Source of the DNA: Candidatus Aenigmatarchaeota archaeon | Lineage (GTDB): Archaea > Aenigmatarchaeota > Aenigmatarchaeia > JACPZZ01 | Direction: 5' to 3' | Assembly (NCBI GenBank): GCA_043806535.1 | Contig: JAZDGV010000100.1 | Coordinates: 1 to 31,869, forward strand | DNA: 31,869 nucleotides | In this document: positions 1-31,869 of the stretch, piece after piece | How the letters are laid out: each line of letters starts with the position of its first letter | Position numbering within the stretch: position 1 is the first letter of the stretch | Made by a program: the position numbers and the translations under genes | The notes under the pieces: model-generated | Told to the model about the DNA's origin: nothing | The model's database searches: none | What the model saw: the letters and a program-made list of their open reading frames with translations, nothing else

Positions 1-783
1 AAATCCCAATCAGACTTGAACAAGTTTTTGATGGAAATCAATCTTGAAATCACAAAGTCCAAGCTGAGAAAACCCGAGATTGACAAAATCGCGATGCAGA
101 CCGTCGGCATGATAGACGACCTTGACAAGATACTCAACCTCTTCGTGGAGAGGCTCCGCGAATGGTACGGCATGTATTTCCCGGAAATAAACGACCTCCT
201 GAAGAACCATGAAAGTTTCCTGGATTTTGTCGCGAACAAGACCCGCAGGGACCTTTTTGGAAAAGACGGCGCAAAACTCCGGTTTGAATCCGCGGGCATG
301 GAGTTGTCGGACGAGGATCTTCAGGAAATTAAAGAAACTTCAAAAGACGTCTACGGGCTCTATCAGAGGAGAAAGAATCTGGAAGCATATTTGAAGAGGA
401 CGATGGAGAGCATAGCGCCGAATGCGAGCGCCTTGGCTGGCGCGGACCTCGCGGCGCGTTTAGTGGCGAGAGCCGGAGGCTTGGACAAGCTCGCAAAAAT
501 GCCCTCGTCCACCATACAACTTCTCGGAAGCGAAAAGGCGCTGTTCAGGTTTCTCAAGGGTCAGGGAAAATCCCCGAAGCACGGAATAATATTCTTCCAC
601 CCCTCGATAATCAATTCCCCGATACCGGTGCGAGGAAAAGTCGCAAGGCTTCTGGCTTCAAAAATAGCGATTGCGGCGAGAATTGATTGCTACTCAAAAG
701 ACAACAGGGGCGCAAAGCTGAAGGCGGATTTTGAGACCGCCCTGGGCAAAATCGTTGAAGACTTCAAAAGGTCCAAAAGCTAA
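1..783 (+). CDS. nop5: Nop5/Nop56/58 C/D-box RNP protein (5' end outside the window)
   Basis: Frame is open from base 1. Nop-domain motifs LNLFVERLREWYG, LAKMPSSTIQLLGSEKALF, PKHGIIF and GKVARLLASKIAIAARID. Directly upstream of fibrillarin. Confidence 0.95.
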   Translation, partial: KSQSDLNKFLMEINLEITKSKLRKPEIDKIAMQTVGMIDDLDKILNLFVERLREWYGMYFPEINDLLKNHESFLDFVANKTRRDLFGKDGAKLRFESAGMELSDEDLQEIKETSKDVYGLYQRRKNLEAYLKRTMESIAPNASALAGADLAARLVARAGGLDKLAKMPSSTIQLLGSEKALFRFLKGQGKSPKHGIIFFHPSIINSPIPVRGKVARLLASKIAIAARIDCYSKDNRGAKLKADFETALGKIVEDFKRSKS

Positions 784-792
784 AAGATTGCT

Positions 793-1455
793 ATGATTGA
801 GAAATTTCAAGGCGTTTTTCTGATAGACAAGAAACCCGCGACGCTCAACCTAGTACCTGGAAAAGCGGTTTATGGGGAAAAATTGACCAAGATCGACGGC
901 AGGGAATACAGGGAATGGGTGCCCAATCGCTCAAAGCCGGCTGCCGCAATAATGAAAAACCTCAAGAATTTTCCGGTAAAGAAAGGCTGCAAGATACTCT
1001 ATCTCGGAATCGCGCAGGGAACGACATCTTCTCATTTTTCCGATATAGTGGGTTCAGACGGGGCGATATACGGGGTGGAAATCAGCGAGCGGGCGATAAG
1101 GGAGCTGCTGTCGGTCGCAGAGGAGAGGAAAAACATAATACCGATTCTCGGGGATGCGAGAAAGCCGGAAACGTACGAAAATATGATAACAGACAAGATA
1201 GACGTTGTTTACGAGGATGTCGCCGATTCTGAGCAATGTGAGATATTGATAAGAAACTCCAAAAGATTTCTCAAGCAAGGCGGATTTGCGATGATAGCGA
1301 TAAAATCTAGATGCATCGATGTCACGAAGAAGCCCGAAAGGGTTTTCGAGGAGGCGAAAAAAAAGCTGGCGGAATATTTCGAAATAGTCGAAGCTGTCAG
1401 GTTGGAGCCCTATGAGATGGACCATGAATTCGTGGTCGCAAAGGTGAAGAAATGA
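793..1455 (+). CDS. flpA: Fibrillarin-like rRNA/tRNA 2'-O-methyltransferase
   Basis: VYGEK, YREWVPNRSKPAAAI, ILYLGIAQGTTSSHFSDIVG and GGFAMIAIKSRCID motifs; canonical nop5-flpA pair. Confidence 0.96.
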   Translation: MIEKFQGVFLIDKKPATLNLVPGKAVYGEKLTKIDGREYREWVPNRSKPAAAIMKNLKNFPVKKGCKILYLGIAQGTTSSHFSDIVGSDGAIYGVEISERAIRELLSVAEERKNIIPILGDARKPETYENMITDKIDVVYEDVADSEQCEILIRNSKRFLKQGGFAMIAIKSRCIDVTKKPERVFEEAKKKLAEYFEIVEAVRLEPYEMDHEFVVAKVKK

Positions 1456-2258
1456 AAAAAATCGCGCTGTTGCCATTGGTATTGTTTCTCGCTTTGTCCG
1501 GTTTCGCGGCGGCAAAATACATAACAATCGCCACATCCGTAGAGGAATGCTTCACCGAAACGGGGCAATGCGCAATGAACATAACTGTTGCGAATTACGG
1601 CGACGAGCCGGCGAGCCAGACCAGGATATCGGTCGTTTCGGACATAGTTTCAGGCGACGAAATCTCGCAAAAAATCCTTTATCCAAACGAGCGCATATAC
1701 GGATTGATTAATGTGGACCCGAAGGCTGAGATGATTCCCGGAAAATATCCAGTTTTTGTGATGGTCGAATATGAAGACGCCAACTCGTATCCGTTCACCG
1801 CAATCTCTCCCGCGTTTTTTGTTTACAAAACCCAGACGTCTTCAAAAGTCAAGGGCGTCGCCTCCGAAATAACCATCTCCGAGAAAGAGTCTGGAAAAAT
1901 AAGCGTGAGGCTGATGAATTATGACGATGCGCCGCACAACGTTTCGATAGGGCTTATGCTTTCAAGAGAGTTGAAGTTCGAGCGCGGCAAAAAAACGGTT
2001 GTGATGGAAGCGAACGGCGACGGGACAGTCGAATTTGACGTTGCCCATTTCTCCGCGCTGGCAGGAAGCGCATATCCTGCGTTCGTGAGCATCGAATACG
2101 ATAGCGGAGGGCTTCATTACGTATACTTTGTCAGGGGGCTGGTAAAAATATCAAAGAGCGAGGGAATTTTCTCAAACCAGGCGATTGGCGTTATTATTGC
2201 GCTGCTTGCAGCGGCTGTTGCTTACAATCTGTATTTCAAGAGGGGGAAAAGTGCATAA
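1452..2258 (+). CDS. Secreted, C-terminally membrane-anchored protein with probable Ig-like (CARDB/NEW3-like) domains
   Basis: N-terminal signal peptide, beta-rich body, C-terminal hydrophobic helix followed by KRGK; ATG overlaps the flpA stop. Confidence 0.7.
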   Translation: MKKIALLPLVLFLALSGFAAAKYITIATSVEECFTETGQCAMNITVANYGDEPASQTRISVVSDIVSGDEISQKILYPNERIYGLINVDPKAEMIPGKYPVFVMVEYEDANSYPFTAISPAFFVYKTQTSSKVKGVASEITISEKESGKISVRLMNYDDAPHNVSIGLMLSRELKFERGKKTVVMEANGDGTVEFDVAHFSALAGSAYPAFVSIEYDSGGLHYVYFVRGLVKISKSEGIFSNQAIGVIIALLAAAVAYNLYFKRGKSA

Positions 2259-4320
2259 AAAGAATTTGAAATTCGGCGTCAGCGAGAATATGGTGAATTG
2301 CATCGCGATGCTGCTGATTTGGCTGTTCATTCTGCAGTTTTTCAAACCCGATTTGATTCTCTCCGACACGACTGTGAGCGGCGGAGATACAGGCTCGCAC
2401 AACTACCTTGTCAACTATATGAAAAACTACCTCATCCCTCACGGAAAGGTGATTGGCTGGAGCCCGGATTGGTACGCGGGTTTTCCGATATTCCAATTCT
2501 ATTTTTTCCTGCCTTATCTTATGGCGGCGCTGCTCTCATTCGCAATGCCGCTGAACATCGCCTTCAAGATAATCACGGTTCTTGGGACATTCCTCCTGCC
2601 GGCAGCGGCATTTCTTTGTATGAAAGCAATGCGCTTCAAGTTCCCGGTTCCGATACTGGCAGCCGCATTCACCCTGCCGTTTCTTTTCATGGAGGCAAAT
2701 TCCATGTGGGGAGGGAACATACCGAGCACCCTTGCCGGAGAATTTTCATACAGTCTCAGCATGGCCGTTATGGTGGTTTTCATAGGATTCGTTTACAGGG
2801 GAGTAGAGACAAAGAAGTATATTCACATCAATTCTGTCCTTTTCCTCCTTGTAGGTCTTACGCATATATACACTACGATTGCCGCTGCCGTTTCATCGTT
2901 GTTCTTTTTAATCGAAGGCGATAGAAAAAGGATTTTGAAAAACGTGAAATACCTCTCAAAAGTCTACATCCTCGCATTTCTTCTCCTCGGTCTCTGGATG
3001 GTGCCGGTGCTTTTCAATCTTGGTTACAGGACAAAATTTGATTACTCATGGGGAATTAGCGGAATCAAGGAAGTTCTCCCCGACATACTTATTCCGTTTC
3101 TCTTGCTGTCGCTCTTCGGGGTTTATAAGGCGGTCAAGAACCGTGAAAGGGGGATAATTTACATTCTTTTCCTGTGCATCGCTTCCCTCCTGCTGTATAC
3201 GACGGCTGTGTTTGCGGGGCTGACTGACATAAGATTCATCCCATTCGTACAGTTTTTTCCTATGCTCATAGCCGCATACGGCTTCGACGAACTGACAAAA
3301 AGAATCGGGATGAAAAAAATCCTGGTCTTTATAGCGCTTTTTTCCGTGCTTTTCTGGGTCAACATTCACGTGACTTTCATAGAATCGTGGATAAAGTGGA
3401 ACTACGAGGGGTTTGAGCCAAAAGCCGCATGGGGGCAGTTCAAGGGCATCAACGACTATCTTGCGTCGCTTCCGTATGGAAGAGTTGTCCATGAGTTTTC
3501 GAGCAGCCATAACAAATTCGGCACGCCAAGGGCGTTCGAAGACATCCCGTTGTTCTCAGGCAAGCCCGTGCTTGAAGGGTTGAACATAGAATCTGCCGTG
3601 ACCTCCCCCTTTGTGTTCTGGATACAATCTGAGATATCGGAAACTCCCACGTGCCCCCTTCCAAGAATGAGATGTTCCTTTTTTGATGTAAAAAACGCGA
3701 CAGCGCACCTGAAACTTTTCAACGTAAAATACATTGTCGCGACATCGGAAAAGCTGAAGAGACGGCTTGTGAACAACACCGATTTCGTTTTTTTGAAAGC
3801 GTTTGAGGAGATAGAGGTATACGAGCTGAATTACGCACAAAGTTACGTCGAAGCCCTCAAGTACTGGCCGGTATCCCATACGATGGAAGGTTGGAAAGAA
3901 CTTTCCTTGGAATGGTTCAAGAATGCGGACGGATTGGAAGTTCCGATTGTCTTTGTCGGCAGCGAGGATGAAAAATCCAGATTCGATTCGTCGTACGCTC
4001 CGGGAACGCCGGTAGAGAACAATTGCAGCATTCAGGAAAAGATATCGAATGAGGAAATACGCATCGCGACAAATTGCATAGGAAAACCACTGTTGGTGAA
4101 AGTCCCGTATTTTCCGAGCTGGAAAGTGGAGGGCGCGGAAAAAACGTATCTTGCATCTCCGGCTTTCATGATAGTGGTGCCAAATGAAGAAAACGTCAGG
4201 ATTTTTTACGGCGACAGCTATTACGACATCCTTGGAAAAGCCCTGACGGCGTTGGGGATTGCAACTGTCATATTGTACTGGAAGTCGAAAAAAGCCTCAA
4301 GGTTCTTGGACGGATTGTGA
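2251..4320 (+). CDS. Multi-pass membrane protein, 6-pyruvoyl-tetrahydropterin synthase-related / GT-C-like glycosyltransferase family
   Basis: GGDTGSH, WSPDWYAGFPIFQFY and WGGNIPSTLAGEFSY motifs, about 10 TM segments and a C-terminal soluble domain. Start reassigned to GTG 2251 (ORF track gives 2185, overlapping the upstream gene). Confidence 0.75.
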   Translation: MHKKNLKFGVSENMVNCIAMLLIWLFILQFFKPDLILSDTTVSGGDTGSHNYLVNYMKNYLIPHGKVIGWSPDWYAGFPIFQFYFFLPYLMAALLSFAMPLNIAFKIITVLGTFLLPAAAFLCMKAMRFKFPVPILAAAFTLPFLFMEANSMWGGNIPSTLAGEFSYSLSMAVMVVFIGFVYRGVETKKYIHINSVLFLLVGLTHIYTTIAAAVSSLFFLIEGDRKRILKNVKYLSKVYILAFLLLGLWMVPVLFNLGYRTKFDYSWGISGIKEVLPDILIPFLLLSLFGVYKAVKNRERGIIYILFLCIASLLLYTTAVFAGLTDIRFIPFVQFFPMLIAAYGFDELTKRIGMKKILVFIALFSVLFWVNIHVTFIESWIKWNYEGFEPKAAWGQFKGINDYLASLPYGRVVHEFSSSHNKFGTPRAFEDIPLFSGKPVLEGLNIESAVTSPFVFWIQSEISETPTCPLPRMRCSFFDVKNATAHLKLFNVKYIVATSEKLKRRLVNNTDFVFLKAFEEIEVYELNYAQSYVEALKYWPVSHTMEGWKELSLEWFKNADGLEVPIVFVGSEDEKSRFDSSYAPGTPVENNCSIQEKISNEEIRIATNCIGKPLLVKVPYFPSWKVEGAEKTYLASPAFMIVVPNEENVRIFYGDSYYDILGKALTALGIATVILYWKSKKASRFLDGL

Positions 4321-5013
4321 TTATTTCCTTGCCCGGAGCCTAATCATGTTTAGGAACATCCCGGGTATGTGCCCGAAAGTGAAGGATGACCTTTTAACAG
4401 CCTTTGGATGCATGTAGACTTCCTTTATGCTGAAACCGTTCCTTTTGATTTTCTGAAGCAGCTCGACGTCAAACTCAAACCCCTTGCTTTTGAATTTTTT
4501 TCCTATTTTTTTCAGGACGTCCCTTTTCATGATTTTGAGACCCGCCTGCGTATCGGAAAAATCCAGCCCAAGAAGCGTCCTTGCCATGAGATTCCATGCC
4601 CTTCCGAAGAGTTTTCTCAAGAAGCTTCCGCGAACGTTGAAAAAATTCCGCCCTTTCCATTTAGACGCGATTATGCAATCATAATTCCCCATTTGCCGGA
4701 AAATGCTTGAAATTGATTCCGGAGAGAAAGCTCCGTCGGCGTCAACGAAACCGATGCGATCCCCTCTCGCCCTCCTAAATCCCTCTGCGATGGCCGCGCC
4801 CTTTCCCATCCGCCCGTTAAACGCGATTACAACCGCCTTTCCCCTGACTTTTTTTGCCTCGTCAAATGTCCTGTCAGTGCATCCGTCACAAACAACTATC
4901 ACTTCGCTTCCCCTGATTTTTCCCAGAATTCCGGAGACCGTTTTTTGTATGCTCTTCTCTTCGTTGTGCGCGGGGACAATCATGGACAGTTTCGGGACGC
5001 TCATAAACACCAT
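4321..5013 (-). CDS. Glycosyltransferase family 2 (DPM1-like polyprenol-phosphate glycosyltransferase)
   Basis: IVPAHNEE, VCDGCTDRT, GKGAAIAEG, FVDADG, DTQAGLK and FEFDVELL motifs. Confidence 0.9.
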   Translation of the reverse strand: MVFMSVPKLSMIVPAHNEEKSIQKTVSGILGKIRGSEVIVVCDGCTDRTFDEAKKVRGKAVVIAFNGRMGKGAAIAEGFRRARGDRIGFVDADGAFSPESISSIFRQMGNYDCIIASKWKGRNFFNVRGSFLRKLFGRAWNLMARTLLGLDFSDTQAGLKIMKRDVLKKIGKKFKSKGFEFDVELLQKIKRNGFSIKEVYMHPKAVKRSSFTFGHIPGMFLNMIRLRARK

Positions 5014-5066
5014 TAAAATGCTTTCAAACTTTCTGTTCTAAATACTTATCGTTTTGTTCCGTGGCT

Positions 5067-6422
5067 TTATGACGTGTAACCGAGAAAAAGCCTCAACTGC
5101 CGGAATAGCAGACCGTAATTCCCTTCCATCAGGCGGGAAAAAACATACGACGGCCTGAAATAATATTTTCTATACGCGTTTTTAATGAATTTGTCCAGCT
5201 CTTCCGCAGAATAAATTCCGGTGTATGCCGAGGGGAACAAATCCCCAATTTCACCTTCGACCATCTTATAAAGCCCAGTTTCAGGATATGGAATTGCTAT
5301 GTGGAATGACGCGTAAGTTGGATTCAGTTTTATGGCGAATTTGACGGTTTTTTCCATATCCTCGGATGTTTCCGTCGGAAATCCCAGAATGAAGAAGCAC
5401 GCGGTAGAAATTCCGGCGTCCTTTGTCAGCTTCATGCCGTTTTCAATCTGTTCGAACGTGATGTTTTTGTTTATCATTTTCATTATTTTTTCAGACCCCG
5501 TCTCAACCCCGTAATGCATCAACACGCATCCCGCCTGCTTCATTCTTACCAACAGATCCGTGTCTATCGTGTCAAATCTTCCTTGGCAGCACCACTTGAA
5601 ATCATATTTTTTTTCTATCAAGAAGTCGCAAAGGTCGGCGACAAGCTTCTTGTTGATTGTGAATTCCAAATCGATGAAGTATGCCGTTTTTATCCCGAAT
5701 TTCTCGATTGCAAGCCTAACTTCGTCTATGAGCTTTTTTGAAGATTTTTTTCTGTAAGAACCGTATGTTTTCTTGAGGCAAAATACGCAGTTGAACGGGC
5801 AGCCGCGAGAACCCTCAAAAAGCATAAAGTTTTTTCCGAGCATGTCGTAAAAATATTTCTCCAGCGGCAGCAAGTGGTACGCAGGCGTTGGCAAAGCGTC
5901 GAGGTCAAAAGGCTTCCTGTCCGGGGTTGAGATTGTTTTTTTGCCCGCCTTAAAGGTTATGCCGCCGATTTTTTTCAGGTCTTTGCTGTTGCAAATTTCA
6001 AGGACAACCTGCTCCGGTTCGCCCCTTATAACGCATTTCGCTTTGGTCATTTCAAGAATTTCGTTCGGCCTTATTGTCCCATGCGTGCCCATCACAAAAA
6101 TCTCCGCGTCTGGGTTGTTCTCTCCGACTTTGCGCACGACGTCCAAGAACGGGTTGATGCTAGGGTGCGGGCATTGCCATCTGTCGAGGGGCGATGACGT
6201 GATGAATATTTTTTCGTAGCCAGACGCCGCTTTTGAGACCTGGTCTGCGTCAAGCCGCTCCGCATTGGCGTCCAAGATTTTAACTTCAAAACCGCTTTTT
6301 TCGAGCATCGCGGCGCAATTGGCCAGACAAATCGGGGGCCATATTTTGTTGTAATACAAGAATTTTTCCTTTTTTACGAGCGGATAGTCGTATGAAGGAT
6401 TGACCAACAAGACTCTCGACAT
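5067..6422 (-). CDS. Cobalamin-binding radical SAM protein (class B methyltransferase-like)
   Basis: N-terminal B12-binding-like domain (PPICLANCAAML...ILDANAE); CxxxCxxC motif RGCPFNCVFC; YGVETGS and FFILGFPTET motifs. Confidence 0.88.
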   Translation of the reverse strand: MSRVLLVNPSYDYPLVKKEKFLYYNKIWPPICLANCAAMLEKSGFEVKILDANAERLDADQVSKAASGYEKIFITSSPLDRWQCPHPSINPFLDVVRKVGENNPDAEIFVMGTHGTIRPNEILEMTKAKCVIRGEPEQVVLEICNSKDLKKIGGITFKAGKKTISTPDRKPFDLDALPTPAYHLLPLEKYFYDMLGKNFMLFEGSRGCPFNCVFCLKKTYGSYRKKSSKKLIDEVRLAIEKFGIKTAYFIDLEFTINKKLVADLCDFLIEKKYDFKWCCQGRFDTIDTDLLVRMKQAGCVLMHYGVETGSEKIMKMINKNITFEQIENGMKLTKDAGISTACFFILGFPTETSEDMEKTVKFAIKLNPTYASFHIAIPYPETGLYKMVEGEIGDLFPSAYTGIYSAEELDKFIKNAYRKYYFRPSYVFSRLMEGNYGLLFRQLRLFLGYTS

Positions 6423-6423
6423 T

Positions 6424-7524
6424 TCAGGGCCTCGAATACCTCACAATATTCGCTTTGAACGCGTCCCATTCCTTCTTGTCGACCAAGACGCCCGCTGCCT
6501 GCGGATGCCCGCCCCCAACAGACCGCCGCAGACCAATGAGGCTCATTTTGACAATCTTTGAAAGGTCGGCAGTCTTCTGGTTTCTCAGGCTGCAGGCTAT
6601 TTTGTCCCCGGCGTCGCGGCAGACCATTATCGACATTCTCGGGTATTTCTCCGAGATTTTTGACGCGACTATTGACTCGATTTTGTACGGCGTCTGGATT
6701 TTGTATATGGCAATTTTTCCCCCGGAATGCAATTCCGATTTTTTCTCGAAACCGTCTGTGGCATTGTCTATGTCCTGTTGCGTTATCCGATACCACTCTT
6801 CCAACGTCTTTGATGCCACAAATTTTTCAATGCTCAGGGAATTGTTAAGAATGTTTCTTGACGTCTCTATCCCGTCCCCGCTGACGCTGTCTATTGCGCG
6901 GGCCGCCATTATGATTTCCGACGCGTGCCCGAATTTCGTCTGTTCCAGTATTTTCTGGGTCTCGCCGAAATTGCCGTTGGCTCTCGTAAAGGCTTTCACA
7001 AAATCCTGGCATGTGTCAACGGCGTGGTCGCCTATGACCCCTATCATCGCCATCCACGAGAAATCCGAGACGTCGAAGATTTTTTCCCCGATTTTGTACA
7101 CAACATAGGACGCGGGAAAATAATAGGAATTATTCGCGAATCTCGGGTTTATGTGGGCTATGTCAATCATGTTCAAATCGTTCGACGGGGGGTGGTGGTC
7201 TATGACTATCGTCGAGCATCCTATTTTCTGCTTCAATATTATCAGCTGATTTGGATCTTGGTCAACAGCCATGTCGGTGAATATCAGGTAATTTGGGTTG
7301 ATTTTGATTATTTTCTGCATCAGCTCGAACGTGACAGCAGGCGTTGACGGATCGCAGGCTATTGTTGTTATTGATTTTTTTCCGAGTTTTTTCAGCATTT
7401 TTTCCAGAATCACGGACGAGCAGACTCCGTCAGAGTCCCTGTGATAAACTATGAGAACCGATTTGAGGCTGTTCATAGCCTTTATCCAATCCGCGCCCTT
7501 CTTGTATATGTCTTCCGCGTTCAT
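6424..7524 (-). CDS. DHH/DHHA1 family phosphoesterase (RecJ/NrnA-like)
   Basis: YHRDSDG, FTDMA, IDHH and GGGHPQAAG motifs; start overlaps the ileS stop. Confidence 0.88.
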   Translation of the reverse strand: MNAEDIYKKGADWIKAMNSLKSVLIVYHRDSDGVCSSVILEKMLKKLGKKSITTIACDPSTPAVTFELMQKIIKINPNYLIFTDMAVDQDPNQLIILKQKIGCSTIVIDHHPPSNDLNMIDIAHINPRFANNSYYFPASYVVYKIGEKIFDVSDFSWMAMIGVIGDHAVDTCQDFVKAFTRANGNFGETQKILEQTKFGHASEIIMAARAIDSVSGDGIETSRNILNNSLSIEKFVASKTLEEWYRITQQDIDNATDGFEKKSELHSGGKIAIYKIQTPYKIESIVASKISEKYPRMSIMVCRDAGDKIACSLRNQKTADLSKIVKMSLIGLRRSVGGGHPQAAGVLVDKKEWDAFKANIVRYSRP

Positions 7525-10349
7525 TCAACCACGAACCCTATCGTTATTTTTTTGCCTTCAAAATCTAAAAAGTCCTTTTGTTCCTTGCCCGATATCTCAA
7601 TGTTCGTTGCACCAACTTCGGATTTCAGGTATTCCGACCATTTTCTTATTGACTTATTTGTTCCTTCGTCCGAATTGAGATAAAGTCTTATTTTGTCGGC
7701 TATGTTGAGTTTGCTCTGCTTCCTAAGGTTCTGCACAGCGCGGACAAGTTCTCGTATCATGCTCTCCTCCATCAGCTCCGGTGTCATCTCTGCATCAACA
7801 TAGATTTTTACATCTTTAACTTCCCTGCAAATAAGCTTGCCGTCCTTTGGCGGTTTTCCTATGACAACACCTTTCACGTTGCAGATGCATTTGATTATCT
7901 CTGAAAAATCCTTCATCCTCTTGTGCGTTATTACAACTTTCTTCAGCGGCCAGCGAAGTTTAACGCCTGCCTCTTGCCTTGCGGAATTTACAGCCTCTGC
8001 CACTTCCTTGGCAAGCAGCATGTTTTCTTCAAGCTTCGAATCTATCGTGCCCTTCTCTGGCGCAGGCCAGTCAAGAAGATGTACGGATTGTCTTGAAAAA
8101 GAGCGTCCAATCTCCTCTGCCATGAACGGGCAAATTGGGGCTATGATTTTGATGAGTTTCTCAAAAACATAATTCATCGCGTAACAGGCGGCTTGCTTGT
8201 CATCGCCTTGGTAAGAGGGCCACGTCCTGTCCCTTATCAGTTTGATGTAGAACCTGCTCAAATCGTTCAGAATAAAATCTTCTATCAGCGCTGCCGACAC
8301 ATGACACATGTATTTTTCGTTGTTTTCTTTGGTTTTTTTCGCAAGGGAATTTATCCTTGAAATTATCCATTTGTCCTCTATGTTCATTTTCTTCGGCTTT
8401 TTTGTCTTTGGGCAATATGACTGCAGGAATACGAAGCTGTTCCAGAGTATGTTCAGCGTTCTGGATGCGTCTTTCAAATCCTCCATGCTGAATGTCATGT
8501 CGTCCCATGGACTCATGCTTAGAATATACAGCCTCAGCGGGTCGCGGCCGAACTTTTCAATCACTTCCTCGGGCGTTACCACGTTTCCTTTGGACTTGCT
8601 CATCTTCGCCCCGCGCAAATCCAGCACTTTCCCGTGGAATAAAATGTTTTTGAAAGGTTTTTTTCCGAAGGTTATCATGCTTGTTATTATTTCCGAATTC
8701 CACCATCCTCTTATCTGGTCCGGACCCTCGATGTTCAAATCCGCAGGCCACATCCTCTTGAAGAGTTTCTTGTCGCCGGGGAATCCCAGCGATGCCCATG
8801 AGGCTACGCCCGAATCGAACCACACATCCAACACGTCGGGCACTCTTCGCATCTTGAACCCGCATTTGCAGTCCAAAATTACATCATCGATGAAAGGCCG
8901 GTGCAAATCGGCTGGCGCCTTCTTTAACTCTTTTCTGGAACCTACTACAGCAACTTTTCCGCACTTTTCACAGATCCATATGGGCAATGGTATTCCCCAA
9001 TATCTCTGCCGCGATATCGGCCAATCGCCCAGCGTTTCGAGCCAGTTCGCAAATTTATCTCCGGCCCACTTCGGAATCCAATTGACAGAGGCGTTCTCCT
9101 TGAGCAGTTTTTCCCTTATGCCGCTGACGCGGAAGAACCATTGCGGGACCGATATCATAAGCAGCGCGGAGTCGCATCTCCAGCATTTCGGATACTCATG
9201 CTCGATTGTTTCCTTGAAAAGGAGCGCGTTTTTTTCCTCAAGCTTGGATATTATCGTTTGGTCGGCTTTCTTGACAAAAACGCCTTTCAACTCTCCAACA
9301 TCTTCGGTAAACACTCCGTTCATGCCCACGGGCGACAAAACGGCAAGGCCATTCGCTTTTCCGACTTTGTAGTCTTCCGCGCCATGGCCCGGTGCGCTAT
9401 GGACGAGCCCTGTTCCCTCGTTCAGCGTCACGTATTGGGCGGACAGGACGACTTTGCCAATAACATCTTTCTGCGTCTTGAAAAAGTCCTTAAGCGGATT
9501 TTTGTATTTCAAACCTTCAAGGCGTTTTCCGTTGAAAGTTTCCACGATCTGATAATCCTTTCCCGCTTTGGCCATCACAGGAGCGACAAGGTCTTTCGCC
9601 ATTATCAGCGTTTCGCCGTCCACGCGCACCTTGGAATATTCAACGCTAGGATTTGCCATTATTCCGGTGTTAGCTGGGAGAGTCCAAGGAGTTGTGGTCC
9701 ATATCAAAAAGAATTCTTTGCCCCCGCTTTCGAGCGGAAACTTCACAAAGATTGACGGGTCTACGAGTTTAACATGCTCAATCTCGTTGTACGCGACAGC
9801 CGTCTCGCAGTGCGGACAAACGTGAACAGGGTAATTGTCCCTGTAAAGAAGATTTTTCTCAAAACCCGTTTTGAACGTGTACCAGGCGCCTTCAATATAT
9901 TCGTTCGAGAGCGTGAGATAAGGATTTTTCCAATCCATCCAAACGCCCAGGTTCTCGAACTGGCCGTTCATGACATCGATGAACTCAGTGGCAAAGCGTT
10001 TGCACTCGGCGTTAAACGCTTTTATTCCGAATTTTTCTATGTCCTTCTTGCTCTTGAATCCTAGCTTCTTCTCCACCTTGTTCTCTATGGGCAACCCATG
10101 CGTGTCATAACCCGGCTGCTTCCACACGTCGAATCCTGATGCCGTGAAGAACCTTATGTAAAAATCCTTGATTATTTTGTTCATGGCCGTTCCCATGTGT
10201 ATGGAACCTGTCGCATAAGGAGGACCGTCGAGAAAATAGAATTTCTTCTTCCCGTTCCTGTGCGCCAGATATTTCTCTGCCGTCCCTTTCTCGGACCACA
10301 GCTTGAATATGCCGCTTTCAAGCTCCTTTGGGTTGTAGATTTTTTTCAC
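7521..10349 (-). CDS. ileS: Isoleucine--tRNA ligase
   Basis: DGPPYATGSIHMG (HIGH-like), WTTTPWTLPAN, GTGLVHSAPGHG, ISRQRYWGIP and KMSKS motifs. Confidence 0.98.
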   Translation of the reverse strand: MKKIYNPKELESGIFKLWSEKGTAEKYLAHRNGKKKFYFLDGPPYATGSIHMGTAMNKIIKDFYIRFFTASGFDVWKQPGYDTHGLPIENKVEKKLGFKSKKDIEKFGIKAFNAECKRFATEFIDVMNGQFENLGVWMDWKNPYLTLSNEYIEGAWYTFKTGFEKNLLYRDNYPVHVCPHCETAVAYNEIEHVKLVDPSIFVKFPLESGGKEFFLIWTTTPWTLPANTGIMANPSVEYSKVRVDGETLIMAKDLVAPVMAKAGKDYQIVETFNGKRLEGLKYKNPLKDFFKTQKDVIGKVVLSAQYVTLNEGTGLVHSAPGHGAEDYKVGKANGLAVLSPVGMNGVFTEDVGELKGVFVKKADQTIISKLEEKNALLFKETIEHEYPKCWRCDSALLMISVPQWFFRVSGIREKLLKENASVNWIPKWAGDKFANWLETLGDWPISRQRYWGIPLPIWICEKCGKVAVVGSRKELKKAPADLHRPFIDDVILDCKCGFKMRRVPDVLDVWFDSGVASWASLGFPGDKKLFKRMWPADLNIEGPDQIRGWWNSEIITSMITFGKKPFKNILFHGKVLDLRGAKMSKSKGNVVTPEEVIEKFGRDPLRLYILSMSPWDDMTFSMEDLKDASRTLNILWNSFVFLQSYCPKTKKPKKMNIEDKWIISRINSLAKKTKENNEKYMCHVSAALIEDFILNDLSRFYIKLIRDRTWPSYQGDDKQAACYAMNYVFEKLIKIIAPICPFMAEEIGRSFSRQSVHLLDWPAPEKGTIDSKLEENMLLAKEVAEAVNSARQEAGVKLRWPLKKVVITHKRMKDFSEIIKCICNVKGVVIGKPPKDGKLICREVKDVKIYVDAEMTPELMEESMIRELVRAVQNLRKQSKLNIADKIRLYLNSDEGTNKSIRKWSEYLKSEVGATNIEISGKEQKDFLDFEGKKITIGFVVE

Positions 10350-10467
10350 CTTTCAAAATAACTCGTCTCGACAAAAATAAATAGTATAGTTGAATTTTAA
10401 ACAATCGCTTCGGGACGAGAACTAGCTAAAGAGCTCTTAGCACACTGTTTTACGAGGCGTTTGTTGC

Positions 10468-10599
10468 TCATATGAAAAGTGCCTGCTCAACGACAAGGCC
10501 GCATCCGGCACACACCATCTCGCCGCTGGGTTCCCTCGTTATTTCAGCGCCGCACTCCGAACATTTCCCGTTGACGCTTTCCTCGTTTTTCAAAGCCAT
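10468..10599 (-). CDS. 43-aa stand-alone TFIIB-type zinc-ribbon protein (absent from the ORF track)
   Basis: MALKNEESVNGKCSECGAEITREPSGEMVCAGCGLVVEQALFI*; CxxC-x13-CxxC with GEMVC..CGLVVE; GGTGA Shine-Dalgarno 4 nt upstream of the ATG. Confidence 0.8.
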   Translation of the reverse strand: MALKNEESVNGKCSECGAEITREPSGEMVCAGCGLVVEQALFI

Positions 10600-10643
10600 T
10601 TTGTCACCTATAGCCTTTGATGTTGGTAATCTGAAACATGCGA

Positions 10644-10693
10644 GCAACTAGAAGCAGACACGCTGTCTGCTTCGGTCTGGCGCTTGTTTCTAC
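10644..10693 (+). repeat. REP-like palindromic element, family B
   Basis: GCAACTA-GAAGCAGACA-cgc-TGTCTGCTTC-GGTCTGG; perfect 10-bp stem, related to copies at 13342, 21293 and 22573. Confidence 0.7.
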
Positions 10694-10837
10694 TGGTTCA
10701 TGCCTGTTATGAGAATGAGAACAAAGATTAAAATACTTTCCCCTTCTCCGATGTGCAAGAAACGAAGTTTAAATCGGGTCCAATGCGCTATAATGGATTT
10801 ATATGCGGTTTTCCAACTTAATCGAGAAGAGATTGAT

Positions 10838-12640
10838 ATGAAGGTCAAAAACAAGTGGGTTCCGGACACATCCGTGCTGGTTGGAAGGATTTTGAGCAAA
10901 CTGGTGCAGAACGGCAGCGTGGAGGGGGAAATAATAATACCGGCCATGGTCGTGGACGAGCTCCAGGCGCAAGCAAGCAAATCCAAGGAAACCGGTTTTG
11001 AAGGGTTGGAAGAGATCAAAGCTGTGCGCGACCTCGCTAAGAAGCACAACATAGAGCTCAAGTTCATCGGGCGCAGGCCGACAATGGAAGAGATAATGCT
11101 TGCGAAGAAGGGCAGGATAGACGCTTTGATCAGGGATGTGGCAAAGGAGAACAAAGCCGTGCTAATAACCGCAGACTATGTGCAGGCGCTTGTCGCTGAA
11201 GCCGAGGGGATTTCGGTGCAGCACATTCGGAAGGAGACTGTGAAGCGCCCGGCAAAGCTTGAAAAATATTTTGACAAGGAAACCTTGTCCGTCCATCTGA
11301 AAGCAAACGTAATCCCGGTAGCAAAGCGCGGAAACCCCGGAAACATAAGGCTTGTAAAGCTCGGGGAGCCGTTGAGCGAGGATGAGATAGAAGACATAAT
11401 CAAGGAAATAATGGAGATGGCGAGGACAAGCGAAAATTCATTCTTTGAAATAGGCTCCCACGGCGCGATGGTCATACAGCTGGAAAATTACAGAATCGCC
11501 ATTGCGAGACCGCCATTCAGCGACGGGCTTGAGGTAACAGCTGTAAGGCCCATAGCAAAGCTCACATTGAACGATTACAAGCTTTCGGAGAAACTCAGGA
11601 AGCGCCTGGAAGATCGCGCGGAAGGAATATTGATATGCGGCCCGCCCGGCTCGGGAAAATCGACTTTTGCCGCGTCCCTCGCGGAATTCTACCTGTCTTT
11701 GGAAAAGATTGTCAAGACTATGGAAAGCCCGAGAGACCTGCAAGTTCCGGATGAAGTGACCCAATATGGGCCTCTCAACGGCAGTTTTGAAAAGACCGCA
11801 GACATACTGCTTCTTGTGCGGCCGGATTACACAATATTCGACGAAGTAAGAAAGACAAAGGACTTTGAGGTATTCAGCGACATGCGGCTCGCCGGCATAG
11901 GAATGGTAGGCGTCGTGCACGCGGCTAAAGCCATCGACGCTGTTCAGAGGTTCATGGGACGCGTCGAGCTTGGAATGATAACCAGCGTGCTCGACACGAT
12001 AATCTTCATAAAAGACGGAAAGGTTGAGAACGTCTTTGATCTATCCCTTACAGTAAGGGTGCCGACAGGAATGCATGAAGCTGACCTCGCGCGGCCTTTG
12101 ATAGAAGTCAAAGACTTTGAAACTGGCGAATGCAAGTACGAAATCTACACTTACGGCGAGGAGAATGTCGTTGTGCCTGTGACAAAACGGGATGAAGAGC
12201 CTATAACAAAACTTGCAAAGGAGCGGGTTCTGCAGGAAATACGGGAATACGACAGGAATGCCAAAGTTGAAATAAGCGGCAACAAGGCTGTGGTGATAGT
12301 GGACAATGACGCGATTGCGAGGCTTATCGGAAAAGCCGGGAAGAATATCTCAGAGCTTGAGCAGAGGCTCGGAATATCAATAGACGTCGAGCCGGCTGTA
12401 AAGAGCTTCGGTCAAGCTGTAAGTCACAGCGTGAACGAATCTGGAGCATATTTGATACTCGAATTTGACAAGAAGCTTTCCGGAAAACTTGTTTCTGTCT
12501 GGGCAGGCGACGAATTCCTGTTCTCCGCAACAATCGGTGCGAGCGGGGGCATCAAGGTTTCCAAGAAATCCGAGATAGGCACGAAGCTCTTAAGGGCTGT
12601 CGTAAAGAAGCATGCCATACGGTCTTATATGCAGATTTAA
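10838..12640 (+). CDS. PINc/VirB11-like ATPase with C-terminal KH domain (PINA/MJ1533-type)
   Basis: N-terminal PIN domain (VPDTSVL, LITAD), Walker A GPPGSGKST, LLVRPDYTIFDEVR, KH motif LIGKAGKNI. Start reassigned to ATG 10838. Confidence 0.92.
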   Translation: MKVKNKWVPDTSVLVGRILSKLVQNGSVEGEIIIPAMVVDELQAQASKSKETGFEGLEEIKAVRDLAKKHNIELKFIGRRPTMEEIMLAKKGRIDALIRDVAKENKAVLITADYVQALVAEAEGISVQHIRKETVKRPAKLEKYFDKETLSVHLKANVIPVAKRGNPGNIRLVKLGEPLSEDEIEDIIKEIMEMARTSENSFFEIGSHGAMVIQLENYRIAIARPPFSDGLEVTAVRPIAKLTLNDYKLSEKLRKRLEDRAEGILICGPPGSGKSTFAASLAEFYLSLEKIVKTMESPRDLQVPDEVTQYGPLNGSFEKTADILLLVRPDYTIFDEVRKTKDFEVFSDMRLAGIGMVGVVHAAKAIDAVQRFMGRVELGMITSVLDTIIFIKDGKVENVFDLSLTVRVPTGMHEADLARPLIEVKDFETGECKYEIYTYGEENVVVPVTKRDEEPITKLAKERVLQEIREYDRNAKVEISGNKAVVIVDNDAIARLIGKAGKNISELEQRLGISIDVEPAVKSFGQAVSHSVNESGAYLILEFDKKLSGKLVSVWAGDEFLFSATIGASGGIKVSKKSEIGTKLLRAVVKKHAIRSYMQI

Positions 12641-12666
12641 GTTTCAAGCCGGCAAATGATAATATT

Positions 12667-13167
12667 ATGGAAATGCGCGACTTTTCCGGCCAAAAACTGA
12701 TGATTGTGGCGCTACTGGTTATTTTGATGTTTTTTGTAGGAGGCTCCATAACAGGCTACACGACATCGCTGATAAATCTGCAAAAAGAACTTTCAAACGC
12801 CACGGCCTGCGCCGATTTGTCAAAGAGTTTGGAAAGCGCAAGCGCGGATTTTGAAGCATGCGCTGAAACTCTCAATTCGACTTCTTCGCTGTTCACCGGC
12901 TGCAAGTCTAACCTGCTGACAGCTAACGCTGATACCATAAGACTGACCGCGGAAAACATAATCTACGAAAAAAACGTCACGGAACTCGGACGCGATGCAG
13001 ACAAGTGGAGCGATGCGTTCAAGAACGCGGCAAATGACGTTTGCTGCATAAGGAGGGCCGCTAACACGGACGCCGGGATAAGGTACTTCTATCTTTCCAA
13101 CGGTAAGACTTATTGCACAAATTCCGCAGACGCCTCGCTTGGAACGGTTGAGATAGCCTGCCCGTGA
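12667..13167 (+). CDS. Membrane-anchored hypothetical protein with coiled-coil and Cys-rich C-terminus
   Basis: N-terminal hydrophobic helix, helical middle region, C-terminal CC...C...C. Confidence 0.65.
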   Translation: MEMRDFSGQKLMIVALLVILMFFVGGSITGYTTSLINLQKELSNATACADLSKSLESASADFEACAETLNSTSSLFTGCKSNLLTANADTIRLTAENIIYEKNVTELGRDADKWSDAFKNAANDVCCIRRAANTDAGIRYFYLSNGKTYCTNSADASLGTVEIACP

Positions 13168-13241
13168 AATATTAATCTCTTTCTCGTGAGTAATCTTTAG
13201 GCGCAGACAGGAGAAGGCAAGCGCCTCCTTTGCCTGCGAAT

Positions 13242-13450
13242 GGGCCCGTAGCATAACCTGGATAATGCGGCGGCTTCCTAAGCCGACGATTGTGGGTTCA
13301 AACTACCCCTTTCGGCGCAAACTGAAACACAGGCGAAAACAGAAGCAGACAAATGTCTGCTTCAGTCTGACACTGTGTTTCGAGCTGTAACGAAAGCGGT
13401 AAGGTATCGGAAAGAAACTACGATAGGGTATGAAATTCCCACCGGGCCCG
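13242..13450 (+). tRNA. tRNA-Arg(CCT) with a 134-nt intron in the T-loop (59/60)
   Basis: Exons 13242-13302 and 13437-13450; acceptor stem GGGCCCG/CGGGCCC; A20; anticodon CCT at 13277-13279; strict BHB at the junctions. Confidence 0.92.
13303..13436 (+). other. BHB tRNA intron (59/60): family A element with a nested family B hairpin
   Basis: BHB formed by GGG/CCC, bulge AT|T, central TTCA/TGAA, bulge AA|C and TACCC/GGGTA. Family B stem at 13342-13363. Confidence 0.88.
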
Positions 13451-13511
13451 CCTTCTAACCAAGTTCGGAAAGAAAATATATACGGAAAATAAACGATTAT
13501 ATGTGGAATCG

Positions 13512-16500
13512 ATGAAAAGGACTTTGGCTGCGGTATTTCTAGCGCTCATTGCGATGGCTGTCTCTGCGACGAGCTTGGGATGGAGCGCAACAAAGGAGTT
13601 TAACGTAACCAACGCTCTCTATGTCAATTGGACCAACGCAGACGGCATGGGTCTGTATGCGATAAACATATCGATAGGGAACAATGCGACATACGACATT
13701 GTCGTGAACATAACAAACTCGACCAAGCTGATAAACAATTCGTTCTCGATAACAGCCAATTTCTCTGTGAGAAATGTGACCGGTTGGTCCGAGCAGGTTT
13801 CCGTGCCCGGCATGGGAACGCAGAACGTGTCGCTGATTTTCAACTATACCGGCCTGAGAGCCGGAAGATACGTGGGAACGTTTATAATCGCCAATGCATC
13901 AACCGCAAGCGAATACGCCAGTGTGAATGTCACGCTTGACATCTCGCTGACACTGAACGAAACAACGATGGACTATGAGAGCTTCTTTGGCAGACTTTCA
14001 TCGCCCGACCCGTATGAAAGATATTTCTTCAACGCGAGCTCCGGCGACTCGATAAACATACAAATCAGCACAACGCCGTTGTACCTTTTCCTTTTCGACC
14101 AGTCCGGCATCGTTGATATGAACGTTTCAAACACCACTCAATACCAGAACAGGTCGATTTCTTTCCTTACGCGCGGATACAACCAGTATTATGAACTCAG
14201 GGTCTACAACGCCTCAATTAGGGATTTCAACGGCTTCATCCGGCTCGGAACATTGAACACAAGCAGAAGATTCCTGGATTTTGGCTCTGTCAACACGACA
14301 TCTGCGACAGGACATTCAAATACGACCACCTACGATTTGAACAACACAAAACCGATAAACTTGGAAATGGTGAGAGAGTCCTGGCAGATGTATCTCAACA
14401 AGAGATATACGAACTTGGTAAACGCTTCCAATTTCACGGTTCTCGTTTCCAAAAATTACCAGAAGCTCGAGGCTGTGGTGGAATGGAGAAACGCGACAGC
14501 CGATTTCAACATGACCATATACAACTCCTCGTTCCAGCCGATCTCAGGCTATGCCAAAAGAAACCTGAGCAACGTTCCCGGCGTTGCGAAATCCCATGTG
14601 GTGGTTGAAAAGCAGTTCGACGAGTTCAACAAGACATGGATTGTGTCTGTTGTTGGAACGCACGGCGTTGAATACAACGTCACGATAAAATCGTTCATCG
14701 ATGCAAGCTGGATAAACAGCAGCTTCGGGAATTATCTGGGATACTATGTCATAAACGAGACGCAGAATTCATCGACTGTAAGCCTTAATATGACGCCTCC
14801 CGCGTGGCTCATCGACGGGCTTTACAACGGCTCTATCTCTTATGGTTATTCTGAGGCGAAGACGGAAATTCCATTCGGCATAAATGTCACAGGACCGATG
14901 CTCGTCGTCAACAACACGCTCGACATACTCAATTTCGCTGTCACGGACAATCTCGGCGCCAACAAGACAGTCAATTTCGGTTTCTTGATAAACAACACAG
15001 GCAGCTATGATTTGTATCTCGGCGATTACAACACGACGTCGTTGAACTTCTCCGACCATTCGATATGGTTCAACTACTCCTTCCAGAATCCCGTGCCTGC
15101 AGGCTCGTCCTCAATGCTTAATGTGCGATTCAACCTGACAACGCTGTCTTTCAACTCGGATGAAAGCGTTTACCTTGGATGGATTCTGCTCAACTCGACA
15201 AACGCGCATCCTTACAACGCGTTTAGAATAAACATGACATTCAACCTCACAAACAAGCTGAACTTCTTTGTTTACAACGTCTCGAACTACACTGGCAGCA
15301 ATTGGATAAGGCTGCAAAGCACGACGAACAACTCTTACATCAATGTCACCGTAAACATCACTTTCCAGAACGGGAGCTTTGTGCCAAACTTGAACCCGTC
15401 GAACTTCAGCGTATGGATGCAGAACACATTCGTGTATGAAGGCTCCAATTACACCTACAACGTCACTGATATGAATGTTACAGCTGTCCATACCAACGCA
15501 GGAGTTTACAAGTACTACGTGCTCAATGTGTCTGTCCCCTCAAGCGCGTTCGGGGGGAATTTCACAGTCTACGCCAGCGCAAGGGATGCGCCGGGCGGAT
15601 TTGCGAATTACGGGGCAGACAAATTCAGCTACTTGTATGTCAACAAGAGCCTGATGACCATAGACCTGACAAACGGGACCAGCGACGCGCCGACATTCTA
15701 TGCGACAGGGGATTATGACGTCAATATGACTGTTTTCAACCAAGGCGCGGAGCCTGCAACTGATGTCAACGTTTCAGGTGCCGCGTCCGGCTCGTGCTCC
15801 ATAAAGACTGGATACATGGAAGGGTTTTACATAGGAAACATCAGCTCATACTCAAGCTATTCCAACAGCACCATATGGAAACTGAGCATAGTCGGGAATG
15901 GGACTTGCACATTCGCGGTTGTTGGAAATTCGCCTCGCGGCGCTTGGCTGCTGAACGACACCATTGATTTCGGGTATGTTGGAGGATACCCTGCTCCTCC
16001 ATCAGGCTCGTCATCAGGAACGGGCGGGTCGGGCGAGAGCGCAATGAAACTGGAAATATTCACGAACAAAGCCAGCTACCTTAGATTTGAGGCGGCCGTG
16101 ATAACGTTCAACATCACTTCGACAGGAGCCGCTGTAAGCGGCGCCACGATAAGCTACAATATCACCGACTCGTCGGACAACAACCTCGTGTCAAGCGCAT
16201 GCTTGACAGGTTCGGACGGAAAATGCGTTGTCACGCACAACTTGACATCGGCTACGACCGGGGAATACAGAGTCGTCGCGAGAGCGTCCAAGACAGGCTT
16301 TTCCTCCTACTCTGCGACGAAAAGCTTCAGATTTTTCATGACCTCGGCTCAGATAACCTATTACAGCAGCTATGTCTCAGTTCTGCAGGGCTCAAAAAAC
16401 ACAACGGAAGTCAATGTAAAAAACAACGGCTCATTGCCAGTCGTTTTGAGACTGAAAATAACAAATATAACGGAAAGCTGGATTAAAACAACGCCGAGCC

Positions 16501-17177
16501 AGATTACAGTCGCGCAGGATGTGACAAGCACTTTCATTGTCGAGATTACCGCTCCTCTGAATGCCACGATAGGGAAGTATTATGCAATAATAGGCGTTCA
16601 GAACGATTCCTATTTCGACACGAGAAGCGCGCTTGTATTGGTTTTCCCGACAGATGCGACCAAGGAGCAAATATCCAGGTTTATTGCGGACTATTTGAGC
16701 GTCCTAAATTCGGTGTCCGAAAGGTTGAATTCGTCGAAGCTGCTGTTCCAGAACAATTCGAACATAATCACAGCCGAAAGCATGGCTAACACCGCCTTCC
16801 TTGAATATAGGGAAGCCGTCTCGGCGCTTGCGAGCGGCAATTACATAAAGGCTAACGAAAAAATCACAGAGGCGAAGAGGCTCGCGGACTTGGCGCAATC
16901 GCTTATCGCACAGACGGAAAAGGCAGGCGAGAAATTTTCCTTCGACCTGGTTTTGATTGTTGGAGCGATAATCGTGCTTGTTGGAGGCGTTGGGGCGTTG
17001 GCGTACATGCTCATGCCGCCCCCCGGCTATTCGCCCAGCGCCGGTTATGTCCATGCTGTGCAGAACGCAGACGCATTCGCAAAAATCAAGGACGAAATAT
17101 CCAAACTGATCGGAAAGGTGCTTGAATTCTTCAAAAAAATCACAACAAAGAAGCAAGAGGACTATGTCAGATGGTAA
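13512..17177 (+). CDS. Large surface glycoprotein (S-layer/adhesin candidate)
   Basis: Signal peptide, roughly 75 N-x-S/T sequons by manual count, Pro/Gly/Ser linker, helical region and a C-terminal TM helix. Start taken at ATG 13512. Confidence 0.8.
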   Translation: MKRTLAAVFLALIAMAVSATSLGWSATKEFNVTNALYVNWTNADGMGLYAINISIGNNATYDIVVNITNSTKLINNSFSITANFSVRNVTGWSEQVSVPGMGTQNVSLIFNYTGLRAGRYVGTFIIANASTASEYASVNVTLDISLTLNETTMDYESFFGRLSSPDPYERYFFNASSGDSINIQISTTPLYLFLFDQSGIVDMNVSNTTQYQNRSISFLTRGYNQYYELRVYNASIRDFNGFIRLGTLNTSRRFLDFGSVNTTSATGHSNTTTYDLNNTKPINLEMVRESWQMYLNKRYTNLVNASNFTVLVSKNYQKLEAVVEWRNATADFNMTIYNSSFQPISGYAKRNLSNVPGVAKSHVVVEKQFDEFNKTWIVSVVGTHGVEYNVTIKSFIDASWINSSFGNYLGYYVINETQNSSTVSLNMTPPAWLIDGLYNGSISYGYSEAKTEIPFGINVTGPMLVVNNTLDILNFAVTDNLGANKTVNFGFLINNTGSYDLYLGDYNTTSLNFSDHSIWFNYSFQNPVPAGSSSMLNVRFNLTTLSFNSDESVYLGWILLNSTNAHPYNAFRINMTFNLTNKLNFFVYNVSNYTGSNWIRLQSTTNNSYINVTVNITFQNGSFVPNLNPSNFSVWMQNTFVYEGSNYTYNVTDMNVTAVHTNAGVYKYYVLNVSVPSSAFGGNFTVYASARDAPGGFANYGADKFSYLYVNKSLMTIDLTNGTSDAPTFYATGDYDVNMTVFNQGAEPATDVNVSGAASGSCSIKTGYMEGFYIGNISSYSSYSNSTIWKLSIVGNGTCTFAVVGNSPRGAWLLNDTIDFGYVGGYPAPPSGSSSGTGGSGESAMKLEIFTNKASYLRFEAAVITFNITSTGAAVSGATISYNITDSSDNNLVSSACLTGSDGKCVVTHNLTSATTGEYRVVARASKTGFSSYSATKSFRFFMTSAQITYYSSYVSVLQGSKNTTEVNVKNNGSLPVVLRLKITNITESWIKTTPSQITVAQDVTSTFIVEITAPLNATIGKYYAIIGVQNDSYFDTRSALVLVFPTDATKEQISRFIADYLSVLNSVSERLNSSKLLFQNNSNIITAESMANTAFLEYREAVSALASGNYIKANEKITEAKRLADLAQSLIAQTEKAGEKFSFDLVLIVGAIIVLVGGVGALAYMLMPPPGYSPSAGYVHAVQNADAFAKIKDEISKLIGKVLEFFKKITTKKQEDYVRW

Positions 17178-17230
17178 TTTCTGCGAGGTTTAAATGCCTG
17201 CGCAACGAATGATTAAATTCTCGTGAATTT

Positions 17231-17602
17231 TTGTTTTTGGCGGTCAAAATGGCAAAATACATCTACAACAATTCGATAAAGGAGAAGGCGAAGGCGCTCT
17301 TTTTCGGGCATCGGATTCATGAAAAAATCGGCAGCAGGATAAAGCGCATTCCGGTTGAACGCATCGATATGAAAACCCCTGTCAGCGAAGTAAAAAAACA
17401 GCTGGCGACGTTCGTTTCAACCGCATTCGCGCTGACAGCGGCATTCTTCTGGAACGACGCGATAAGGGCGATGATAACTTCTTTTATACCGTACCAAGCC
17501 GGGAATTGGCCTTATTTGATGTGGTCTGCCGTGATTGTCACTCTGATTGCGGTGGTTGTCACAGCGCTGATTGCCAAAGTGCTTGGCGGGGCAGAGAAAT
17601 AA
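17231..17602 (+). CDS. Small membrane protein, DUF5654-like
   Basis: AFALTAAFFWNDAI and YLMWSAVIVTLIAV helices; the true start may be downstream (17249 or later). Confidence 0.7.
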   Translation: MFLAVKMAKYIYNNSIKEKAKALFFGHRIHEKIGSRIKRIPVERIDMKTPVSEVKKQLATFVSTAFALTAAFFWNDAIRAMITSFIPYQAGNWPYLMWSAVIVTLIAVVVTALIAKVLGGAEK

Positions 17603-17607
17603 TCCTG

Positions 17608-19464
17608 TCACATTCTCTCTATCGGCTGCACGCCAATGAGTTCAAGCGCATTCTTTAGCACGTCCGCGAAGCGGGCGACCAGTCGAAGCCTGAACGCGCG
17701 CGCGTTTTTTTCCGCGTTGAGAACCGGGCAGAACTGGTAGAATTTGTTGAAATTCGCGCAGATTTGATAGGCGTACTTGCACATCTCCTGCGGCGACAAG
17801 GTTTCCGCGGATTTCTTGACAACTATCGGGAAATAGAACAAACTTTTCAAAAGCTGCTTCTCAACGTCCGTGACGTTTTCAAAATCCGCTTTGCCGGGCG
17901 GACCTTTTGATTTTTCGAGTATTCTCCTCGCCCGCGCATATGCGTACTGCAAATATGAAGCCGTATTGCCATCGAGCCTGAGGGAATCGTCTATGTCAAA
18001 GACTATGATCTTGTCCCTGTCTATTTTTGTGAGTTCGTAACGGAGCGTCGATGCCGCTATTGATCCGGATGTCTTTCTCAGCCAAGCGTCGTTCTCTGTT
18101 GGGTTTCTTTTCTTTGTCTCGTCGTAAGCTTTCTCCGAAATCTTCTCAATGACCGTATCTACGTTGACAAAGAGCCCTTTGCGGCCGGACATGTGTATTA
18201 TTTCGGAATCTATAGGGACTCCAAGCGATTCCGCGGTCTTCTTGCTGAGCGAAACAACCTCGTAATCGTAGTGCGTGTAATTTTTCTCCCCGGAAATCAT
18301 CTTCAACGCGGTCGCAACAACGTCCTGCTCATAAGACTGCCTGACGTCGACAACGTTTATCGACATGTCCGCGTTTCCGAAGGGCTGGGACGGCTTTGCT
18401 TTCTTTTTATTGGAAGTTCTCCAGAGAATCTTCTTGTTCGGTTGCGTGACAAACTTTTCATAGTAAAAATCTTTCATCAAGCCGTGCTTCCACATCGCGT
18501 ATGCTATGTCCTTTCCCGCATACAAAACGGTCCCGTCCGACCTCACAAGAGCCTTATCGGGGTTTTCCATTCCCTTGAACTCGTCCAGATCGGAGAGCTT
18601 CAGCATCCAACAACCGGCATTCTTCCCGGCGCCAAGATAAACAAGGTTCTTTTTTTTCAGCTTCTCAAATGACTTTTCCCAGAGTTTCGACCTTAGTATG
18701 CAAGTCTCGGTTGTCAGCACGTCAAAGAATATTCCCAGACGCCAGAGCGTCTCAAGCTGGGCGGATAAGACTTTGTCAACGATTTTTTCGCTGAATTCCG
18801 ACAATTCGTTGCCGCCCTTCTCTATGGATTTTATCACCTCAAGCCTCTTGCCTTTCAGCTCCGGATTTTTTTCGTACACCCTGTTGACAGAAACGTAGAC
18901 GTCGTCGCCGCAGTACTGGTCGAACTTTTTCTCCGTTTTTATCGGATAACCCAAGGACTTGAAGCCGACGATTATATCCGCCACCTGCGTCCCGCTGTCG
19001 TCTATATAGTTCAAAACCTGGACGCCATGGCCGACAAACTTGAGAATCCTTGCGATTGAGTCTCCGAGGCATGAGTTTCTCGCGTGCCCTATGTGTATCG
19101 CCTTGTTCGGGTTTATGCTGGTGTGCTCCACGAGGATTTTTTTCTTCTTTGTCCGGTATTTGCCATATTCTTGCTTTTGCTTTTCCATCTCGTCCAAGAC
19201 CGCTTTGGCGAATTTTTGCGGGTTGAGAAAGAAGTTCAAATAACCCGACTTTGCTTCGACGCGCTCTATAATCGAGTTTTCCGGTATTTTTGTTCCTGCG
19301 GCAATCTCTTCCGCCATCTTCTGCGGGCTTTGTTTCTGGCGCTTCGCAAGGTCAAAGCATATCGTGGACGCCAAGTCCCCAAAGCCCGGTTTCGGAATCT
19401 CTATGGTCTCTTCCAATCCCTCCAAGCCGACAAGTTTGCTTATTTCCGAGTACAGGGAAATCAT
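17608..19464 (-). CDS. argS: Arginine--tRNA ligase
   Basis: GFGDLAS, EHTSINPNKAIHIGHARN (HIGH), MSGRKG, GNTASYLQYAYAR motifs. Start reassigned to ATG 19464. Confidence 0.97.
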   Translation of the reverse strand: MISLYSEISKLVGLEGLEETIEIPKPGFGDLASTICFDLAKRQKQSPQKMAEEIAAGTKIPENSIIERVEAKSGYLNFFLNPQKFAKAVLDEMEKQKQEYGKYRTKKKKILVEHTSINPNKAIHIGHARNSCLGDSIARILKFVGHGVQVLNYIDDSGTQVADIIVGFKSLGYPIKTEKKFDQYCGDDVYVSVNRVYEKNPELKGKRLEVIKSIEKGGNELSEFSEKIVDKVLSAQLETLWRLGIFFDVLTTETCILRSKLWEKSFEKLKKKNLVYLGAGKNAGCWMLKLSDLDEFKGMENPDKALVRSDGTVLYAGKDIAYAMWKHGLMKDFYYEKFVTQPNKKILWRTSNKKKAKPSQPFGNADMSINVVDVRQSYEQDVVATALKMISGEKNYTHYDYEVVSLSKKTAESLGVPIDSEIIHMSGRKGLFVNVDTVIEKISEKAYDETKKRNPTENDAWLRKTSGSIAASTLRYELTKIDRDKIIVFDIDDSLRLDGNTASYLQYAYARARRILEKSKGPPGKADFENVTDVEKQLLKSLFYFPIVVKKSAETLSPQEMCKYAYQICANFNKFYQFCPVLNAEKNARAFRLRLVARFADVLKNALELIGVQPIERM

Positions 19465-19551
19465 GGCATCACAAAGACATAATCCTCGGGCGGATATAAA
19501 AATTCGGGAAGCGCTTGGCAACCGCAGAAATCGTGCGCCCTATGGGCGTTT

Positions 19552-19983
19552 TTAGGTCTTTTGGAACTTCATTGCTCGCTGGACGACATGCTGCTCGGCT
19601 TCCTTTATGCCGAACGCCTTGGACAAGTAGTCTACGGCATCGCTCACATTGAACTGCTTGCAGGAAAATACGTCTATGGCGACAAACCCCTTCTCTGGAT
19701 AGGTGTGGACGGATATATGAGATTCTGCAATCATCACAAAACCTGAGATTCCCCAGTCCTCTGGCTTCAATCCGATGTATGGAATCACATAAGGCGTGAT
19801 TATCTTTGTCATCCCTATTATTCCGGGGAGCTCGTCGAGAACTTTGAACACGCGCATCATGTCAGAGAGCTTTTCCTTGTCGCATTGGTACCCGTCAATA
19901 GTGAGATGCGGGCCATAACCTGCCAATTTTTCCGGCTTCTGCTCTGATTCCAGGCTTCTACCAAAAGAAATTTTTTGTTGCAT
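19552..19983 (-). CDS. speD: Pyruvoyl-dependent S-adenosylmethionine decarboxylase proenzyme
   Basis: GPHLTIDGY, GISGFVMIAE|SHISVHTYPE (self-cleavage site) and DVFSCK motifs. Confidence 0.9.
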   Translation of the reverse strand: MQQKISFGRSLESEQKPEKLAGYGPHLTIDGYQCDKEKLSDMMRVFKVLDELPGIIGMTKIITPYVIPYIGLKPEDWGISGFVMIAESHISVHTYPEKGFVAIDVFSCKQFNVSDAVDYLSKAFGIKEAEQHVVQRAMKFQKT

Positions 19984-20091
19984 TTATTTTTCACTGATAA
20001 TATTATTTTGTGCGTTATTCTTTTAAATATTTATCCCTTGCCGAATTTTTTGCAAAAAGATTTCAAAAAAATTCTTTCCGAGAAATATTTT

Positions 20092-21042
20092 TTATTTCCT
20101 GATGAAGTCGACGAGCGTGCACGCTTTGCATTTTTTCGACGAACTCGGCTCGCCGCAGCTCTCGCAGGCCAGAATTTCACTCTCTTCAACGTTTTTTCCG
20201 GCGGCTGCGTGACTCAAAATCGAATCAAATGCCTCCACCAAGCCGAATTTTATCCCCGGGTGGTTCGTTTCGAGGGTGTTGAGAAAGTCTCTGACCTCAA
20301 AACGCATCCCCGACGCATACGGGCACTCTCCCCAGTAGTTGTTTATGCCGCCGAGCATCGCGTAAAGCGCTATTTCTTTCTCCGGAATCAGCCTGAGCGG
20401 CTTTATTCTCTGAACAAAACCGGTTTTCTGTTGTTTCCGGCTTGGAATCTGCGAATTTGACCTGAAAAGCTTGTTTGTGTCGCCCTTGAGGCAGTTTATC
20501 AGGAAAGTCTGAGCCTCATCGTCGAGGTTGTGGCCTGTGCACACTTTTGTTGCGCCAAGCTCTCTCGCAGATTTGTTTAGCGCATACCTCCTGAACACTC
20601 CGCACCATGTGCAGGCGCCGCCAAGCCCGCTCTTGAGAGGCGTTCGCCCGAGTTTCCTGATTATTCCGTCCAAACTCATCCCGAAGACGCGCTTGAAGCT
20701 TACGACGTGATGCTCCACGCCAAGCGACTTTGCCAGCGCTTTGGCATTTTCCAAGCTTCTGTTCCTATAGCCTTTGATTCCTTCGTCTATGGTTAGCGCA
20801 AATATCCTGACATCCTTCCTCTTGGAGAATGTTTTTGCCATCAAATAGAGCGCCGTGGAAGAGTCCTTGCCGCCGCTCAGCGCAACCGCTATGGCGTCGC
20901 CGGGAGCAACGAGGTTGCCCTGTCGAATGTGTTTCTTGACTTTTTTCTCGAACTGGTCGCAAAAACACGCCTTGCAGTAGAAATTTCCCTCGTTTCTGCG
21001 GTAATAGACGGCTTCTTTGCCGCACGAGCACTTCATTTTCAT
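20092..21042 (-). CDS. ttuA: tRNA 2-thiolation protein, TtuA/NcsA/Ctu1 family
   Basis: PP-loop SGGKDS, CTWCG, GHNLDD, ECPY, and N- and C-terminal zinc fingers. Confidence 0.9.
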   Translation of the reverse strand: MKMKCSCGKEAVYYRRNEGNFYCKACFCDQFEKKVKKHIRQGNLVAPGDAIAVALSGGKDSSTALYLMAKTFSKRKDVRIFALTIDEGIKGYRNRSLENAKALAKSLGVEHHVVSFKRVFGMSLDGIIRKLGRTPLKSGLGGACTWCGVFRRYALNKSARELGATKVCTGHNLDDEAQTFLINCLKGDTNKLFRSNSQIPSRKQQKTGFVQRIKPLRLIPEKEIALYAMLGGINNYWGECPYASGMRFEVRDFLNTLETNHPGIKFGLVEAFDSILSHAAAGKNVEESEILACESCGEPSSSKKCKACTLVDFIRK

Positions 21043-21236
21043 CCCCCGGAAACGACCCTGAGAACATCGACTTTGTCGGATTTTTTCAGCTTTGTCTGCT
21101 CCGGAACTATGTTTCCGTTGACGGATACGATGACCGTCTCCGGGTTCATGCCAATCTTCTGGAGCAACTCTGCGACTGTCGCTGCGCTGACTGTCGCGGT
21201 TTTGGCGCGCCCGGGCAGAAGGATTTTAAGCCTCAT
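21039..21236 (-). CDS. ThiS/MoaD/SAMP ubiquitin-like sulfur carrier (TtuB-like)
   Basis: About 65 aa, VSVNG motif, C-terminal VVSGG; stop overlaps the ttuA start. Start reassigned to ATG 21236. Confidence 0.9.
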   Translation of the reverse strand: MRLKILLPGRAKTATVSAATVAELLQKIGMNPETVIVSVNGNIVPEQTKLKKSDKVDVLRVVSGG

Positions 21237-21292
21237 AGCATCACTATATCTTTGAACAAATAATTTAAAATCAGCGTAGACATTGCATAGTT

Positions 21293-21364
21293 GCAACTAG
21301 AAACAGACTATCGGTCTGTTTCAGCTGCGTGCCAACAGACGCATACCCATGGTATGCGTCAGCT
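21293..21364 (+). repeat. REP-like family B element followed by a second 10-bp hairpin
   Basis: GCAACTA-GAAACAGAC-tatcg-GTCTGTTTC, then GACGCATACC-cat-GGTATGCGTC (21338-21360). Confidence 0.7.
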
Positions 21365-21385
21365 GACGAGTTCACACGTATGAAC

Positions 21386-21522
21386 GCCGGGATCGCATAA
21401 CCAGGTAGTGCGCCAGTCTCGAATAAGCCTTTCTTTTGAAAAAGAAAGCCTTAATGGAAAGAAAACCTGCGAGAGAACTGGTGTGGCTCTGCCACTTATG
21501 GGTTCAAATCCCATTCCCGGCG
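21386..21522 (+). tRNA. tRNA-Ser(CGA) with a 52-nt intron at 37/38 (21424-21475)
   Basis: Acceptor stem GCCGGGA/TCCCGGC, G73, long variable arm, anticodon stem CCAGT/ACTGG, BHB central helix CTCG/CGAG. Confidence 0.93.
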
Positions 21523-21523
21523 C

Positions 21524-22294
21524 TTACCACATCTTCTTCAGAATCTCCTTTGACGTCTTTGCGAAAGCCCGTCCGGGGAAGAAGATTTCGAAGGTTATCG
21601 TGTCATCGTACCCGATTTCTTTAATTTCTTTGGCAACGGCTTTGAAATCTATCTTTCCAAACCCGATTCCGAGATGCTCGTCCCTCATTCCCCCGTTGTC
21701 GTGGAAGTGCAAGTGACGAATCTTCTTGCCGAAAGTCTTGATATACCTCTTAACTTCTCCCATACCACCTTGTATGAAAGCGTGCCCGACGTCAAAGTTG
21801 ACAGCAACTTCTGTGTTCTTCACGACATATTTGAACTCTTCCAAAGAATTGTTTGGCGTGTTTTCAAGAACCAGAAGCACACCCTTTGAGTGGGCTTGGA
21901 GCGTTTTTATGCTGTCTATATAATTGTGCAGTGCCTGGTCCCTGGATTTCTTGTTGTTTGCAGCCACGCCCCTGATTTCAAGGTGAACTGTGAGTTTTTT
22001 CGCGCCAATCTCGCTTGCGATGTCTATTACCGCTTTAATCTGGTTTATCCACCTCCTTCTTACCAGCTGGTTCAAACTCCCCAGCTCTGCCCACCACGGC
22101 GCATGACCAAGTGAGAACATGTTGTATTTTTTGAGCGATTTCAGTATGGCCGATTTGTTCTTTCTGAGAAGTTCGGGCGTTCCCATAGGCTCTTCGATCG
22201 CTATTTCGGCGTAGTCGAACCCCATCTTTGCGACAGTCCGTATTTCCTTCACGATGTCGGCTGACGGGTTCGTTATGTTACCGAATTTCGGCAT
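21524..22294 (-). CDS. Sugar phosphate isomerase/epimerase (AP endonuclease 2 TIM-barrel family)
   Basis: GFDYAE, LVLEN, NFDVGHA, HLHFHDN..DEHL and ITFE metal-binding motifs. Confidence 0.85.
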   Translation of the reverse strand: MPKFGNITNPSADIVKEIRTVAKMGFDYAEIAIEEPMGTPELLRKNKSAILKSLKKYNMFSLGHAPWWAELGSLNQLVRRRWINQIKAVIDIASEIGAKKLTVHLEIRGVAANNKKSRDQALHNYIDSIKTLQAHSKGVLLVLENTPNNSLEEFKYVVKNTEVAVNFDVGHAFIQGGMGEVKRYIKTFGKKIRHLHFHDNGGMRDEHLGIGFGKIDFKAVAKEIKEIGYDDTITFEIFFPGRAFAKTSKEILKKMW

Positions 22295-22359
22295 AAGATG
22301 AGTTTATGAAATTATGGTTATTAATGACTGATGCCAAAACACAATATTATGGCTAAGAG

Positions 22360-22482
22360 GGGCCCATGGTCTAGTGGCTAGGACGCCACCCTCACAATAA
22401 GCCTTTCTTTTGAAAGAAAGGTTAATCGAAAGAAAATAGTATGGGAACGGTGGAGATTCCGGTTCGATTCCGGGTGGGCCCA
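22360..22482 (+). tRNA. tRNA-Val(CAC) with a 51-nt intron at 37/38 (22397-22447)
   Basis: Acceptor stem GGGCCCA/TGGGCCC, A73, anticodon stem CCACC/GGTGG, BHB central helix CTCA/TGGG with bulges CA|A and AA|C. Confidence 0.92.
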
Positions 22483-22484
22483 AG

Positions 22485-22533
22485 CTACCCTTTTCTTTGG
22501 TAAAGAAAAGAGGTAAGGTATCGGAAAAGAAAC
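22485..22533 (+). repeat. tRNA-3'-flanking hairpin element, family A
   Basis: CTACCCTTTTCTTTGGTAAAGAAAAGAGGTAAGGTATCGGAAAAGAAAC; 47/50 positions match the copy at 29712-29761. Confidence 0.85.
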
Positions 22534-22572
22534 AAACGAAAGGAAAGGTTAGTTGCTAAGGAGGTGCCGATT

Positions 22573-22595
22573 GAAGCACATCGAAGATGTGCTTC
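22573..22595 (+). repeat. REP-like family B variant hairpin
   Basis: GAAGCACATC-gaa-GATGTGCTTC followed by GGT; same outer arm as the other family B copies. Confidence 0.6.
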
Positions 22596-22616
22596 GGTTT
22601 GCGCTTTCCTCGCAAT

Positions 22617-22689
22617 GGGCCTGTCGTCTAGCGGTTAGGACGTCACGCTTACACCGTGAAGGTCGCCAGTTCGAATCTGGCCGGGCCCA
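22617..22689 (+). tRNA. tRNA-Val(TAC), intronless
   Basis: 73-nt cloverleaf: GGGCCTG/CGGGCCC, loop CT-TAC-AC, T-arm GCCAG-TTCGAAT-CTGGC. Confidence 0.96.
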
Positions 22690-22691
22690 TG

Positions 22692-22741
22692 CTCCCCTTT
22701 TCTTTAAAAAAGAAAAGTGGTAAGCTATCCCAAAAGAAAAC
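22692..22741 (+). repeat. tRNA-3'-flanking hairpin element, family A (diverged copy)
   Basis: CTCCCCTTTTCTTTAAAAAAGAAAAGTGGTAAGCTATCCCAAAAGAAAAC, starting 2 nt after tRNA-Val(TAC). Confidence 0.8.
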
Positions 22742-22788
22742 GTAGGAAGGGTTAGCTACTAAGGGAAACCAAAGGTTTCCCTCGTAGA

Positions 22789-22899
22789 GGGCTGGTAGAT
22801 CAACGGTAGATCGCCACATTGGCAACAACCCTTTTAAAAAAAGGGTTGATCGAAAAACCACGCTTGTGGAGGCTTCGGGTTCGAATCCCGACCAGTCCA
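22789..22899 (+). tRNA. tRNA-Ala(GGC) with a 39-nt intron at 37/38 (22825-22863)
   Basis: G3:U70 wobble in the acceptor stem, A73, anticodon stem CCACA/TGTGG, relaxed BHB (TTGG/CCAC). Confidence 0.9.
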
Positions 22900-22995
22900 A
22901 TGCCCGATGAAGAAAACCTGTAATGGGCGGACTGAGGGCAACAACCACTTGGATATTAATTTTTAATTAAGCCAACAAAGTATAATTGTGGGCAT

Positions 22996-24144
22996 ATGAA
23001 AGGTGTTGCGGATTTCCTCATTGTTCTGGTCGCAGCTGTGCTGTTCCTAGGGGTTCTCTTCCTGGTGACAGAGGTGAGATTAGGCGACTGGGGGTCCAAA
23101 ACGGGTGTCGCGCGATCAGATGTCGTGAGTTTCGGCCAGGTCTATCTCGGTTTCACTTCCAGCGACATTGCGAGGAGTGTCTATTTTGATGACATGGTTG
23201 TGGGGCAGCAATCATTGAAGAGCCTCAAAAATGCGATAGAACTTGAAATCTCCAAGGGGATGTTCTCGGACGCGAGGCAGGAAATAAGCATCGAAATTCC
23301 GCAGGAGACGCTGTCCGATGCAGTGGGCGGAAAGATAATCTTCGACGTTTCCAACACAAACCAGTACGGTGAGCTTGTAATCGTTTTCAACGGGAAGGAG
23401 CTGTTCAATAAAAACGTGCCAACCGGACGCTATGAAATATCGATACCTAAGAACTCGATGAAGACGGAGAACATCCTGATTGTCTATGCGACAGGACCCG
23501 GCGCAAAATTCTGGGCATCGACCGTATATGTGCTGAGGGATTTCAGCTTCAACGCGGTGATAGAATCCAAGCAGGCACTTTTCTTCAATGTTTTTTCCGA
23601 GGAGATTGACATCTGGAACACGGGGGTTATGAATTTCCAAGTCGCCAAGGCGTCAAGCGAGAATTCAAAGCTCATTGCCAGCATCAATGGAAAGGAAATC
23701 TATAACAAGTTTCCAACTGCGACCCAGCTTGAACTCGGCGTGAGAGACATAAGGCCCGGGACAAACGTGCTGACATTCAAATCCGAGAACGGCTACTTCA
23801 ACCTCCAAAACCTTTACTTGAACGTGATTCTCTGGAAAAACAAGACTCTTGGCGTCTCGAAATCGTTCGTGCTCAGCGAGTCGCAGTATGGCGAATTCAA
23901 CCGAACCGATATGAGGGGCGTTGTTCAGATAACCATCAACAGAATCGTGAAACCTTCCGCGCTTGAAATAAAATTCAAGGCGAACAGCGAAAAATCTGTT
24001 TTCATCACAAACCTGAAGGAGAGGGAAGCGATAAACGCTACTTTCGATTACACGTACCTCCGCCCAGGAAACAATATTGTGACTTTGTCCACGGACGGGG
24101 CGATTGACGTTTCAAGCGCTGATTTGTGGTTTGAGAGAGCTTAG
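22996..24144 (+). CDS. N-terminally anchored beta-rich hypothetical surface protein, possible class III signal peptide
   Basis: MKG|VADFLIVL... hydrophobic N-terminus followed by a beta-strand-rich body. Confidence 0.7.
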   Translation: MKGVADFLIVLVAAVLFLGVLFLVTEVRLGDWGSKTGVARSDVVSFGQVYLGFTSSDIARSVYFDDMVVGQQSLKSLKNAIELEISKGMFSDARQEISIEIPQETLSDAVGGKIIFDVSNTNQYGELVIVFNGKELFNKNVPTGRYEISIPKNSMKTENILIVYATGPGAKFWASTVYVLRDFSFNAVIESKQALFFNVFSEEIDIWNTGVMNFQVAKASSENSKLIASINGKEIYNKFPTATQLELGVRDIRPGTNVLTFKSENGYFNLQNLYLNVILWKNKTLGVSKSFVLSESQYGEFNRTDMRGVVQITINRIVKPSALEIKFKANSEKSVFITNLKEREAINATFDYTYLRPGNNIVTLSTDGAIDVSSADLWFERA

Positions 24145-24165
24145 CGGCTTTTGGATGATTTTGCT

Positions 24166-25569
24166 ATGTCATGGCGCGAGAGATTCAAGGAATATGCGAA
24201 AGCAAGGGCGGAAAGTTTCAAGGGAAAATATCAGGGAGGAGACGATACAGGTTCCGTGAAGACAATCGTATACACCTTGATAATTTTCCTGCTTCTCGTT
24301 GCCATTTCCGTGCTTGACTTCATTTTTTTCGGCGTACCGCCGATGAGCATCACAGGATGGGCGTTAATCGCTTTGTTCACGTGCACTTTCCTTTATCTCG
24401 TGTCCAGGCCGCCGACGAGCTTTGGGGCGTTTATAACTTGGACCGTTTCCCTTGCGTTTTTCTTTATTGTGTTGCCGTGGTTAGCGCTGGTAAGCCCGTT
24501 GTCTCCGCAAATCAAGAATTATTACAACATCGCGATAGAAGGGTTTTCCGTGGTTGGGACGTTCTTTGAAGGAATCGGAGATATGATAGCGAGAAGCAAC
24601 GCGTGCTTCAGGGATGCAACATCGCCGGAATGCACGTCTGCGACAACCTTGCCGATGATTGTAAAAACTCTTGGGATAGAAATCGGTGCAATAGAAACGC
24701 AAATCGCCATCGCCGATCGCGATACAATGATTGTGATTCCCTTGCAGAACAAGGGCGAGCGAGACGGACTTCTAAGGGGCATACTTGTTTACGGCAATGC
24801 GAGCAAGGACTGCAAAGGAGGCGATTGCGTGCAGAAAATCACGAAGATAGAATGTCAGGATTGCTCGAACCAAATAACCATCTTCGATGGTGTTGGGGTG
24901 TTCAACGACCCTGGCGAGAAAGTCATTCCTAGGGATTCCAGACAGATTGTAGCGACGTTCAAAGCCCCGTGCAACAAAAACCAGAGAACCTATCCGTTCA
25001 ATGTGTCATTGGAATACGCATATTCCATTGACGCATCCCTGGCAGTCGATGTCATGAACAAAAACGAATATGAATCCAAACTGCGCGTTGGCGAGTTCAG
25101 GCAGGCGGTGCAAATGACGTCCACTGGAGGACCCGTATACGCTTCAATAACTTTTGGGAGCAGCGGCTTGCAACCGATAAAATCAAATACTAGCATGATG
25201 GTTTCAATAAGGTTTACAAACAACCAAAAGGGAAGGTTCAAGCTGGATTCGGCTACGATCAATCTTCCCAACCAGGACTCAGGCGCGATTGTTTGCACGC
25301 TGCTCGACGGCAAAGAAGTGACGCTGCCGATTATTGCCGGCGACGACAGATGGTACAAGGACAGCGACATGATAATACAGTGCCCTGTCCAAATACCGAA
25401 AGTCGAAGAGCAGACAAAGAGGTATGTTGCGACTATATCAGCCAAGTATTATTACCAAGTGTCGAAATCCGGCGAGGTGCTGATAGATACGGCGTCCATA
25501 CAGGAAAAGTGCGGCACAACGACAAGCAGCACGACCACGACAACCGTCACAACAACTACGACAACATGA
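24166..25569 (+). CDS. Membrane protein with extracellular YxY...GP-family domain and Thr-rich tail
   Basis: Three N-terminal TM segments; LEYAY...TSTGGPV...AKYYY motifs shared with the 26405 and 27337 proteins. Start reassigned to ATG 24166. Confidence 0.75.
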   Translation: MSWRERFKEYAKARAESFKGKYQGGDDTGSVKTIVYTLIIFLLLVAISVLDFIFFGVPPMSITGWALIALFTCTFLYLVSRPPTSFGAFITWTVSLAFFFIVLPWLALVSPLSPQIKNYYNIAIEGFSVVGTFFEGIGDMIARSNACFRDATSPECTSATTLPMIVKTLGIEIGAIETQIAIADRDTMIVIPLQNKGERDGLLRGILVYGNASKDCKGGDCVQKITKIECQDCSNQITIFDGVGVFNDPGEKVIPRDSRQIVATFKAPCNKNQRTYPFNVSLEYAYSIDASLAVDVMNKNEYESKLRVGEFRQAVQMTSTGGPVYASITFGSSGLQPIKSNTSMMVSIRFTNNQKGRFKLDSATINLPNQDSGAIVCTLLDGKEVTLPIIAGDDRWYKDSDMIIQCPVQIPKVEEQTKRYVATISAKYYYQVSKSGEVLIDTASIQEKCGTTTSSTTTTTVTTTTTT

Positions 25570-25578
25570 TTGTTTTGG

Positions 25579-26367
25579 CTACACCATCGCCGCTATTCCC
25601 ATCGTGTTTCTTATCCCTGGCGCAAGACCGAGTATCAGAACCAATATTTTCCACCAGTTCCTGTAATTTCTGTCCTTGATGTCCCTGTCAAAAAAATACA
25701 GCACAGGAACCACGATTGCAAGTTTGAGTGGGAACATTATCCAAGGCCCGAACAGTGGTATCAGCGCCCCTGCGACAACATGCTCTTCAACAAAACCGAG
25801 GTACTTGCCGACAAACGTTGAGGACGCGTCCAGCATGTGCACAGAAATTATCATAATGTTTTGTTTGGTCAGCAACTGTGGTGCGGTTTTTGAAACAGTC
25901 GTTAGCGCAACATACCATGCGATTGATATTAAAATTATTTCCGCCAGCGCCGTGGCGTTGGTTGTCATTGATATCAGCAGAAGATAGACCGGGGCGCACA
26001 ACAAAACACCTGTCGCCAGCATGATTTTCCAGTATTTTATTTTGAATCTTCGCTGTGCGGCGATTGACAGCAACAAAGCCGAGAACGCTATCGTGAAAGT
26101 CACAAAATATGAGCCGGGCGTGATGAAAATGTCGCTTTTCAACACTTCCGCATCGCGCAGGACTCGCAAGCCTGCGCCTAAGGCTATGAACGGAAGCAGG
26201 GCGCATGCGAAATTGCGATCAATCTTGATTTTGAGCCTCTTCAAGACTTCGAAAACAAGATACGCGGACGCGACCAGAATGAGCCCGTATGCCAGCGTGT
26301 TAACAATGTTGTATTTTCCAGTCTCGTATACGACCGGATTGATGAAATATTCTTCAAGTAAACCCAT
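25579..26367 (-). CDS. DUF63-family archaeal membrane protein
   Basis: YNIVNTLAYG, LRVLRDA, FITPG, HMLDASST and LGLAPGIRN motifs; multi-pass. Confidence 0.85.
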   Translation of the reverse strand: MGLLEEYFINPVVYETGKYNIVNTLAYGLILVASAYLVFEVLKRLKIKIDRNFACALLPFIALGAGLRVLRDAEVLKSDIFITPGSYFVTFTIAFSALLLSIAAQRRFKIKYWKIMLATGVLLCAPVYLLLISMTTNATALAEIILISIAWYVALTTVSKTAPQLLTKQNIMIISVHMLDASSTFVGKYLGFVEEHVVAGALIPLFGPWIMFPLKLAIVVPVLYFFDRDIKDRNYRNWWKILVLILGLAPGIRNTMGIAAMV

Positions 26368-26404
26368 TAAATCACTTTTTAACTATTGGATCCAAAATAT
26401 AATT

Positions 26405-27289
26405 ATGAATGACGTCAAGGCTGTTCTTGCCATAATGCTTGTTTTGACGGCGTCCGGATGCACGCAAAGCGATGGAAGCGACAATAATCCGCTCGCAAAC
26501 GACGTCATAATTCTTGAAAGCCTGGAAATCGCTCCGAGCGAAGCTGGCGCTGGCAGGATAGTGACGATAACGGGGTATGTCACCAACAGCGGAAAACAGA
26601 GCGCAGACAATGTCAAAGTAAAACTCGAAGATTACTGTTCCAGCCTTTTCTCGATAGAGAGAAAAACGTGCGACACCGCGTCCGGGAACGATACGTGCGA
26701 TTACGGAACAATGAAGCCGGGCGACTCGAAGAAAATCGGATGGAGGCTCAAAACGCCTAGCGCGGACAAAATCGCTAACCTCGAATTCACCTGCCCGATC
26801 AAAATAAAGGCATATTACTCTTACGTCTCGTCGGGCTCTGCGGATGTCGTTCTGGCGCAGGAGAACGAGAAAGCGCCTGCTCCAACGAGCGCCACGAGCG
26901 ACGGTCCTGTAAAAATATACATCGAAGTCAAAGGACAACCAATCACGCCTAACGTCCCGTATGACGTGGCTGTCACGATAAAGGACGAAGGCGTTGGAAA
27001 AGTGTCAAGCCGATCAATACCAAAGGAAAACTTGGATTTGAATATACCAGCAGAGATTTCCAAAGACCCTGTGTCCGTGTTTGAGACGTGCAACATAACA
27101 AGGGATATTATAATGTCAGAAAAGACGGGTGAGAAGAAAGCCGATACCATATACTGCACGCTTACATCCCCAAGCTTCAGGGACATTGTTTTGACAAAAC
27201 ACGTGACGGCTTCGCTGAAATACGACTATGAATTCGACAACAGCGCAAACCCGCTCACGGTTGTCGTAAAACCTGTCGCAACCGTTTGA
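26405..27289 (+). CDS. Lipoprotein of the YxY...GP paralog family
   Basis: Lipobox LTASG|C; motifs AYYSY, TSDGPV and LKYDY. Start reassigned to ATG 26405 (ORF track start 26021 overlaps the DUF63 gene). Confidence 0.8.
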   Translation: MNDVKAVLAIMLVLTASGCTQSDGSDNNPLANDVIILESLEIAPSEAGAGRIVTITGYVTNSGKQSADNVKVKLEDYCSSLFSIERKTCDTASGNDTCDYGTMKPGDSKKIGWRLKTPSADKIANLEFTCPIKIKAYYSYVSSGSADVVLAQENEKAPAPTSATSDGPVKIYIEVKGQPITPNVPYDVAVTIKDEGVGKVSSRSIPKENLDLNIPAEISKDPVSVFETCNITRDIIMSEKTGEKKADTIYCTLTSPSFRDIVLTKHVTASLKYDYEFDNSANPLTVVVKPVATV

Positions 27290-27336
27290 CAAGCAGAAAC
27301 CAAAGTTATATAATTAAGCGGACAAATTGTGATTAT

Positions 27337-28302
27337 ATGCCAACAAGAAACAGTTTGGTTGCTTTGTTTGGAATCCTTCTCGTGCTAGCCGCGTCCGGGT
27401 GCACTGGACTCATCAGCGGACTCGGCGGCGGAACGACTACTTCCGCAGGAGGCTCTGTGACAATCACCAGTTTTACATCAGATGAGACAAATATCGAAGG
27501 CAACCAGAAAATCGCTCTCACCATGGAAATAAAGAACCAAGGCGACTCGACAGCGAGAAGCGTCAAGGCGCAACTTACCACGCTCGATTTGGCCTGTGCG
27601 CAGGCGTCGTGCGCTGCGACCGACACCCAATGGGGGCTTCTCAACGGGCAGAGAGACGCGGTGATATCGGATTTGAAAGTCGTGGCGGTTGGAGAAGAAG
27701 CGGTTCCAAGAACATATACGTGGAGGGTACAGGCGCCAAAGTTGCCTGCCAACATGGTGCAAACTTATGATGCGCTTGCAAGGGTTTCATACTCATACTC
27801 GACAGAGACTTCAAGGCTCATCAGGATAGTTTCAAAAGATGAATACGACAGTCTCAAACAAGCAGGGCAATTGCCGCCTGTCCATACAACCGTGACTTCC
27901 AACGGACCCATCGGAATCGATGTCACTGTCAAGGAGCCGATAAAAATCGAGGATGCCATGGAGAGTTTCATGCTGTCCATCACGCTGAAAAACCTTGCGG
28001 GCGGAACTGTTTACGCTGACAACATAGACGCCAGCAGCGACAGGAACAAGATGTGGGTAAAGCTGTTCTTGACGCCTGGAATTGGGCTTCTTGGCTCCGG
28101 AGACGCGGAATGCAACAGGCTGGTAAGCGATGCGAAAGGTCTTTTGGCAGAATTGAATAAAGGCACGTTCACGATACAATGCGAGTTTTCCAGCAACAGG
28201 CCGATAGCGTCGATTGATAAGGAAATCCGAATAAAGGCGCAATACGGATATTTCAGCGATTCCACAGTAAAGATAACCGTGACCGGGAAAACAAGATACT
28301 AA
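27337..28302 (+). CDS. Lipoprotein of the YxY...GP paralog family
   Basis: Lipobox LAASG|C; motifs VSYSY, TSNGPI and AQYGY. Start reassigned to ATG 27337. Confidence 0.8.
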   Translation: MPTRNSLVALFGILLVLAASGCTGLISGLGGGTTTSAGGSVTITSFTSDETNIEGNQKIALTMEIKNQGDSTARSVKAQLTTLDLACAQASCAATDTQWGLLNGQRDAVISDLKVVAVGEEAVPRTYTWRVQAPKLPANMVQTYDALARVSYSYSTETSRLIRIVSKDEYDSLKQAGQLPPVHTTVTSNGPIGIDVTVKEPIKIEDAMESFMLSITLKNLAGGTVYADNIDASSDRNKMWVKLFLTPGIGLLGSGDAECNRLVSDAKGLLAELNKGTFTIQCEFSSNRPIASIDKEIRIKAQYGYFSDSTVKITVTGKTRY

Positions 28303-29588
28303 TTTTTCTTCAGGAAGTCTTCCAAGCCGCGCTGCGCTATCCTTGATTTTTTTATTTCAACGTTGTCGCCGTTGAACAGCGGAATGCCGTAAACGCCGTC
28401 ATAACCTGGAATGTATTTCACTCCGCTTTCCCTGACCTTGATTATCGCTTCTGCAATTTTCTCCGTTGTCACTGTTTTCAGTTCCTCGGCGCCCGCATTC
28501 AAAAGAACATTTAACTCTGGCCCGAATTTTGCAACAATCTTGTCGTGCTCTGCCATGACTTTTTGCGAATAAAGCTGGCTTATTCCCAGCACGTGCGATA
28601 TTATTTCATAAAGCGGGAGCAAAGTCTTGAACGGTATCGCGTTCTTTGGGACAAATCCTTCTCTTCTGTCGGCCAGCTGCTCAACTCGATTAAGAACGCC
28701 TATCGTGAGCGGCCTTCTGCACTTCGGGCATATCTCATTCAATTTTTTTGATTCATCCGGCGTTAATGATACGTTGCAATCACGGTGCCCGTCATAATGA
28801 TATTTCCCATAGTTTGGGTCTGTCTCTATCGTATAAAGAAATTTTCTTTTGTCCTTTGTTTTTATCGCGTCAACCATCTCCGCGTAAGAGATTTTTTCCA
28901 AGTCGAAAACGTTGGCTTCTCGTCCGAGCCGCCACGACCATGGCGAGTGGGCGTCGGAATTTGAAATCAACGCGACGTTGTCCAACTGCGACAGCCGCCA
29001 GTTCATCGCCGGATCGGATGAGAGTCCTGTTTCAATCGCGAATATATTTTTCGTTTGGTCCTCGAAACATTCCTGCAGGCCGTCAAATCCTGACTTTGAC
29101 CCGAACACCGAGAACCACGGCGTCCAGGCGTGCGCAGGAATTACCATGACGTCTTTGGATATTTTTGTCATCATTTCCATGAACGCGGCGCACGTAATCT
29201 TCCCGAAAATAGGACGGCCGTCCGCTGAAAGGTTTCCGCGCTTCCCAAGTTCGTCGTTGATTTGTTCAACAATCTCAAAACTCGGAGCGAGAATGATGTT
29301 GTGTACTTTTCTTACTTTCTCGCCGTCGGAATAAATCAGCGCTATCTCGGCCGAAAGAGCGAACAGAACGTCCTGCGAATTTTTTGTCGTAAAGAACCCG
29401 CTTTGGTCCTTTTCGGACAAATCTTTTTTCAGTTCGTTGAAATGCAGCGGATGAGTGAAGTCGCCTGTGCCCAAAAGATTCAGACCTTTGATTGCGGCGA
29501 ACCTTTCCAAATCGTGTATGTTCATCTGCGGCGACGTGGCTCTGCTGTATTTCGAATGCAAGTGAAGATCTGCGATGATTTGCATCAT
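28299..29588 (-). CDS. Endonuclease Q family (PHP-domain) DNA repair nuclease
   Basis: ADLHLHSKYSRATS, GTGDFTHP, PAHAWTPWFS, NSDAHS, GKYHYDGHRDC...CPKC and PGYDGVYG motifs. Start reassigned to 29588. Confidence 0.88.
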   Translation of the reverse strand: MMQIIADLHLHSKYSRATSPQMNIHDLERFAAIKGLNLLGTGDFTHPLHFNELKKDLSEKDQSGFFTTKNSQDVLFALSAEIALIYSDGEKVRKVHNIILAPSFEIVEQINDELGKRGNLSADGRPIFGKITCAAFMEMMTKISKDVMVIPAHAWTPWFSVFGSKSGFDGLQECFEDQTKNIFAIETGLSSDPAMNWRLSQLDNVALISNSDAHSPWSWRLGREANVFDLEKISYAEMVDAIKTKDKRKFLYTIETDPNYGKYHYDGHRDCNVSLTPDESKKLNEICPKCRRPLTIGVLNRVEQLADRREGFVPKNAIPFKTLLPLYEIISHVLGISQLYSQKVMAEHDKIVAKFGPELNVLLNAGAEELKTVTTEKIAEAIIKVRESGVKYIPGYDGVYGIPLFNGDNVEIKKSRIAQRGLEDFLKKN

Positions 29589-29711
29589 GAAACACCTTGT
29601 ATTTGGTTTGTTTCTGCATGACAAGAATGCTTTCTGTGATACAGATTCCACATTCTTGTCATAAACAATAAATTGCACTGGAAAATTAATAAATGGGTCT
29701 TTTGTCTATGT

Positions 29712-29761
29712 GTTTCTTTTCCGATAACTTACCGCTTTTCTTTACCAAAGAAAAGGGGTAG
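29712..29761 (-). repeat. tRNA-3'-flanking hairpin element, family A
   Basis: Minus strand reads CTACCCCTTTTCTTTGGTAAAGAAAAGCGGTAAGTTATCGGAAAAGAAAC, starting 1 nt after the tRNA-Ile discriminator base. Confidence 0.85.
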
Positions 29762-29762
29762 A

Positions 29763-29892
29763 TGGGCTCGACCGGATTCGAACCGGTGACCCACGGCATT
29801 TACGCTCAGTGGCCTTATAAGACCGTCGCTCTATCCAGAAGCCACAGTTCCTTTGAACACATTTGGCTTGGACCAGGCTGAGCTACGAGCCC
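29763..29892 (-). tRNA. tRNA-Ile(TAT) with two non-canonical introns (D-loop 20a/21, 29833-29870; 38/39, 29798-29814)
   Basis: Spliced 75-nt cloverleaf GGGCTCG..AGCCTGGTCA..ACGGT-CTTATAA-GCCGT..CGAGCCC-A. Intron 1 BHB: CTGG/CTGG central helix plus AAGCCA/TGGCTT. Intron 2 relaxed BHB: TTAT/GTAA. Confidence 0.85.
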
Positions 29893-29922
29893 ATTGCACT
29901 AAGAATTAAAGCTACGCTGAAA

Positions 29923-29930
29923 CTTATAAA
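29923..29930 (-). promoter_or_regulatory. Putative TATA box of tRNA-Ile
   Basis: TTTATAAG on the minus strand about 30 nt upstream of the tRNA +1 position. Confidence 0.45.
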
Positions 29931-29936
29931 TTAAAC

Positions 29937-30965
29937 TCAACCGCAGGATGCACTAGTGGGCGTGTCGCCACTGCCGCCGGATAATGTCTGGGAACATTCC
30001 GAAGGCGCTGTGTTGAATCCTTGGCAAATCAGCGATTTCAAGTTCTCCGGCGACCATCGATAACCGGCTGGATTCAATTTGAAACCGTTCAATAGAATTG
30101 ATTCCGAGCCGTGAACATTGTTCTGGTCTGCCGTATTTGAATTTCCCTGCAATGTATCATACCAGCCATAATCCGACATGCAGACGTTAATCTTATTGAC
30201 ATCCGCGCCAGCCGCATTTATCGATTTGTCGACATCACTGGAACTGGCAAACTCTGCAATGTATTCCCATAGGCCGTCTTTGCCATATTCCTTCAGAACG
30301 CACGCTTGCCTCTCGCTTTCCAGTGCCTCTGTTTTGCCGTGCAAACCGCAAGAGTAAATCGTCTTCCCGTTTATAACATAGCTGTTGCAACACGTTTTCA
30401 CCGCATCATCGGTGGTTTTGCCTTGCCCGTCAAAGCAGCTCTGGGCGGCCACATCTTTGCTGTCGGTTACGGGTCCGATGAAAATTAGATTGAAATCGGC
30501 ATTGTTTTTCAATAAGTCGTACGCGGGTTTCATCACCGCCTCTCCCTGCTTCCCATATGGGCAGTTTGCCCATACATACAAATCAACTGCGGGCTTGTCT
30601 GTTTTTGTTATTGCCTGCGGCAACGTTGTGGTTGTGCTCTGAGGCTTCAGACTGGCGGGTTGTGAAAGAAACACGTAAGCGCCGTCTTTTGTGACATATA
30701 TCGGAATTTCCTGCCCCTGATAAAGCGTTGTTACTTCATAGAAAGCGCCTGAATCTTTGACGGAAACAAAACTGACGCCCCCGCCCTGGACAATGTTGCC
30801 GTTGATGTAATCTATCGCCTTGGTTGCCAAATCCTTCGAATTCAAAGACATTCCGTTGAAATTGAAAACAATCAGGACAATCAGCAAAAAAAGCGTGGAA
30901 GCCATCCACAAGTCGAATTTCGGGAGCTTCATTGAAATTGATTTTTTGTGTTCCGGCATTGCCAC
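29937..30965 (-). CDS. Membrane-anchored thioredoxin-fold (DsbA/GILT-like) protein
   Basis: N-terminal TM helix, DLYVWANCPYG, HG..E...RQAC and VHGSESILLNG; 10 cysteines. Confidence 0.7.
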   Translation of the reverse strand: MAMPEHKKSISMKLPKFDLWMASTLFLLIVLIVFNFNGMSLNSKDLATKAIDYINGNIVQGGGVSFVSVKDSGAFYEVTTLYQGQEIPIYVTKDGAYVFLSQPASLKPQSTTTTLPQAITKTDKPAVDLYVWANCPYGKQGEAVMKPAYDLLKNNADFNLIFIGPVTDSKDVAAQSCFDGQGKTTDDAVKTCCNSYVINGKTIYSCGLHGKTEALESERQACVLKEYGKDGLWEYIAEFASSSDVDKSINAAGADVNKINVCMSDYGWYDTLQGNSNTADQNNVHGSESILLNGFKLNPAGYRWSPENLKSLICQGFNTAPSECSQTLSGGSGDTPTSASCG

Positions 30966-31104
30966 ACCCTTCTGGCGCTTCGCTTTGCGCGTTTTGTTGA
31001 ATATTACATGGGGTCTTTTAAGTTTTTAATTGTTTTTGCCCCCTTAGATATGTATTTATGTACGCACGAGGACATAAATTATGAATCAATTTCAGTGATG
31101 ATTT

Positions 31105-31869
31105 ATGGCACAATCGCAACCTATGGTCGGACAGTTTGGTGGGCAGCCGATATTAATACTGCCCGAAGGGTCCCTAAGAACCACTGGCAAGGATGCGCAG
31201 AGAAACAACATCGCAGCCGCCAGGGCTGTCGGAGAAACTGTCCGCACAACACTCGGCCCGAAAGGCATGGACAAGATGCTGGTCGATTCTCTGGGAGACG
31301 TTGTCATAAGCAACGACGGGGCGACCATACTTGGCGCGATGGAAATAGAGCATCCAGCCGCAAAAATGATGGTTGAAATTTCAAAGACGCAGGACGAGGA
31401 AGTAGGCGACGGAACGACCACGGTTGTGGTGATCGCTGCGGAACTGCTGAAAAAAGCGGAGGAGCTTCTCGACCAGAACGTGCATCCAAGCATCATAACA
31501 AAGGGCATAGGCGTTGCCAAGGAAAAAGCCCTGGAAGTTCTTGAAAAAATCTCGAAACCGATTGGGATAAACGATGATGCGATTCTTGAAAAAATCGGGG
31601 TGACTTCGATGAGCTCGAAGTCGGTCGGATAAGCCCCGGAAAGGCTTTCAAAAATAATCGTCCAAGCAATAAAAGAAGTTGCGGACAATGTTAACGGAAA
31701 AATCAAGATAGACATAGATAACATCAAACTCGAGAAGAAGCAGGGCGGGTCGATAGAAGACACCGAATTGATCAAAGGAATAGTGATAGACAAAGAGGTT
31801 GTTCATACGGCGATGCCGAAGCGCGTTGAGAATGCGCGAATCGCATTGGTCGACTGTGCGTTGGAAGTT
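31105..31869 (+). CDS. Thermosome (group II chaperonin) subunit, 3'-truncated by the window, with an in-frame TAA at 31630-31632
   Basis: [19 protein letters not shown] and GDGTTT motifs. After the TAA the same frame continues with [24 protein letters not shown]...[12 protein letters not shown] to the window end. Confidence 0.9.

Follow-up and report, generated by a model that had tools for sequence, protein, structure and literature searches.

The question raised by this locus is whether short palindromes that recur along an archaeal contig represent mobile repeats or structures that serve the host. The window, the whole stretch of 31,869 nt that was analysed, belongs to a 564-kb Aenigmarchaeota MAG of a groundwater archaeon that is 66 % complete (G000). 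A first-pass annotation had picked out four hairpins in the window as a dispersed, REP-like palindrome family, here called family B, and all four were present where it had placed them (Table 1), with GG or AG directly 3' of each and GCAACTA 5' of two (10644-10650 and 21293-21299). One does lie inside the T-loop intron of tRNA-Arg, and the change from GAAGCAGAC to GAAACAGAC is matched by a compensating change in the opposite arm. A fifth hairpin, the outer helices and a wider stem vocabulary, which includes GACACATACC, GACATACACC, GACGCATACC, GAATCAGACC and others, had been overlooked.

Table 1. Family-B features and associated genes in the window
Positions	Strand	Feature	Description	Fold
10471..10599	-	43-aa TFIIB-type Zn-ribbon ORF	PF08271 (Pfam), E 3.4e-8; orthologue called in L005	
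10633..10690		Two-layer foldback	Outer module 10633-10650 paired with 10674-10690; core 10651-10673	-27.3 kcal/mol, z -4.9
10651-10673		Core hairpin	10 bp stem, loop CGC	
13303..13436	+	tRNA-Arg T-loop intron	134 nt; family-A stem encloses family-B array; exons read from sequence	13304-13401: -44.3 kcal/mol, z -6.9
13324..13381	+	Family-B array in tRNA-Arg intron	Outer 13324-13341 paired with 13364-13381; core 13342-13363	
13342-13363		Core hairpin	9 bp stem, loop AAAT	
21288..21299		12-bp palindrome TAGTTGCAACTA	5' boundary of several arrays; also bounds arrays in C22 and C86	
21300..21322		Core hairpin	GAAACAGAC type, 9 bp stem, 5-nt loop	
21338..21360		Fifth core hairpin	GACGCATACC type, 38.2 bits	
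21361..21385	+	T-linker	25 nt (AGCTGAC...CGTATGAAC); last hairpin to tRNA-Ser +1 (21386)	
22559..22610	+	Inter-tRNA spacer hairpin	Tip is family-B core 22573-22595; tRNA-Val from 22616	-32.8 kcal/mol, z -6.1
22573-22595		Core hairpin	10 bp stem, loop GAA	
29893..29936	-	Empty site	Strain-variant contig C110 has 139-nt B array and T-linker here	

A covariance model located family B at ~62 sites in G000, with a consensus of GAnRCAnAYC, a loop of 3-5 nt and GRTnTGYnTC. Almost all of these sites had perfect stems, very few copies were degenerate, and the half-sites covaried perfectly. The pattern GAARCAGAC-N3-6-GTCTGYTTC gave 26 matches in G000 compared to 0 for the reversed control, and perfect hairpins with a stem of at least 8 bp yielded 227 records compared to 43 in a shuffled genome. 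The 3' flanks of the hairpins were AGTCTGAC, AGCTGAC or AAATCAC. The best non-allelic pairs were only 90-95 % identical over 55-66 nt and near-identical full-length copies were absent, so the family underwent no recent burst. Our literature search found no description of family B, an Rfam search of the window returned tRNA matches alone (at the gathering threshold and at E<=1), and the datasets with matching sequence were DNA metagenomes only. Judged by eye, the hairpins did not fit a hammerhead, K-turn, C/D-box or H/ACA identity, and intrinsic terminators were rejected because a U-run does not follow the hairpins. RNase P RNA and 16S rRNA were both not found in G000 (66 % complete).

The simple 23-nt hairpin that had been taken as the unit is real, but it forms only the apex of a nested, modular foldback with conserved linkers. 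At least 22 copies lie within longer foldbacks of 16-18-nt modules, a period visible in spacing counts, and 22 of 55 cores are surrounded by one or more outer modules, so that arrays range from 23 to ~150 nt in length. In the window, outer helices enclose three of the four hairpins originally noted, with fold z-scores of -4.9 to -6.9, and the opposite strand of the 10633..10690 foldback folds equally well. At module junctions, a 1x1 mismatch precedes a 4x5 internal loop. This geometry differs from the two 3-nt bulges, 4 bp apart, of the archaeal bulge-helix-bulge motif, which was rejected on this ground; only those family-B copies that lie within tRNA genes occupy splice introns. Two linkers accompany the arrays. 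The P-linker ends in a Shine-Dalgarno-like AAGGTGA, 6-7 nt before the ATG, and the T-linker, with 13 copies genome-wide, abuts tRNA 5' ends or, when reversed, tRNA 3' ends. The T-linker was rejected as a promoter, as its A/T box lies only ~15 nt from tRNA +1 and its A/T-rich part is unconserved at orthologous L3 sites.

Copies of family B were located almost exclusively in non-coding spacers adjoining gene starts, namely pre-tRNA leaders, inter-tRNA spacers, tRNA introns and the spacers of ribosomal-protein operons. Gene calls bordered 46 arrays on each side: 35 of these arrays separated the end of one gene from the start of another, 8 were bordered by two gene starts and 3 by two gene ends, so that 43 flanked at least one gene start. 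Spacing to the starts was fixed, at 24 or 37-40 nt to the ATG and ~25 nt to tRNA +1. The REP-like label holds for the dispersal and the covarying stems, but not for location, as bacterial REPs favour 3' ends and family B occupies gene 5' sides. Ribosomal-protein genes were enriched downstream of the arrays (hypergeometric p ~1e-6 to 1e-7), in a test that counted 11 such genes, two of them read from N-termini only; Pfam confirmed nine, and uS19 was confirmed through its orthologue. In the window, the foldback at 10633..10690 lies 33 nt upstream of the minus-strand Zn-ribbon ORF, and the ribosome-binding site and ATG that follow the array belong to this gene rather than to the plus-strand PIN-ATPase gene.

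The arrays are probably transcribed, judging from promoter position, their location in introns and the operon context. In L042, an array is flanked by a conserved non-coding region on one side and by L3 on the other, and no TATA-like box intervenes before L3, which implies co-transcription. Being situated in transcribed spacers, arrays would appear as hairpins in the RNA of pre-tRNA leaders, introns and inter-cistron spacers. This setting, the fixed spacing, the downstream enrichment of translation genes, the near absence of decayed copies and the compensated changes that preserve stems at orthologous sites would all suit a host-functional RNA element, a selected signal in RNA processing, RNA stability or protein binding whose spread and maintenance were due to selection and gene conversion and not to transposition. 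However, the same genes in close relatives do without the hairpin and have spacers of 10 nt, and sister-genus uS12 has a plain promoter. Mismatches in the stems, although few, showed no sense-strand bias (7 G-U compared to 11 A-C), and minimum energies compared between the strands were dominated by noise. The module junctions offer no bulge-helix-bulge. An RNase III gene was not found in any of the eight genomes of the taxonomic family, on which ground RNase III processing sites were rejected. We regard a host-functional RNA element as possible, yet somewhat unlikely.

The lack of strand bias among the mismatches and the equal folding of both strands would also be compatible with a structure acting as DNA, that is, a palindrome working as duplex or cruciform by the promoters of highly expressed genes, either as the binding site (operator) of a dimeric regulator or as a supercoil-driven cruciform. 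Hairpin ends ~40 nt before the ATG adjoin an ATTTAY box, at the position where other genes have TATA boxes. However, intronic and inter-tRNA copies cannot be promoters, the TATA-like box common to the window and C110 alleles is upstream of the entire array, and the perfect covariation of half-sites is required by base pairing and not by a dimeric binder. The unconserved A/T-rich part of the T-linker and the variable array length (23 to 150 nt) also speak against a promoter element, which we consider improbable. A cruciform that brings the TATA box closer was rejected, as the distances misfit at uS12.

Family B is confined to one taxonomic family. It was present in all seven sister-genus genomes, at 4-13 sites each and mostly in tRNA introns and 5' flanks, and the other genomes of the class (n=113) produced just two lone putative matches. 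Mobility, which the first-pass annotation had suspected, is supported by sites that are filled in some strain-level variants or close relatives and empty or swapped in others. Among strain variants in G000, the window and C110 differ by a 139-nt array placed exactly between the leader and tRNA +1, without target duplication; C106 and C93 differ by a 129-nt array, and C64 and C65 represent one site with different cassettes. The L23-L2, L2-S19, L3-L4 and p29-S17 spacers measure 10 nt or ~90 nt depending on the genome, and the spacer before uS12 is 72, 276 or 300 nt.

The sites of the window vary likewise. At the site orthologous to the 10633..10690 foldback, L005 has a different, fully compensated array and L004 is empty. 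An intron homologous to that of the window tRNA-Arg, with both its family-A and its family-B part, is found in the tRNA-Val D-loop of L005 and is absent from L005 tRNA-Arg, and its array carries one additional module, at the apex. At the tRNA-Ser leader site, a short unrelated hairpin is all that L005 has, and L005 and metagenome contigs have other B cores or none in place of the 22559..22610 hairpin. Alignments of metagenome contigs drop out exactly over B hairpins. Some junctions have short repeats (TAAG, AAGGTG), which could result from recombination at the ribosome-binding site or equally from transposition. No consistent target sequence or element end was definable across insertion events, whereas IS200/IS605-derived PATEs insert 3' of a fixed target of 4-6 nt.

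The copy count and the comparison of orthologous sites thus gave a mixed result, as copies are far more than a few and empty alleles exist, but several sites are orthologous across species and retain their stems, in part upholding the alternative of processing stems that are fixed in place. Compensated changes are the sole differences between the orthologous hairpins that precede EF-2 and L3 and between those at site A. Stems that have stayed perfect at such long-standing orthologous sites suggest selection or arm-to-arm correction, neither of which would be needed by a purely selfish element.

As had been noted, the window shows no mobilising enzyme; nor does the rest of G000 (66 % complete), in which Y1/HUH (including Y1, PF01797), TnpB, reverse transcriptase and RNase III genes were not found. 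Sister-genus genomes do encode such proteins, with Y1_Tnp in two of seven and TnpB in six of seven, and one TnpB gene (G001, L049) is bracketed on both sides by B-type hairpins with a loop similar to the one in the cassette hairpins of relatives. Taken with the palindromic hairpins and the one clean insertion without target duplication, this would be consistent with a non-autonomous IS200/IS605 derivative, a PATE- or REP-like repeat that depends on a Y1 HUH transposase or RAYT acting in trans. However, the hairpins at the Y1 elements in G001 and G002 are unrelated to family B, which leaves the HUH/RAYT link drawn in the first-pass annotation unsupported. B-type hairpins were near 3 of 18 TnpB loci and near none of the other 15; apart from the bracketed gene, one locus owes its nearby hairpins to tRNA genes and the third has a single hairpin, upstream. 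The boundaries of the G001 TnpB insertion sequence, with any IS605-type ends, were not definable, as the copies are too diverged. Given that Y1_Tnp and TnpB were also not found in G000 (66 % complete), an IS200/IS605 derivative appears unlikely.

Overall, our study leans towards family B as a set of lineage-restricted, transposase-free foldback repeats that occupy transcribed spacers and behave like mobile repeats. The unit is a palindromic module of 16-23 nt with the stem base GA...TC, and new modules arise at the apex of older hairpins to give nested arrays of 23 to ~150 nt. Arrays travel together with a short conserved linker (P-linker or T-linker) and occupy the transcribed non-coding spacers of highly expressed translation genes. 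Their spread may depend on a trans-acting activity on folded single-stranded DNA, IS200/IS605-like or SMR-like and without target duplication, or alternatively on ectopic recombination. They may persist because expression survives insertion at such positions, and those copies that are retained may act as stability or processing punctuation of polycistronic RNA. A bolder version, which we advance only speculatively and hold to be rather doubtful, is a self-propagating 'leader cassette' of foldback plus linker, with its own ribosome-binding site or abutting tRNA end, that would insert precisely at gene 5' boundaries and hairpin tips, need no known transposase or target duplication, and have since been adopted as standard RNA punctuation of translation-gene transcripts in this DPANN lineage.

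DPANN archaea are usually regarded as streamlined, and here palindromic repeats turn over at strain level in the most conserved operons, those of ribosomal proteins and tRNAs, where they extend spacers from 10 to ~90 nt with expression presumably unbroken. Family B may offer a natural system for archaeal transposase-free repeat movement, for the nesting of hairpins at their tips and for leader-hairpin RNA processing without RNase III. Its elements also break assemblies and serve as strain markers.

Bacterial REP/BIME sequences are short, extragenic, multi-copy palindromes that are transcribed within operons, with selfish as well as RNA-stability host roles. REPs lie mostly at 3' ends and between convergent genes, carry a conserved tetranucleotide of the GTAG type and are paired with a cognate Y1 RAYT gene. 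Family B resembles them as a many-copy short palindrome in non-coding DNA that is probably also transcribed within operons, but only 3 of its 46 arrays lie between two gene ends, it lacks a GTAG-type tetranucleotide and a RAYT was not found in G000 (66 % complete). Correia elements (Neisseria) and BOX elements (Streptococcus pneumoniae) belong to the small foldback or modular repeats inserted near genes, co-transcribed and strain-polymorphic; BOX elements vary in module number, and Correia elements generate a TA duplication and are RNase III substrates. Family B likewise comprises foldback, modular, strain-polymorphic and probably co-transcribed repeats close to genes, although its nesting is apical rather than tandem and RNase III was not found in the eight genomes of its family. 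Identity with a classical MITE (DDE transposase) was rejected in spite of the foldback structure, as the cleanest insertion lacks a target duplication. In the mobile tRNA introns of Thermoproteales, homologous introns occupy differing positions in different tRNAs of related genomes, and the tRNA-Arg T-loop intron of the window and its homologue in the L005 tRNA-Val D-loop follow this pattern. Unlike those introns, the B module is cargo within such introns and is far commoner outside tRNA genes, where a splice motif is absent.

The closest comparison is with SMR-A and the PATEs of Haloquadratum walsbyi, transposase-free elements of ~50-150 bp with prominent inverted or near-terminal palindromes, no target duplication and strain-specific insertions (PMC3119063). 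SMR-A inserts inside the palindromes of other elements, and how it moves is unsolved (PMC3119063). Family B differs in having no sequence relation to them, in its modular build with a 16-18-nt period, in its confinement, at fixed spacing, to spacers by tRNA and translation gene starts, plus tRNA introns, and in its host, a DPANN archaeon with a genome of <1 Mb. Like SMR-A and the PATEs, it is transposase-free, palindromic and strain-specific, without target duplication in its clean insertion, and its nested B-in-B and B-in-A layers parallel the insertion of SMR-A within palindromes.

Our study confirmed the four family-B hairpins of the first-pass annotation on re-reading the window: their positions were exact, RG lies directly 3' of all four, GCAACTA lies 5' of two, one sits in the 134-nt T-loop intron of tRNA-Arg, and the A/G stem change is accompanied by a compensating change on the opposite arm. 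A fifth member was also found in the window. The strict family-B pattern gave 26 genome matches versus 0 for the reversed control, and perfect hairpins of all kinds were about five-fold above the shuffled genome. The family was indeed dispersed, as a covariance model trained on 27 copies located ~62 sites in the MAG under study (564 kb, 110 contigs, 48 % G+C, 66 % complete; the window is its contig C100), only a handful of them imperfect. Many of the B arrays are no more than ~300 nt away from a contig end (C50, 272; C60, 220; C88, 222; C96, 243; C22, 245), which suggests that assemblies break at these arrays and that the number of copies found is a minimum.

The stem consensus is GAnRCAnAYC / GRTnTGYnTC; a small repertoire of stem sequences is found repeatedly (GAAACAGACC, GAAGCAGACC, GACACATACC, GACATACACC, GACGCATACC and GAATCAGACC) and loops vary freely. 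The 27-copy alignment contains both-sided changes at 7 of 10 stem pairs and one G-U, although the percentage paired is by construction, as copies were picked as perfect hairpins. The 23-nt hairpin forms the tip of larger foldback structures, with 5' arms built from units such as GAAACA-n-GCGCC-AAYT and 3' arms from runs such as AGTCTGA-CGC-n-TGTTTC; the modules have a period of 16–18 nt and a conserved mismatch at position 7, and are separated by a small internal loop. Counted conservatively, one to three outer modules surround at least 22 of the 55 cores, and outer helices enclose three of the four originally reported hairpins (z-scores −4.9 to −6.9). G-U versus A-C mismatches displayed no sense-strand bias (7 versus 11), and pairing constraint therefore looks equal on both strands.

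Features in the window and in related genomes
Feature	Sequence	Position	Strand	Remarks
Family-B hairpins	window	10651-10673, 13342-13363, 21300-21322, 22573-22595, 21338-21360		last is the fifth member
Family-B array	window	10633-10690		
Other-family hairpins	window	21429-21448, 22402-22421, 22490-22510, 22697-22717, 22762-22782, 22826-22848, 29735-29755		
TFIIB-type Zn-ribbon ORF, free-standing	window	10471-10599	-	43 aa; PF08271; conserved in L005
PIN-ATPase-KH gene	window	10700-12640	+	longest-ORF start probably wrong
tRNA	window	29763-29892		
Family-A trailer, 3' of tRNA	window	29741-29762		69 nt
tRNA-Val with D-loop intron	L005	3700-3950		window tRNA-Val intronless
Conserved region upstream of L3 operon	L007 (G000:C96)	~3400-3700		~230 nt
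Conserved region upstream of L3 operon	L042	7360-7600		~230 nt
Conserved region upstream of L3 operon	L043	7330-7560		~230 nt
Y1 transposase gene (IS200/IS605-type)	G001:C5	95358-95714		sister genus
Y1 transposase gene (IS200/IS605-type)	G002:C8	16637-16981		sister genus

Filled and empty orthologous sites were both found among close relatives and strain-variant contigs. The window was compared with two syntenic contigs, L004 and L005, from close relatives (ArgRS 80–82 % identical). At the 10633-10690 site L005 carries a different, fully compensated array and L004 is empty; before tRNA-Ser L005 has only a short unrelated hairpin, and its spacer before tRNA-Val is occupied by another B core. 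The tRNA-Arg intron of the window, in which a family-A stem encloses the B array, has its L005 homologue in the D-loop of tRNA-Val, with one extra apex module, which is evidence for intron movement between tRNA genes. Across the ribosomal operons of four relatives that share a single uL2 protein cluster at 90 % identity, cassettes of ~90 nt vary in presence at L3-L4, L23-L2, L2-S19 and p29-S17, and the spacer before uS12 measures 72, 276 or 300 nt, that is, one, two or three hairpin-plus-linker units. Contig pairs within the MAG (C100/C110, C64/C65, C93/C106, C30/C97, C24/C107, C66/C108 and C85/C96) are 85–95 % identical over 1–3 kb, and two related populations therefore share one bin. Two of the large intergenic indels between paired contigs consist of a B array, 139 nt in one case and 129 nt in the other, and C64/C65 have identical flanks around two entirely different cassettes. 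In metagenome contigs from four runs, alignment was lost over B hairpins and other spacer forms were present. Orthologous hairpins before EF-2 displayed three double changes and zero uncompensated, and the hairpins upstream of L3 and at site A compensated changes only. Family B is thus dynamic between strains, and its stems are nonetheless maintained. We lean slightly towards a mobile repeat; that family B is primarily a host-functional RNA element seems rather unlikely, and both readings can be partly true.

Family-B copies are non-coding throughout. With tRNA hits added to crude gene calls, 35 arrays have a gene end on one side and a gene start on the other, 8 are flanked by gene starts on both sides and 3 by gene ends. 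About a dozen are followed 3' by a conserved 33-nt P-linker terminating in AAGGTGAA, with ATG 6–7 nt beyond, giving a hairpin-to-ATG distance of 37–40 nt; a 24-nt variant replaces it in five or six arrays. On tRNA-adjoining arrays a 25-nt T-linker abuts tRNA +1 or, in reverse orientation, the tRNA 3' end. Downstream proteins confirmed by Pfam comprise ribosomal proteins (uS12, uL3, uL23, uL29, uS17, uL6, uL10, eS28 and eL15), GluRS, RNA polymerase A' and the TFIIB-type Zn ribbon, the remainder being assigned from N-termini only. Ribosomal proteins were enriched (p ~1e-6 to 1e-7, from rough totals and 11 ribosomal proteins, two from N-termini only). The 10633-10690 array serves the Zn-ribbon ORF and not the PIN-ATPase gene. 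The latter likely starts ~130 nt further downstream, where the alignment with relatives' genes (600–615 aa) puts its start.

Intron location, promoter position and operon context suggest that B arrays are transcribed. Copies within tRNA introns, seen in the window, L005 and the sister genus, must be transcribed. At the tabulated tRNA, a TATA-like box precedes +1 by 30 nt in the window allele; the C110 allele has the same box and same 30 nt, then a 139 nt array plus T-linker, then the tRNA, and the C110 array would be a 5' leader if that box is the promoter. Cassettes of ribosomal-protein operons lie between cistrons spaced 3–13 nt in other genomes, and in L042 the array before L3 is preceded by a conserved non-coding region, and no TATA-like box separates the two. 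Only DNA metagenomes, from groundwater and freshwater, contained the window sequence; it was in none of the RNA runs searched. The RNase P protein subunit gene (p29) occurs in the operon of a relative; RNase P RNA was not detected in the MAG (66 % complete).

Family B shares its tRNA introns, trailers and operon spacers genome-wide with additional hairpin families, including family A (CCCTTTTCTTT/AAAGAAAAGGG) and the stems CGTCAAACC, TGTAAAACAC, ATGGAAATC and CACAAGRCA. The family-A trailer of the window is missing from C110, and family A is therefore also strain-polymorphic. The conserved region upstream of the L3 operon, present in three genomes, starts after a TATA-like box (GATTATAAATGC), contains a family-A hairpin and had no match in an Rfam search; it may be a so far unnoticed small RNA gene that is transcribed together with the operon.

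The earlier remark that no mobilising enzyme is visible in the window extends to the 66 % complete MAG, where Y1/HUH transposase, TnpB, reverse transcriptase and RNase III genes were not found; this is weak evidence, because the genome is incomplete and broken at repeats. Two sister-genus genomes, G001 and G002, encode Y1 transposases, and the flanking hairpins (GATAGGG...CCCTATC and CCCCGCAC...GTGCGGGG) are unrelated to family B. TnpB is common in that genus and strongly expanded in G002 (14 hits). One G001 TnpB gene has B-type hairpins on both sides, with a loop resembling relatives' cassette hairpins; such hairpins were absent nearby at 15 of 18 TnpB loci, and at one other locus they were those of tRNA genes. 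Any connection to family-B movement is a lead only. The cleanest family-B insertion lacks a target duplication, and the short repeats TAAG and AAGGTG at some operon junctions could be microhomology.

The window ArgRS matched proteins labelled Candidatus Aenigmarchaeota/Aenigmatarchaeota. Covariance-model matches occurred in 7/7 sister-genus genomes (4–13 sites each), and only two lone candidates came from 113 other genomes in the class. Most of the sister-genus copies listed fall within tRNA introns or immediately upstream of tRNAs, and density is highest in our MAG. Taken together, family B is genuine: a lineage-specific family of foldback repeats that occupies spacers adjoining gene starts and is probably transcribed.

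Family B has functional analogues in bacterial REPs and Correia/BOX elements. However, REPs are defined by a RAYT gene and a 3' location, whereas no RAYT gene was found in the 66 % complete MAG and family-B arrays lie mainly beside gene starts. The Haloquadratum SMR-A and PATE repeats lack a target duplication and vary between strains, and SMR-A inserts inside the palindromes of other elements by an unexplained mechanism (PMC3119063). These transposase-free repeats are the closest described elements to family B.

Follow-up and report, generated by a model that had tools for sequence, protein, structure and literature searches.

In a small groundwater archaeon of DPANN type, the gene for tRNA-Arg(CCT) is interrupted in its T-loop, at the non-canonical position 59/60, by a 134-nt intron composed of two dispersed hairpin families: a T-rich hairpin with a purine tail (family A) and, in place of the apex of that hairpin, a palindrome of a second, REP-like family (family B). 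The window analysed here is a stretch of 31,869 nt (GCA_043806535.1 JAZDGV010000100.1:1-31869), and positions are counted from its first letter. We consider it likely that the intron is an ordinary one, spliced by the tRNA endonuclease EndA, whose interior is fast-turnover passenger repeat DNA, and that the gene, as part of this reading, is a functional tRNA-Arg(CCT). The host genome assembly (G000) comprises 564 kb in 110 contigs, is 66% complete and has a G+C content of 48%. The closest named relatives of one of the flanking proteins are MAGs labelled Woesearchaeota/Nanoarchaeota, and parts of the locus also occur in public sequencing runs, all of them DNA metagenomes of groundwater and drinking water.

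The whole gene, including the intron, occupies positions 13242-13450 on the plus strand, as do all parts of it described below. Exon 1 (13242..13302, positions 1-59) consists of the acceptor 5' strand, the D arm, the CCT anticodon arm and the variable loop, followed in its 3' part by the T-stem 5' strand and the T-loop TTCAAA before the intron. Exon 2 (13437..13450) consists of T60, the T-stem 3' strand, the acceptor 3' strand and the discriminator G; it is delimited by ARAGORN and by 14/14 invariant columns among orthologues. The intron itself (13303..13436) is defined by the sequence, by folds and by the other lengths found at the orthologous site. Its removal yields a cloverleaf tRNA-Arg(cct) (ARAGORN on the joined exons), and an exon-1 covariance model scores 85.3 bits for 13242..13302. 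On the unspliced window ARAGORN does not detect the gene, and Rfam gives a marginal 29.5 bits for the unspliced gene against a threshold of 29; an Rfam scan of 13180-13520 returned the tRNA plus chance-level matches only. Both coordinates and sequence of the 134-nt T-loop intron are as an earlier note, made from the sequence alone, had described them. That note had also named another intact tRNA-Arg(CCT), together with the lack of a spliced product, as a sign that the present gene might be a disrupted pseudo-tRNA: the assembly, 66% complete, yielded no second copy, the five genomes compared share invariant exons, and AGG is the most frequent arginine codon. Both A/B junctions were recovered at approximately 97% identity in contigs from other public runs, with contig X1 spanning 13124-13331 and contig X2 spanning 13376-13579. 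The intron is therefore no assembly artefact.

The intron is bounded by a strict hBHBh' motif (bulge-helix-bulge, BHB) of 5 + 4 + 5 pairs, 14/14 of them Watson-Crick. The 5' side of the motif (13292..13300) consists of GTGGG, the T-stem strand of the outer helix, and of TTCA, the first strand of the central 4-bp helix; the outer helix pairs 13292-96 with 13438-42, and the central helix pairs TTCA with TGAA (13297-300/13431-34). A constrained fold places the 5' splice site in the bulge AA|C (13301..13303) and the 3' splice site in the bulge AT|T, which completes the 3' side of the motif (13426..13437) after the inner strand GGGTA and the central strand TGAA. The inner helix is formed by TACCC (13304..13308) and GGGTA (13304-08/13426-30). 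The same 5' strand has an alternative partner, GGTA at 13398-13401, which closes the A hairpin. In silico, these two conformers compete within 0.7 kcal/mol: the enforced BHB conformer has -55.5 and the minimum free energy (MFE) structure -56.2 kcal/mol, with an ensemble share of the former of about 0.13. The fold of the T-arm plus intron has z = -6.0, and the outer helix, the central helix and the 3' bulge are kept without constraint. In the MFE structure a further small hairpin, TATCG..CGATA (13405..13425), pairs the A tail with the segment that links it to the BHB. The strict BHB with two 3-nt bulges, claimed in the earlier note, is present, with the caveat that its inner helix is predicted to have an in-cis competitor.

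The enzyme expected to act on this motif is encoded in the host genome. A single EndA gene (C68:1476-2126) codes for a protein of 216 aa with the N- and C-terminal endonuclease domains PF02778 and PF01974, and its best PDB match is the homotetrameric alpha4 enzyme of M. jannaschii (1a79, E = 1e-27, end-to-end alignment). Relative to the latter, it carries an insert of 6 residues, RGPKEA, which contains a lysine and lies immediately before the catalytic histidine. Loops L1 and L2, which broaden specificity and include a key lysine, are located near that histidine, and DPANN alpha4-type enzymes with extra loops accompany disrupted tRNA genes (PMC5829648). The RGPKEA insert is placed beside the catalytic histidine, as are L1 and L2, and may correspond to one of the published loops L1, L2 and L3. 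The ligase RtcB was not found in the 66%-complete host assembly; all of the family genomes searched (5/5) have it. About 200 nt before the EndA gene there is a tRNA-Phe(GAA), accompanied by a B-like hairpin and a copy of A (C68:1083-2126).

Family A follows a common plan: a hairpin of TACC, one mismatch or bulge, CTTTTCTTT / AAAGAAAAG and GGTA, followed by the tail AAGGTATCGGAAAAGAAAC. Three free copies in the window start 1-2 nt after the discriminators of three tRNAs. Copy A1 (22483..22536, plus strand) lies 2 nt behind the discriminator of tRNA-Val(CAC), copy A2 (22690..22743, plus strand) behind tRNA-Val(TAC), and copy A3 (29709..29762, minus strand) behind the tRNA at 29763-29893. The 5' end of the intron, CTACCCCTTT, is identical to copy A3, and the intronic A 5' arm CTACCCCTTTCG (13303..13314) shares 10 identical nt with it; the 3' arm and tail, CGAAAGCGG + TAAGGTATCGGAAAGAAAC, follow at 13391..13418. 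The family A match at both intron ends, which the earlier note had read by eye, holds in formal alignment: in a genome-wide nhmmer search the HMM of the three free copies matches 13390-13418 at E = 0.0027, and it scores 19.3 bits against the intron without the insert, a value to be compared with 0/2000 shuffles above 5.5 bits. In the tail, 21/22 positions are the same in the intron and the free copies. Further copies were found by HMM behind the tRNA-Phe on contig C68, behind a stop codon on contig C41 and, twice and in opposite orientations, within the 112-nt intron of tRNA-Glu(TTC) on contig C23. The canonical 37/38 introns of tRNA-Val(CAC), Ser(CGA) and Ala(GGC) in the window, and the canonical ones of all Arg tRNAs of the sister genus, are likewise built as A is, with a T-rich hairpin and a GATC/ACC-AAAAG tail. 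Introns at 59/60 of tRNA-Arg and at 37/38 of tRNA-Glu, Val, Ser and Ala thus contain A modules, and so do introns of other species. A stretch of 39 nt is identical between the free copy A3 and an inverted intronic A in the related genome L066. The occurrence of A in both orientations indicates that it behaves as DNA and not as a strand-specific RNA. Inverted A pairs flank the interiors of the host tRNA-Glu intron and of the L066 tRNA-Arg intron, most A copies being solo; no target-site duplication was seen. The sequence of A is strikingly constant across species although orthologous sites turn over, a constancy that could reflect function instead of selfish spread.

The apex of the intronic A hairpin is replaced by a B insert of 76 nt in two tiers (13315..13390), supported by the fold and by a leave-one-out HMM: a model built without the intronic copy scores it at 50.4 bits (E = 7e-14). 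The layout of the insert is that of 9-nt modules, namely spacer, stem, spacer, stem and a 4-nt loop, followed by the mirror image. The stem GAAACACAG/CTGTGTTTC (13324-32/13373-81) surrounds the core hairpin GAAGCAGAC-AAAT-GTCTGCTTC (13342..13363). An alignment of 18 copies of the core comprises 10 pairs, 5 of them with compensatory changes; the sole non-standard pair is the one closing the loop (columns 36/41), in 2/18 copies. Both the replacement of the apex by approximately 75 nt, with a stem around a B palindrome, and the nested composition proposed in the earlier note, A holding B holding B, are borne out by these HMMs and the fold.

Outside the intron, profile searches locate two further B copies on the plus strand of the window, one intergenic (10632..10690) and one 62 nt upstream of a tRNA (21286..21324). 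The host genome as a whole has 35 distinct B loci at E <= 1e-3. In a genome that is about 89% coding, 30 of these 35 loci lie outside crude ORF calls, mostly 0-30 nt after a stop codon and in both orientations. Each copy folds with an outer stem whose sequence varies from copy to copy, and some copies are multi-tier. The host genome has 27 copies of the B core and 0 of a reversed control; seven genomes of the sister genus have 0-2 copies of the core each. A search for the exact core with its flank in 185,579 species genomes gave 0 matches outside the host. The dispersed intergenic copies, the covarying core and the copy counts relative to the sister genus identify B, at the level of sequence, as a REP-like palindrome family that is expanded in the lineage of the host.

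Several candidate identities of the two families were rejected. A RAYT/Y1 transposase (PF01797) was not found in the host assembly (66% complete), and for TnpB there is only a sub-threshold zinc-ribbon match; an assignment of B as a REP with RAYT or as an IS200/IS605 derivative was therefore dropped. A viral or plasmid origin was rejected, as blastn against phage and plasmid collections gave no match; the exact A and B patterns are likewise not found in IMG/VR. E-value-based Rfam scans of A and B returned no family match, and readings of A and B as a K-turn, a C/D box or an H/ACA RNA do not fit the consensus by eye. About one quarter of the B loci lie within 150 nt of a tRNA; by a rough estimate this is not above the tRNA share of intergenic space, and we make no claim of enrichment. 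We further observed B arrays of up to four tiers (for example C19:1850-1990), and a pentamer GTCTG recurring every 9-10 nt or so in B 3' arms, such that the arm looks like a short-unit tandem array mirrored across the loop. Another small hairpin family, TTGATTAACCTTC..GAAGGTTA, occurs at C55:4890, C92:2093, C82:503 and C65:2075, with the B core at the apex in two copies.

The history of the intron can be read from orthologous loci. These were located via homologues of the 166-aa protein encoded upstream of the tRNA, which led to four syntenic loci: L063 (GCA_041643395.1), L065, L066 (GCA_053536555.1) and L069. A blastn search with exon 1 against the family found nothing and the exon-1 covariance model found the orthologues; likewise, an exact-protein search with the upstream gene gave no match and a homologue search was needed first. 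Across the five syntenic loci, flanking proteins are 67-96% identical. For a PIN-ATPase, identity is 96% between the host and L063, which are sisters; the other three are 94% identical within their group and 88% between groups. The exons are identical in all five loci (75/75, that is 61/61 + 14/14 columns), and all five clade members have an A-type intron at 59/60, the interiors of which otherwise do not align. The intron of L065 (41 nt) is a bare A hairpin. L063 (63 nt) and L069 (64 nt) share one type, an A hairpin plus tail; the host intron (134 nt) likewise has a tailed A hairpin, B occupying its apex; and the intron of L066 (210 nt) consists of a forward A, three other palindromes and an inverted A. 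No B was found in the 59/60 introns of L063, L065, L066 and L069. In these relatives the central helix has GGAA or GGAG opposite TTCA, which gives an A-G mismatch; their BHB is therefore relaxed, that of the host strict. Contigs X4 and X3, from other runs, have the start and end of an L066-type intron beside identical or 98%-identical flanks, a hint that different intron types may coexist.

Since the L063/L069 type is shared by the sister of the host and by the other subgroup, across the deepest split, it is probably ancestral. If so, the interior of the host intron is a replacement by an A variant resembling the free copies of its own genome. As judged from these alleles, B in the Arg intron is a lineage-specific addition. 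The comparison of alleles suggested in the earlier note thus yielded shorter introns of 41, 63 and 64 nt, and intron-less forms in three same-class genomes. Its proposed history, in which an A element became an intron and later gained B, has fared less evenly. The four orthologues are A-type and free of B, which supports B as an addition; an A-type intron at 59/60 was already clade-wide, which makes the conversion of an A element into the host intron too simple an account. That A preceded B is supported in part.

Beyond the clade, an intron of 31 nt with a strict BHB interrupts tRNA-Arg(CCT) at 59/60 in one genome of the sister genus, G005, and four other sister-genus genomes have an intact T-loop. 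The G005 gene (L049:1501-1653) has two introns, the 31-nt one and an A-like one at 37/38. Unrelated contigs of the JGI metagenomes have hairpin introns of 29-31 nt at 59/60. The exon-1 pattern gave 0 matches in the JGI metagenomes, and the exon-2 pattern matched distant lineages only, with short 59/60 introns. In unrelated archaeal contigs of this kind (L058-L062), short 59/60 introns end with TGAAAT before TCCCACCGGGCCCG in tRNA-Arg(CCT), tRNA-Arg(TCT) and another tRNA, some of these genes having additional introns in the variable or D region. The 5' leader of the host gene (13167-13241) is hypervariable between a conserved block GAGTAATCTTTAGG and the start of the tRNA-Arg: it has a three-tier B-type hairpin in L063 and a different hairpin in the host.

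A second locus, the cluster Val(CAC)-Val(TAC)-Ala(GGC), was recovered from GCA_041643395.1 and GCA_053536555.1 (the sister, L096, and L097, the latter being GCA_053536555.1). A free A copy lies behind both Val genes in the host and in L097; the sister has none there and B-type hairpins instead. One trailer A copy in L097 carries the 28-nt tail in three tandem copies, its Val(TAC) has an additional A-type intron in the D-loop, and its Val(CAC) intron of 201 nt contains CACAAG..CTTGTG palindromes of another family (L097:1112-2310). The tRNA-Ala(GGC) introns of L097 and L096 are identical except at the apex of the A-type hairpin, where 9 nt in the former correspond to a 43-nt B unit in the latter (B model E = 3.5e-9). 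From the sequence comparison, the L096 intron represents an independent B-in-A event, for which L097 provides the empty site. CTTTC and GAAAG flank the B unit in both B-in-A events, neither of which shows a target duplication. The earlier note had called the intron a safe harbour for cargo, a description that fits the pattern: tRNA introns, leaders and trailers are hypervariable, and the 201-210-nt introns of the relatives are full of other palindromes.

Further observations concern the tRNA genes of this family in general. With the Rfam tRNA model, the family genomes G001-G005 have only 20-25 tRNAs each at E <= 0.01, and many of the matches span 100-177 nt. Disruption affects a large share of the family's tRNA genes and conceals them from standard finders. 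In G045 (L014:1420-1561) a duplicate of the initial 14 nt of tRNA-Arg(CCT), with an A-like hairpin after it, is located 81 nt upstream, and in G023 (L018) a second copy of the final 17 nt of tRNA-Arg(TCT) is found about 200 nt further downstream; these duplications of tRNA ends may be scars of integration or recombination. A motif GGAAAGGTTAGCTAC[AT]AAGG with a GGGAAACC hairpin is found about 40 nt upstream of several tRNAs, with copies at 22541-22615 and 22746-22788 of the window and at C23:3105-3150 of the host genome, and one hairpin tip carries the B palindrome. The motif and hairpin together are probably a promoter or leader module of tRNAs.

These results can be combined into the following scheme. 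The T-stem, the 4-bp helix of T54-A57 with TGAA and the 5-bp intron helix would display both splice sites in 3-nt bulges; by analogy with established archaeal tRNA splicing, the alpha-type EndA would cleave both bulges, and an RtcB-type ligase would join the exons and probably circularise the 134-nt intron. The interior of the intron is an A module whose apex was replaced by the two-tier B palindrome. More generally, A and B in this clade occupy the parts of tRNA transcripts that are discarded, namely 37/38, 59/60 and D-loop introns, 5' leaders and 3' trailers, B being also placed behind the 3' ends of genes. Splicing requires no more of the intron than the BHB at its base, hence apical cargo would be tolerated; and since cargo is tolerated, the interior could be swapped and enlarged quickly while exons and splice geometry stay fixed. 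We infer from this that the cargo is neutral, in that only the intron base matters, and the comparison of copies suggests that A and B spread at the DNA level. A stronger version would make A and B hairpin elements that are active at the DNA level and specialised for what is discarded from tRNA transcripts, with A moving between trailers and BHB-compatible sites inside tRNA genes, thereby creating and replacing introns, and B entering hairpin apices; it is a tentative proposal that we regard as possible and rather doubtful.

Alternatively, the cargo might be a functional RNA, the excised circular intron and the trailer A acting as small RNAs or protein platforms, for instance as processing chaperones, as decoys or in the protection of 3' ends. 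The near-identity of the A tail in the intron and in free copies (21/22) would be explained, as would the compensatory changes that preserve hairpin pairing. Moreover, free A begins at a distance of 1-2 nt from the RNase Z site, downstream of it, and intronic A right at the 5' splice site, so that both contexts would yield a similar RNA 5' end. Haloferax, whose tRNA-Trp intron carries a C/D box guide, offers a precedent. The inverted A copies in the introns of the host tRNA-Glu and the L066 tRNA-Arg, however, would give a different tail RNA sequence, and orthologous sites gain, lose or swap A and B though the flanking proteins are 88-96% identical; the sister species lacks A in both Val trailers. 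Neither an Rfam match nor a C/D or H/ACA box recognisable by eye is found in the cargo. We regard a functional RNA as unlikely. The idea that the tRNA is a disrupted pseudogene, killed by a repeat insertion and never spliced, draws on the failure of the standard tRNA finder and on the RtcB gene not found in the 66%-complete assembly. It would leave unexplained why the exons are invariant in five diverged genomes with wholly different introns, and why the BHB is intact and even stricter than in the relatives. The gene is also the only one found for Arg(CCT) in a genome whose top arginine codon is AGG and which encodes EndA, and a pseudo-tRNA is accordingly very improbable.

A different objection concerns mobility. 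The A hairpin could be a recurrent solution, such as a T-rich terminator or processing hairpin, that arose by convergence or spread by local gene conversion, and B could have grown in place by template switching. The A 5' arm CTTTTCTTT indeed resembles an archaeal oligo-T terminator, one A-like hairpin (C41) directly follows a stop codon, and in another family T8 comes after a trailer module (L019). The B arms of regular 9+9-nt modules look like a tandem duplication mirrored across the hairpin, and neither a transposase nor a target duplication was found for either family in our searches. Convergence is nevertheless a poor account of 39 identical nt, including the non-palindromic tail, across genes, positions, orientations and species, and T-tracts would be counter-productive in introns if they were terminators. 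In the tRNA-Ala pair, moreover, the filled and the empty site share identical flanks and a complete B unit appears at once. An origin of the repeats in place is improbable on this evidence, and an EndA-spliced intron with passenger repeats in its interior is the reading that we adopt.

How archaeal tRNA introns are gained is a question for which a review gives the mechanism as unknown (PMC4090602), and a 2026 preprint on Asgard tRNAs describes tests of copying, mobile elements and reverse transcription in which no general route emerged (10.64898/2026.10.13.758758). The locus described here makes this question testable, as it provides five alleles with identical exons and different fillings at one site; further handles are the presence of A in free and intronic form in either orientation and a clean filled/empty pair for B. 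If A and B are indeed active elements, the clade would show a route of intron arrival and turnover in action, with the free and the intronic state in one genome. The case also shows why the tRNA sets of DPANN archaea look incomplete.

Several known systems resemble parts of this picture. The Haloferax tRNA-Trp intron, which carries a C/D box guide, is likewise a long structured BHB intron, and by analogy the present one is probably also released as a circle; here, in contrast, there are no guide boxes and no Rfam match, and the cargo differs among close relatives. Bacterial REP/BIME palindromes, IS1397, which inserts into REP loops, and archaeal PATE/MITE elements are possible counterparts of B. 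Like REP/BIME, B is short and extragenic, has many copies behind genes with covarying stems, and has units at hairpin apices. It differs in that no RAYT/Y1 or TnpB gene was found in the host assembly and in that its tiers are built from a regular 9+9-nt module; terminal inverted repeats accompanied by a target duplication are also lacking. Archaeal BHB introns at non-canonical tRNA positions, 59/60 among them, were reportedly described by Marck and Grosjean in 2003 and by Sugahara in 2008. The present intron shares with them the position, the hBHBh' geometry and the logic of EndA plus ligase, whereas its host is of DPANN type, not a crenarchaeon, and encodes an EndA of alpha type. With 134 nt, and as many as 210 nt in a relative, it is also a long intron, and it derives from two dispersed repeat families. 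Position 59/60 is listed among the non-canonical archaeal BHB tRNA intron sites (PMC4090602). In Caldiarchaeum subterraneum, heterogeneity of the tRNA-Thr locus has been described and a 1.8-kb element with a recombinase gene implicated (PMC3293823). In both cases the intron content of one tRNA gene varies at the population or near-species level; the variation described here involves hairpin repeats of 45-76 nt, with no enzyme gene found in the host assembly. [quoted passage not shown] 2010) and their spread is attributed to a DNA-level 'transposition' of unknown mechanism (PMC4090602). A is such a near-identical module in different tRNA genes and positions. Unlike the Thermoproteales introns, it is also found outside introns, directly behind tRNA 3' ends, and in both orientations and as inverted pairs, and at one site close relatives carry a natural set of different fillings. 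What sets this case apart is the combination of a module that is both free and intronic, a second, REP-like family in its apex, and an allelic series in the relatives.

Follow-up and report, generated by a model that had tools for sequence, protein, structure and literature searches.

The nearest known triplex repeats to the element described here are the bacterial PIT elements and the BoxC/TMECO repeats of Escherichia coli, in which a pyrimidine arm, a short loop, a purine arm, a second loop, and a further purine arm of equal length (~9 nt) follow one another on one strand, and which are multi-copy, extragenic, strongly variable in copy number between relatives, and tied to genome rearrangement (Holder et al., 2015, PMC4666352). 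The element resembles them in both respects, but is A/T-rich and archaeal where they are G/C-rich and bacterial (PMC4666352). Also unlike PIT and BoxC/TMECO, it occurs in tRNA introns and at tRNA ends, has filled and empty sites and target duplications, and shows extensive three-way covariation.

The transposed bulge-helix-bulge (BHB) introns of Thermoproteales (Fujishima et al., 2010, as relayed in PMC4090602 and 10.64898/2026.10.13.758758) are likewise near-identical short introns found across tRNA species, mostly at non-canonical positions, and their persistence, like that of the element, is limited by the BHB requirement. As relayed by these two sources, the Thermoproteales description is without copies outside tRNA genes, whereas here such copies are the majority and possible donors; the element also belongs to another lineage (DPANN) and has a defined conserved architecture. 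The mechanism of archaeal tRNA intron transposition is still unknown according to a review (PMC4090602), and a 2026 preprint surveying tRNA genes of Asgard archaea did not find the route by which introns arrive (10.64898/2026.10.13.758758). No published description of the present element family was found.

Element copies in the window and their three-tract architecture

The window, that is, the whole stretch of DNA analyzed, comprises 31,869 nt from a Candidatus Aenigmatarchaeota archaeon (genome G000; 66% complete, GC 48%). Copy 1 of the element (22485..22534, + strand; 75.7 bits with covariance model R1) and copy 2 (22692..22741, +; 76 bits) each start 2 nt past a discriminator, namely those of tRNA-Val(CAC) (22360-22482, +) and tRNA-Val(UAC) (22617-22689, +), respectively. 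Copy 3 (29698..29761, −) is a 64-nt insert 3′ of tRNA-Ile(UAU) (29763-29892, −; containing a D-loop intron and a 37/38 intron) and starts 1 nt past the discriminator. The placement of an element 1–2 nt beyond three tRNAs, as given in the initial annotation, was therefore confirmed for three near-identical copies, and its 47/50 match between opposite-strand copies was borne out by alignment of those at 22485 and 29761, which are one C indel and two substitutions apart. A 22-nt tail pattern has exactly three matches in the window (22512, 22719, and, on the minus strand, 29733) and none in 100 shuffles. The two spacers of the Val-Val-Ala array, which ends with tRNA-Ala(GGC) (22789-22899, +), are homologous over their full length. 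An Rfam search of the window and related loci matched nothing beyond tRNA.

The element is non-coding, ~45–65 nt in size, and composed of a variable closing stem, an 8–10-bp pyrimidine/purine hairpin, a linker, and a purine tail in mirror order to the purine arm. Copy 1 consists, in this order, of 5′ arm CTACCC, 9-bp pyrimidine/purine hairpin, 3′ arm GGTAAG, linker, and mirror purine tail. This mirror-repeat tail, the defining structural feature, had been overlooked in the initial annotation.

Of 127 tails, 107 mirror the purine arm and 2 fit a direct repeat, with permutation giving a mean of 15.7 and a maximum of 31. The three tracts thus covary in 107/127 cases, as they would have to in an intrastrand triplex, and single linker classes each contain several run-length variants. 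The pyrimidine, purine, and mirror-purine blocks lie consecutively on one strand and, at 8–10 nt, fall within the 6–15-nt stem criterion. The first loop measures 2–4 nt and the second spacer, counting the 3′ arm of the closing stem and often containing a small stem of its own, 6–16 nt; the element accordingly lies outside the ITxF definition, in which both loops are 1–6 nt, and differs from TMECO, with a second loop of 3 nt (PMC4666352). From the hairpin and mirror purine tail it follows that one strand could fold as an intrastrand triplex, and the observed coordinated variation of the tracts is consistent with this predicted fold. The sense strand would form a purine-motif triplex, and the antisense strand one of the U.A-U / C+.G-C motif. 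An A-rich purine-motif triplex is weak, in RNA especially, which counts against the triplex reading. As a natural repeat, the element nevertheless offers unusually clean comparative evidence of three-strand constraint.

RNA triple helices of the ENE type occur in MALAT1, PAN, and transposon transcripts. The antisense strand of the element resembles these in layout, running from a Hoogsteen U-tract through a Watson-Crick U-tract to a 3′ A-rich tract; unlike ENEs, which have a U-rich internal loop, the element is a simple hairpin, and an antisense RNA that ends at the A tract is hypothetical.

Insertion into DNA and occurrence among relatives

Copy 3 is bracketed by the direct repeat CCCAT (29766-29762 and 29697-29693). 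The insert is missing in contig C110 (89–94% identical), which derives from a co-assembled sister population, and at the tRNA-Ile orthologue in each of four genomes of the same family, where a plain T run occupies the site. The strain-level comparison of orthologous tRNAs proposed in the initial annotation thus revealed presence/absence variation, with tRNA-Ile orthologues that are empty rather than the same tRNAs carrying copies in all relatives. In addition, groundwater metagenome unitigs from independent runs (low-share Logan contigs, used as read-level material) span the flank, element, and tRNA-Ile; because these independent unitigs bridge the junction, it is not an assembly chimera, the other possibility that had been raised. 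A chance resemblance between low-complexity sequences, or an artefact of assembly, might be suspected from the A/T-rich, low-complexity tracts and from the genome being a fragmented MAG that mixes two populations. However, the exact core is present in 91 of the 371 genomes of a phylum sample and a control pattern in none, shuffles gave no matches, the element recurs in independent assemblies as well as unitigs, and mirror tails vastly outnumber direct ones; an explanation of this kind is already contradicted by the data and barely credible.

Further filled and empty sites were found in G014, a 1.1-Mb relative from a different family (96% complete, GC 36%), in which two copies lie within the 5′ end of protein genes. 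The copy at C4:38516-38578 interrupts a sufS-like gene at about codon 12, and a 14-nt duplication and a newly formed ATG accompany it; in G307, G308, and G309 the orthologous gene runs without interruption. At C1:503260, a 19-nt duplication covers the start codon, and the G308 orthologue is without the element. Flanking direct repeats of at least 8 nt accompany 9 of 65 copies, where 1.5 would be expected, a roughly six-fold excess. Target duplications, carried by recent copies, are 5, 9, 10, 14, 18, or 19 nt long, or absent, the majority of copies having none. At the 5′ side, inserts end with the element's 5′ arm, and at the 3′ side they are variable and A/T-rich.

The filled and empty sites and target duplications indicate that the element enters DNA. 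We therefore favor, with a probability of about 0.7, the interpretation that the repeat is a family of small non-coding insertion elements populating one DPANN clade. Like MITEs and REP/RAYT-type repeats, these elements are short, non-coding, structured, multi-copy, mostly intergenic, and polymorphic for presence/absence. Unlike them, they have neither terminal inverted repeats nor a fixed duplication length, neither of which was found among the inserts, the ends CTACCCC... and ...ATACAAA not being inverted repeats of each other. A mobilizing enzyme was not recovered either, which weighs against this interpretation: searches of G000 and G014 for Y1/HUH transposase (Y1_Tnp, PF01797) and TnpB gave nothing above cut-off, and neither a RAYT/Y1 gene nor the related autonomous parent transposon expected for a MITE turned up. 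Replication-strand bias was also not detected in G014, where copies of both orientations are intermingled on a 600-kb contig.

The initial annotation had instead envisaged a "reservoir-and-intron" cycle. At the RNA level, an excised intron or trailer would be re-inserted into tRNA transcripts by reverse splicing or ligation and copied back to DNA by a reverse transcriptase (RT). The tRNA-linked sites are indeed loops and the 3′ end of a folded RNA, tRNA-linked copies are mostly sense-oriented, variable-length duplications with A/T-rich 3′ ends recall retroposition, and one RT gene is present in G014. However, that RT is associated with a template/variable repeat pair with adenine-specific mismatches and hence belongs to a diversity-generating retroelement (DGR), no RT was detected in G000, and most copies lie outside tRNAs in either orientation to transcription, with antisense copies even inside tRNA introns (L151; G000 C23). 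The screen suggested for a linked RT, HUH enzyme, or integrase likewise uncovered none, the DGR enzyme being the sole RT. The cycle is without support in these data, and we consider it improbable.

With regard to distribution, G014 contains ~43–55 model matches and 54 exact architecture matches, its copies sharing 82% mean column identity with those of G000. Copy number among relatives ranges from 0 to >50, and sub-family 1 occurs in 14 of 151 genomes of the class. Three pattern matches in IMG/VR viral contigs all lacked the hairpin and were attributed to chance, as were single bacterial matches in the genome collection. Targeting of tRNAs, another proposal of the initial annotation, stood only in part. 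Some copies do lie at tRNA 3′ flanks or in introns, but ~80% of the at least 54 copies in G014 are outside tRNA genes, in intergenic DNA or at the starts or ends of protein genes, with the rest in T-loop or D-loop introns or at tRNA 3′ flanks. The site directly past the discriminator nevertheless recurs in at least eight genomes (3′-flank copies at L101/L160, L122, L131, L167/L181, L171, L183, and G014 C1:107582, besides the window). At least 10 copies start 0–3 nt past a tRNA discriminator, making a genuine preference for tRNA genes likely.

A conserved host cis-element that terminates or insulates in both directions, guides processing, or binds a protein, and that is inherited vertically and copied with tRNA clusters, would account for the T-rich tracts found on both strands directly past tRNAs and stop codons, for the end-to-end homology of the Val-Val-Ala spacers, and for the core being kept in 91/371 genomes and consistently present within some families. 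Indeed, the core tracts are nearly identical over many families, which fits a host function no less well than a selfish element. Such an origin is nonetheless unlikely: the element is missing at the orthologous tRNA-Ile of five relatives, copies with target duplications lie in coding 5′ ends with empty sites in relatives, tRNA genes themselves contain sense copies, a lethal position for a terminator, and copy number varies widely among relatives. Furthermore, tandem spacers contain 19 co-directional and 13 antisense copies, with no orientation bias relative to protein genes, divergent spacers hold 10 copies, and no clear enrichment in convergent spacers was found; together with the sense intragenic copies, this departs from the gene 3′ ends and fixed orientation of intrinsic terminators. 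Individual copies may have been exapted by the host.

Under the insertion-element interpretation, copies presumably remain only at harmless sites. These would include the DNA between genes, as well as gene starts, where a copy would be tolerated when the duplication restores the start codon. A copy directly past a tRNA discriminator would leave as a trailer via RNase Z, and one within a tRNA gene would survive only at loop positions that form a BHB, from which the splicing endonuclease would excise it as an intron. The clustering 0–3 nt past the discriminator exceeds what selection alone explains and counts against this interpretation. RNase Z loss as the cause of 3′-flank copies was rejected, since G014 encodes RNase Z.

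Intronic copies and a possible route to tRNA intron gain

The T-loop (59/60) intron (13303..13436, +) of tRNA-Arg(CCU) (13242-13450, +) has element parts at both ends, as the initial annotation had recognized. The first 10 nt of the element (5′ arm, 13303-13312) and its 3′ 28 nt (13391-13418) are present, and the hairpin loop is replaced by ~75 nt of nested sequence; with the 3′ extension that follows (13419-13436), the BHB becomes complete and strict. Joining of the exons (13242-13302 and 13437-13450) gives a full cloverleaf with T-loop UUCAAAU. The BHB was read in detail for this intron: its hBHBh′ motif, as read from the sequence, comprises the 5-bp T stem, bulge AUU, helix UUCA:UGAA, bulge AAC, and helix UACCC:GGGUA, in which the element's 5′ arm takes part, with both cuts predicted after the second bulge nucleotide. 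EndA genes are encoded in both G000 and G014, and excision of the introns is predicted. A BLAST search with a 61-nt query found no tRNA-Arg(CCU) orthologue in same-family genomes, and in G014 the same T-loop insert lies in another tRNA, with anticodon UGU.

The layout said to be shared by the Ser, Val, and Ala introns was confirmed in each as a hairpin, an ATC-type linker, and a purine tail. The 37/38 intron of tRNA-Val(CAC) (22398..22448, +) represents a related sub-family with a hairpin, TTAATC linker, and mirror tail, which is also scattered over ~10 other contigs of the genome; that of tRNA-Ser(CGA) (21424..21475, +, both ends approximate) is homologous to it. The 37/38 intron of tRNA-Ala(GGC) (22826..22864, +) has a pyrimidine/purine hairpin, and a near-identical intron occurs in tRNA-Gly(GCC) on contig C22. 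The Rfam tRNA model covers positions 1–71 across the insert in tRNA-Val, -Ala, -Ile, and L151.

Elsewhere, T-loop introns were found at L135, L136, L141, L142, and L161 and at three G014 loci, and D-loop introns at L134, L138, L163, and G014 C2:188974. The coexistence of intronic and 3′-flanking states noted initially therefore extends to further genomes. Since both states recur and the tRNA-Ile copy was recently gained, the element is a plausible donor for tRNA intron gain, in line with the route that had been suggested. One recognizable element occurs in every state that the route would call for—as free copies in intergenic DNA, as a fresh insertion beside a tRNA, and as T-loop, D-loop, and 37/38 introns in varied tRNAs and genomes—which makes the question of intron gain testable and the element a concrete candidate for the way in which tRNA genes of archaea acquire introns. 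A more far-reaching and distinctly speculative proposal is that this family is the donor so far missing for non-canonical introns in archaeal tRNAs: a transposase-less element that would be recognized via its triple-stranded fold, would prefer tRNA genes and gene boundaries, would leave long variable duplications, and would turn into an intron at once where its 5′ arm completes a BHB.

Standard tRNA finding gave ~20 confident matches in the 96%-complete G014, and the element causes many tRNAs to be missed by standard finders in these genomes.

Element copies at tRNA genes

The window, contig C100 of the fragmented source MAG G000 (564 kb, 110 contigs, 66% complete, GC 48%), contains three copies of the approximately 50-nt element directly after tRNA genes: at 22485, 2 nt past the discriminator of tRNA-Val(CAC) (22360-22482); at 22692, 2 nt past that of tRNA-Val(UAC) (22617-22689); and at 29761 on the minus strand, 1 nt past that of tRNA-Ile(UAU) (29763-29892, minus strand). 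The initial annotation had described all three starts, as well as the near-identity of the opposite-strand copies at 22485 and 29761, which differ at three positions. The element's tail pattern matched these three post-tRNA copies only, with no match in 100 shuffles. The proposal that the element forms the ends of the tRNA-Arg(CCU) intron (gene, 13242-13450) was also borne out: this T-loop intron (13303-13436) starts with the element's first 10 nt and contains its last 28 nt at 13391-13418, with approximately 75 nt nested in the hairpin loop. Likewise, the 37/38 introns of tRNA-Ser(CGA) (around 21400-21500), tRNA-Val(CAC), and tRNA-Ala(GGC) (22789-22899) share the element's plan, as had been noted. 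Among archaea, the anticodon UAU of the tRNA-Ile (29815-29821) is uncommon; most decode AUA by means of a CAU anticodon carrying agmatidine.

A pattern search for the window repeat was run over 60 relatives, and the same sequence is carried by G014 (GenBank prefix CAYPFW01; 1.1 Mb, 7 contigs, GC 36%), a genome of the same class as G000 and of a different family. None of the first four copies found in G014 was adjacent to a tRNA gene. Genome-wide, 43 nhmmer matches, about 55 covariance-model matches (E below 0.01), and 54 exact architecture matches were obtained, with about 12-15 copies linked to tRNAs, including those in T-loop introns (C1:331450, C1:373020, C1:167609, and C2:189152), in D-loop introns (C2:188982, C2:48838, and C1:415560), and in a 3′ flank (C1:107582). 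The remaining copies lie at gene ends or in short protein-gene spacers; their distribution across convergent, divergent, and tandem spacers resembles background, with 19 tandem-spacer copies co-directional with the flanking genes and 13 opposed, and plus and minus copies are interspersed on the 600-kb contig. Approximately one-fifth of the copies touch tRNA genes, versus the well under 1% of the genome that these genes occupy; the tRNA association is real, though the element is not confined to tRNAs. Thus, of the tRNA-targeting system envisaged initially, the frequency at tRNA genes stands, but specificity does not, with most G014 copies located elsewhere. Separately, the Rfam tRNA model detects just 20 tRNAs (E below 0.01) in this 96%-complete genome, suggesting that many of its tRNA genes are too interrupted for detection.

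Starts 0-3 nt after the discriminator recur in other organisms and at other tRNAs (L101/L160, L122 in G138, L131 in G047, L167/L181, L171, L183, and the G014 3′ flank copy), and this recurrence is new from the window. In G063, G068, G078, G138, G018, and metagenome contigs, the element sits in T-loop and D-loop introns, with its 5′ arm 0-3 nt off the 5′ splice site. Orientation is sense relative to the tRNA in most cases, with exceptions: a 37/38 intron (L151) contains an antisense copy, and a tRNA-Glu intron (G000 contig C23) contains sense and antisense copies head to head.

A second repeat family also abuts tRNA genes at either end, with its GCGC end always facing the tRNA; it was observed in 5′ leaders (G000 contigs C32, C68, and C110), in 3′ trailers (C106, C10, and C22), and in the window at 13330-13380. 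It reads GCGCATAC..TG..ATGTCAGCTGAC, with the palindrome CAGCTG or CAGTCTG, and related palindromes are nested in introns, among them that of tRNA-Arg and, in relatives, the 37/38 intron of tRNA-Ile.

Filled and empty sites

G000 contig C110, from a sister population, is homeologous to C100 (89-94% identical). Its tRNA-Ile is 98.5% identical to that of C100, and the 3′ flank joins directly the T-rich sequence that follows the C100 insert; the two contigs differ here by 69 nt, with the direct repeat CCCAT at the boundaries. In the orthologous tRNA-Ile(UAU) of four genomes of the same family (G001, G004, G005, and G006), the discriminator is followed by a T run only. These data speak against occupation of the same tRNAs in all relatives, as expected of a conserved terminator or processing signal, and unitigs of two independent groundwater metagenome runs that span flank, element, and tRNA speak against assembly chimerism. 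The gain behind a tRNA, seen at the population level, is new from the window, as are two filled/empty pairs with long duplications in G014. At C4:38516-38578, a copy lies at approximately codon 12 of a sufS-like gene; 14 nt are duplicated, and an in-frame ATG has arisen. Orthologues in G307, G308, and G309 have an uninterrupted stop/start junction and keep the ancestral N-terminus. At C1:503260, a 19-nt duplication includes the start codon, the upstream copy of which is now ATT; in the G308 orthologue, the promoter is plain and free of the element.

Direct repeats of at least 8 nt flank 9 of 65 copies, versus 1.5 expected from shuffled pairing. In copies with direct repeats, the left repeat always abuts the 5′ arm, and on the 3′ side the insert ends variably, in A/T-rich sequence. 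Duplications vary in length (5-19 nt), which is at odds with a classical DDE transposase and would accord with staggered-nick or retroposition-like insertion. Searches of G000 and G014 gave neither a Y1/HUH transposase nor TnpB, and the sole reverse transcriptase (RT) in G014 adjoins a template/variable repeat pair whose mismatches are adenine-specific and is therefore part of a diversity-generating retroelement. Within that retroelement (C1:596258-599273), the RT is 356 aa long, the template repeat lies near 597.8 kb, and the variable repeat, bearing the mismatches, is at the 3′ end of an adjacent 302-aa gene. Among IMG/VR viral contigs, none carries the element.

At G014 C1:31340-31470, an element copy and approximately 25 A/T-rich nt are bracketed by 18 nt of duplicated tRNA 5′ sequence (TGCTGATGTAGCTCAGTG), with an orphan tRNA 5′ fragment upstream and an intact tRNA downstream. 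The G000 assembly mixes two related populations, with contig pairs 86-95% identical (C64/C65, C24/C107, C93/C106, C100/C110, and others), and 141 nt, the assembly k-mer, is the exact overlap between many contig ends.

Mirror architecture and distribution

In order, the element comprises a pyrimidine arm C-T(b)-C-T(a), a loop of 2-4 nt, a purine arm complementary to the first, the 3′ strand of a closing stem that varies, a linker, and a tail of purines, A(b)-G-A(a). The tail thus mirrors the purine arm, and this mirror complements the pyrimidine arm in parallel orientation. G000, G014, and 61 further loci yielded 183 hairpin readings, of which the 127 with a purine tract at most 28 nt downstream were scored: 107 tails had exact mirror run lengths and two fitted a direct repeat, versus a mean of 15.7 matches (maximum 31, 5000 trials) after tail-hairpin shuffling. 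Single linker classes each contain two to four run-length variants, all keeping the mirror rule, indicating that the three tracts changed together repeatedly. To our knowledge, mirror repeats are the product of no polymerase-based copying, and the simplest reading is selection on a three-strand interaction. The geometry fits a putative intrastrand triplex, in DNA or RNA, on either strand; ordinary folding predicts the hairpin only, leaving the tail free. For an A-rich purine-motif triplex, low stability is expected, and the antisense U·A-U form would be the stable one.

Overall, the element is probably a DPANN-wide mini insertion element of putative triplex type, frequent at tRNA genes but not tRNA-specific. 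Bacterial intrastrand triplex repeats (BoxC/TMECO; PMC4666352) have the same block order but are G/C-rich, with short loops and no tRNA link. Similar introns have been transposed among tRNA genes in Thermoproteales, by a mechanism that a review calls unknown (PMC4090602), and in a 2026 Asgard tRNA preprint (10.64898/2026.10.13.758758), tests for copying, mobile elements, and reverse transcription revealed no route. Full-text literature searches yielded no description of the element or of free tRNA-intron-like copies.

The exact core (run lengths 4 and 3) was found in 91 of the 371 genomes of the phylum sample, usually in 1-10 copies, whereas the control pattern, the core read backwards, gave no match in the same 371; this clade-wide count with a clean control is likewise new. 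The distribution is clade-patchy—6/7, 34/44, 5/5, and 5/6 genomes in families f1, f3, f8, and f38, and 0/70, 0/23, 0/21, and 0/19 in f18, f9, f15, and f23—and linker sub-families are common to several families. A 3′-half look-alike with a poor pyrimidine arm (L098/L170; 34.9 bits with the element's covariance model R1), on a contig assigned to Pelagibacterales (GC 27-30%), points either to chance similarity or to mis-binning of the contig.

Predicted splicing and intron turnover

The tRNA-Arg junctions, read directly from the sequence, form a strict hBHBh′: the 5-bp T stem, a 3-nt bulge AUU, a 4-bp helix of UUCA with UGAA, a 3-nt bulge AAC, and a 5-bp helix of UACCC with GGGUA. Both cuts are predicted after the second bulge nucleotide, thus giving a 59/60 intron. 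The inner helix is built from the element's own 5′ arm, and the partner strands lie in an 18-nt extension past the tail that free copies lack. G014 has two EndA genes; the single one found in G000 (C68:1083-2099) lies beside a tRNA and a diverged element copy, approximately 550 nt downstream of a tRNA trailer bearing both repeat families. RNase Z was found in G014, so that flank copies would be removable as ordinary trailers.

The tRNA-Ile(UAU) orthologues L188 (G005), L190 (G004), L191 (G001), and L196 (G006) have an intron set unlike that of G000: they lack the D-loop intron, their 37/38 intron is longer, with nested palindromes that vary, and they contain an extra insert ahead of the T arm, with a T-loop intron in addition in G001 and G004. 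Within a single family, then, intron content is subject to turnover.

Follow-up and report, generated by a model that had tools for sequence, protein, structure and literature searches.

Short palindromic repeats dispersed through genomes include the bacterial REP elements with their RAYT transposases, the Rickettsia palindromic elements and MITEs. Dispersal of another kind has been described for tRNA introns of Thermoproteales, where near-identical introns are found in tRNA genes of different isotypes, a pattern termed "intron transposition" (Fujishima et al., 2010, Mol Biol Evol, as reported in PMC4090602 and bioRxiv 10.64898/2026.10.13.758758). A third point of reference is the canonical archaeal 37/38 intron with its BHB motif (Marck and Grosjean, 2003, as cited in PMC4090602).

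The introns described here have their closest precedent in the transposed tRNA-intron groups of Thermoproteales, as those are presented in PMC4090602: in both cases, occupancy varies between relatives and gain is deduced at the DNA level. Unlike those groups, the present introns have only a 5′ hairpin and tail in common, and the 3′ ends that form their BHB are unrelated; every one of the five copies lies at position 37/38, the repeat is also dispersed between genes (11 of 16 copies), and the host is a DPANN-like archaeon rather than a crenarchaeon.

Three tRNA genes with related introns

The window (the whole stretch of DNA analysed, 31,869 nt) belongs to an assembly of 564 kb that is 66% complete (G000). 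The host is a tiny, DPANN-like archaeon (~0.6–1 Mb) with a habitat that is probably groundwater. The tRNA genes at the locus and their introns are:

21386–21523, + strand: tRNA-Ser(CGA) gene with a 37/38 intron (aragorn -i; spliced form called as tRNA-Ser(cga))
21424–21475, + strand: Ser(CGA) intron, 52 nt, with boundaries chosen to leave a 7-nt mature anticodon loop
22360–22482, + strand: tRNA-Val(CAC) gene with a 37/38 intron (Rfam tRNA, 51.4 bits; spliced form called as tRNA-Val(cac))
22397–22447, + strand: Val(CAC) intron, 51 nt
22617–22689, + strand: tRNA-Val(TAC) gene, no intron (ARAGORN and Rfam)
22789–22899, + strand: tRNA-Ala(GGC) gene with a 37/38 intron (Rfam, 56.7 bits; aragorn -i; spliced form called as tRNA-Ala(ggc))
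22825–22863, + strand: Ala(GGC) intron, 39 nt

The coordinates noted earlier for this locus, 21424–22863, extend from the first base of the Ser intron to the last base of the Ala intron. With introns allowed, aragorn recovered the 52-nt Ser(CGA) intron, the 39-nt Ala(GGC) intron and an intronless Val(TAC), and mislabelled Val(CAC); once the introns were excised, it called canonical Ser(cga), Val(cac) and Ala(ggc). An Rfam search of the window returned nothing but tRNA matches. The preliminary description of this locus had Val(TAC) as intronless, which is correct by both ARAGORN and Rfam, and the gene is also without an intron in all sister genomes examined.

A 20-nt block (AATAAGCCTTTCTTTTGAAA) that had been noted as identical across the Ser and Val 5′ splice junctions is indeed exact at both loci (21422–21441 and 22396–22415); these are its only occurrences in the window (0 expected, 100 shuffles), and there is no further copy in the whole assembly with up to 2 mismatches allowed. 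The Ser and Val introns are about 88% identical over 42 aligned columns, and ~71% identical over the whole intron. Local alignment scores were compared with those of 2000 dinucleotide shuffles, and were exceptional for Ser–Val (z = 14.3; 0/2000) and Val–Ala (z = 6.8; 0/2000), and not significant for Ser–Ala (z = 1.4; 260/2000). A stricter null, in which each hairpin was kept and shuffling took place within arms, loop and tail, gave 0/3000, 0/3000 and 107/3000, respectively, and was also rejected for the Ala and Gly(GCC) introns. Since the Val–Ala similarity is significant and the Ser–Ala similarity is not, it is Val and other copies that tie the Ala intron to the family, without a direct link to Ser; the earlier statement that it follows the same plan as Ser and Val is confirmed.

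The Ala(GGC) intron and the Gly(GCC) intron (contig C22) are identical at 33 of 34 positions over the repeat and ~85% identical over the whole intron; introns of at least 80% identity are present in at least two tRNA types of one genome (Ala/Gly). This identity stops at the end of the repeat, and the Gly and Ala adaptors (the short intron 3′ ends discussed below) are unrelated. Taken together, the comparisons support a relationship of the introns by descent rather than a chance likeness. The claim that three different tRNAs (Ser, Val and Ala) carry related 37/38 introns is borne out by their canonical spliced forms and by Ser–Val and Val–Ala similarities that exceed the hairpin-preserving nulls, which also answer the concern that the likeness might be no greater than that among random A/T hairpins.

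These nulls bear equally on convergence, whereby any stable A/T-rich hairpin beside the 5′ splice site would serve the endonuclease, and likeness would arise without common descent. Such a process would account for a hairpin that directly abuts the 5′ splice site in all cases examined, and for a Ser–Ala similarity that is not significant in isolation. It is largely refuted by the rejection of the hairpin-preserving nulls for Ser–Val, Val–Ala and Ala–Gly, by the tails, loops and even a C–C stem mismatch that different copies have in common, and by the occurrence of the repeat outside tRNAs, where splicing is irrelevant; we regard convergence as highly improbable.

A structured repeat inside and outside tRNA genes

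To judge from sequence and modelled structure, the part shared by the introns belongs to a structured, dispersed repeat family (family A) and is not intron-specific. The repeat is ~35–45 nt long, and consists of a hairpin, with a T/C-rich 5′ arm and an A/G-rich 3′ arm, and then a tail of the type T(T/C)A(A/G)(T/G)(C/G)(A/G)AAAGAAA. Copies were identified using a covariance model with a hand-given structure (R2), which replaced a model (R1) for which RNAalifold yielded no consensus pairing, the inner stem being shifted by indels. At E ≤ 3.3e-4, R2 found 16 copies across the assembly (564 kb), of which five are in 37/38 introns (Ser(CGA), Val(CAC), Ala(GGC), Gly(GCC) and Cys(GCA)) and 11 in intergenic positions, with similar scores for both (36–49 bits). 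The family alignment comprises 42 copies, in which the outer stem covaries (TAAG/CTTA, CAAG/CTTG, TGAG/CTCA, CAAC/GTTG); double-change cells number 42 against 13 expected, a value reached by 0/500 shuffles, and slid controls collapse. The copies at the locus, together with two hairpins in tRNA trailers, are:

21423–21466, + strand: family A copy (hairpin and tail) in the Ser intron; R2 45.7 bits, E 1.4e-7; row 1 of alignment A1
22397–22437, + strand: family A copy in the Val intron; R2 44.9 bits, E 2e-7
22825–22861, + strand: family A copy in the Ala intron, 'CAAC...GTTG' subfamily; R2 41.7 bits, E 1.2e-6
22488–22537, + strand: 3′ trailer of Val(CAC), a hairpin with a GGTAAGGTATCGG-AAAAGAAA tail and family A-like architecture (hairpin scan and sequence)
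22694–22743, + strand: 3′ trailer of Val(TAC), same trailer family as Val(CAC) (hairpin scan)

The hairpin of the Ser copy has the C–C mismatch typical of the 'GCC' subfamily. R2 gave no match to the Val(CAC) trailer at E ≤ 1; the Val(TAC) trailer has at least 14 intergenic copies in the relative G014, with identity up to 96%. In the 112-nt intron of Glu(TTC) (contig C23), the third hairpin is family A-like, but with an R2 E-value of 0.62 it was not counted.

Family A is present in 20 of 41 related genomes and absent from the other 21, including whole families; all eight genomes of the host's family have it (2–28 copies each), and elsewhere in the class it is patchy. Further hairpins are nested inside the family A hairpin in the Gly(TCC) intron of G007 and the Cys intron of G005. 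The module in the Ser intron is 84–92% identical to copies in the sister genus, whereas the proteins of those genomes are 56–70% identical. Because the consensus of the family is ~90% conserved from one genus to the other, sequence similarity cannot date events.

Seven of the 11 intergenic copies precede a start codon by 13–84 nt and have the orientation of its gene, with 12–39 nt (counted by eye) between the TTAATC motif and the start codon; the functions of the genes downstream of copies are unrelated. One copy extends over the stop codon of a conserved gene; its position is the same in both genera, its stem shows a compensatory change, and it is orthologous in G000, G002, G004 and G006; this conservation hints at a cis-function rather than pure selfishness. 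In the sister genus, the orthologous regions upstream of psmA and aspS have no family A element. The conserved region that precedes the element on contig C20, and its orthologues, had no Rfam match. Use of the tail as a TATA box or Shine-Dalgarno site was considered and rejected as a general explanation, as the 12–39-nt spacing fits neither and psmA has its own GGTGAT site. BHB-like flanks were likewise rejected for the intergenic copy on contig C88, where pairing by eye extended to 5 bp, without a second helix.

Placement at gene boundaries raises the prospect that family A is a functional cis-element, i.e., a purine-tailed hairpin that acts like a terminator or binds a protein, that the lineage employs at gene boundaries and retains in pre-tRNAs as well, and that selection, not mobility, maintains. 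The stem covariation, the conservation between genera, the bias in orientation and distance upstream of start codons, the orthologous stop-codon copy, and the single orientation and register of all intronic copies are consistent with such a role, which we nevertheless consider unlikely: in the sister genus, the same genes have no such element upstream; it is lacking altogether from half of the related genomes (21/41) and varies more than tenfold in copy number within one family (2–28); its distances from start codons fit neither a TATA box nor a Shine-Dalgarno site; and the genes downstream of it are functionally unrelated.

Family A was found to have neither a transposase nor a terminal signature, and no target-site duplication was seen at the element ends. 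Among G000 and the relatives searched, a Y1 transposase is encoded in G001 and G002 only; a link to IS200/IS605 was rejected, as the Y1 loci in these two genomes have no family A hairpins at their ends. TnpB is encoded in six of seven sister genomes (G000 having only a weak, sub-threshold match) and reverse transcriptase in G001 and G007 only; neither Y1 transposase nor reverse transcriptase was found in G000, an assembly that is just 66% complete. Family A resembles REP elements, Rickettsia palindromic elements and MITEs in that these are short dispersed hairpins with compensatory stem changes, presence or absence at orthologous sites, nesting, and patchy distribution. Unlike REP and MITE families, it has no cognate Y1 (RAYT-type) transposase here or in most relatives, shows no target-site duplication, has a directional purine tail, and resides inside tRNA introns.

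Predicted splicing of the introns

The three introns share one layout, in which a hairpin with a pyrimidine arm and a purine arm directly abuts the 5′ splice site, an A-rich tail follows, and a short 3′ end (adaptor) pairs with nt 32–35 of its own tRNA. The adaptors are:

21470–21473, + strand: CGAG adaptor of Ser, pairing with C32-U33-C34-G35 and followed by the 3′ bulge AG/A (from sequence)
22442–22445, + strand: TGGG adaptor of Val, pairing with C32-U33-C34-A35 (one G–U) and followed by the bulge AA/C (minimum-energy fold)
22858–22861, + strand: CCAC adaptor of Ala, pairing with nt 32–35 (from sequence)

Read from the sequence, this pairing comprises four Watson–Crick pairs in Ser, three and one G–U in Val, and three and one mismatch in Ala. 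In the predicted Val fold, the anticodon stem has 5 bp, the central helix 4 bp and the 3′ bulge 3 nt; the folds of Cys and Gly (for Gly, the centroid) likewise contain the central helix and a bulge of 3 nt on the 3′ side. The minimum-energy fold of Ser forms three of the four adaptor pairs beside a 1-nt bulge, not a 3-nt one, and the Ala adaptor helix is absent from predicted folds. In the folds, the 5′ splice site lies in a 2–5-nt joint beside the repeat hairpin, without an h′ helix. The splice motif is thus predicted to be a relaxed BHB, not the strict hBHBh′ form. The preliminary description had proposed that each 3′ end complements its own anticodon to rebuild the BHB; the 3′ ends are host-specific as described, but the motif that they would restore is the relaxed one.

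A single splicing endonuclease (EndA; PF02778 and PF01974; 216 aa) is encoded on contig C68, and its best solved match is 1a79; seven relatives each have a single copy. The tRNA ligase RtcB is present in all five of the sister genomes and was not found in G000 (assembly 66% complete). Removal of the Ser, Val, Ala and Cys inserts yields tRNAs with the expected anticodons (aragorn), and removal of the 40-nt Gly(GCC) intron (aragorn) restores a 7-nt loop. Based on the canonical spliced tRNAs, the folds, EndA here and in all relatives, and RtcB in five sister genomes, the introns are predicted to be spliceable. At the RNA level, the folds suggest that pairing of the adaptor with nt 32–35 would create a central helix of 4 bp and leave a 3′ bulge of the normal 3 nt next to the anticodon stem; the repeat hairpin, which begins at intron base 1 or 2, would substitute for the outer helix by the 5′ splice site, and the A-rich tail would act as a single-stranded connector. 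The whole would be a relaxed BHB substrate, cut by the single 216-aa EndA, with the ends joined by RtcB.

In position, in the predicted 4-bp helix with nt 32–35 and 3-nt 3′ bulge, in the presence of EndA, and in the canonical tRNAs left after removal, these introns are like canonical 37/38 BHB introns. They differ in that the 5′ site would have the central helix on one side and an autonomous hairpin on the other, facing an unpaired A-rich strand of 10–20 nt; it is not enclosed by an h′ helix with the 3′ part of the intron, and the predicted substrate is bulge-helix-loop-like.

Turnover and proposed origin of the introns

The Val(CAC) intron is present in one of five sister-genus genomes, the other four being intronless. 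For Ser(CGA), a 37/38 intron is present in one of five sister-genus genomes, only as a 16-nt form, and is absent from G001, G004, G005 and G006. Gly(GCC) is contiguous in G001 (two copies), G002–G005 and outgroup families; this genome alone has it interrupted, by ~40 nt. Ala(GGC) has a 37/38 intron of 17–54 nt in all six sister-genus genomes examined, without a hairpin in G002 and G004, and no family member examined lacks an intron at either the Ala(GGC) or the Cys(GCA) site; the Cys(GCA) introns keep their adaptor while the hairpin varies (that of G003 is of another type).

Strain-level comparison was made with short Logan contigs. A metagenome contig of 117 nt is identical to the locus over 22864–22949 (86 nt, Ala 3′ flank), but its intron ends differently on the 3′ side, with sequence of the 'GCC' subfamily; in another of 538 nt, the Val(TAC) and Ala exons are identical, the Ala intron is 83 nt and the spacers are replaced. 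These contigs possibly represent near-identical strains. The neighbouring AP-endonuclease-family gene matched only relatives of ≤44% identity among metagenome contigs, without tRNAs, and ArgRS only sequences of ≤44% identity among genome contigs, from bacteria and Nitrosotalea; a look-up for identical proteins gave no match. Filled and empty orthologous sites are found upstream of psmA and aspS, at the Gly(GCC) intron, in Ala(GGC) of G002 and G004, and in the metagenome contigs with other fillings.

Intron turnover looks recent, given the Gly(GCC) gain and the Ala alleles with other fillings, whereas the Ala(GGC) and Cys(GCA) sites, by their distribution, are old, and the filling alone turns over. 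Fixed and ancient introns, which would have argued against the recent spread between non-isoacceptor tRNAs originally proposed, are not what the variable occupancy of Ser, Val and Gly suggests; only the Ala(GGC) and Cys(GCA) sites are family-wide and old. Of that proposal, common descent, host-specific 3′ ends and variable occupancy were upheld. Its donor and dating were not: with 11 of 16 copies intergenic, the donor need not be another tRNA, and the Ser–Val match (89%) reflects family-consensus similarity, about as high as that to copies in the sister genus, and cannot date a Ser–Val transfer.

We consider it probable that each intron is one copy of a ~35–45-nt structured, probably mobile repeat joined to a 5–10-nt tRNA-specific adaptor. 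At the DNA level, the comparisons point to a duplicative, probably mobile element family that lands in, or is copied into, many sites; within tRNA genes only spliceable copies would persist, making introns landing and holding sites. New introns would arise by landing of the repeat (Gly(GCC), in this lineage), and old sites would swap their filling (Ala(GGC), Cys(GCA)). Neighbouring copies may also homogenise, as suggested by the exact 20-nt 5′ half of Ser and Val, 973 nt apart.

Pure intron-to-intron transposition, as in Thermoproteales, would instead copy a whole BHB intron whose 3′ end adapts later, with the intergenic look-alikes being separate. Besides that precedent (Fujishima et al., 2010, as reported in PMC4090602), the near-identity of the Ala(GGC) and Gly(GCC) introns, the latter unique to this lineage, and the exact Ser/Val 20-mer found nowhere else in the genome speak for it. 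Yet identity ends where the repeat ends, beyond which adaptors are unrelated, so that the copied unit would be the repeat and not an intron including parts of the splice motif; one covariance model fits intergenic and intronic copies equally; and certain intronic copies are closer to intergenic ones, as in the Ala(TGC) intron of G009, which resembles intergenic copies of G000 more than it does other introns. Absence from the orthologue of relatives, a further feature of the Thermoproteales case, was found for Gly(GCC), Val(CAC) and Ser(CGA), but not for Ala(GGC) or Cys(GCA). On balance, transposition of whole introns seems improbable.

Within the favoured reading of a repeat copy plus an adaptor, we tentatively raise the possibility, which we hold to be somewhat doubtful, that the repeat itself seeds new tRNA introns: inserting at 37/38, it would supply its own hairpin as the 5′ helix, a few 3′ bases, fitting by chance or soon favoured by selection, would pair with nt 32–35, and the insert would be spliceable at once. 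Gly(GCC) would then be a fresh birth, with a sister copy in Ala(GGC). If so, this would be a live and tractable case of tRNA-intron birth driven by a small repeat without a known transposase. The Thermoproteales case, in the account of PMC4090602, named no source for the introns; here, the shared intron sequence is traced to a dispersed structured repeat that also occurs outside tRNA genes, and the Gly(GCC) intron is absent from every sampled relative and has a near-identical sister copy in the same genome. The locus allows direct tests of intron gain and re-filling, and of what the splicing endonuclease minimally requires as substrate, and it bears on the origin of archaeal tRNA introns.

tRNA introns with a common unit and tRNA-specific 3′ ends

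The locus is bounded by the first base of the Ser(CGA) intron and the final base of the Ala(GGC) intron, and involves the following genes.

21386-21523, tRNA-Ser(CGA), intron of 52 nt at 21424-21475
22360-22482, tRNA-Val(CAC), intron of 51 nt at 22397-22447
22617-22689, tRNA-Val(TAC), intronless
22789-22899, tRNA-Ala(GGC), intron of 39 nt at 22825-22863

With the introns cut out, the Ser, Val(CAC), and Ala genes give canonical tRNAs with the expected anticodons (aragorn), and the neighboring Val(TAC) is indeed intronless, as stated in the preliminary description. When introns were allowed, aragorn also identified introns of the same plan in Gly(GCC) and Cys(GCA) on contig C22 of the assembly; the Gly(GCC) and Ala(GGC) introns are identical at 33 of 34 positions and diverge completely beyond.

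The 20-nt block reported as identical in Ser(CGA) and Val(CAC) occurs exactly twice in the window (0 expected), with no further occurrence anywhere in the assembly when 2 mismatches are allowed. Against dinucleotide shuffles, similarity is high for Ser-Val (z = 14) and Val-Ala (z = 6.8) but only z = 1.4 for Ser-Ala. Under a stricter null, in which the hairpin of each intron is preserved and bases are permuted inside the arms, loop, and tail, chance is rejected for Ser-Val and Val-Ala (0/3000 each), so the objection that such resemblance is that of random hairpins fails for these pairs; Ser-Ala is marginal (107/3000). The Ala intron, described as a third member of the group, is therefore linked to it by way of Val and further members rather than by Ser.

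In every one of the five introns, four bases within the last 6-9 intron bases (the adaptor) pair with tRNA nt 32-35: CGAG, TGGG, and CCAC in the window, GCGA and GCAG on C22. Folding of the anticodon arm plus intron predicts, for Val, Cys, and Gly (the last as a centroid fold), a 5-bp anticodon stem extended by the 4-bp adaptor helix, with the 3′ splice site at a 3-nt bulge. The Ser fold is partial (3 of 4 helix pairs, beside a 1-nt bulge), and the Ala adaptor helix, of 3 bp plus a mismatch, is absent from the predicted folds. In the folds, the 5′ splice site has no enclosing second helix from the 3′ part of the intron; it falls within a short joint linking the central helix to the intron’s own hairpin, which starts at intron base 1 or 2, and the opposite strand (10-20 nt) is A-rich and unpaired. 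The modeled structure is a relaxed bulge-helix-bulge (BHB). Thus, the proposal that each 3′ end complements its own anticodon to rebuild the BHB holds for the four-base blocks opposite nt 32-35, but the motif rebuilt is only a relaxed one, and for Ala the helix is not predicted.

The source assembly (G000; 564 kb, 110 contigs, 66% complete), in which the window is contig C100, encodes a single 216-aa EndA that has both Pfam domains, for which the best solved-structure match is 1a79, the homotetramer enzyme of Methanocaldococcus. RtcB was not found in this 66% complete assembly, and is encoded in five sister genomes. Two RtcB matches contain in-frame stops (G002:C11:32550-33908, three TGA; G004:C2:290412-291743, one TAA), which could reflect an insertion, recoding, or a broken gene. 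The genomes of relatives are 0.5-1.3 Mb; the host is archaeal and DPANN-like in size. Near-duplicate tRNA genes on separate contigs (C19/C75, C55/C57, C93/C106, and C100:29761-29893/C110) may represent two strains merged in the assembly, or true duplications.

A dispersed repeat inside and outside tRNA genes

The unit common to these introns, a hairpin with an A-rich tail (family A), was also recovered outside tRNA genes by two scans of the full assembly, one for hairpins and one anchored on the tail. In an alignment of 42 copies from the source assembly and relatives, the outer stem covaries (U-A/C-G, A-U/G-C, G-C/C-G/A-U), with 42 cells of double-side change against 13 expected; 0/500 shuffles reach 42, and slid controls collapse. 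The covariance model identified 16 copies in the assembly at E ≤ 3.3e-4, namely those of the five 37/38 introns and 11 in intergenic DNA. Seven of the 11 intergenic copies precede a start codon by 13-84 nt and are oriented as the gene, and the downstream genes (arginase-family enzyme, AspRS, AlaX-like protein, proteasome alpha subunit, oxoacid oxidoreductase, ThyX, and an ATPase) are functionally unrelated. Matches occur in 20 of 41 related genomes, including 8/8 members of the family (2-28 copies each), and occur unevenly among the class’s other families (≤23 copies). In relatives, family A also occupies 37/38 introns of Asp, Pro, Arg, Gly(TCC), Ala(TGC), and Ala(CGC), one T-loop intron, and tRNA trailers; all intronic copies seen are oriented alike and begin at the splice site.

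We lean toward regarding the introns as copies of a duplicative, probably mobile repeat provided with tRNA-specific adaptors; this preference is a modest one because the evidence for mobility has to be weighed against points that oppose a simple transposon. In favor of mobility, the sister genus has no family A upstream of psmA and aspS (other hairpins are present there, in some genomes only), half of the related genomes have no family A, and other hairpins are nested in its stem in the Gly(TCC) intron of G007 (88 nt, L143) and the Cys intron of G005 (L142), where two of them split the 5′ arm. Against a simple transposon, Y1 transposase and reverse transcriptase were not found in the source assembly and are sporadic in relatives; TnpB is frequent in sister-genus genomes, with no link to family A found; and no target duplication was seen at family A copies. 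The skewed placement and orientation of copies close to gene starts also oppose it, as does a copy overlapping the stop codon of a conserved gene of both genera, with a compensatory stem change. The main rivals are that family A is a maintained cis-element and that introns were purely copied from intron to intron.

The latter copy begins at the stop codon of the gene (...GTTCAA TGA/TAA; L089:480-521 on C20 of the source assembly, L126, L065, and L067), lies at the same place in G000, G002, G004, and G006, and differs in its stem as TGAG/CTCA versus TAAG/CTTA; it may be functional and terminator-like.

Other repeats occur in the same surroundings. A second hairpin family lies 3′ of tRNAs in the window (22488-22540, 22694-22745, and 29730-29760 on the minus strand) and at L020 and L077-L079 (G014), and consists of a CCCTTTTCTTT...AAAGAAAAG hairpin followed by a GGTAAG.TATC..AAAAGAAA tail. 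G014, which belongs to a different family within the class, carries at least 14 copies in intergenic DNA (up to 96% identity over 46 nt), and the 112-nt Glu(TTC) intron on C23 starts with a copy. A further dispersed repeat of ~65 nt downstream of tRNA-Gly(GCC) (C22, about 4900-5100; L090) has at least 10 copies in the assembly at 80-100% identity, including on C86, C88:196-261, C64, C3, C12, C68:1165-1222, C77, C27:1622-1656, C95, and C42. A hairpin family with the core CAAACCTTTGGTTTG recurs beside family A copies and tRNA trailers: L082 (C88, about 100-130), L098 (C6), and L099 (C68).

Old sites, variable occupancy, and turnover of intron filling

The alternatives of ancient, fixed introns and recent spread both apply, depending on the site: the Ala(GGC) and Cys(GCA) sites are old, and occupancy of Val(CAC), Ser(CGA), and Gly(GCC) varies. 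Synteny of the Val-Val-Ala cluster extends to the sister genus. All six genomes examined have the Ala(GGC) 37/38 intron (17-54 nt), which in two consists of only a tail-like part and adaptor, with no hairpin. The Cys(GCA) intron is present in all genomes examined, with a conserved adaptor and compensatory substitutions in the hairpin; in G003 the hairpin is swapped for another type. The Val(CAC) intron is found in only 1/5 sister genomes. The 37/38 intron of Ser(CGA) is missing in G001, G004, G005, and G006, and G003 has only a 16-nt form with no hairpin. Gly(GCC), which is syntenic and adjoins Ser(GCT), has no intron in G002-G005 or in either of the two G001 copies; its matches in several outgroup families are contiguous, and only in the source assembly is the gene split. 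The most economical reading of these comparisons would be a gain in this lineage, with a near-identical sister unit still in Ala(GGC).

Intronless Val(CAC) genes of G007, G001, G004, and G002 (L011, L014, L016, and L017) have an anticodon arm nearly identical to that of the neighboring Val(TAC), and the intron-bearing genes of G000 and G003 have a different arm; it looks as if a re-anticodoned Val(TAC) copy replaced the intron-bearing gene in the former. Ser(CGA) of G004, G006, and G001 (L120, L121, and L028) has, instead of the 37/38 intron, a long variable-arm insert built from GAAACATG...CATGTTTC-type hairpins, with an additional short insert 5′ of the anticodon in G004 and G006.

In a groundwater contig of 117 nt, the sequence matches window positions 22864-22949 exactly, 50 nt of which is non-coding flank, and the Ala intron ends in a different filling, of the ‘GCC’ subfamily of family A, with a perfect CCAA adaptor. 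In a 538-nt contig, the Val(TAC) and Ala exons are identical to the window, the Ala intron is 83 nt, and both spacers are replaced by 26-nt sequences. These sequences appear to point the same way, to turnover of intron filling, although caution is needed because both contigs are short. Runs holding parts of the window are labeled only as groundwater, lake, aquatic, and drinking-water metagenomes, with a small share each, so that a groundwater habitat is no more than the likeliest one.

Many sister-genus copies share 84-92% identity with the Ser-intron unit, and a 19-mer with ≤2 mismatches is present in five sister-genus genomes, while orthologous proteins share only 56-70% identity; thus, the family consensus is maintained across genera. 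The Ser-Val match inside the window is no closer (89%), and resemblance alone does not show recent spread from Ser to Val. The two introns match exactly over 20 nt in the 5′ half and are ~80% identical in the 3′ half, with the genes 973 nt apart, which hints at local conversion but is only marginally improbable by chance. Overall, the preliminary description is confirmed in its observation and supported in part in its interpretation.

The nearest precedent is the intron groups of Thermoproteales (Fujishima et al., 2010, as reviewed in PMC4090602). Cross-isotype families (≥80% identity) comprise 28% of introns in Thermoproteales versus 1.5% in Asgard lineages, and no arrival route was found (bioRxiv 10.64898/2026.10.13.758758). 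Unlike in those groups, the copied unit here stops before the splice-motif adaptor and is common to introns and intergenic DNA, and the host is a tiny DPANN-like archaeon; our literature search found no description of such a case. The main interest of these loci is that tRNA intron gain and re-filling become testable.

Follow-up and report, generated by a model that had tools for sequence, protein, structure and literature searches.

The two spacers that separate the tRNA genes of a Val-Val-Ala cluster in an Aenigmatarchaeota genome are built to one plan and are probably members of self-folding repeat families common in the class, processed as filler, rather than a dedicated RNA gene. The observation from which this analysis started, that the spacers are modular, with compensated stems and swappable cargo at the hairpin tip, is confirmed by full-length alignment, by covariation and by the complete repeat unit that makes up the cargo. 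The interpretation offered in the original prediction is partly supported.

The window (the whole stretch of DNA that was analysed, 31,869 nucleotides) lies on contig C100 of a 564-kb MAG, G000, which is 66% complete. Its order is represented in the comparison library by 8 genomes of one family, and its genus contains G000 alone. The closest protein matches were found in Aenigmatarchaeota MAGs, with 46–54% identity, and a run search recovered the sequence from groundwater and lake DNA metagenomes only. All three tRNA genes of the cluster lie on the forward strand. The first, tRNA-Val(CAC) (22360–22482; Rfam tRNA, 51.4 bits), has a 51-nt intron at position 37/38 (22397–22447, forward strand) with a short A-like hairpin inside; the intron shows a canonical BHB with a 5-bp anticodon stem and cuts after 22396 and 22447. 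The second, tRNA-Val(TAC) (22617–22689), has no intron and was found by both ARAGORN and Rfam (66.4 bits). The third, tRNA-Ala(GGC) (22789–22899; Rfam, 56.7 bits), contains a 39-nt intron, placed by ARAGORN at position 37, that likewise holds an A-like hairpin and shares a 25-nt block with the tRNA-Val(CAC) intron. Another intron-containing gene, tRNA-Ser(CGA), is located upstream at about 21386–21523. A C/D-like motif is present at 22902–22939, outside both spacers.

Spacer 1 (22483–22616, forward strand) and spacer 2 (22690–22788, forward strand) can be aligned over their full length. In each of them an A hairpin with its tail is followed by a 5–9-nt linker, the sequence GGAARGGTTAG (referred to below as the G-box) and, finally, a terminal hairpin separated from the next tRNA by 1 nt. 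This is the order of A element, linker, G-box and stem that had been read from the two spacers at the outset, and the coordinates bear it out. The A module of spacer 1 occupies 22488–22532 on the forward strand (hairpin 22488–22513, tail 22514–22532) and is matched by model R2 at 22483–22532 with 64.3 bits; that of spacer 2 occupies 22694–22739 on the same strand (hairpin 22694–22720, tail 22721–22739) and scores 71.8 bits. The A hairpin includes TTTTCTTT, which could terminate transcription, and its loop in spacer 2 is TTTAAA. The first G-box, GGAAAGGTTAG, was located at 22542–22552 on the forward strand by both the pattern and model R1, and the second, GGAAGGGTTAG, at 22745–22755, also on the forward strand, by the pattern GGAA(A/G)GGTTAG.

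The terminal hairpin of spacer 1 (22553–22615, forward strand) is an inverted repeat of the form TTGC-TAAGGA...TCCT-C-GCAA, with a base stem TTGC/GCAA and an inner stem AGGA/TCCT, and carries a nested cargo. Its counterpart in spacer 2 (22756–22787, forward strand), CTAC-TAAGGGAAACC-AAA-GGTTTCCCT-C-GTAG, has a base stem CTAC/GTAG, a 9-bp upper stem and an AAA loop, and is free of cargo. In a shuffle test both spacers folded far more stably than expected, with an MFE of –49.7 kcal/mol (z –6.2) for spacer 1 and –32.3 kcal/mol (z –3.9) for spacer 2. Their reverse complements likewise fold far more stably than shuffles because the spacers are palindromic; thus, folding energy does not tell the strand.

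Conservation of the terminal stem was analysed using R1, a covariance model built from six cargo-free G-box hairpins with spacer 1 left out. The model matches the hairpin of spacer 2 with 63.7 bits and still detects that of spacer 1 over a 44-nt insert (28.9 bits, E about 2e-5). Among the six aligned sequences, 94.7% of cells are paired, and two-sided changes are seen in 4 of the 13 pairs. When the alignment was extended to 20 copies from three families, which are related and were fitted to R1 in a way that favours the structure, 92.7% of cells remained paired and 7 of the 13 pairs had changed on both sides (36 cells). The covariation score of this larger alignment was reached by none of 500 shuffles, and sliding the pairing partner by 1–3 columns reduced pairing to 34–64%. 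The base stem alone occurs as CTAC/GTAG, TTGC/GCAA, CCG/CGG, CCT/AGG and ACG/CGT. The original prediction had pointed to a double compensatory change from CTAC/GTAG to TTGC/GCAA and had looked to homologous copies for covariation; both are found, the compensated pairs extending through the 20 copies of three families. We conclude that the stem of the G-box hairpin is under structural constraint. The G-box and a TAAGG at the base of the upper stem are almost invariant across the three families while the stems vary, and the constancy of the G-box argues that something reads its sequence.

The cargo at the tip of the spacer 1 hairpin is one complete unit of a palindromic repeat, family B (22563–22606, forward strand; core 22573–22595), in agreement with the earlier reading that the tip of spacer 1 holds such a palindrome and that of spacer 2 does not. 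Family B has 33 strict copies in the partial genome, with flanks GYGCC..NT and RRTYTGCGC kept; 6 copies lie within 200 nt of a tRNA, a distance that covers about 2.7% of the genome. Palindromes were also found as cargo in other G-box hairpins: one in G007:C21, two in G005:C21 and four in G007:C8. Since cargo sits at differing points of the loop or the 5′ arm, the insertions are separate, and the view of the apical cargo as an exchangeable nested repeat is supported.

We mapped both modules across the comparison genomes. R1 gave four matches in G000 and others in G002, G004, G005, G006 and G007, as well as in two further families, represented by G018 and G109. The A module (R2) has matches in 45 of 151 genomes of the class, with 38 copies in G014, where they are mostly intergenic. 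Taken together, the A module, the G-box hairpin and the B palindrome are dispersed repeats with many copies, both inside single genomes and from one genome to the next. The four G-box hairpins and six A matches of G000 are all located at tRNA genes. Besides the two spacers, G-box hairpins ending 0–3 nt upstream of a tRNA 5′ end were found in its tRNA leaders on contigs C23 (tRNA-Glu) and C54 (tRNA-Ala(CGC)), and further leader copies at the same distance occur on contigs C95, C90 and C21 of G007 and on contigs C21 and C13 of G005.

The same modules are found inside tRNA genes. Three ARAGORN-confirmed 37/38 introns contain them in the order A then G-box hairpin, the former at the 5′ end and the latter at the 3′ end of each intron, which makes the spacers homologous to bona fide introns: the 106-nt intron of tRNA-Ala(CGC) in G006; the 111-nt intron of tRNA-Pro(CGG) in G004; and the 166-nt intron of tRNA-Asp(GTC) in G002, which has extra hairpins in addition. 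In G109 this order was seen by eye, without confirmation by ARAGORN, in apparent T-arm inserts. The intron of tRNA-Arg(CCT) on G007:C28 consists of the G-box hairpin alone, and the intron of a tRNA-Arg gene on G007:C8, about 223 nt long, contains one inverted and one direct copy. The latter locus had been considered as a split tRNA, and this was rejected, the inverted hairpin lying inside a single tRNA-Arg gene and not in a half gene. Outside tRNA genes, a G-box hairpin is located upstream of a C/D-like RNA in G005:C13, and in G018 and G006 the genes GatB/E, PAC2 and Tyr/TrpRS have the end of such a hairpin 0–8 nt upstream of their start codons. About 21 of 23 examined G-box hairpins are in sense to the neighbouring gene. 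Such a bias is not predicted for a purely selfish DNA insert and hints at an RNA or promoter-like role.

Each module also occurs without the other: A is found by itself behind tRNA-Ile, and C23, C54 and G007:C28 have the G-box hairpin but no A. Hence what looks like a 'full-length' form may be a pair of adjacent modules, each preferring a position of its own. The proposal that the spacers represent a full-length mobile element is thus retained in part: the A-to-G-box order in introns and the insertion or deletion of an A copy described below speak for it, and the separate occurrence of the halves speaks against a single element.

Presence and absence of the modules was seen at otherwise identical sites. 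A 538-nt metagenome contig (X4 record 24) carries tRNA-Val(TAC) and both exons of tRNA-Ala with 0 differences; on it, spacer 1 is replaced by 114 other letters, spacer 2 by 29 nt (TGC plus 26 letters, ending in ...GTATGCGCC), and the intron of tRNA-Ala by a different one of 83 nt. Another record (X1 record 3) has an identical tRNA-Val with unrelated flanks, and the Val-Ala spacer of the sister genomes G001 and G003 contains B-type palindromes only. Within the MAG itself, a third A module forms a 69-nt insert directly behind tRNA-Ile (29693–29761, reverse strand; R2, 65.8 bits) and is flanked by CCCAT direct repeats. In a pairwise alignment with contig C110 of the same MAG, the tRNA-Ile locus is about 99% identical and has the same downstream flank, without the 69-nt A insert. 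The A copy behind tRNA-Ile marks an insertion or deletion in the DNA precisely at the tRNA 3′ end. As judged from these comparisons of DNA, the modules are dispensable and change quickly, having been gained, lost or replaced among genomes with identical tRNAs.

The 5-nt CCCAT repeat fits target duplication and deletion between microhomologies equally; a 16-nt repeat flanks one of the A copies in G014. By inspection, the composite unit of A and G-box modules has no terminal inverted repeat. Searches for transposase and reverse transcriptase recovered genes in some relatives (Y1 TnpA in 2 of 7, TnpB in 6 of 7), none of them linked to the repeats, and in G000 a sub-threshold TnpB-like match only.

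We then considered how the spacers are likely to be transcribed and released. In G000, TATA-type hexamers ahead of genes peak sharply at start positions 32–27 nt upstream of the ATG. No TATA-type hexamer was found in spacer 1, and the only candidate in spacer 2 is the TTTAAA of the A loop, 86 nt upstream of tRNA-Ala. Spacer 1 lacking such a hexamer and the 29-nt spacer of the relative being too short for a promoter, co-transcription of the cluster is the simplest reading, and release of the spacers from a polycistronic precursor, as originally proposed, is plausible on the same evidence. Five of seven sister genomes encode RNase P RNA, which was not found in the 66%-complete G000. Rfam searches, run with the gathering threshold and again with E values up to 5, returned only tRNAs and chance-level matches, with no family for the spacers and no snoRNA in them. 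On inspection, neither spacer contains C (RUGAUGA), D (CUGA) or ACA boxes or a K-turn.

Several more specific structural readings were rejected. The internal loop of the hairpin has no GA/AG tandem and no box motifs, so it does not qualify as a K-turn, C/D or H/ACA structure. We did not accept as conserved a pairing of the G-box with the A tail ('hairpin 2'), since folding predicts it for spacer 2 and the introns of G006 and G004 and does not predict it for spacer 1, G007 or G002. Pairing of the G-box with the 5′ arm of A appears in the MFE fold of spacer 1 only, and the G-box shows no covariation with the A hairpin at its variable base; we treat this pairing as a by-product of purine/pyrimidine composition. 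Finally, the hairpin might serve as a TATA box for leaderless tRNAs, and its distance fits, but it is G-rich, cargo breaks the spacing, and the covariation would be unexplained.

Four other explanations of the spacers have to be weighed against a family of self-folding repeats. The most serious, which we nevertheless consider unlikely, is a terminator-promoter-leader cassette, in which the A hairpin with its TTTTCTTT ends the upstream unit, a TATA-like stretch in or after A starts the next one, and the G-box hairpin is the first part of the new transcript; introns with the same order of modules would then be adjacent split tRNA halves. Adjacent split halves of tRNA-Asp with a promoter-bearing 'intron' have been proposed for Aeropyrum pernix (PMC3218864), a case that the cassette resembles. 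The position of A 1–5 nt behind tRNA 3′ ends agrees with this reading, as do the T-runs after most other G000 tRNAs, the TTTAAA loop of spacer 2 and the orientation of 21 of 23 copies in sense, as for a promoter. TATA-like words are found about 17–32 nt before the G-box in the stand-alone copies of G007:C95, G007:C90, G005:C21 and G018:C6, and TATTTA, TATATA or TATAAA often adjoins the G-box in genus g2. In addition, the TAAGG of the hairpin lies 26–30 nt before the downstream start, which equals the distance between TATA hexamer and ATG in G000. However, spacer 1 lacks a TATA-type hexamer, the A loop has pyrimidine-rich sequence on its upstream side where the promoter flank of G000 is A-rich, and A hairpins of identical type would have to be read through inside working introns. 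Cargo inserts shift the distance to the gene by 30–60 nt, a 29-nt spacer suffices in a relative, and a promoter leaves the compensatory changes in 7 of 13 stem pairs unexplained. Less likely still is a functional stable RNA, a freed spacer or excised intron that persists in linear or circular form and acts through the constant G-box and GGTAAG by protein binding or RNA pairing. Preservation of the G-box and TAAGG in three families while the stems covary would be expected of such an RNA, and so would the bias to sense orientation; hairpins at both ends would shield it from exonucleases, and archaeal introns are known to yield stable circular RNAs (PMC4090602). Yet close relatives lack the module at this locus or have other sequence in its place, its distribution over the class is patchy, its copies lie in very different RNA contexts, and there is no Rfam match and, on inspection, no C/D, H/ACA or K-turn signature. 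The claim of a conserved ncRNA of 100–135 nt is not supported by these results, given the absence or replacement of the module in X4, X1, G001 and G003 and the lack of an Rfam family. Nonetheless, the sense bias, the constancy of the G-box, hairpins that abut the downstream start and the TATA-like words before the G-box in g2 keep the cassette and an RNA-binding role in contention.

The two remaining explanations are both very improbable. Local tandem duplication of a unit of tRNA-Val plus spacer, followed by divergence, had been named from the start as the simple account that would undo the prediction. It draws on the 78% similarity between tRNA-Val(CAC) and tRNA-Val(TAC) and on a 74-nt direct repeat (81%), spaced 207 nt apart, that covers the 3′ end of each Val tRNA and the A hairpin. 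It fails because the A part of spacer 1 is closer to the copy behind tRNA-Ile, 7 kb away on the other strand (identical at 49 of 54 positions), than to that of spacer 2 (42 of 53). The A part of spacer 2, in turn, has many counterparts in G014, which belongs to another family, at 88–96% identity over 46 nt; the G-box hairpin is also present on C23 and C54; and the split between Val(CAC) and Val(TAC) is common to genus g2, hence old, with g2 spacers that cannot be aligned with these. No better placed is the idea that the splicing endonuclease treats the spacers like introns and excises them at BHB motifs formed across their ends, as might be suggested by their homology to true introns and by the many non-canonical introns of the lineage. 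A BHB scan, naive and noisy in these low-complexity tracts but able to find the genuine Val(CAC) intron (h = 5), detected no motif cutting at the mature tRNA ends 22482/22616 or 22689/22788; the only strong pairings were of acceptor strand with acceptor strand, with cuts inside tRNA-Val(TAC).

The reading that we favour, self-folding repeats processed as filler, would work as follows. The A module, a pyrimidine/purine hairpin with a conserved tail, directly follows a tRNA 3′ end or a 5′ splice site. The G-box module, GGAARGRTAG with a hairpin of some 32 nt, comes immediately before a tRNA 5′ end, a 3′ splice site or a start codon, and the hairpin tip of spacer 1 has a third repeat, the family B palindrome, nested in it. 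The Val-Val-Ala cluster would be transcribed as one precursor, from which an RNase Z cut behind each tRNA and an RNase P cut ahead of the next would free the spacers as by-products. The stems may be kept because an insert must fold on itself, sparing the folding of the tRNAs, or because the hairpin is needed for the spread of the element.

On a wider and more tentative view, which we regard as a reasonable possibility without giving it even odds, the A and G-box modules are mobile self-folding DNA elements that persist only at sites from which RNA processing removes them, and their leader, trailer and spacer copies form a reservoir that seeds new tRNA introns in this DPANN lineage. Were this true, it would provide a concrete donor and route for the gain of archaeal tRNA introns, which recent work on Asgard archaea treats as an open question (bioRxiv 10.64898/2026.10.13.758758). 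The occurrence of the same structured modules as introns, trailers, leaders, inter-tRNA spacers and mRNA leaders, together with their strain-level presence and absence, makes the question testable. For annotation, the case calls for caution, as covarying and well-folding spacers in DPANN tRNA clusters need not be ncRNA genes. In the literature on tRNA introns of DPANN and Aenigmatarchaeota we found no description of these modules, and in that on tRNA intron 'transposition' no donor outside tRNA exons and no comparison of filled with empty sites.

Several known systems share features with the modules. Bacterial REP/BIME and MITE-type repeats, e.g. Correia elements, are short non-coding dispersed hairpins, nested within each other and transcribed together with neighbouring genes. 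The modules are likewise short, non-coding, hairpin-forming, dispersed and nested; unlike these repeats, the composite has no terminal inverted repeats, 10 of 10 copies in G000 are at tRNA genes, the orientation is biased, and no transposase is tied to the repeats. Among archaea, Thermoproteales have transposed tRNA-intron families, in which related introns are found at several tRNA genes and positions, according to the accounts of Fujishima et al. 2010 given in PMC4090602 and bioRxiv 10.64898/2026.10.13.758758. As in those accounts, related intervening sequences recur here in different tRNA genes and at more than one position; in contrast to the families as described there, our modules also lie outside exons, with filled and empty DNA sites, and the host belongs to DPANN. 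The tRNA-Lys leader of Nanoarchaeum equitans is 58% identical to a Pyrobaculum tRNA-Arg intron (PMC2237900), which similarly makes one sequence common to an intron and a tRNA-flanking stretch. Unlike the Nanoarchaeum case, no split tRNA is involved here, and what is shared are whole structured modules in many copies with covariation. In Caldiarchaeum subterraneum, a plasmid-like element with an integrase and direct repeats of a tRNA fragment disrupts a tRNA gene at the level of strains (PMC3293823). The inserts described here differ in being 45–70 nt long and gene-free, with a direct repeat of at most 5 nt; in both cases, variation within a population at tRNA loci is taken as a sign that an intervening sequence was gained at the DNA level.

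Near-identical tRNA genes with differing flanks were found on two contigs of the MAG in each of the pairs C100/C110 (C100 being the window contig), C93/C106, C55/C57 and C19/C75. Such genes imply that the MAG is a composite of strains or that recent duplicates are present; the paired contigs constitute natural filled and empty sites. A second type of tRNA flank, with a leader reading ...CACGTATGCGC ahead of many tRNAs and a trailer TGCGC(A/C)... behind, was observed on MAG contigs C32, C68, C110, C106, C10, C22 and C23 and on contigs of two metagenome sets (X1 and X4). This leader and trailer could pair across the tRNA ends. In relatives, this type stands in place of the A module (hairpin and tail behind tRNA 3′-ends) and the G-box hairpin (GGAARGGTTAG-type box and hairpin ahead of tRNA 5′-ends).

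Other arrangements were seen at tRNA genes of other genomes. In G014, of another family of the same class, an A module followed by CTAATATACAA... lies at about 345–470 of locus L082 (G014:C1:31000-31800), flanked on one side by the full tRNA and on the other by a 16-nt copy of a tRNA 5′-end (TGCTGATGTAGCTCAG), which may represent either a long target duplication or an exon remnant. Module stacking at its extreme is found in the ∼223-nt tRNA-Arg(TCT) intron of locus L043 (contig C8 of sister genome G007), which is made up of a G-box hairpin in inverted orientation, a G-box in direct orientation and a hairpin interrupted by four nested palindromes. In the same genome, a ∼45-nt tandem duplication (AATAAATTAGGAGAAGTGTGATAAGRAAAGGGTAGCTACTAGGGA; locus L071, G007:C90, about 142–230, minus strand) immediately precedes the G-box hairpin leader of tRNA-Pro. 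In the MAG itself, a sub-threshold TnpB-like match (22 bits; C54:2992-3141, minus strand) is located ∼350 nt from tRNA-Ile(GAT) and ∼1.5 kb from a tRNA-Ala(CGC) bearing a G-box hairpin leader.

RNase P RNA matches in sister genomes (G001:C1:16723-17138, G003:C6:21069-21611 and G002:C5:3475-3928), most of them under the Rfam cut-off, span 416–543 nt versus a 288-position model. These lengths suggest large inserts, possibly of the same repeats.

Directly 3′ of tRNA-Ala in the window, on the plus strand, lies a 38-nt C/D-box-like unit (22902–22939) with the order GCCC, GATGA, ∼21 nt, CTGA, GGGC. Rfam returned a snoRNA match at chance level only (E 1.1). The unit is conserved in metagenome contigs and also, downstream of a G-box hairpin, in sister contig G005:C13.

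Six family B palindromes, members of a dispersed repeat (MAG contigs C39, C40, C50, C103 (two copies) and C104), share a fixed setting: a AATAAGTG-like word, the palindrome, AAATCRCAAC, ∼15 nt and AAGGTGAA, the last being Shine-Dalgarno-like. This setting places them between the likely promoter and the ribosome site of a gene set, and these copies look like an operator or a 5′-UTR hairpin.
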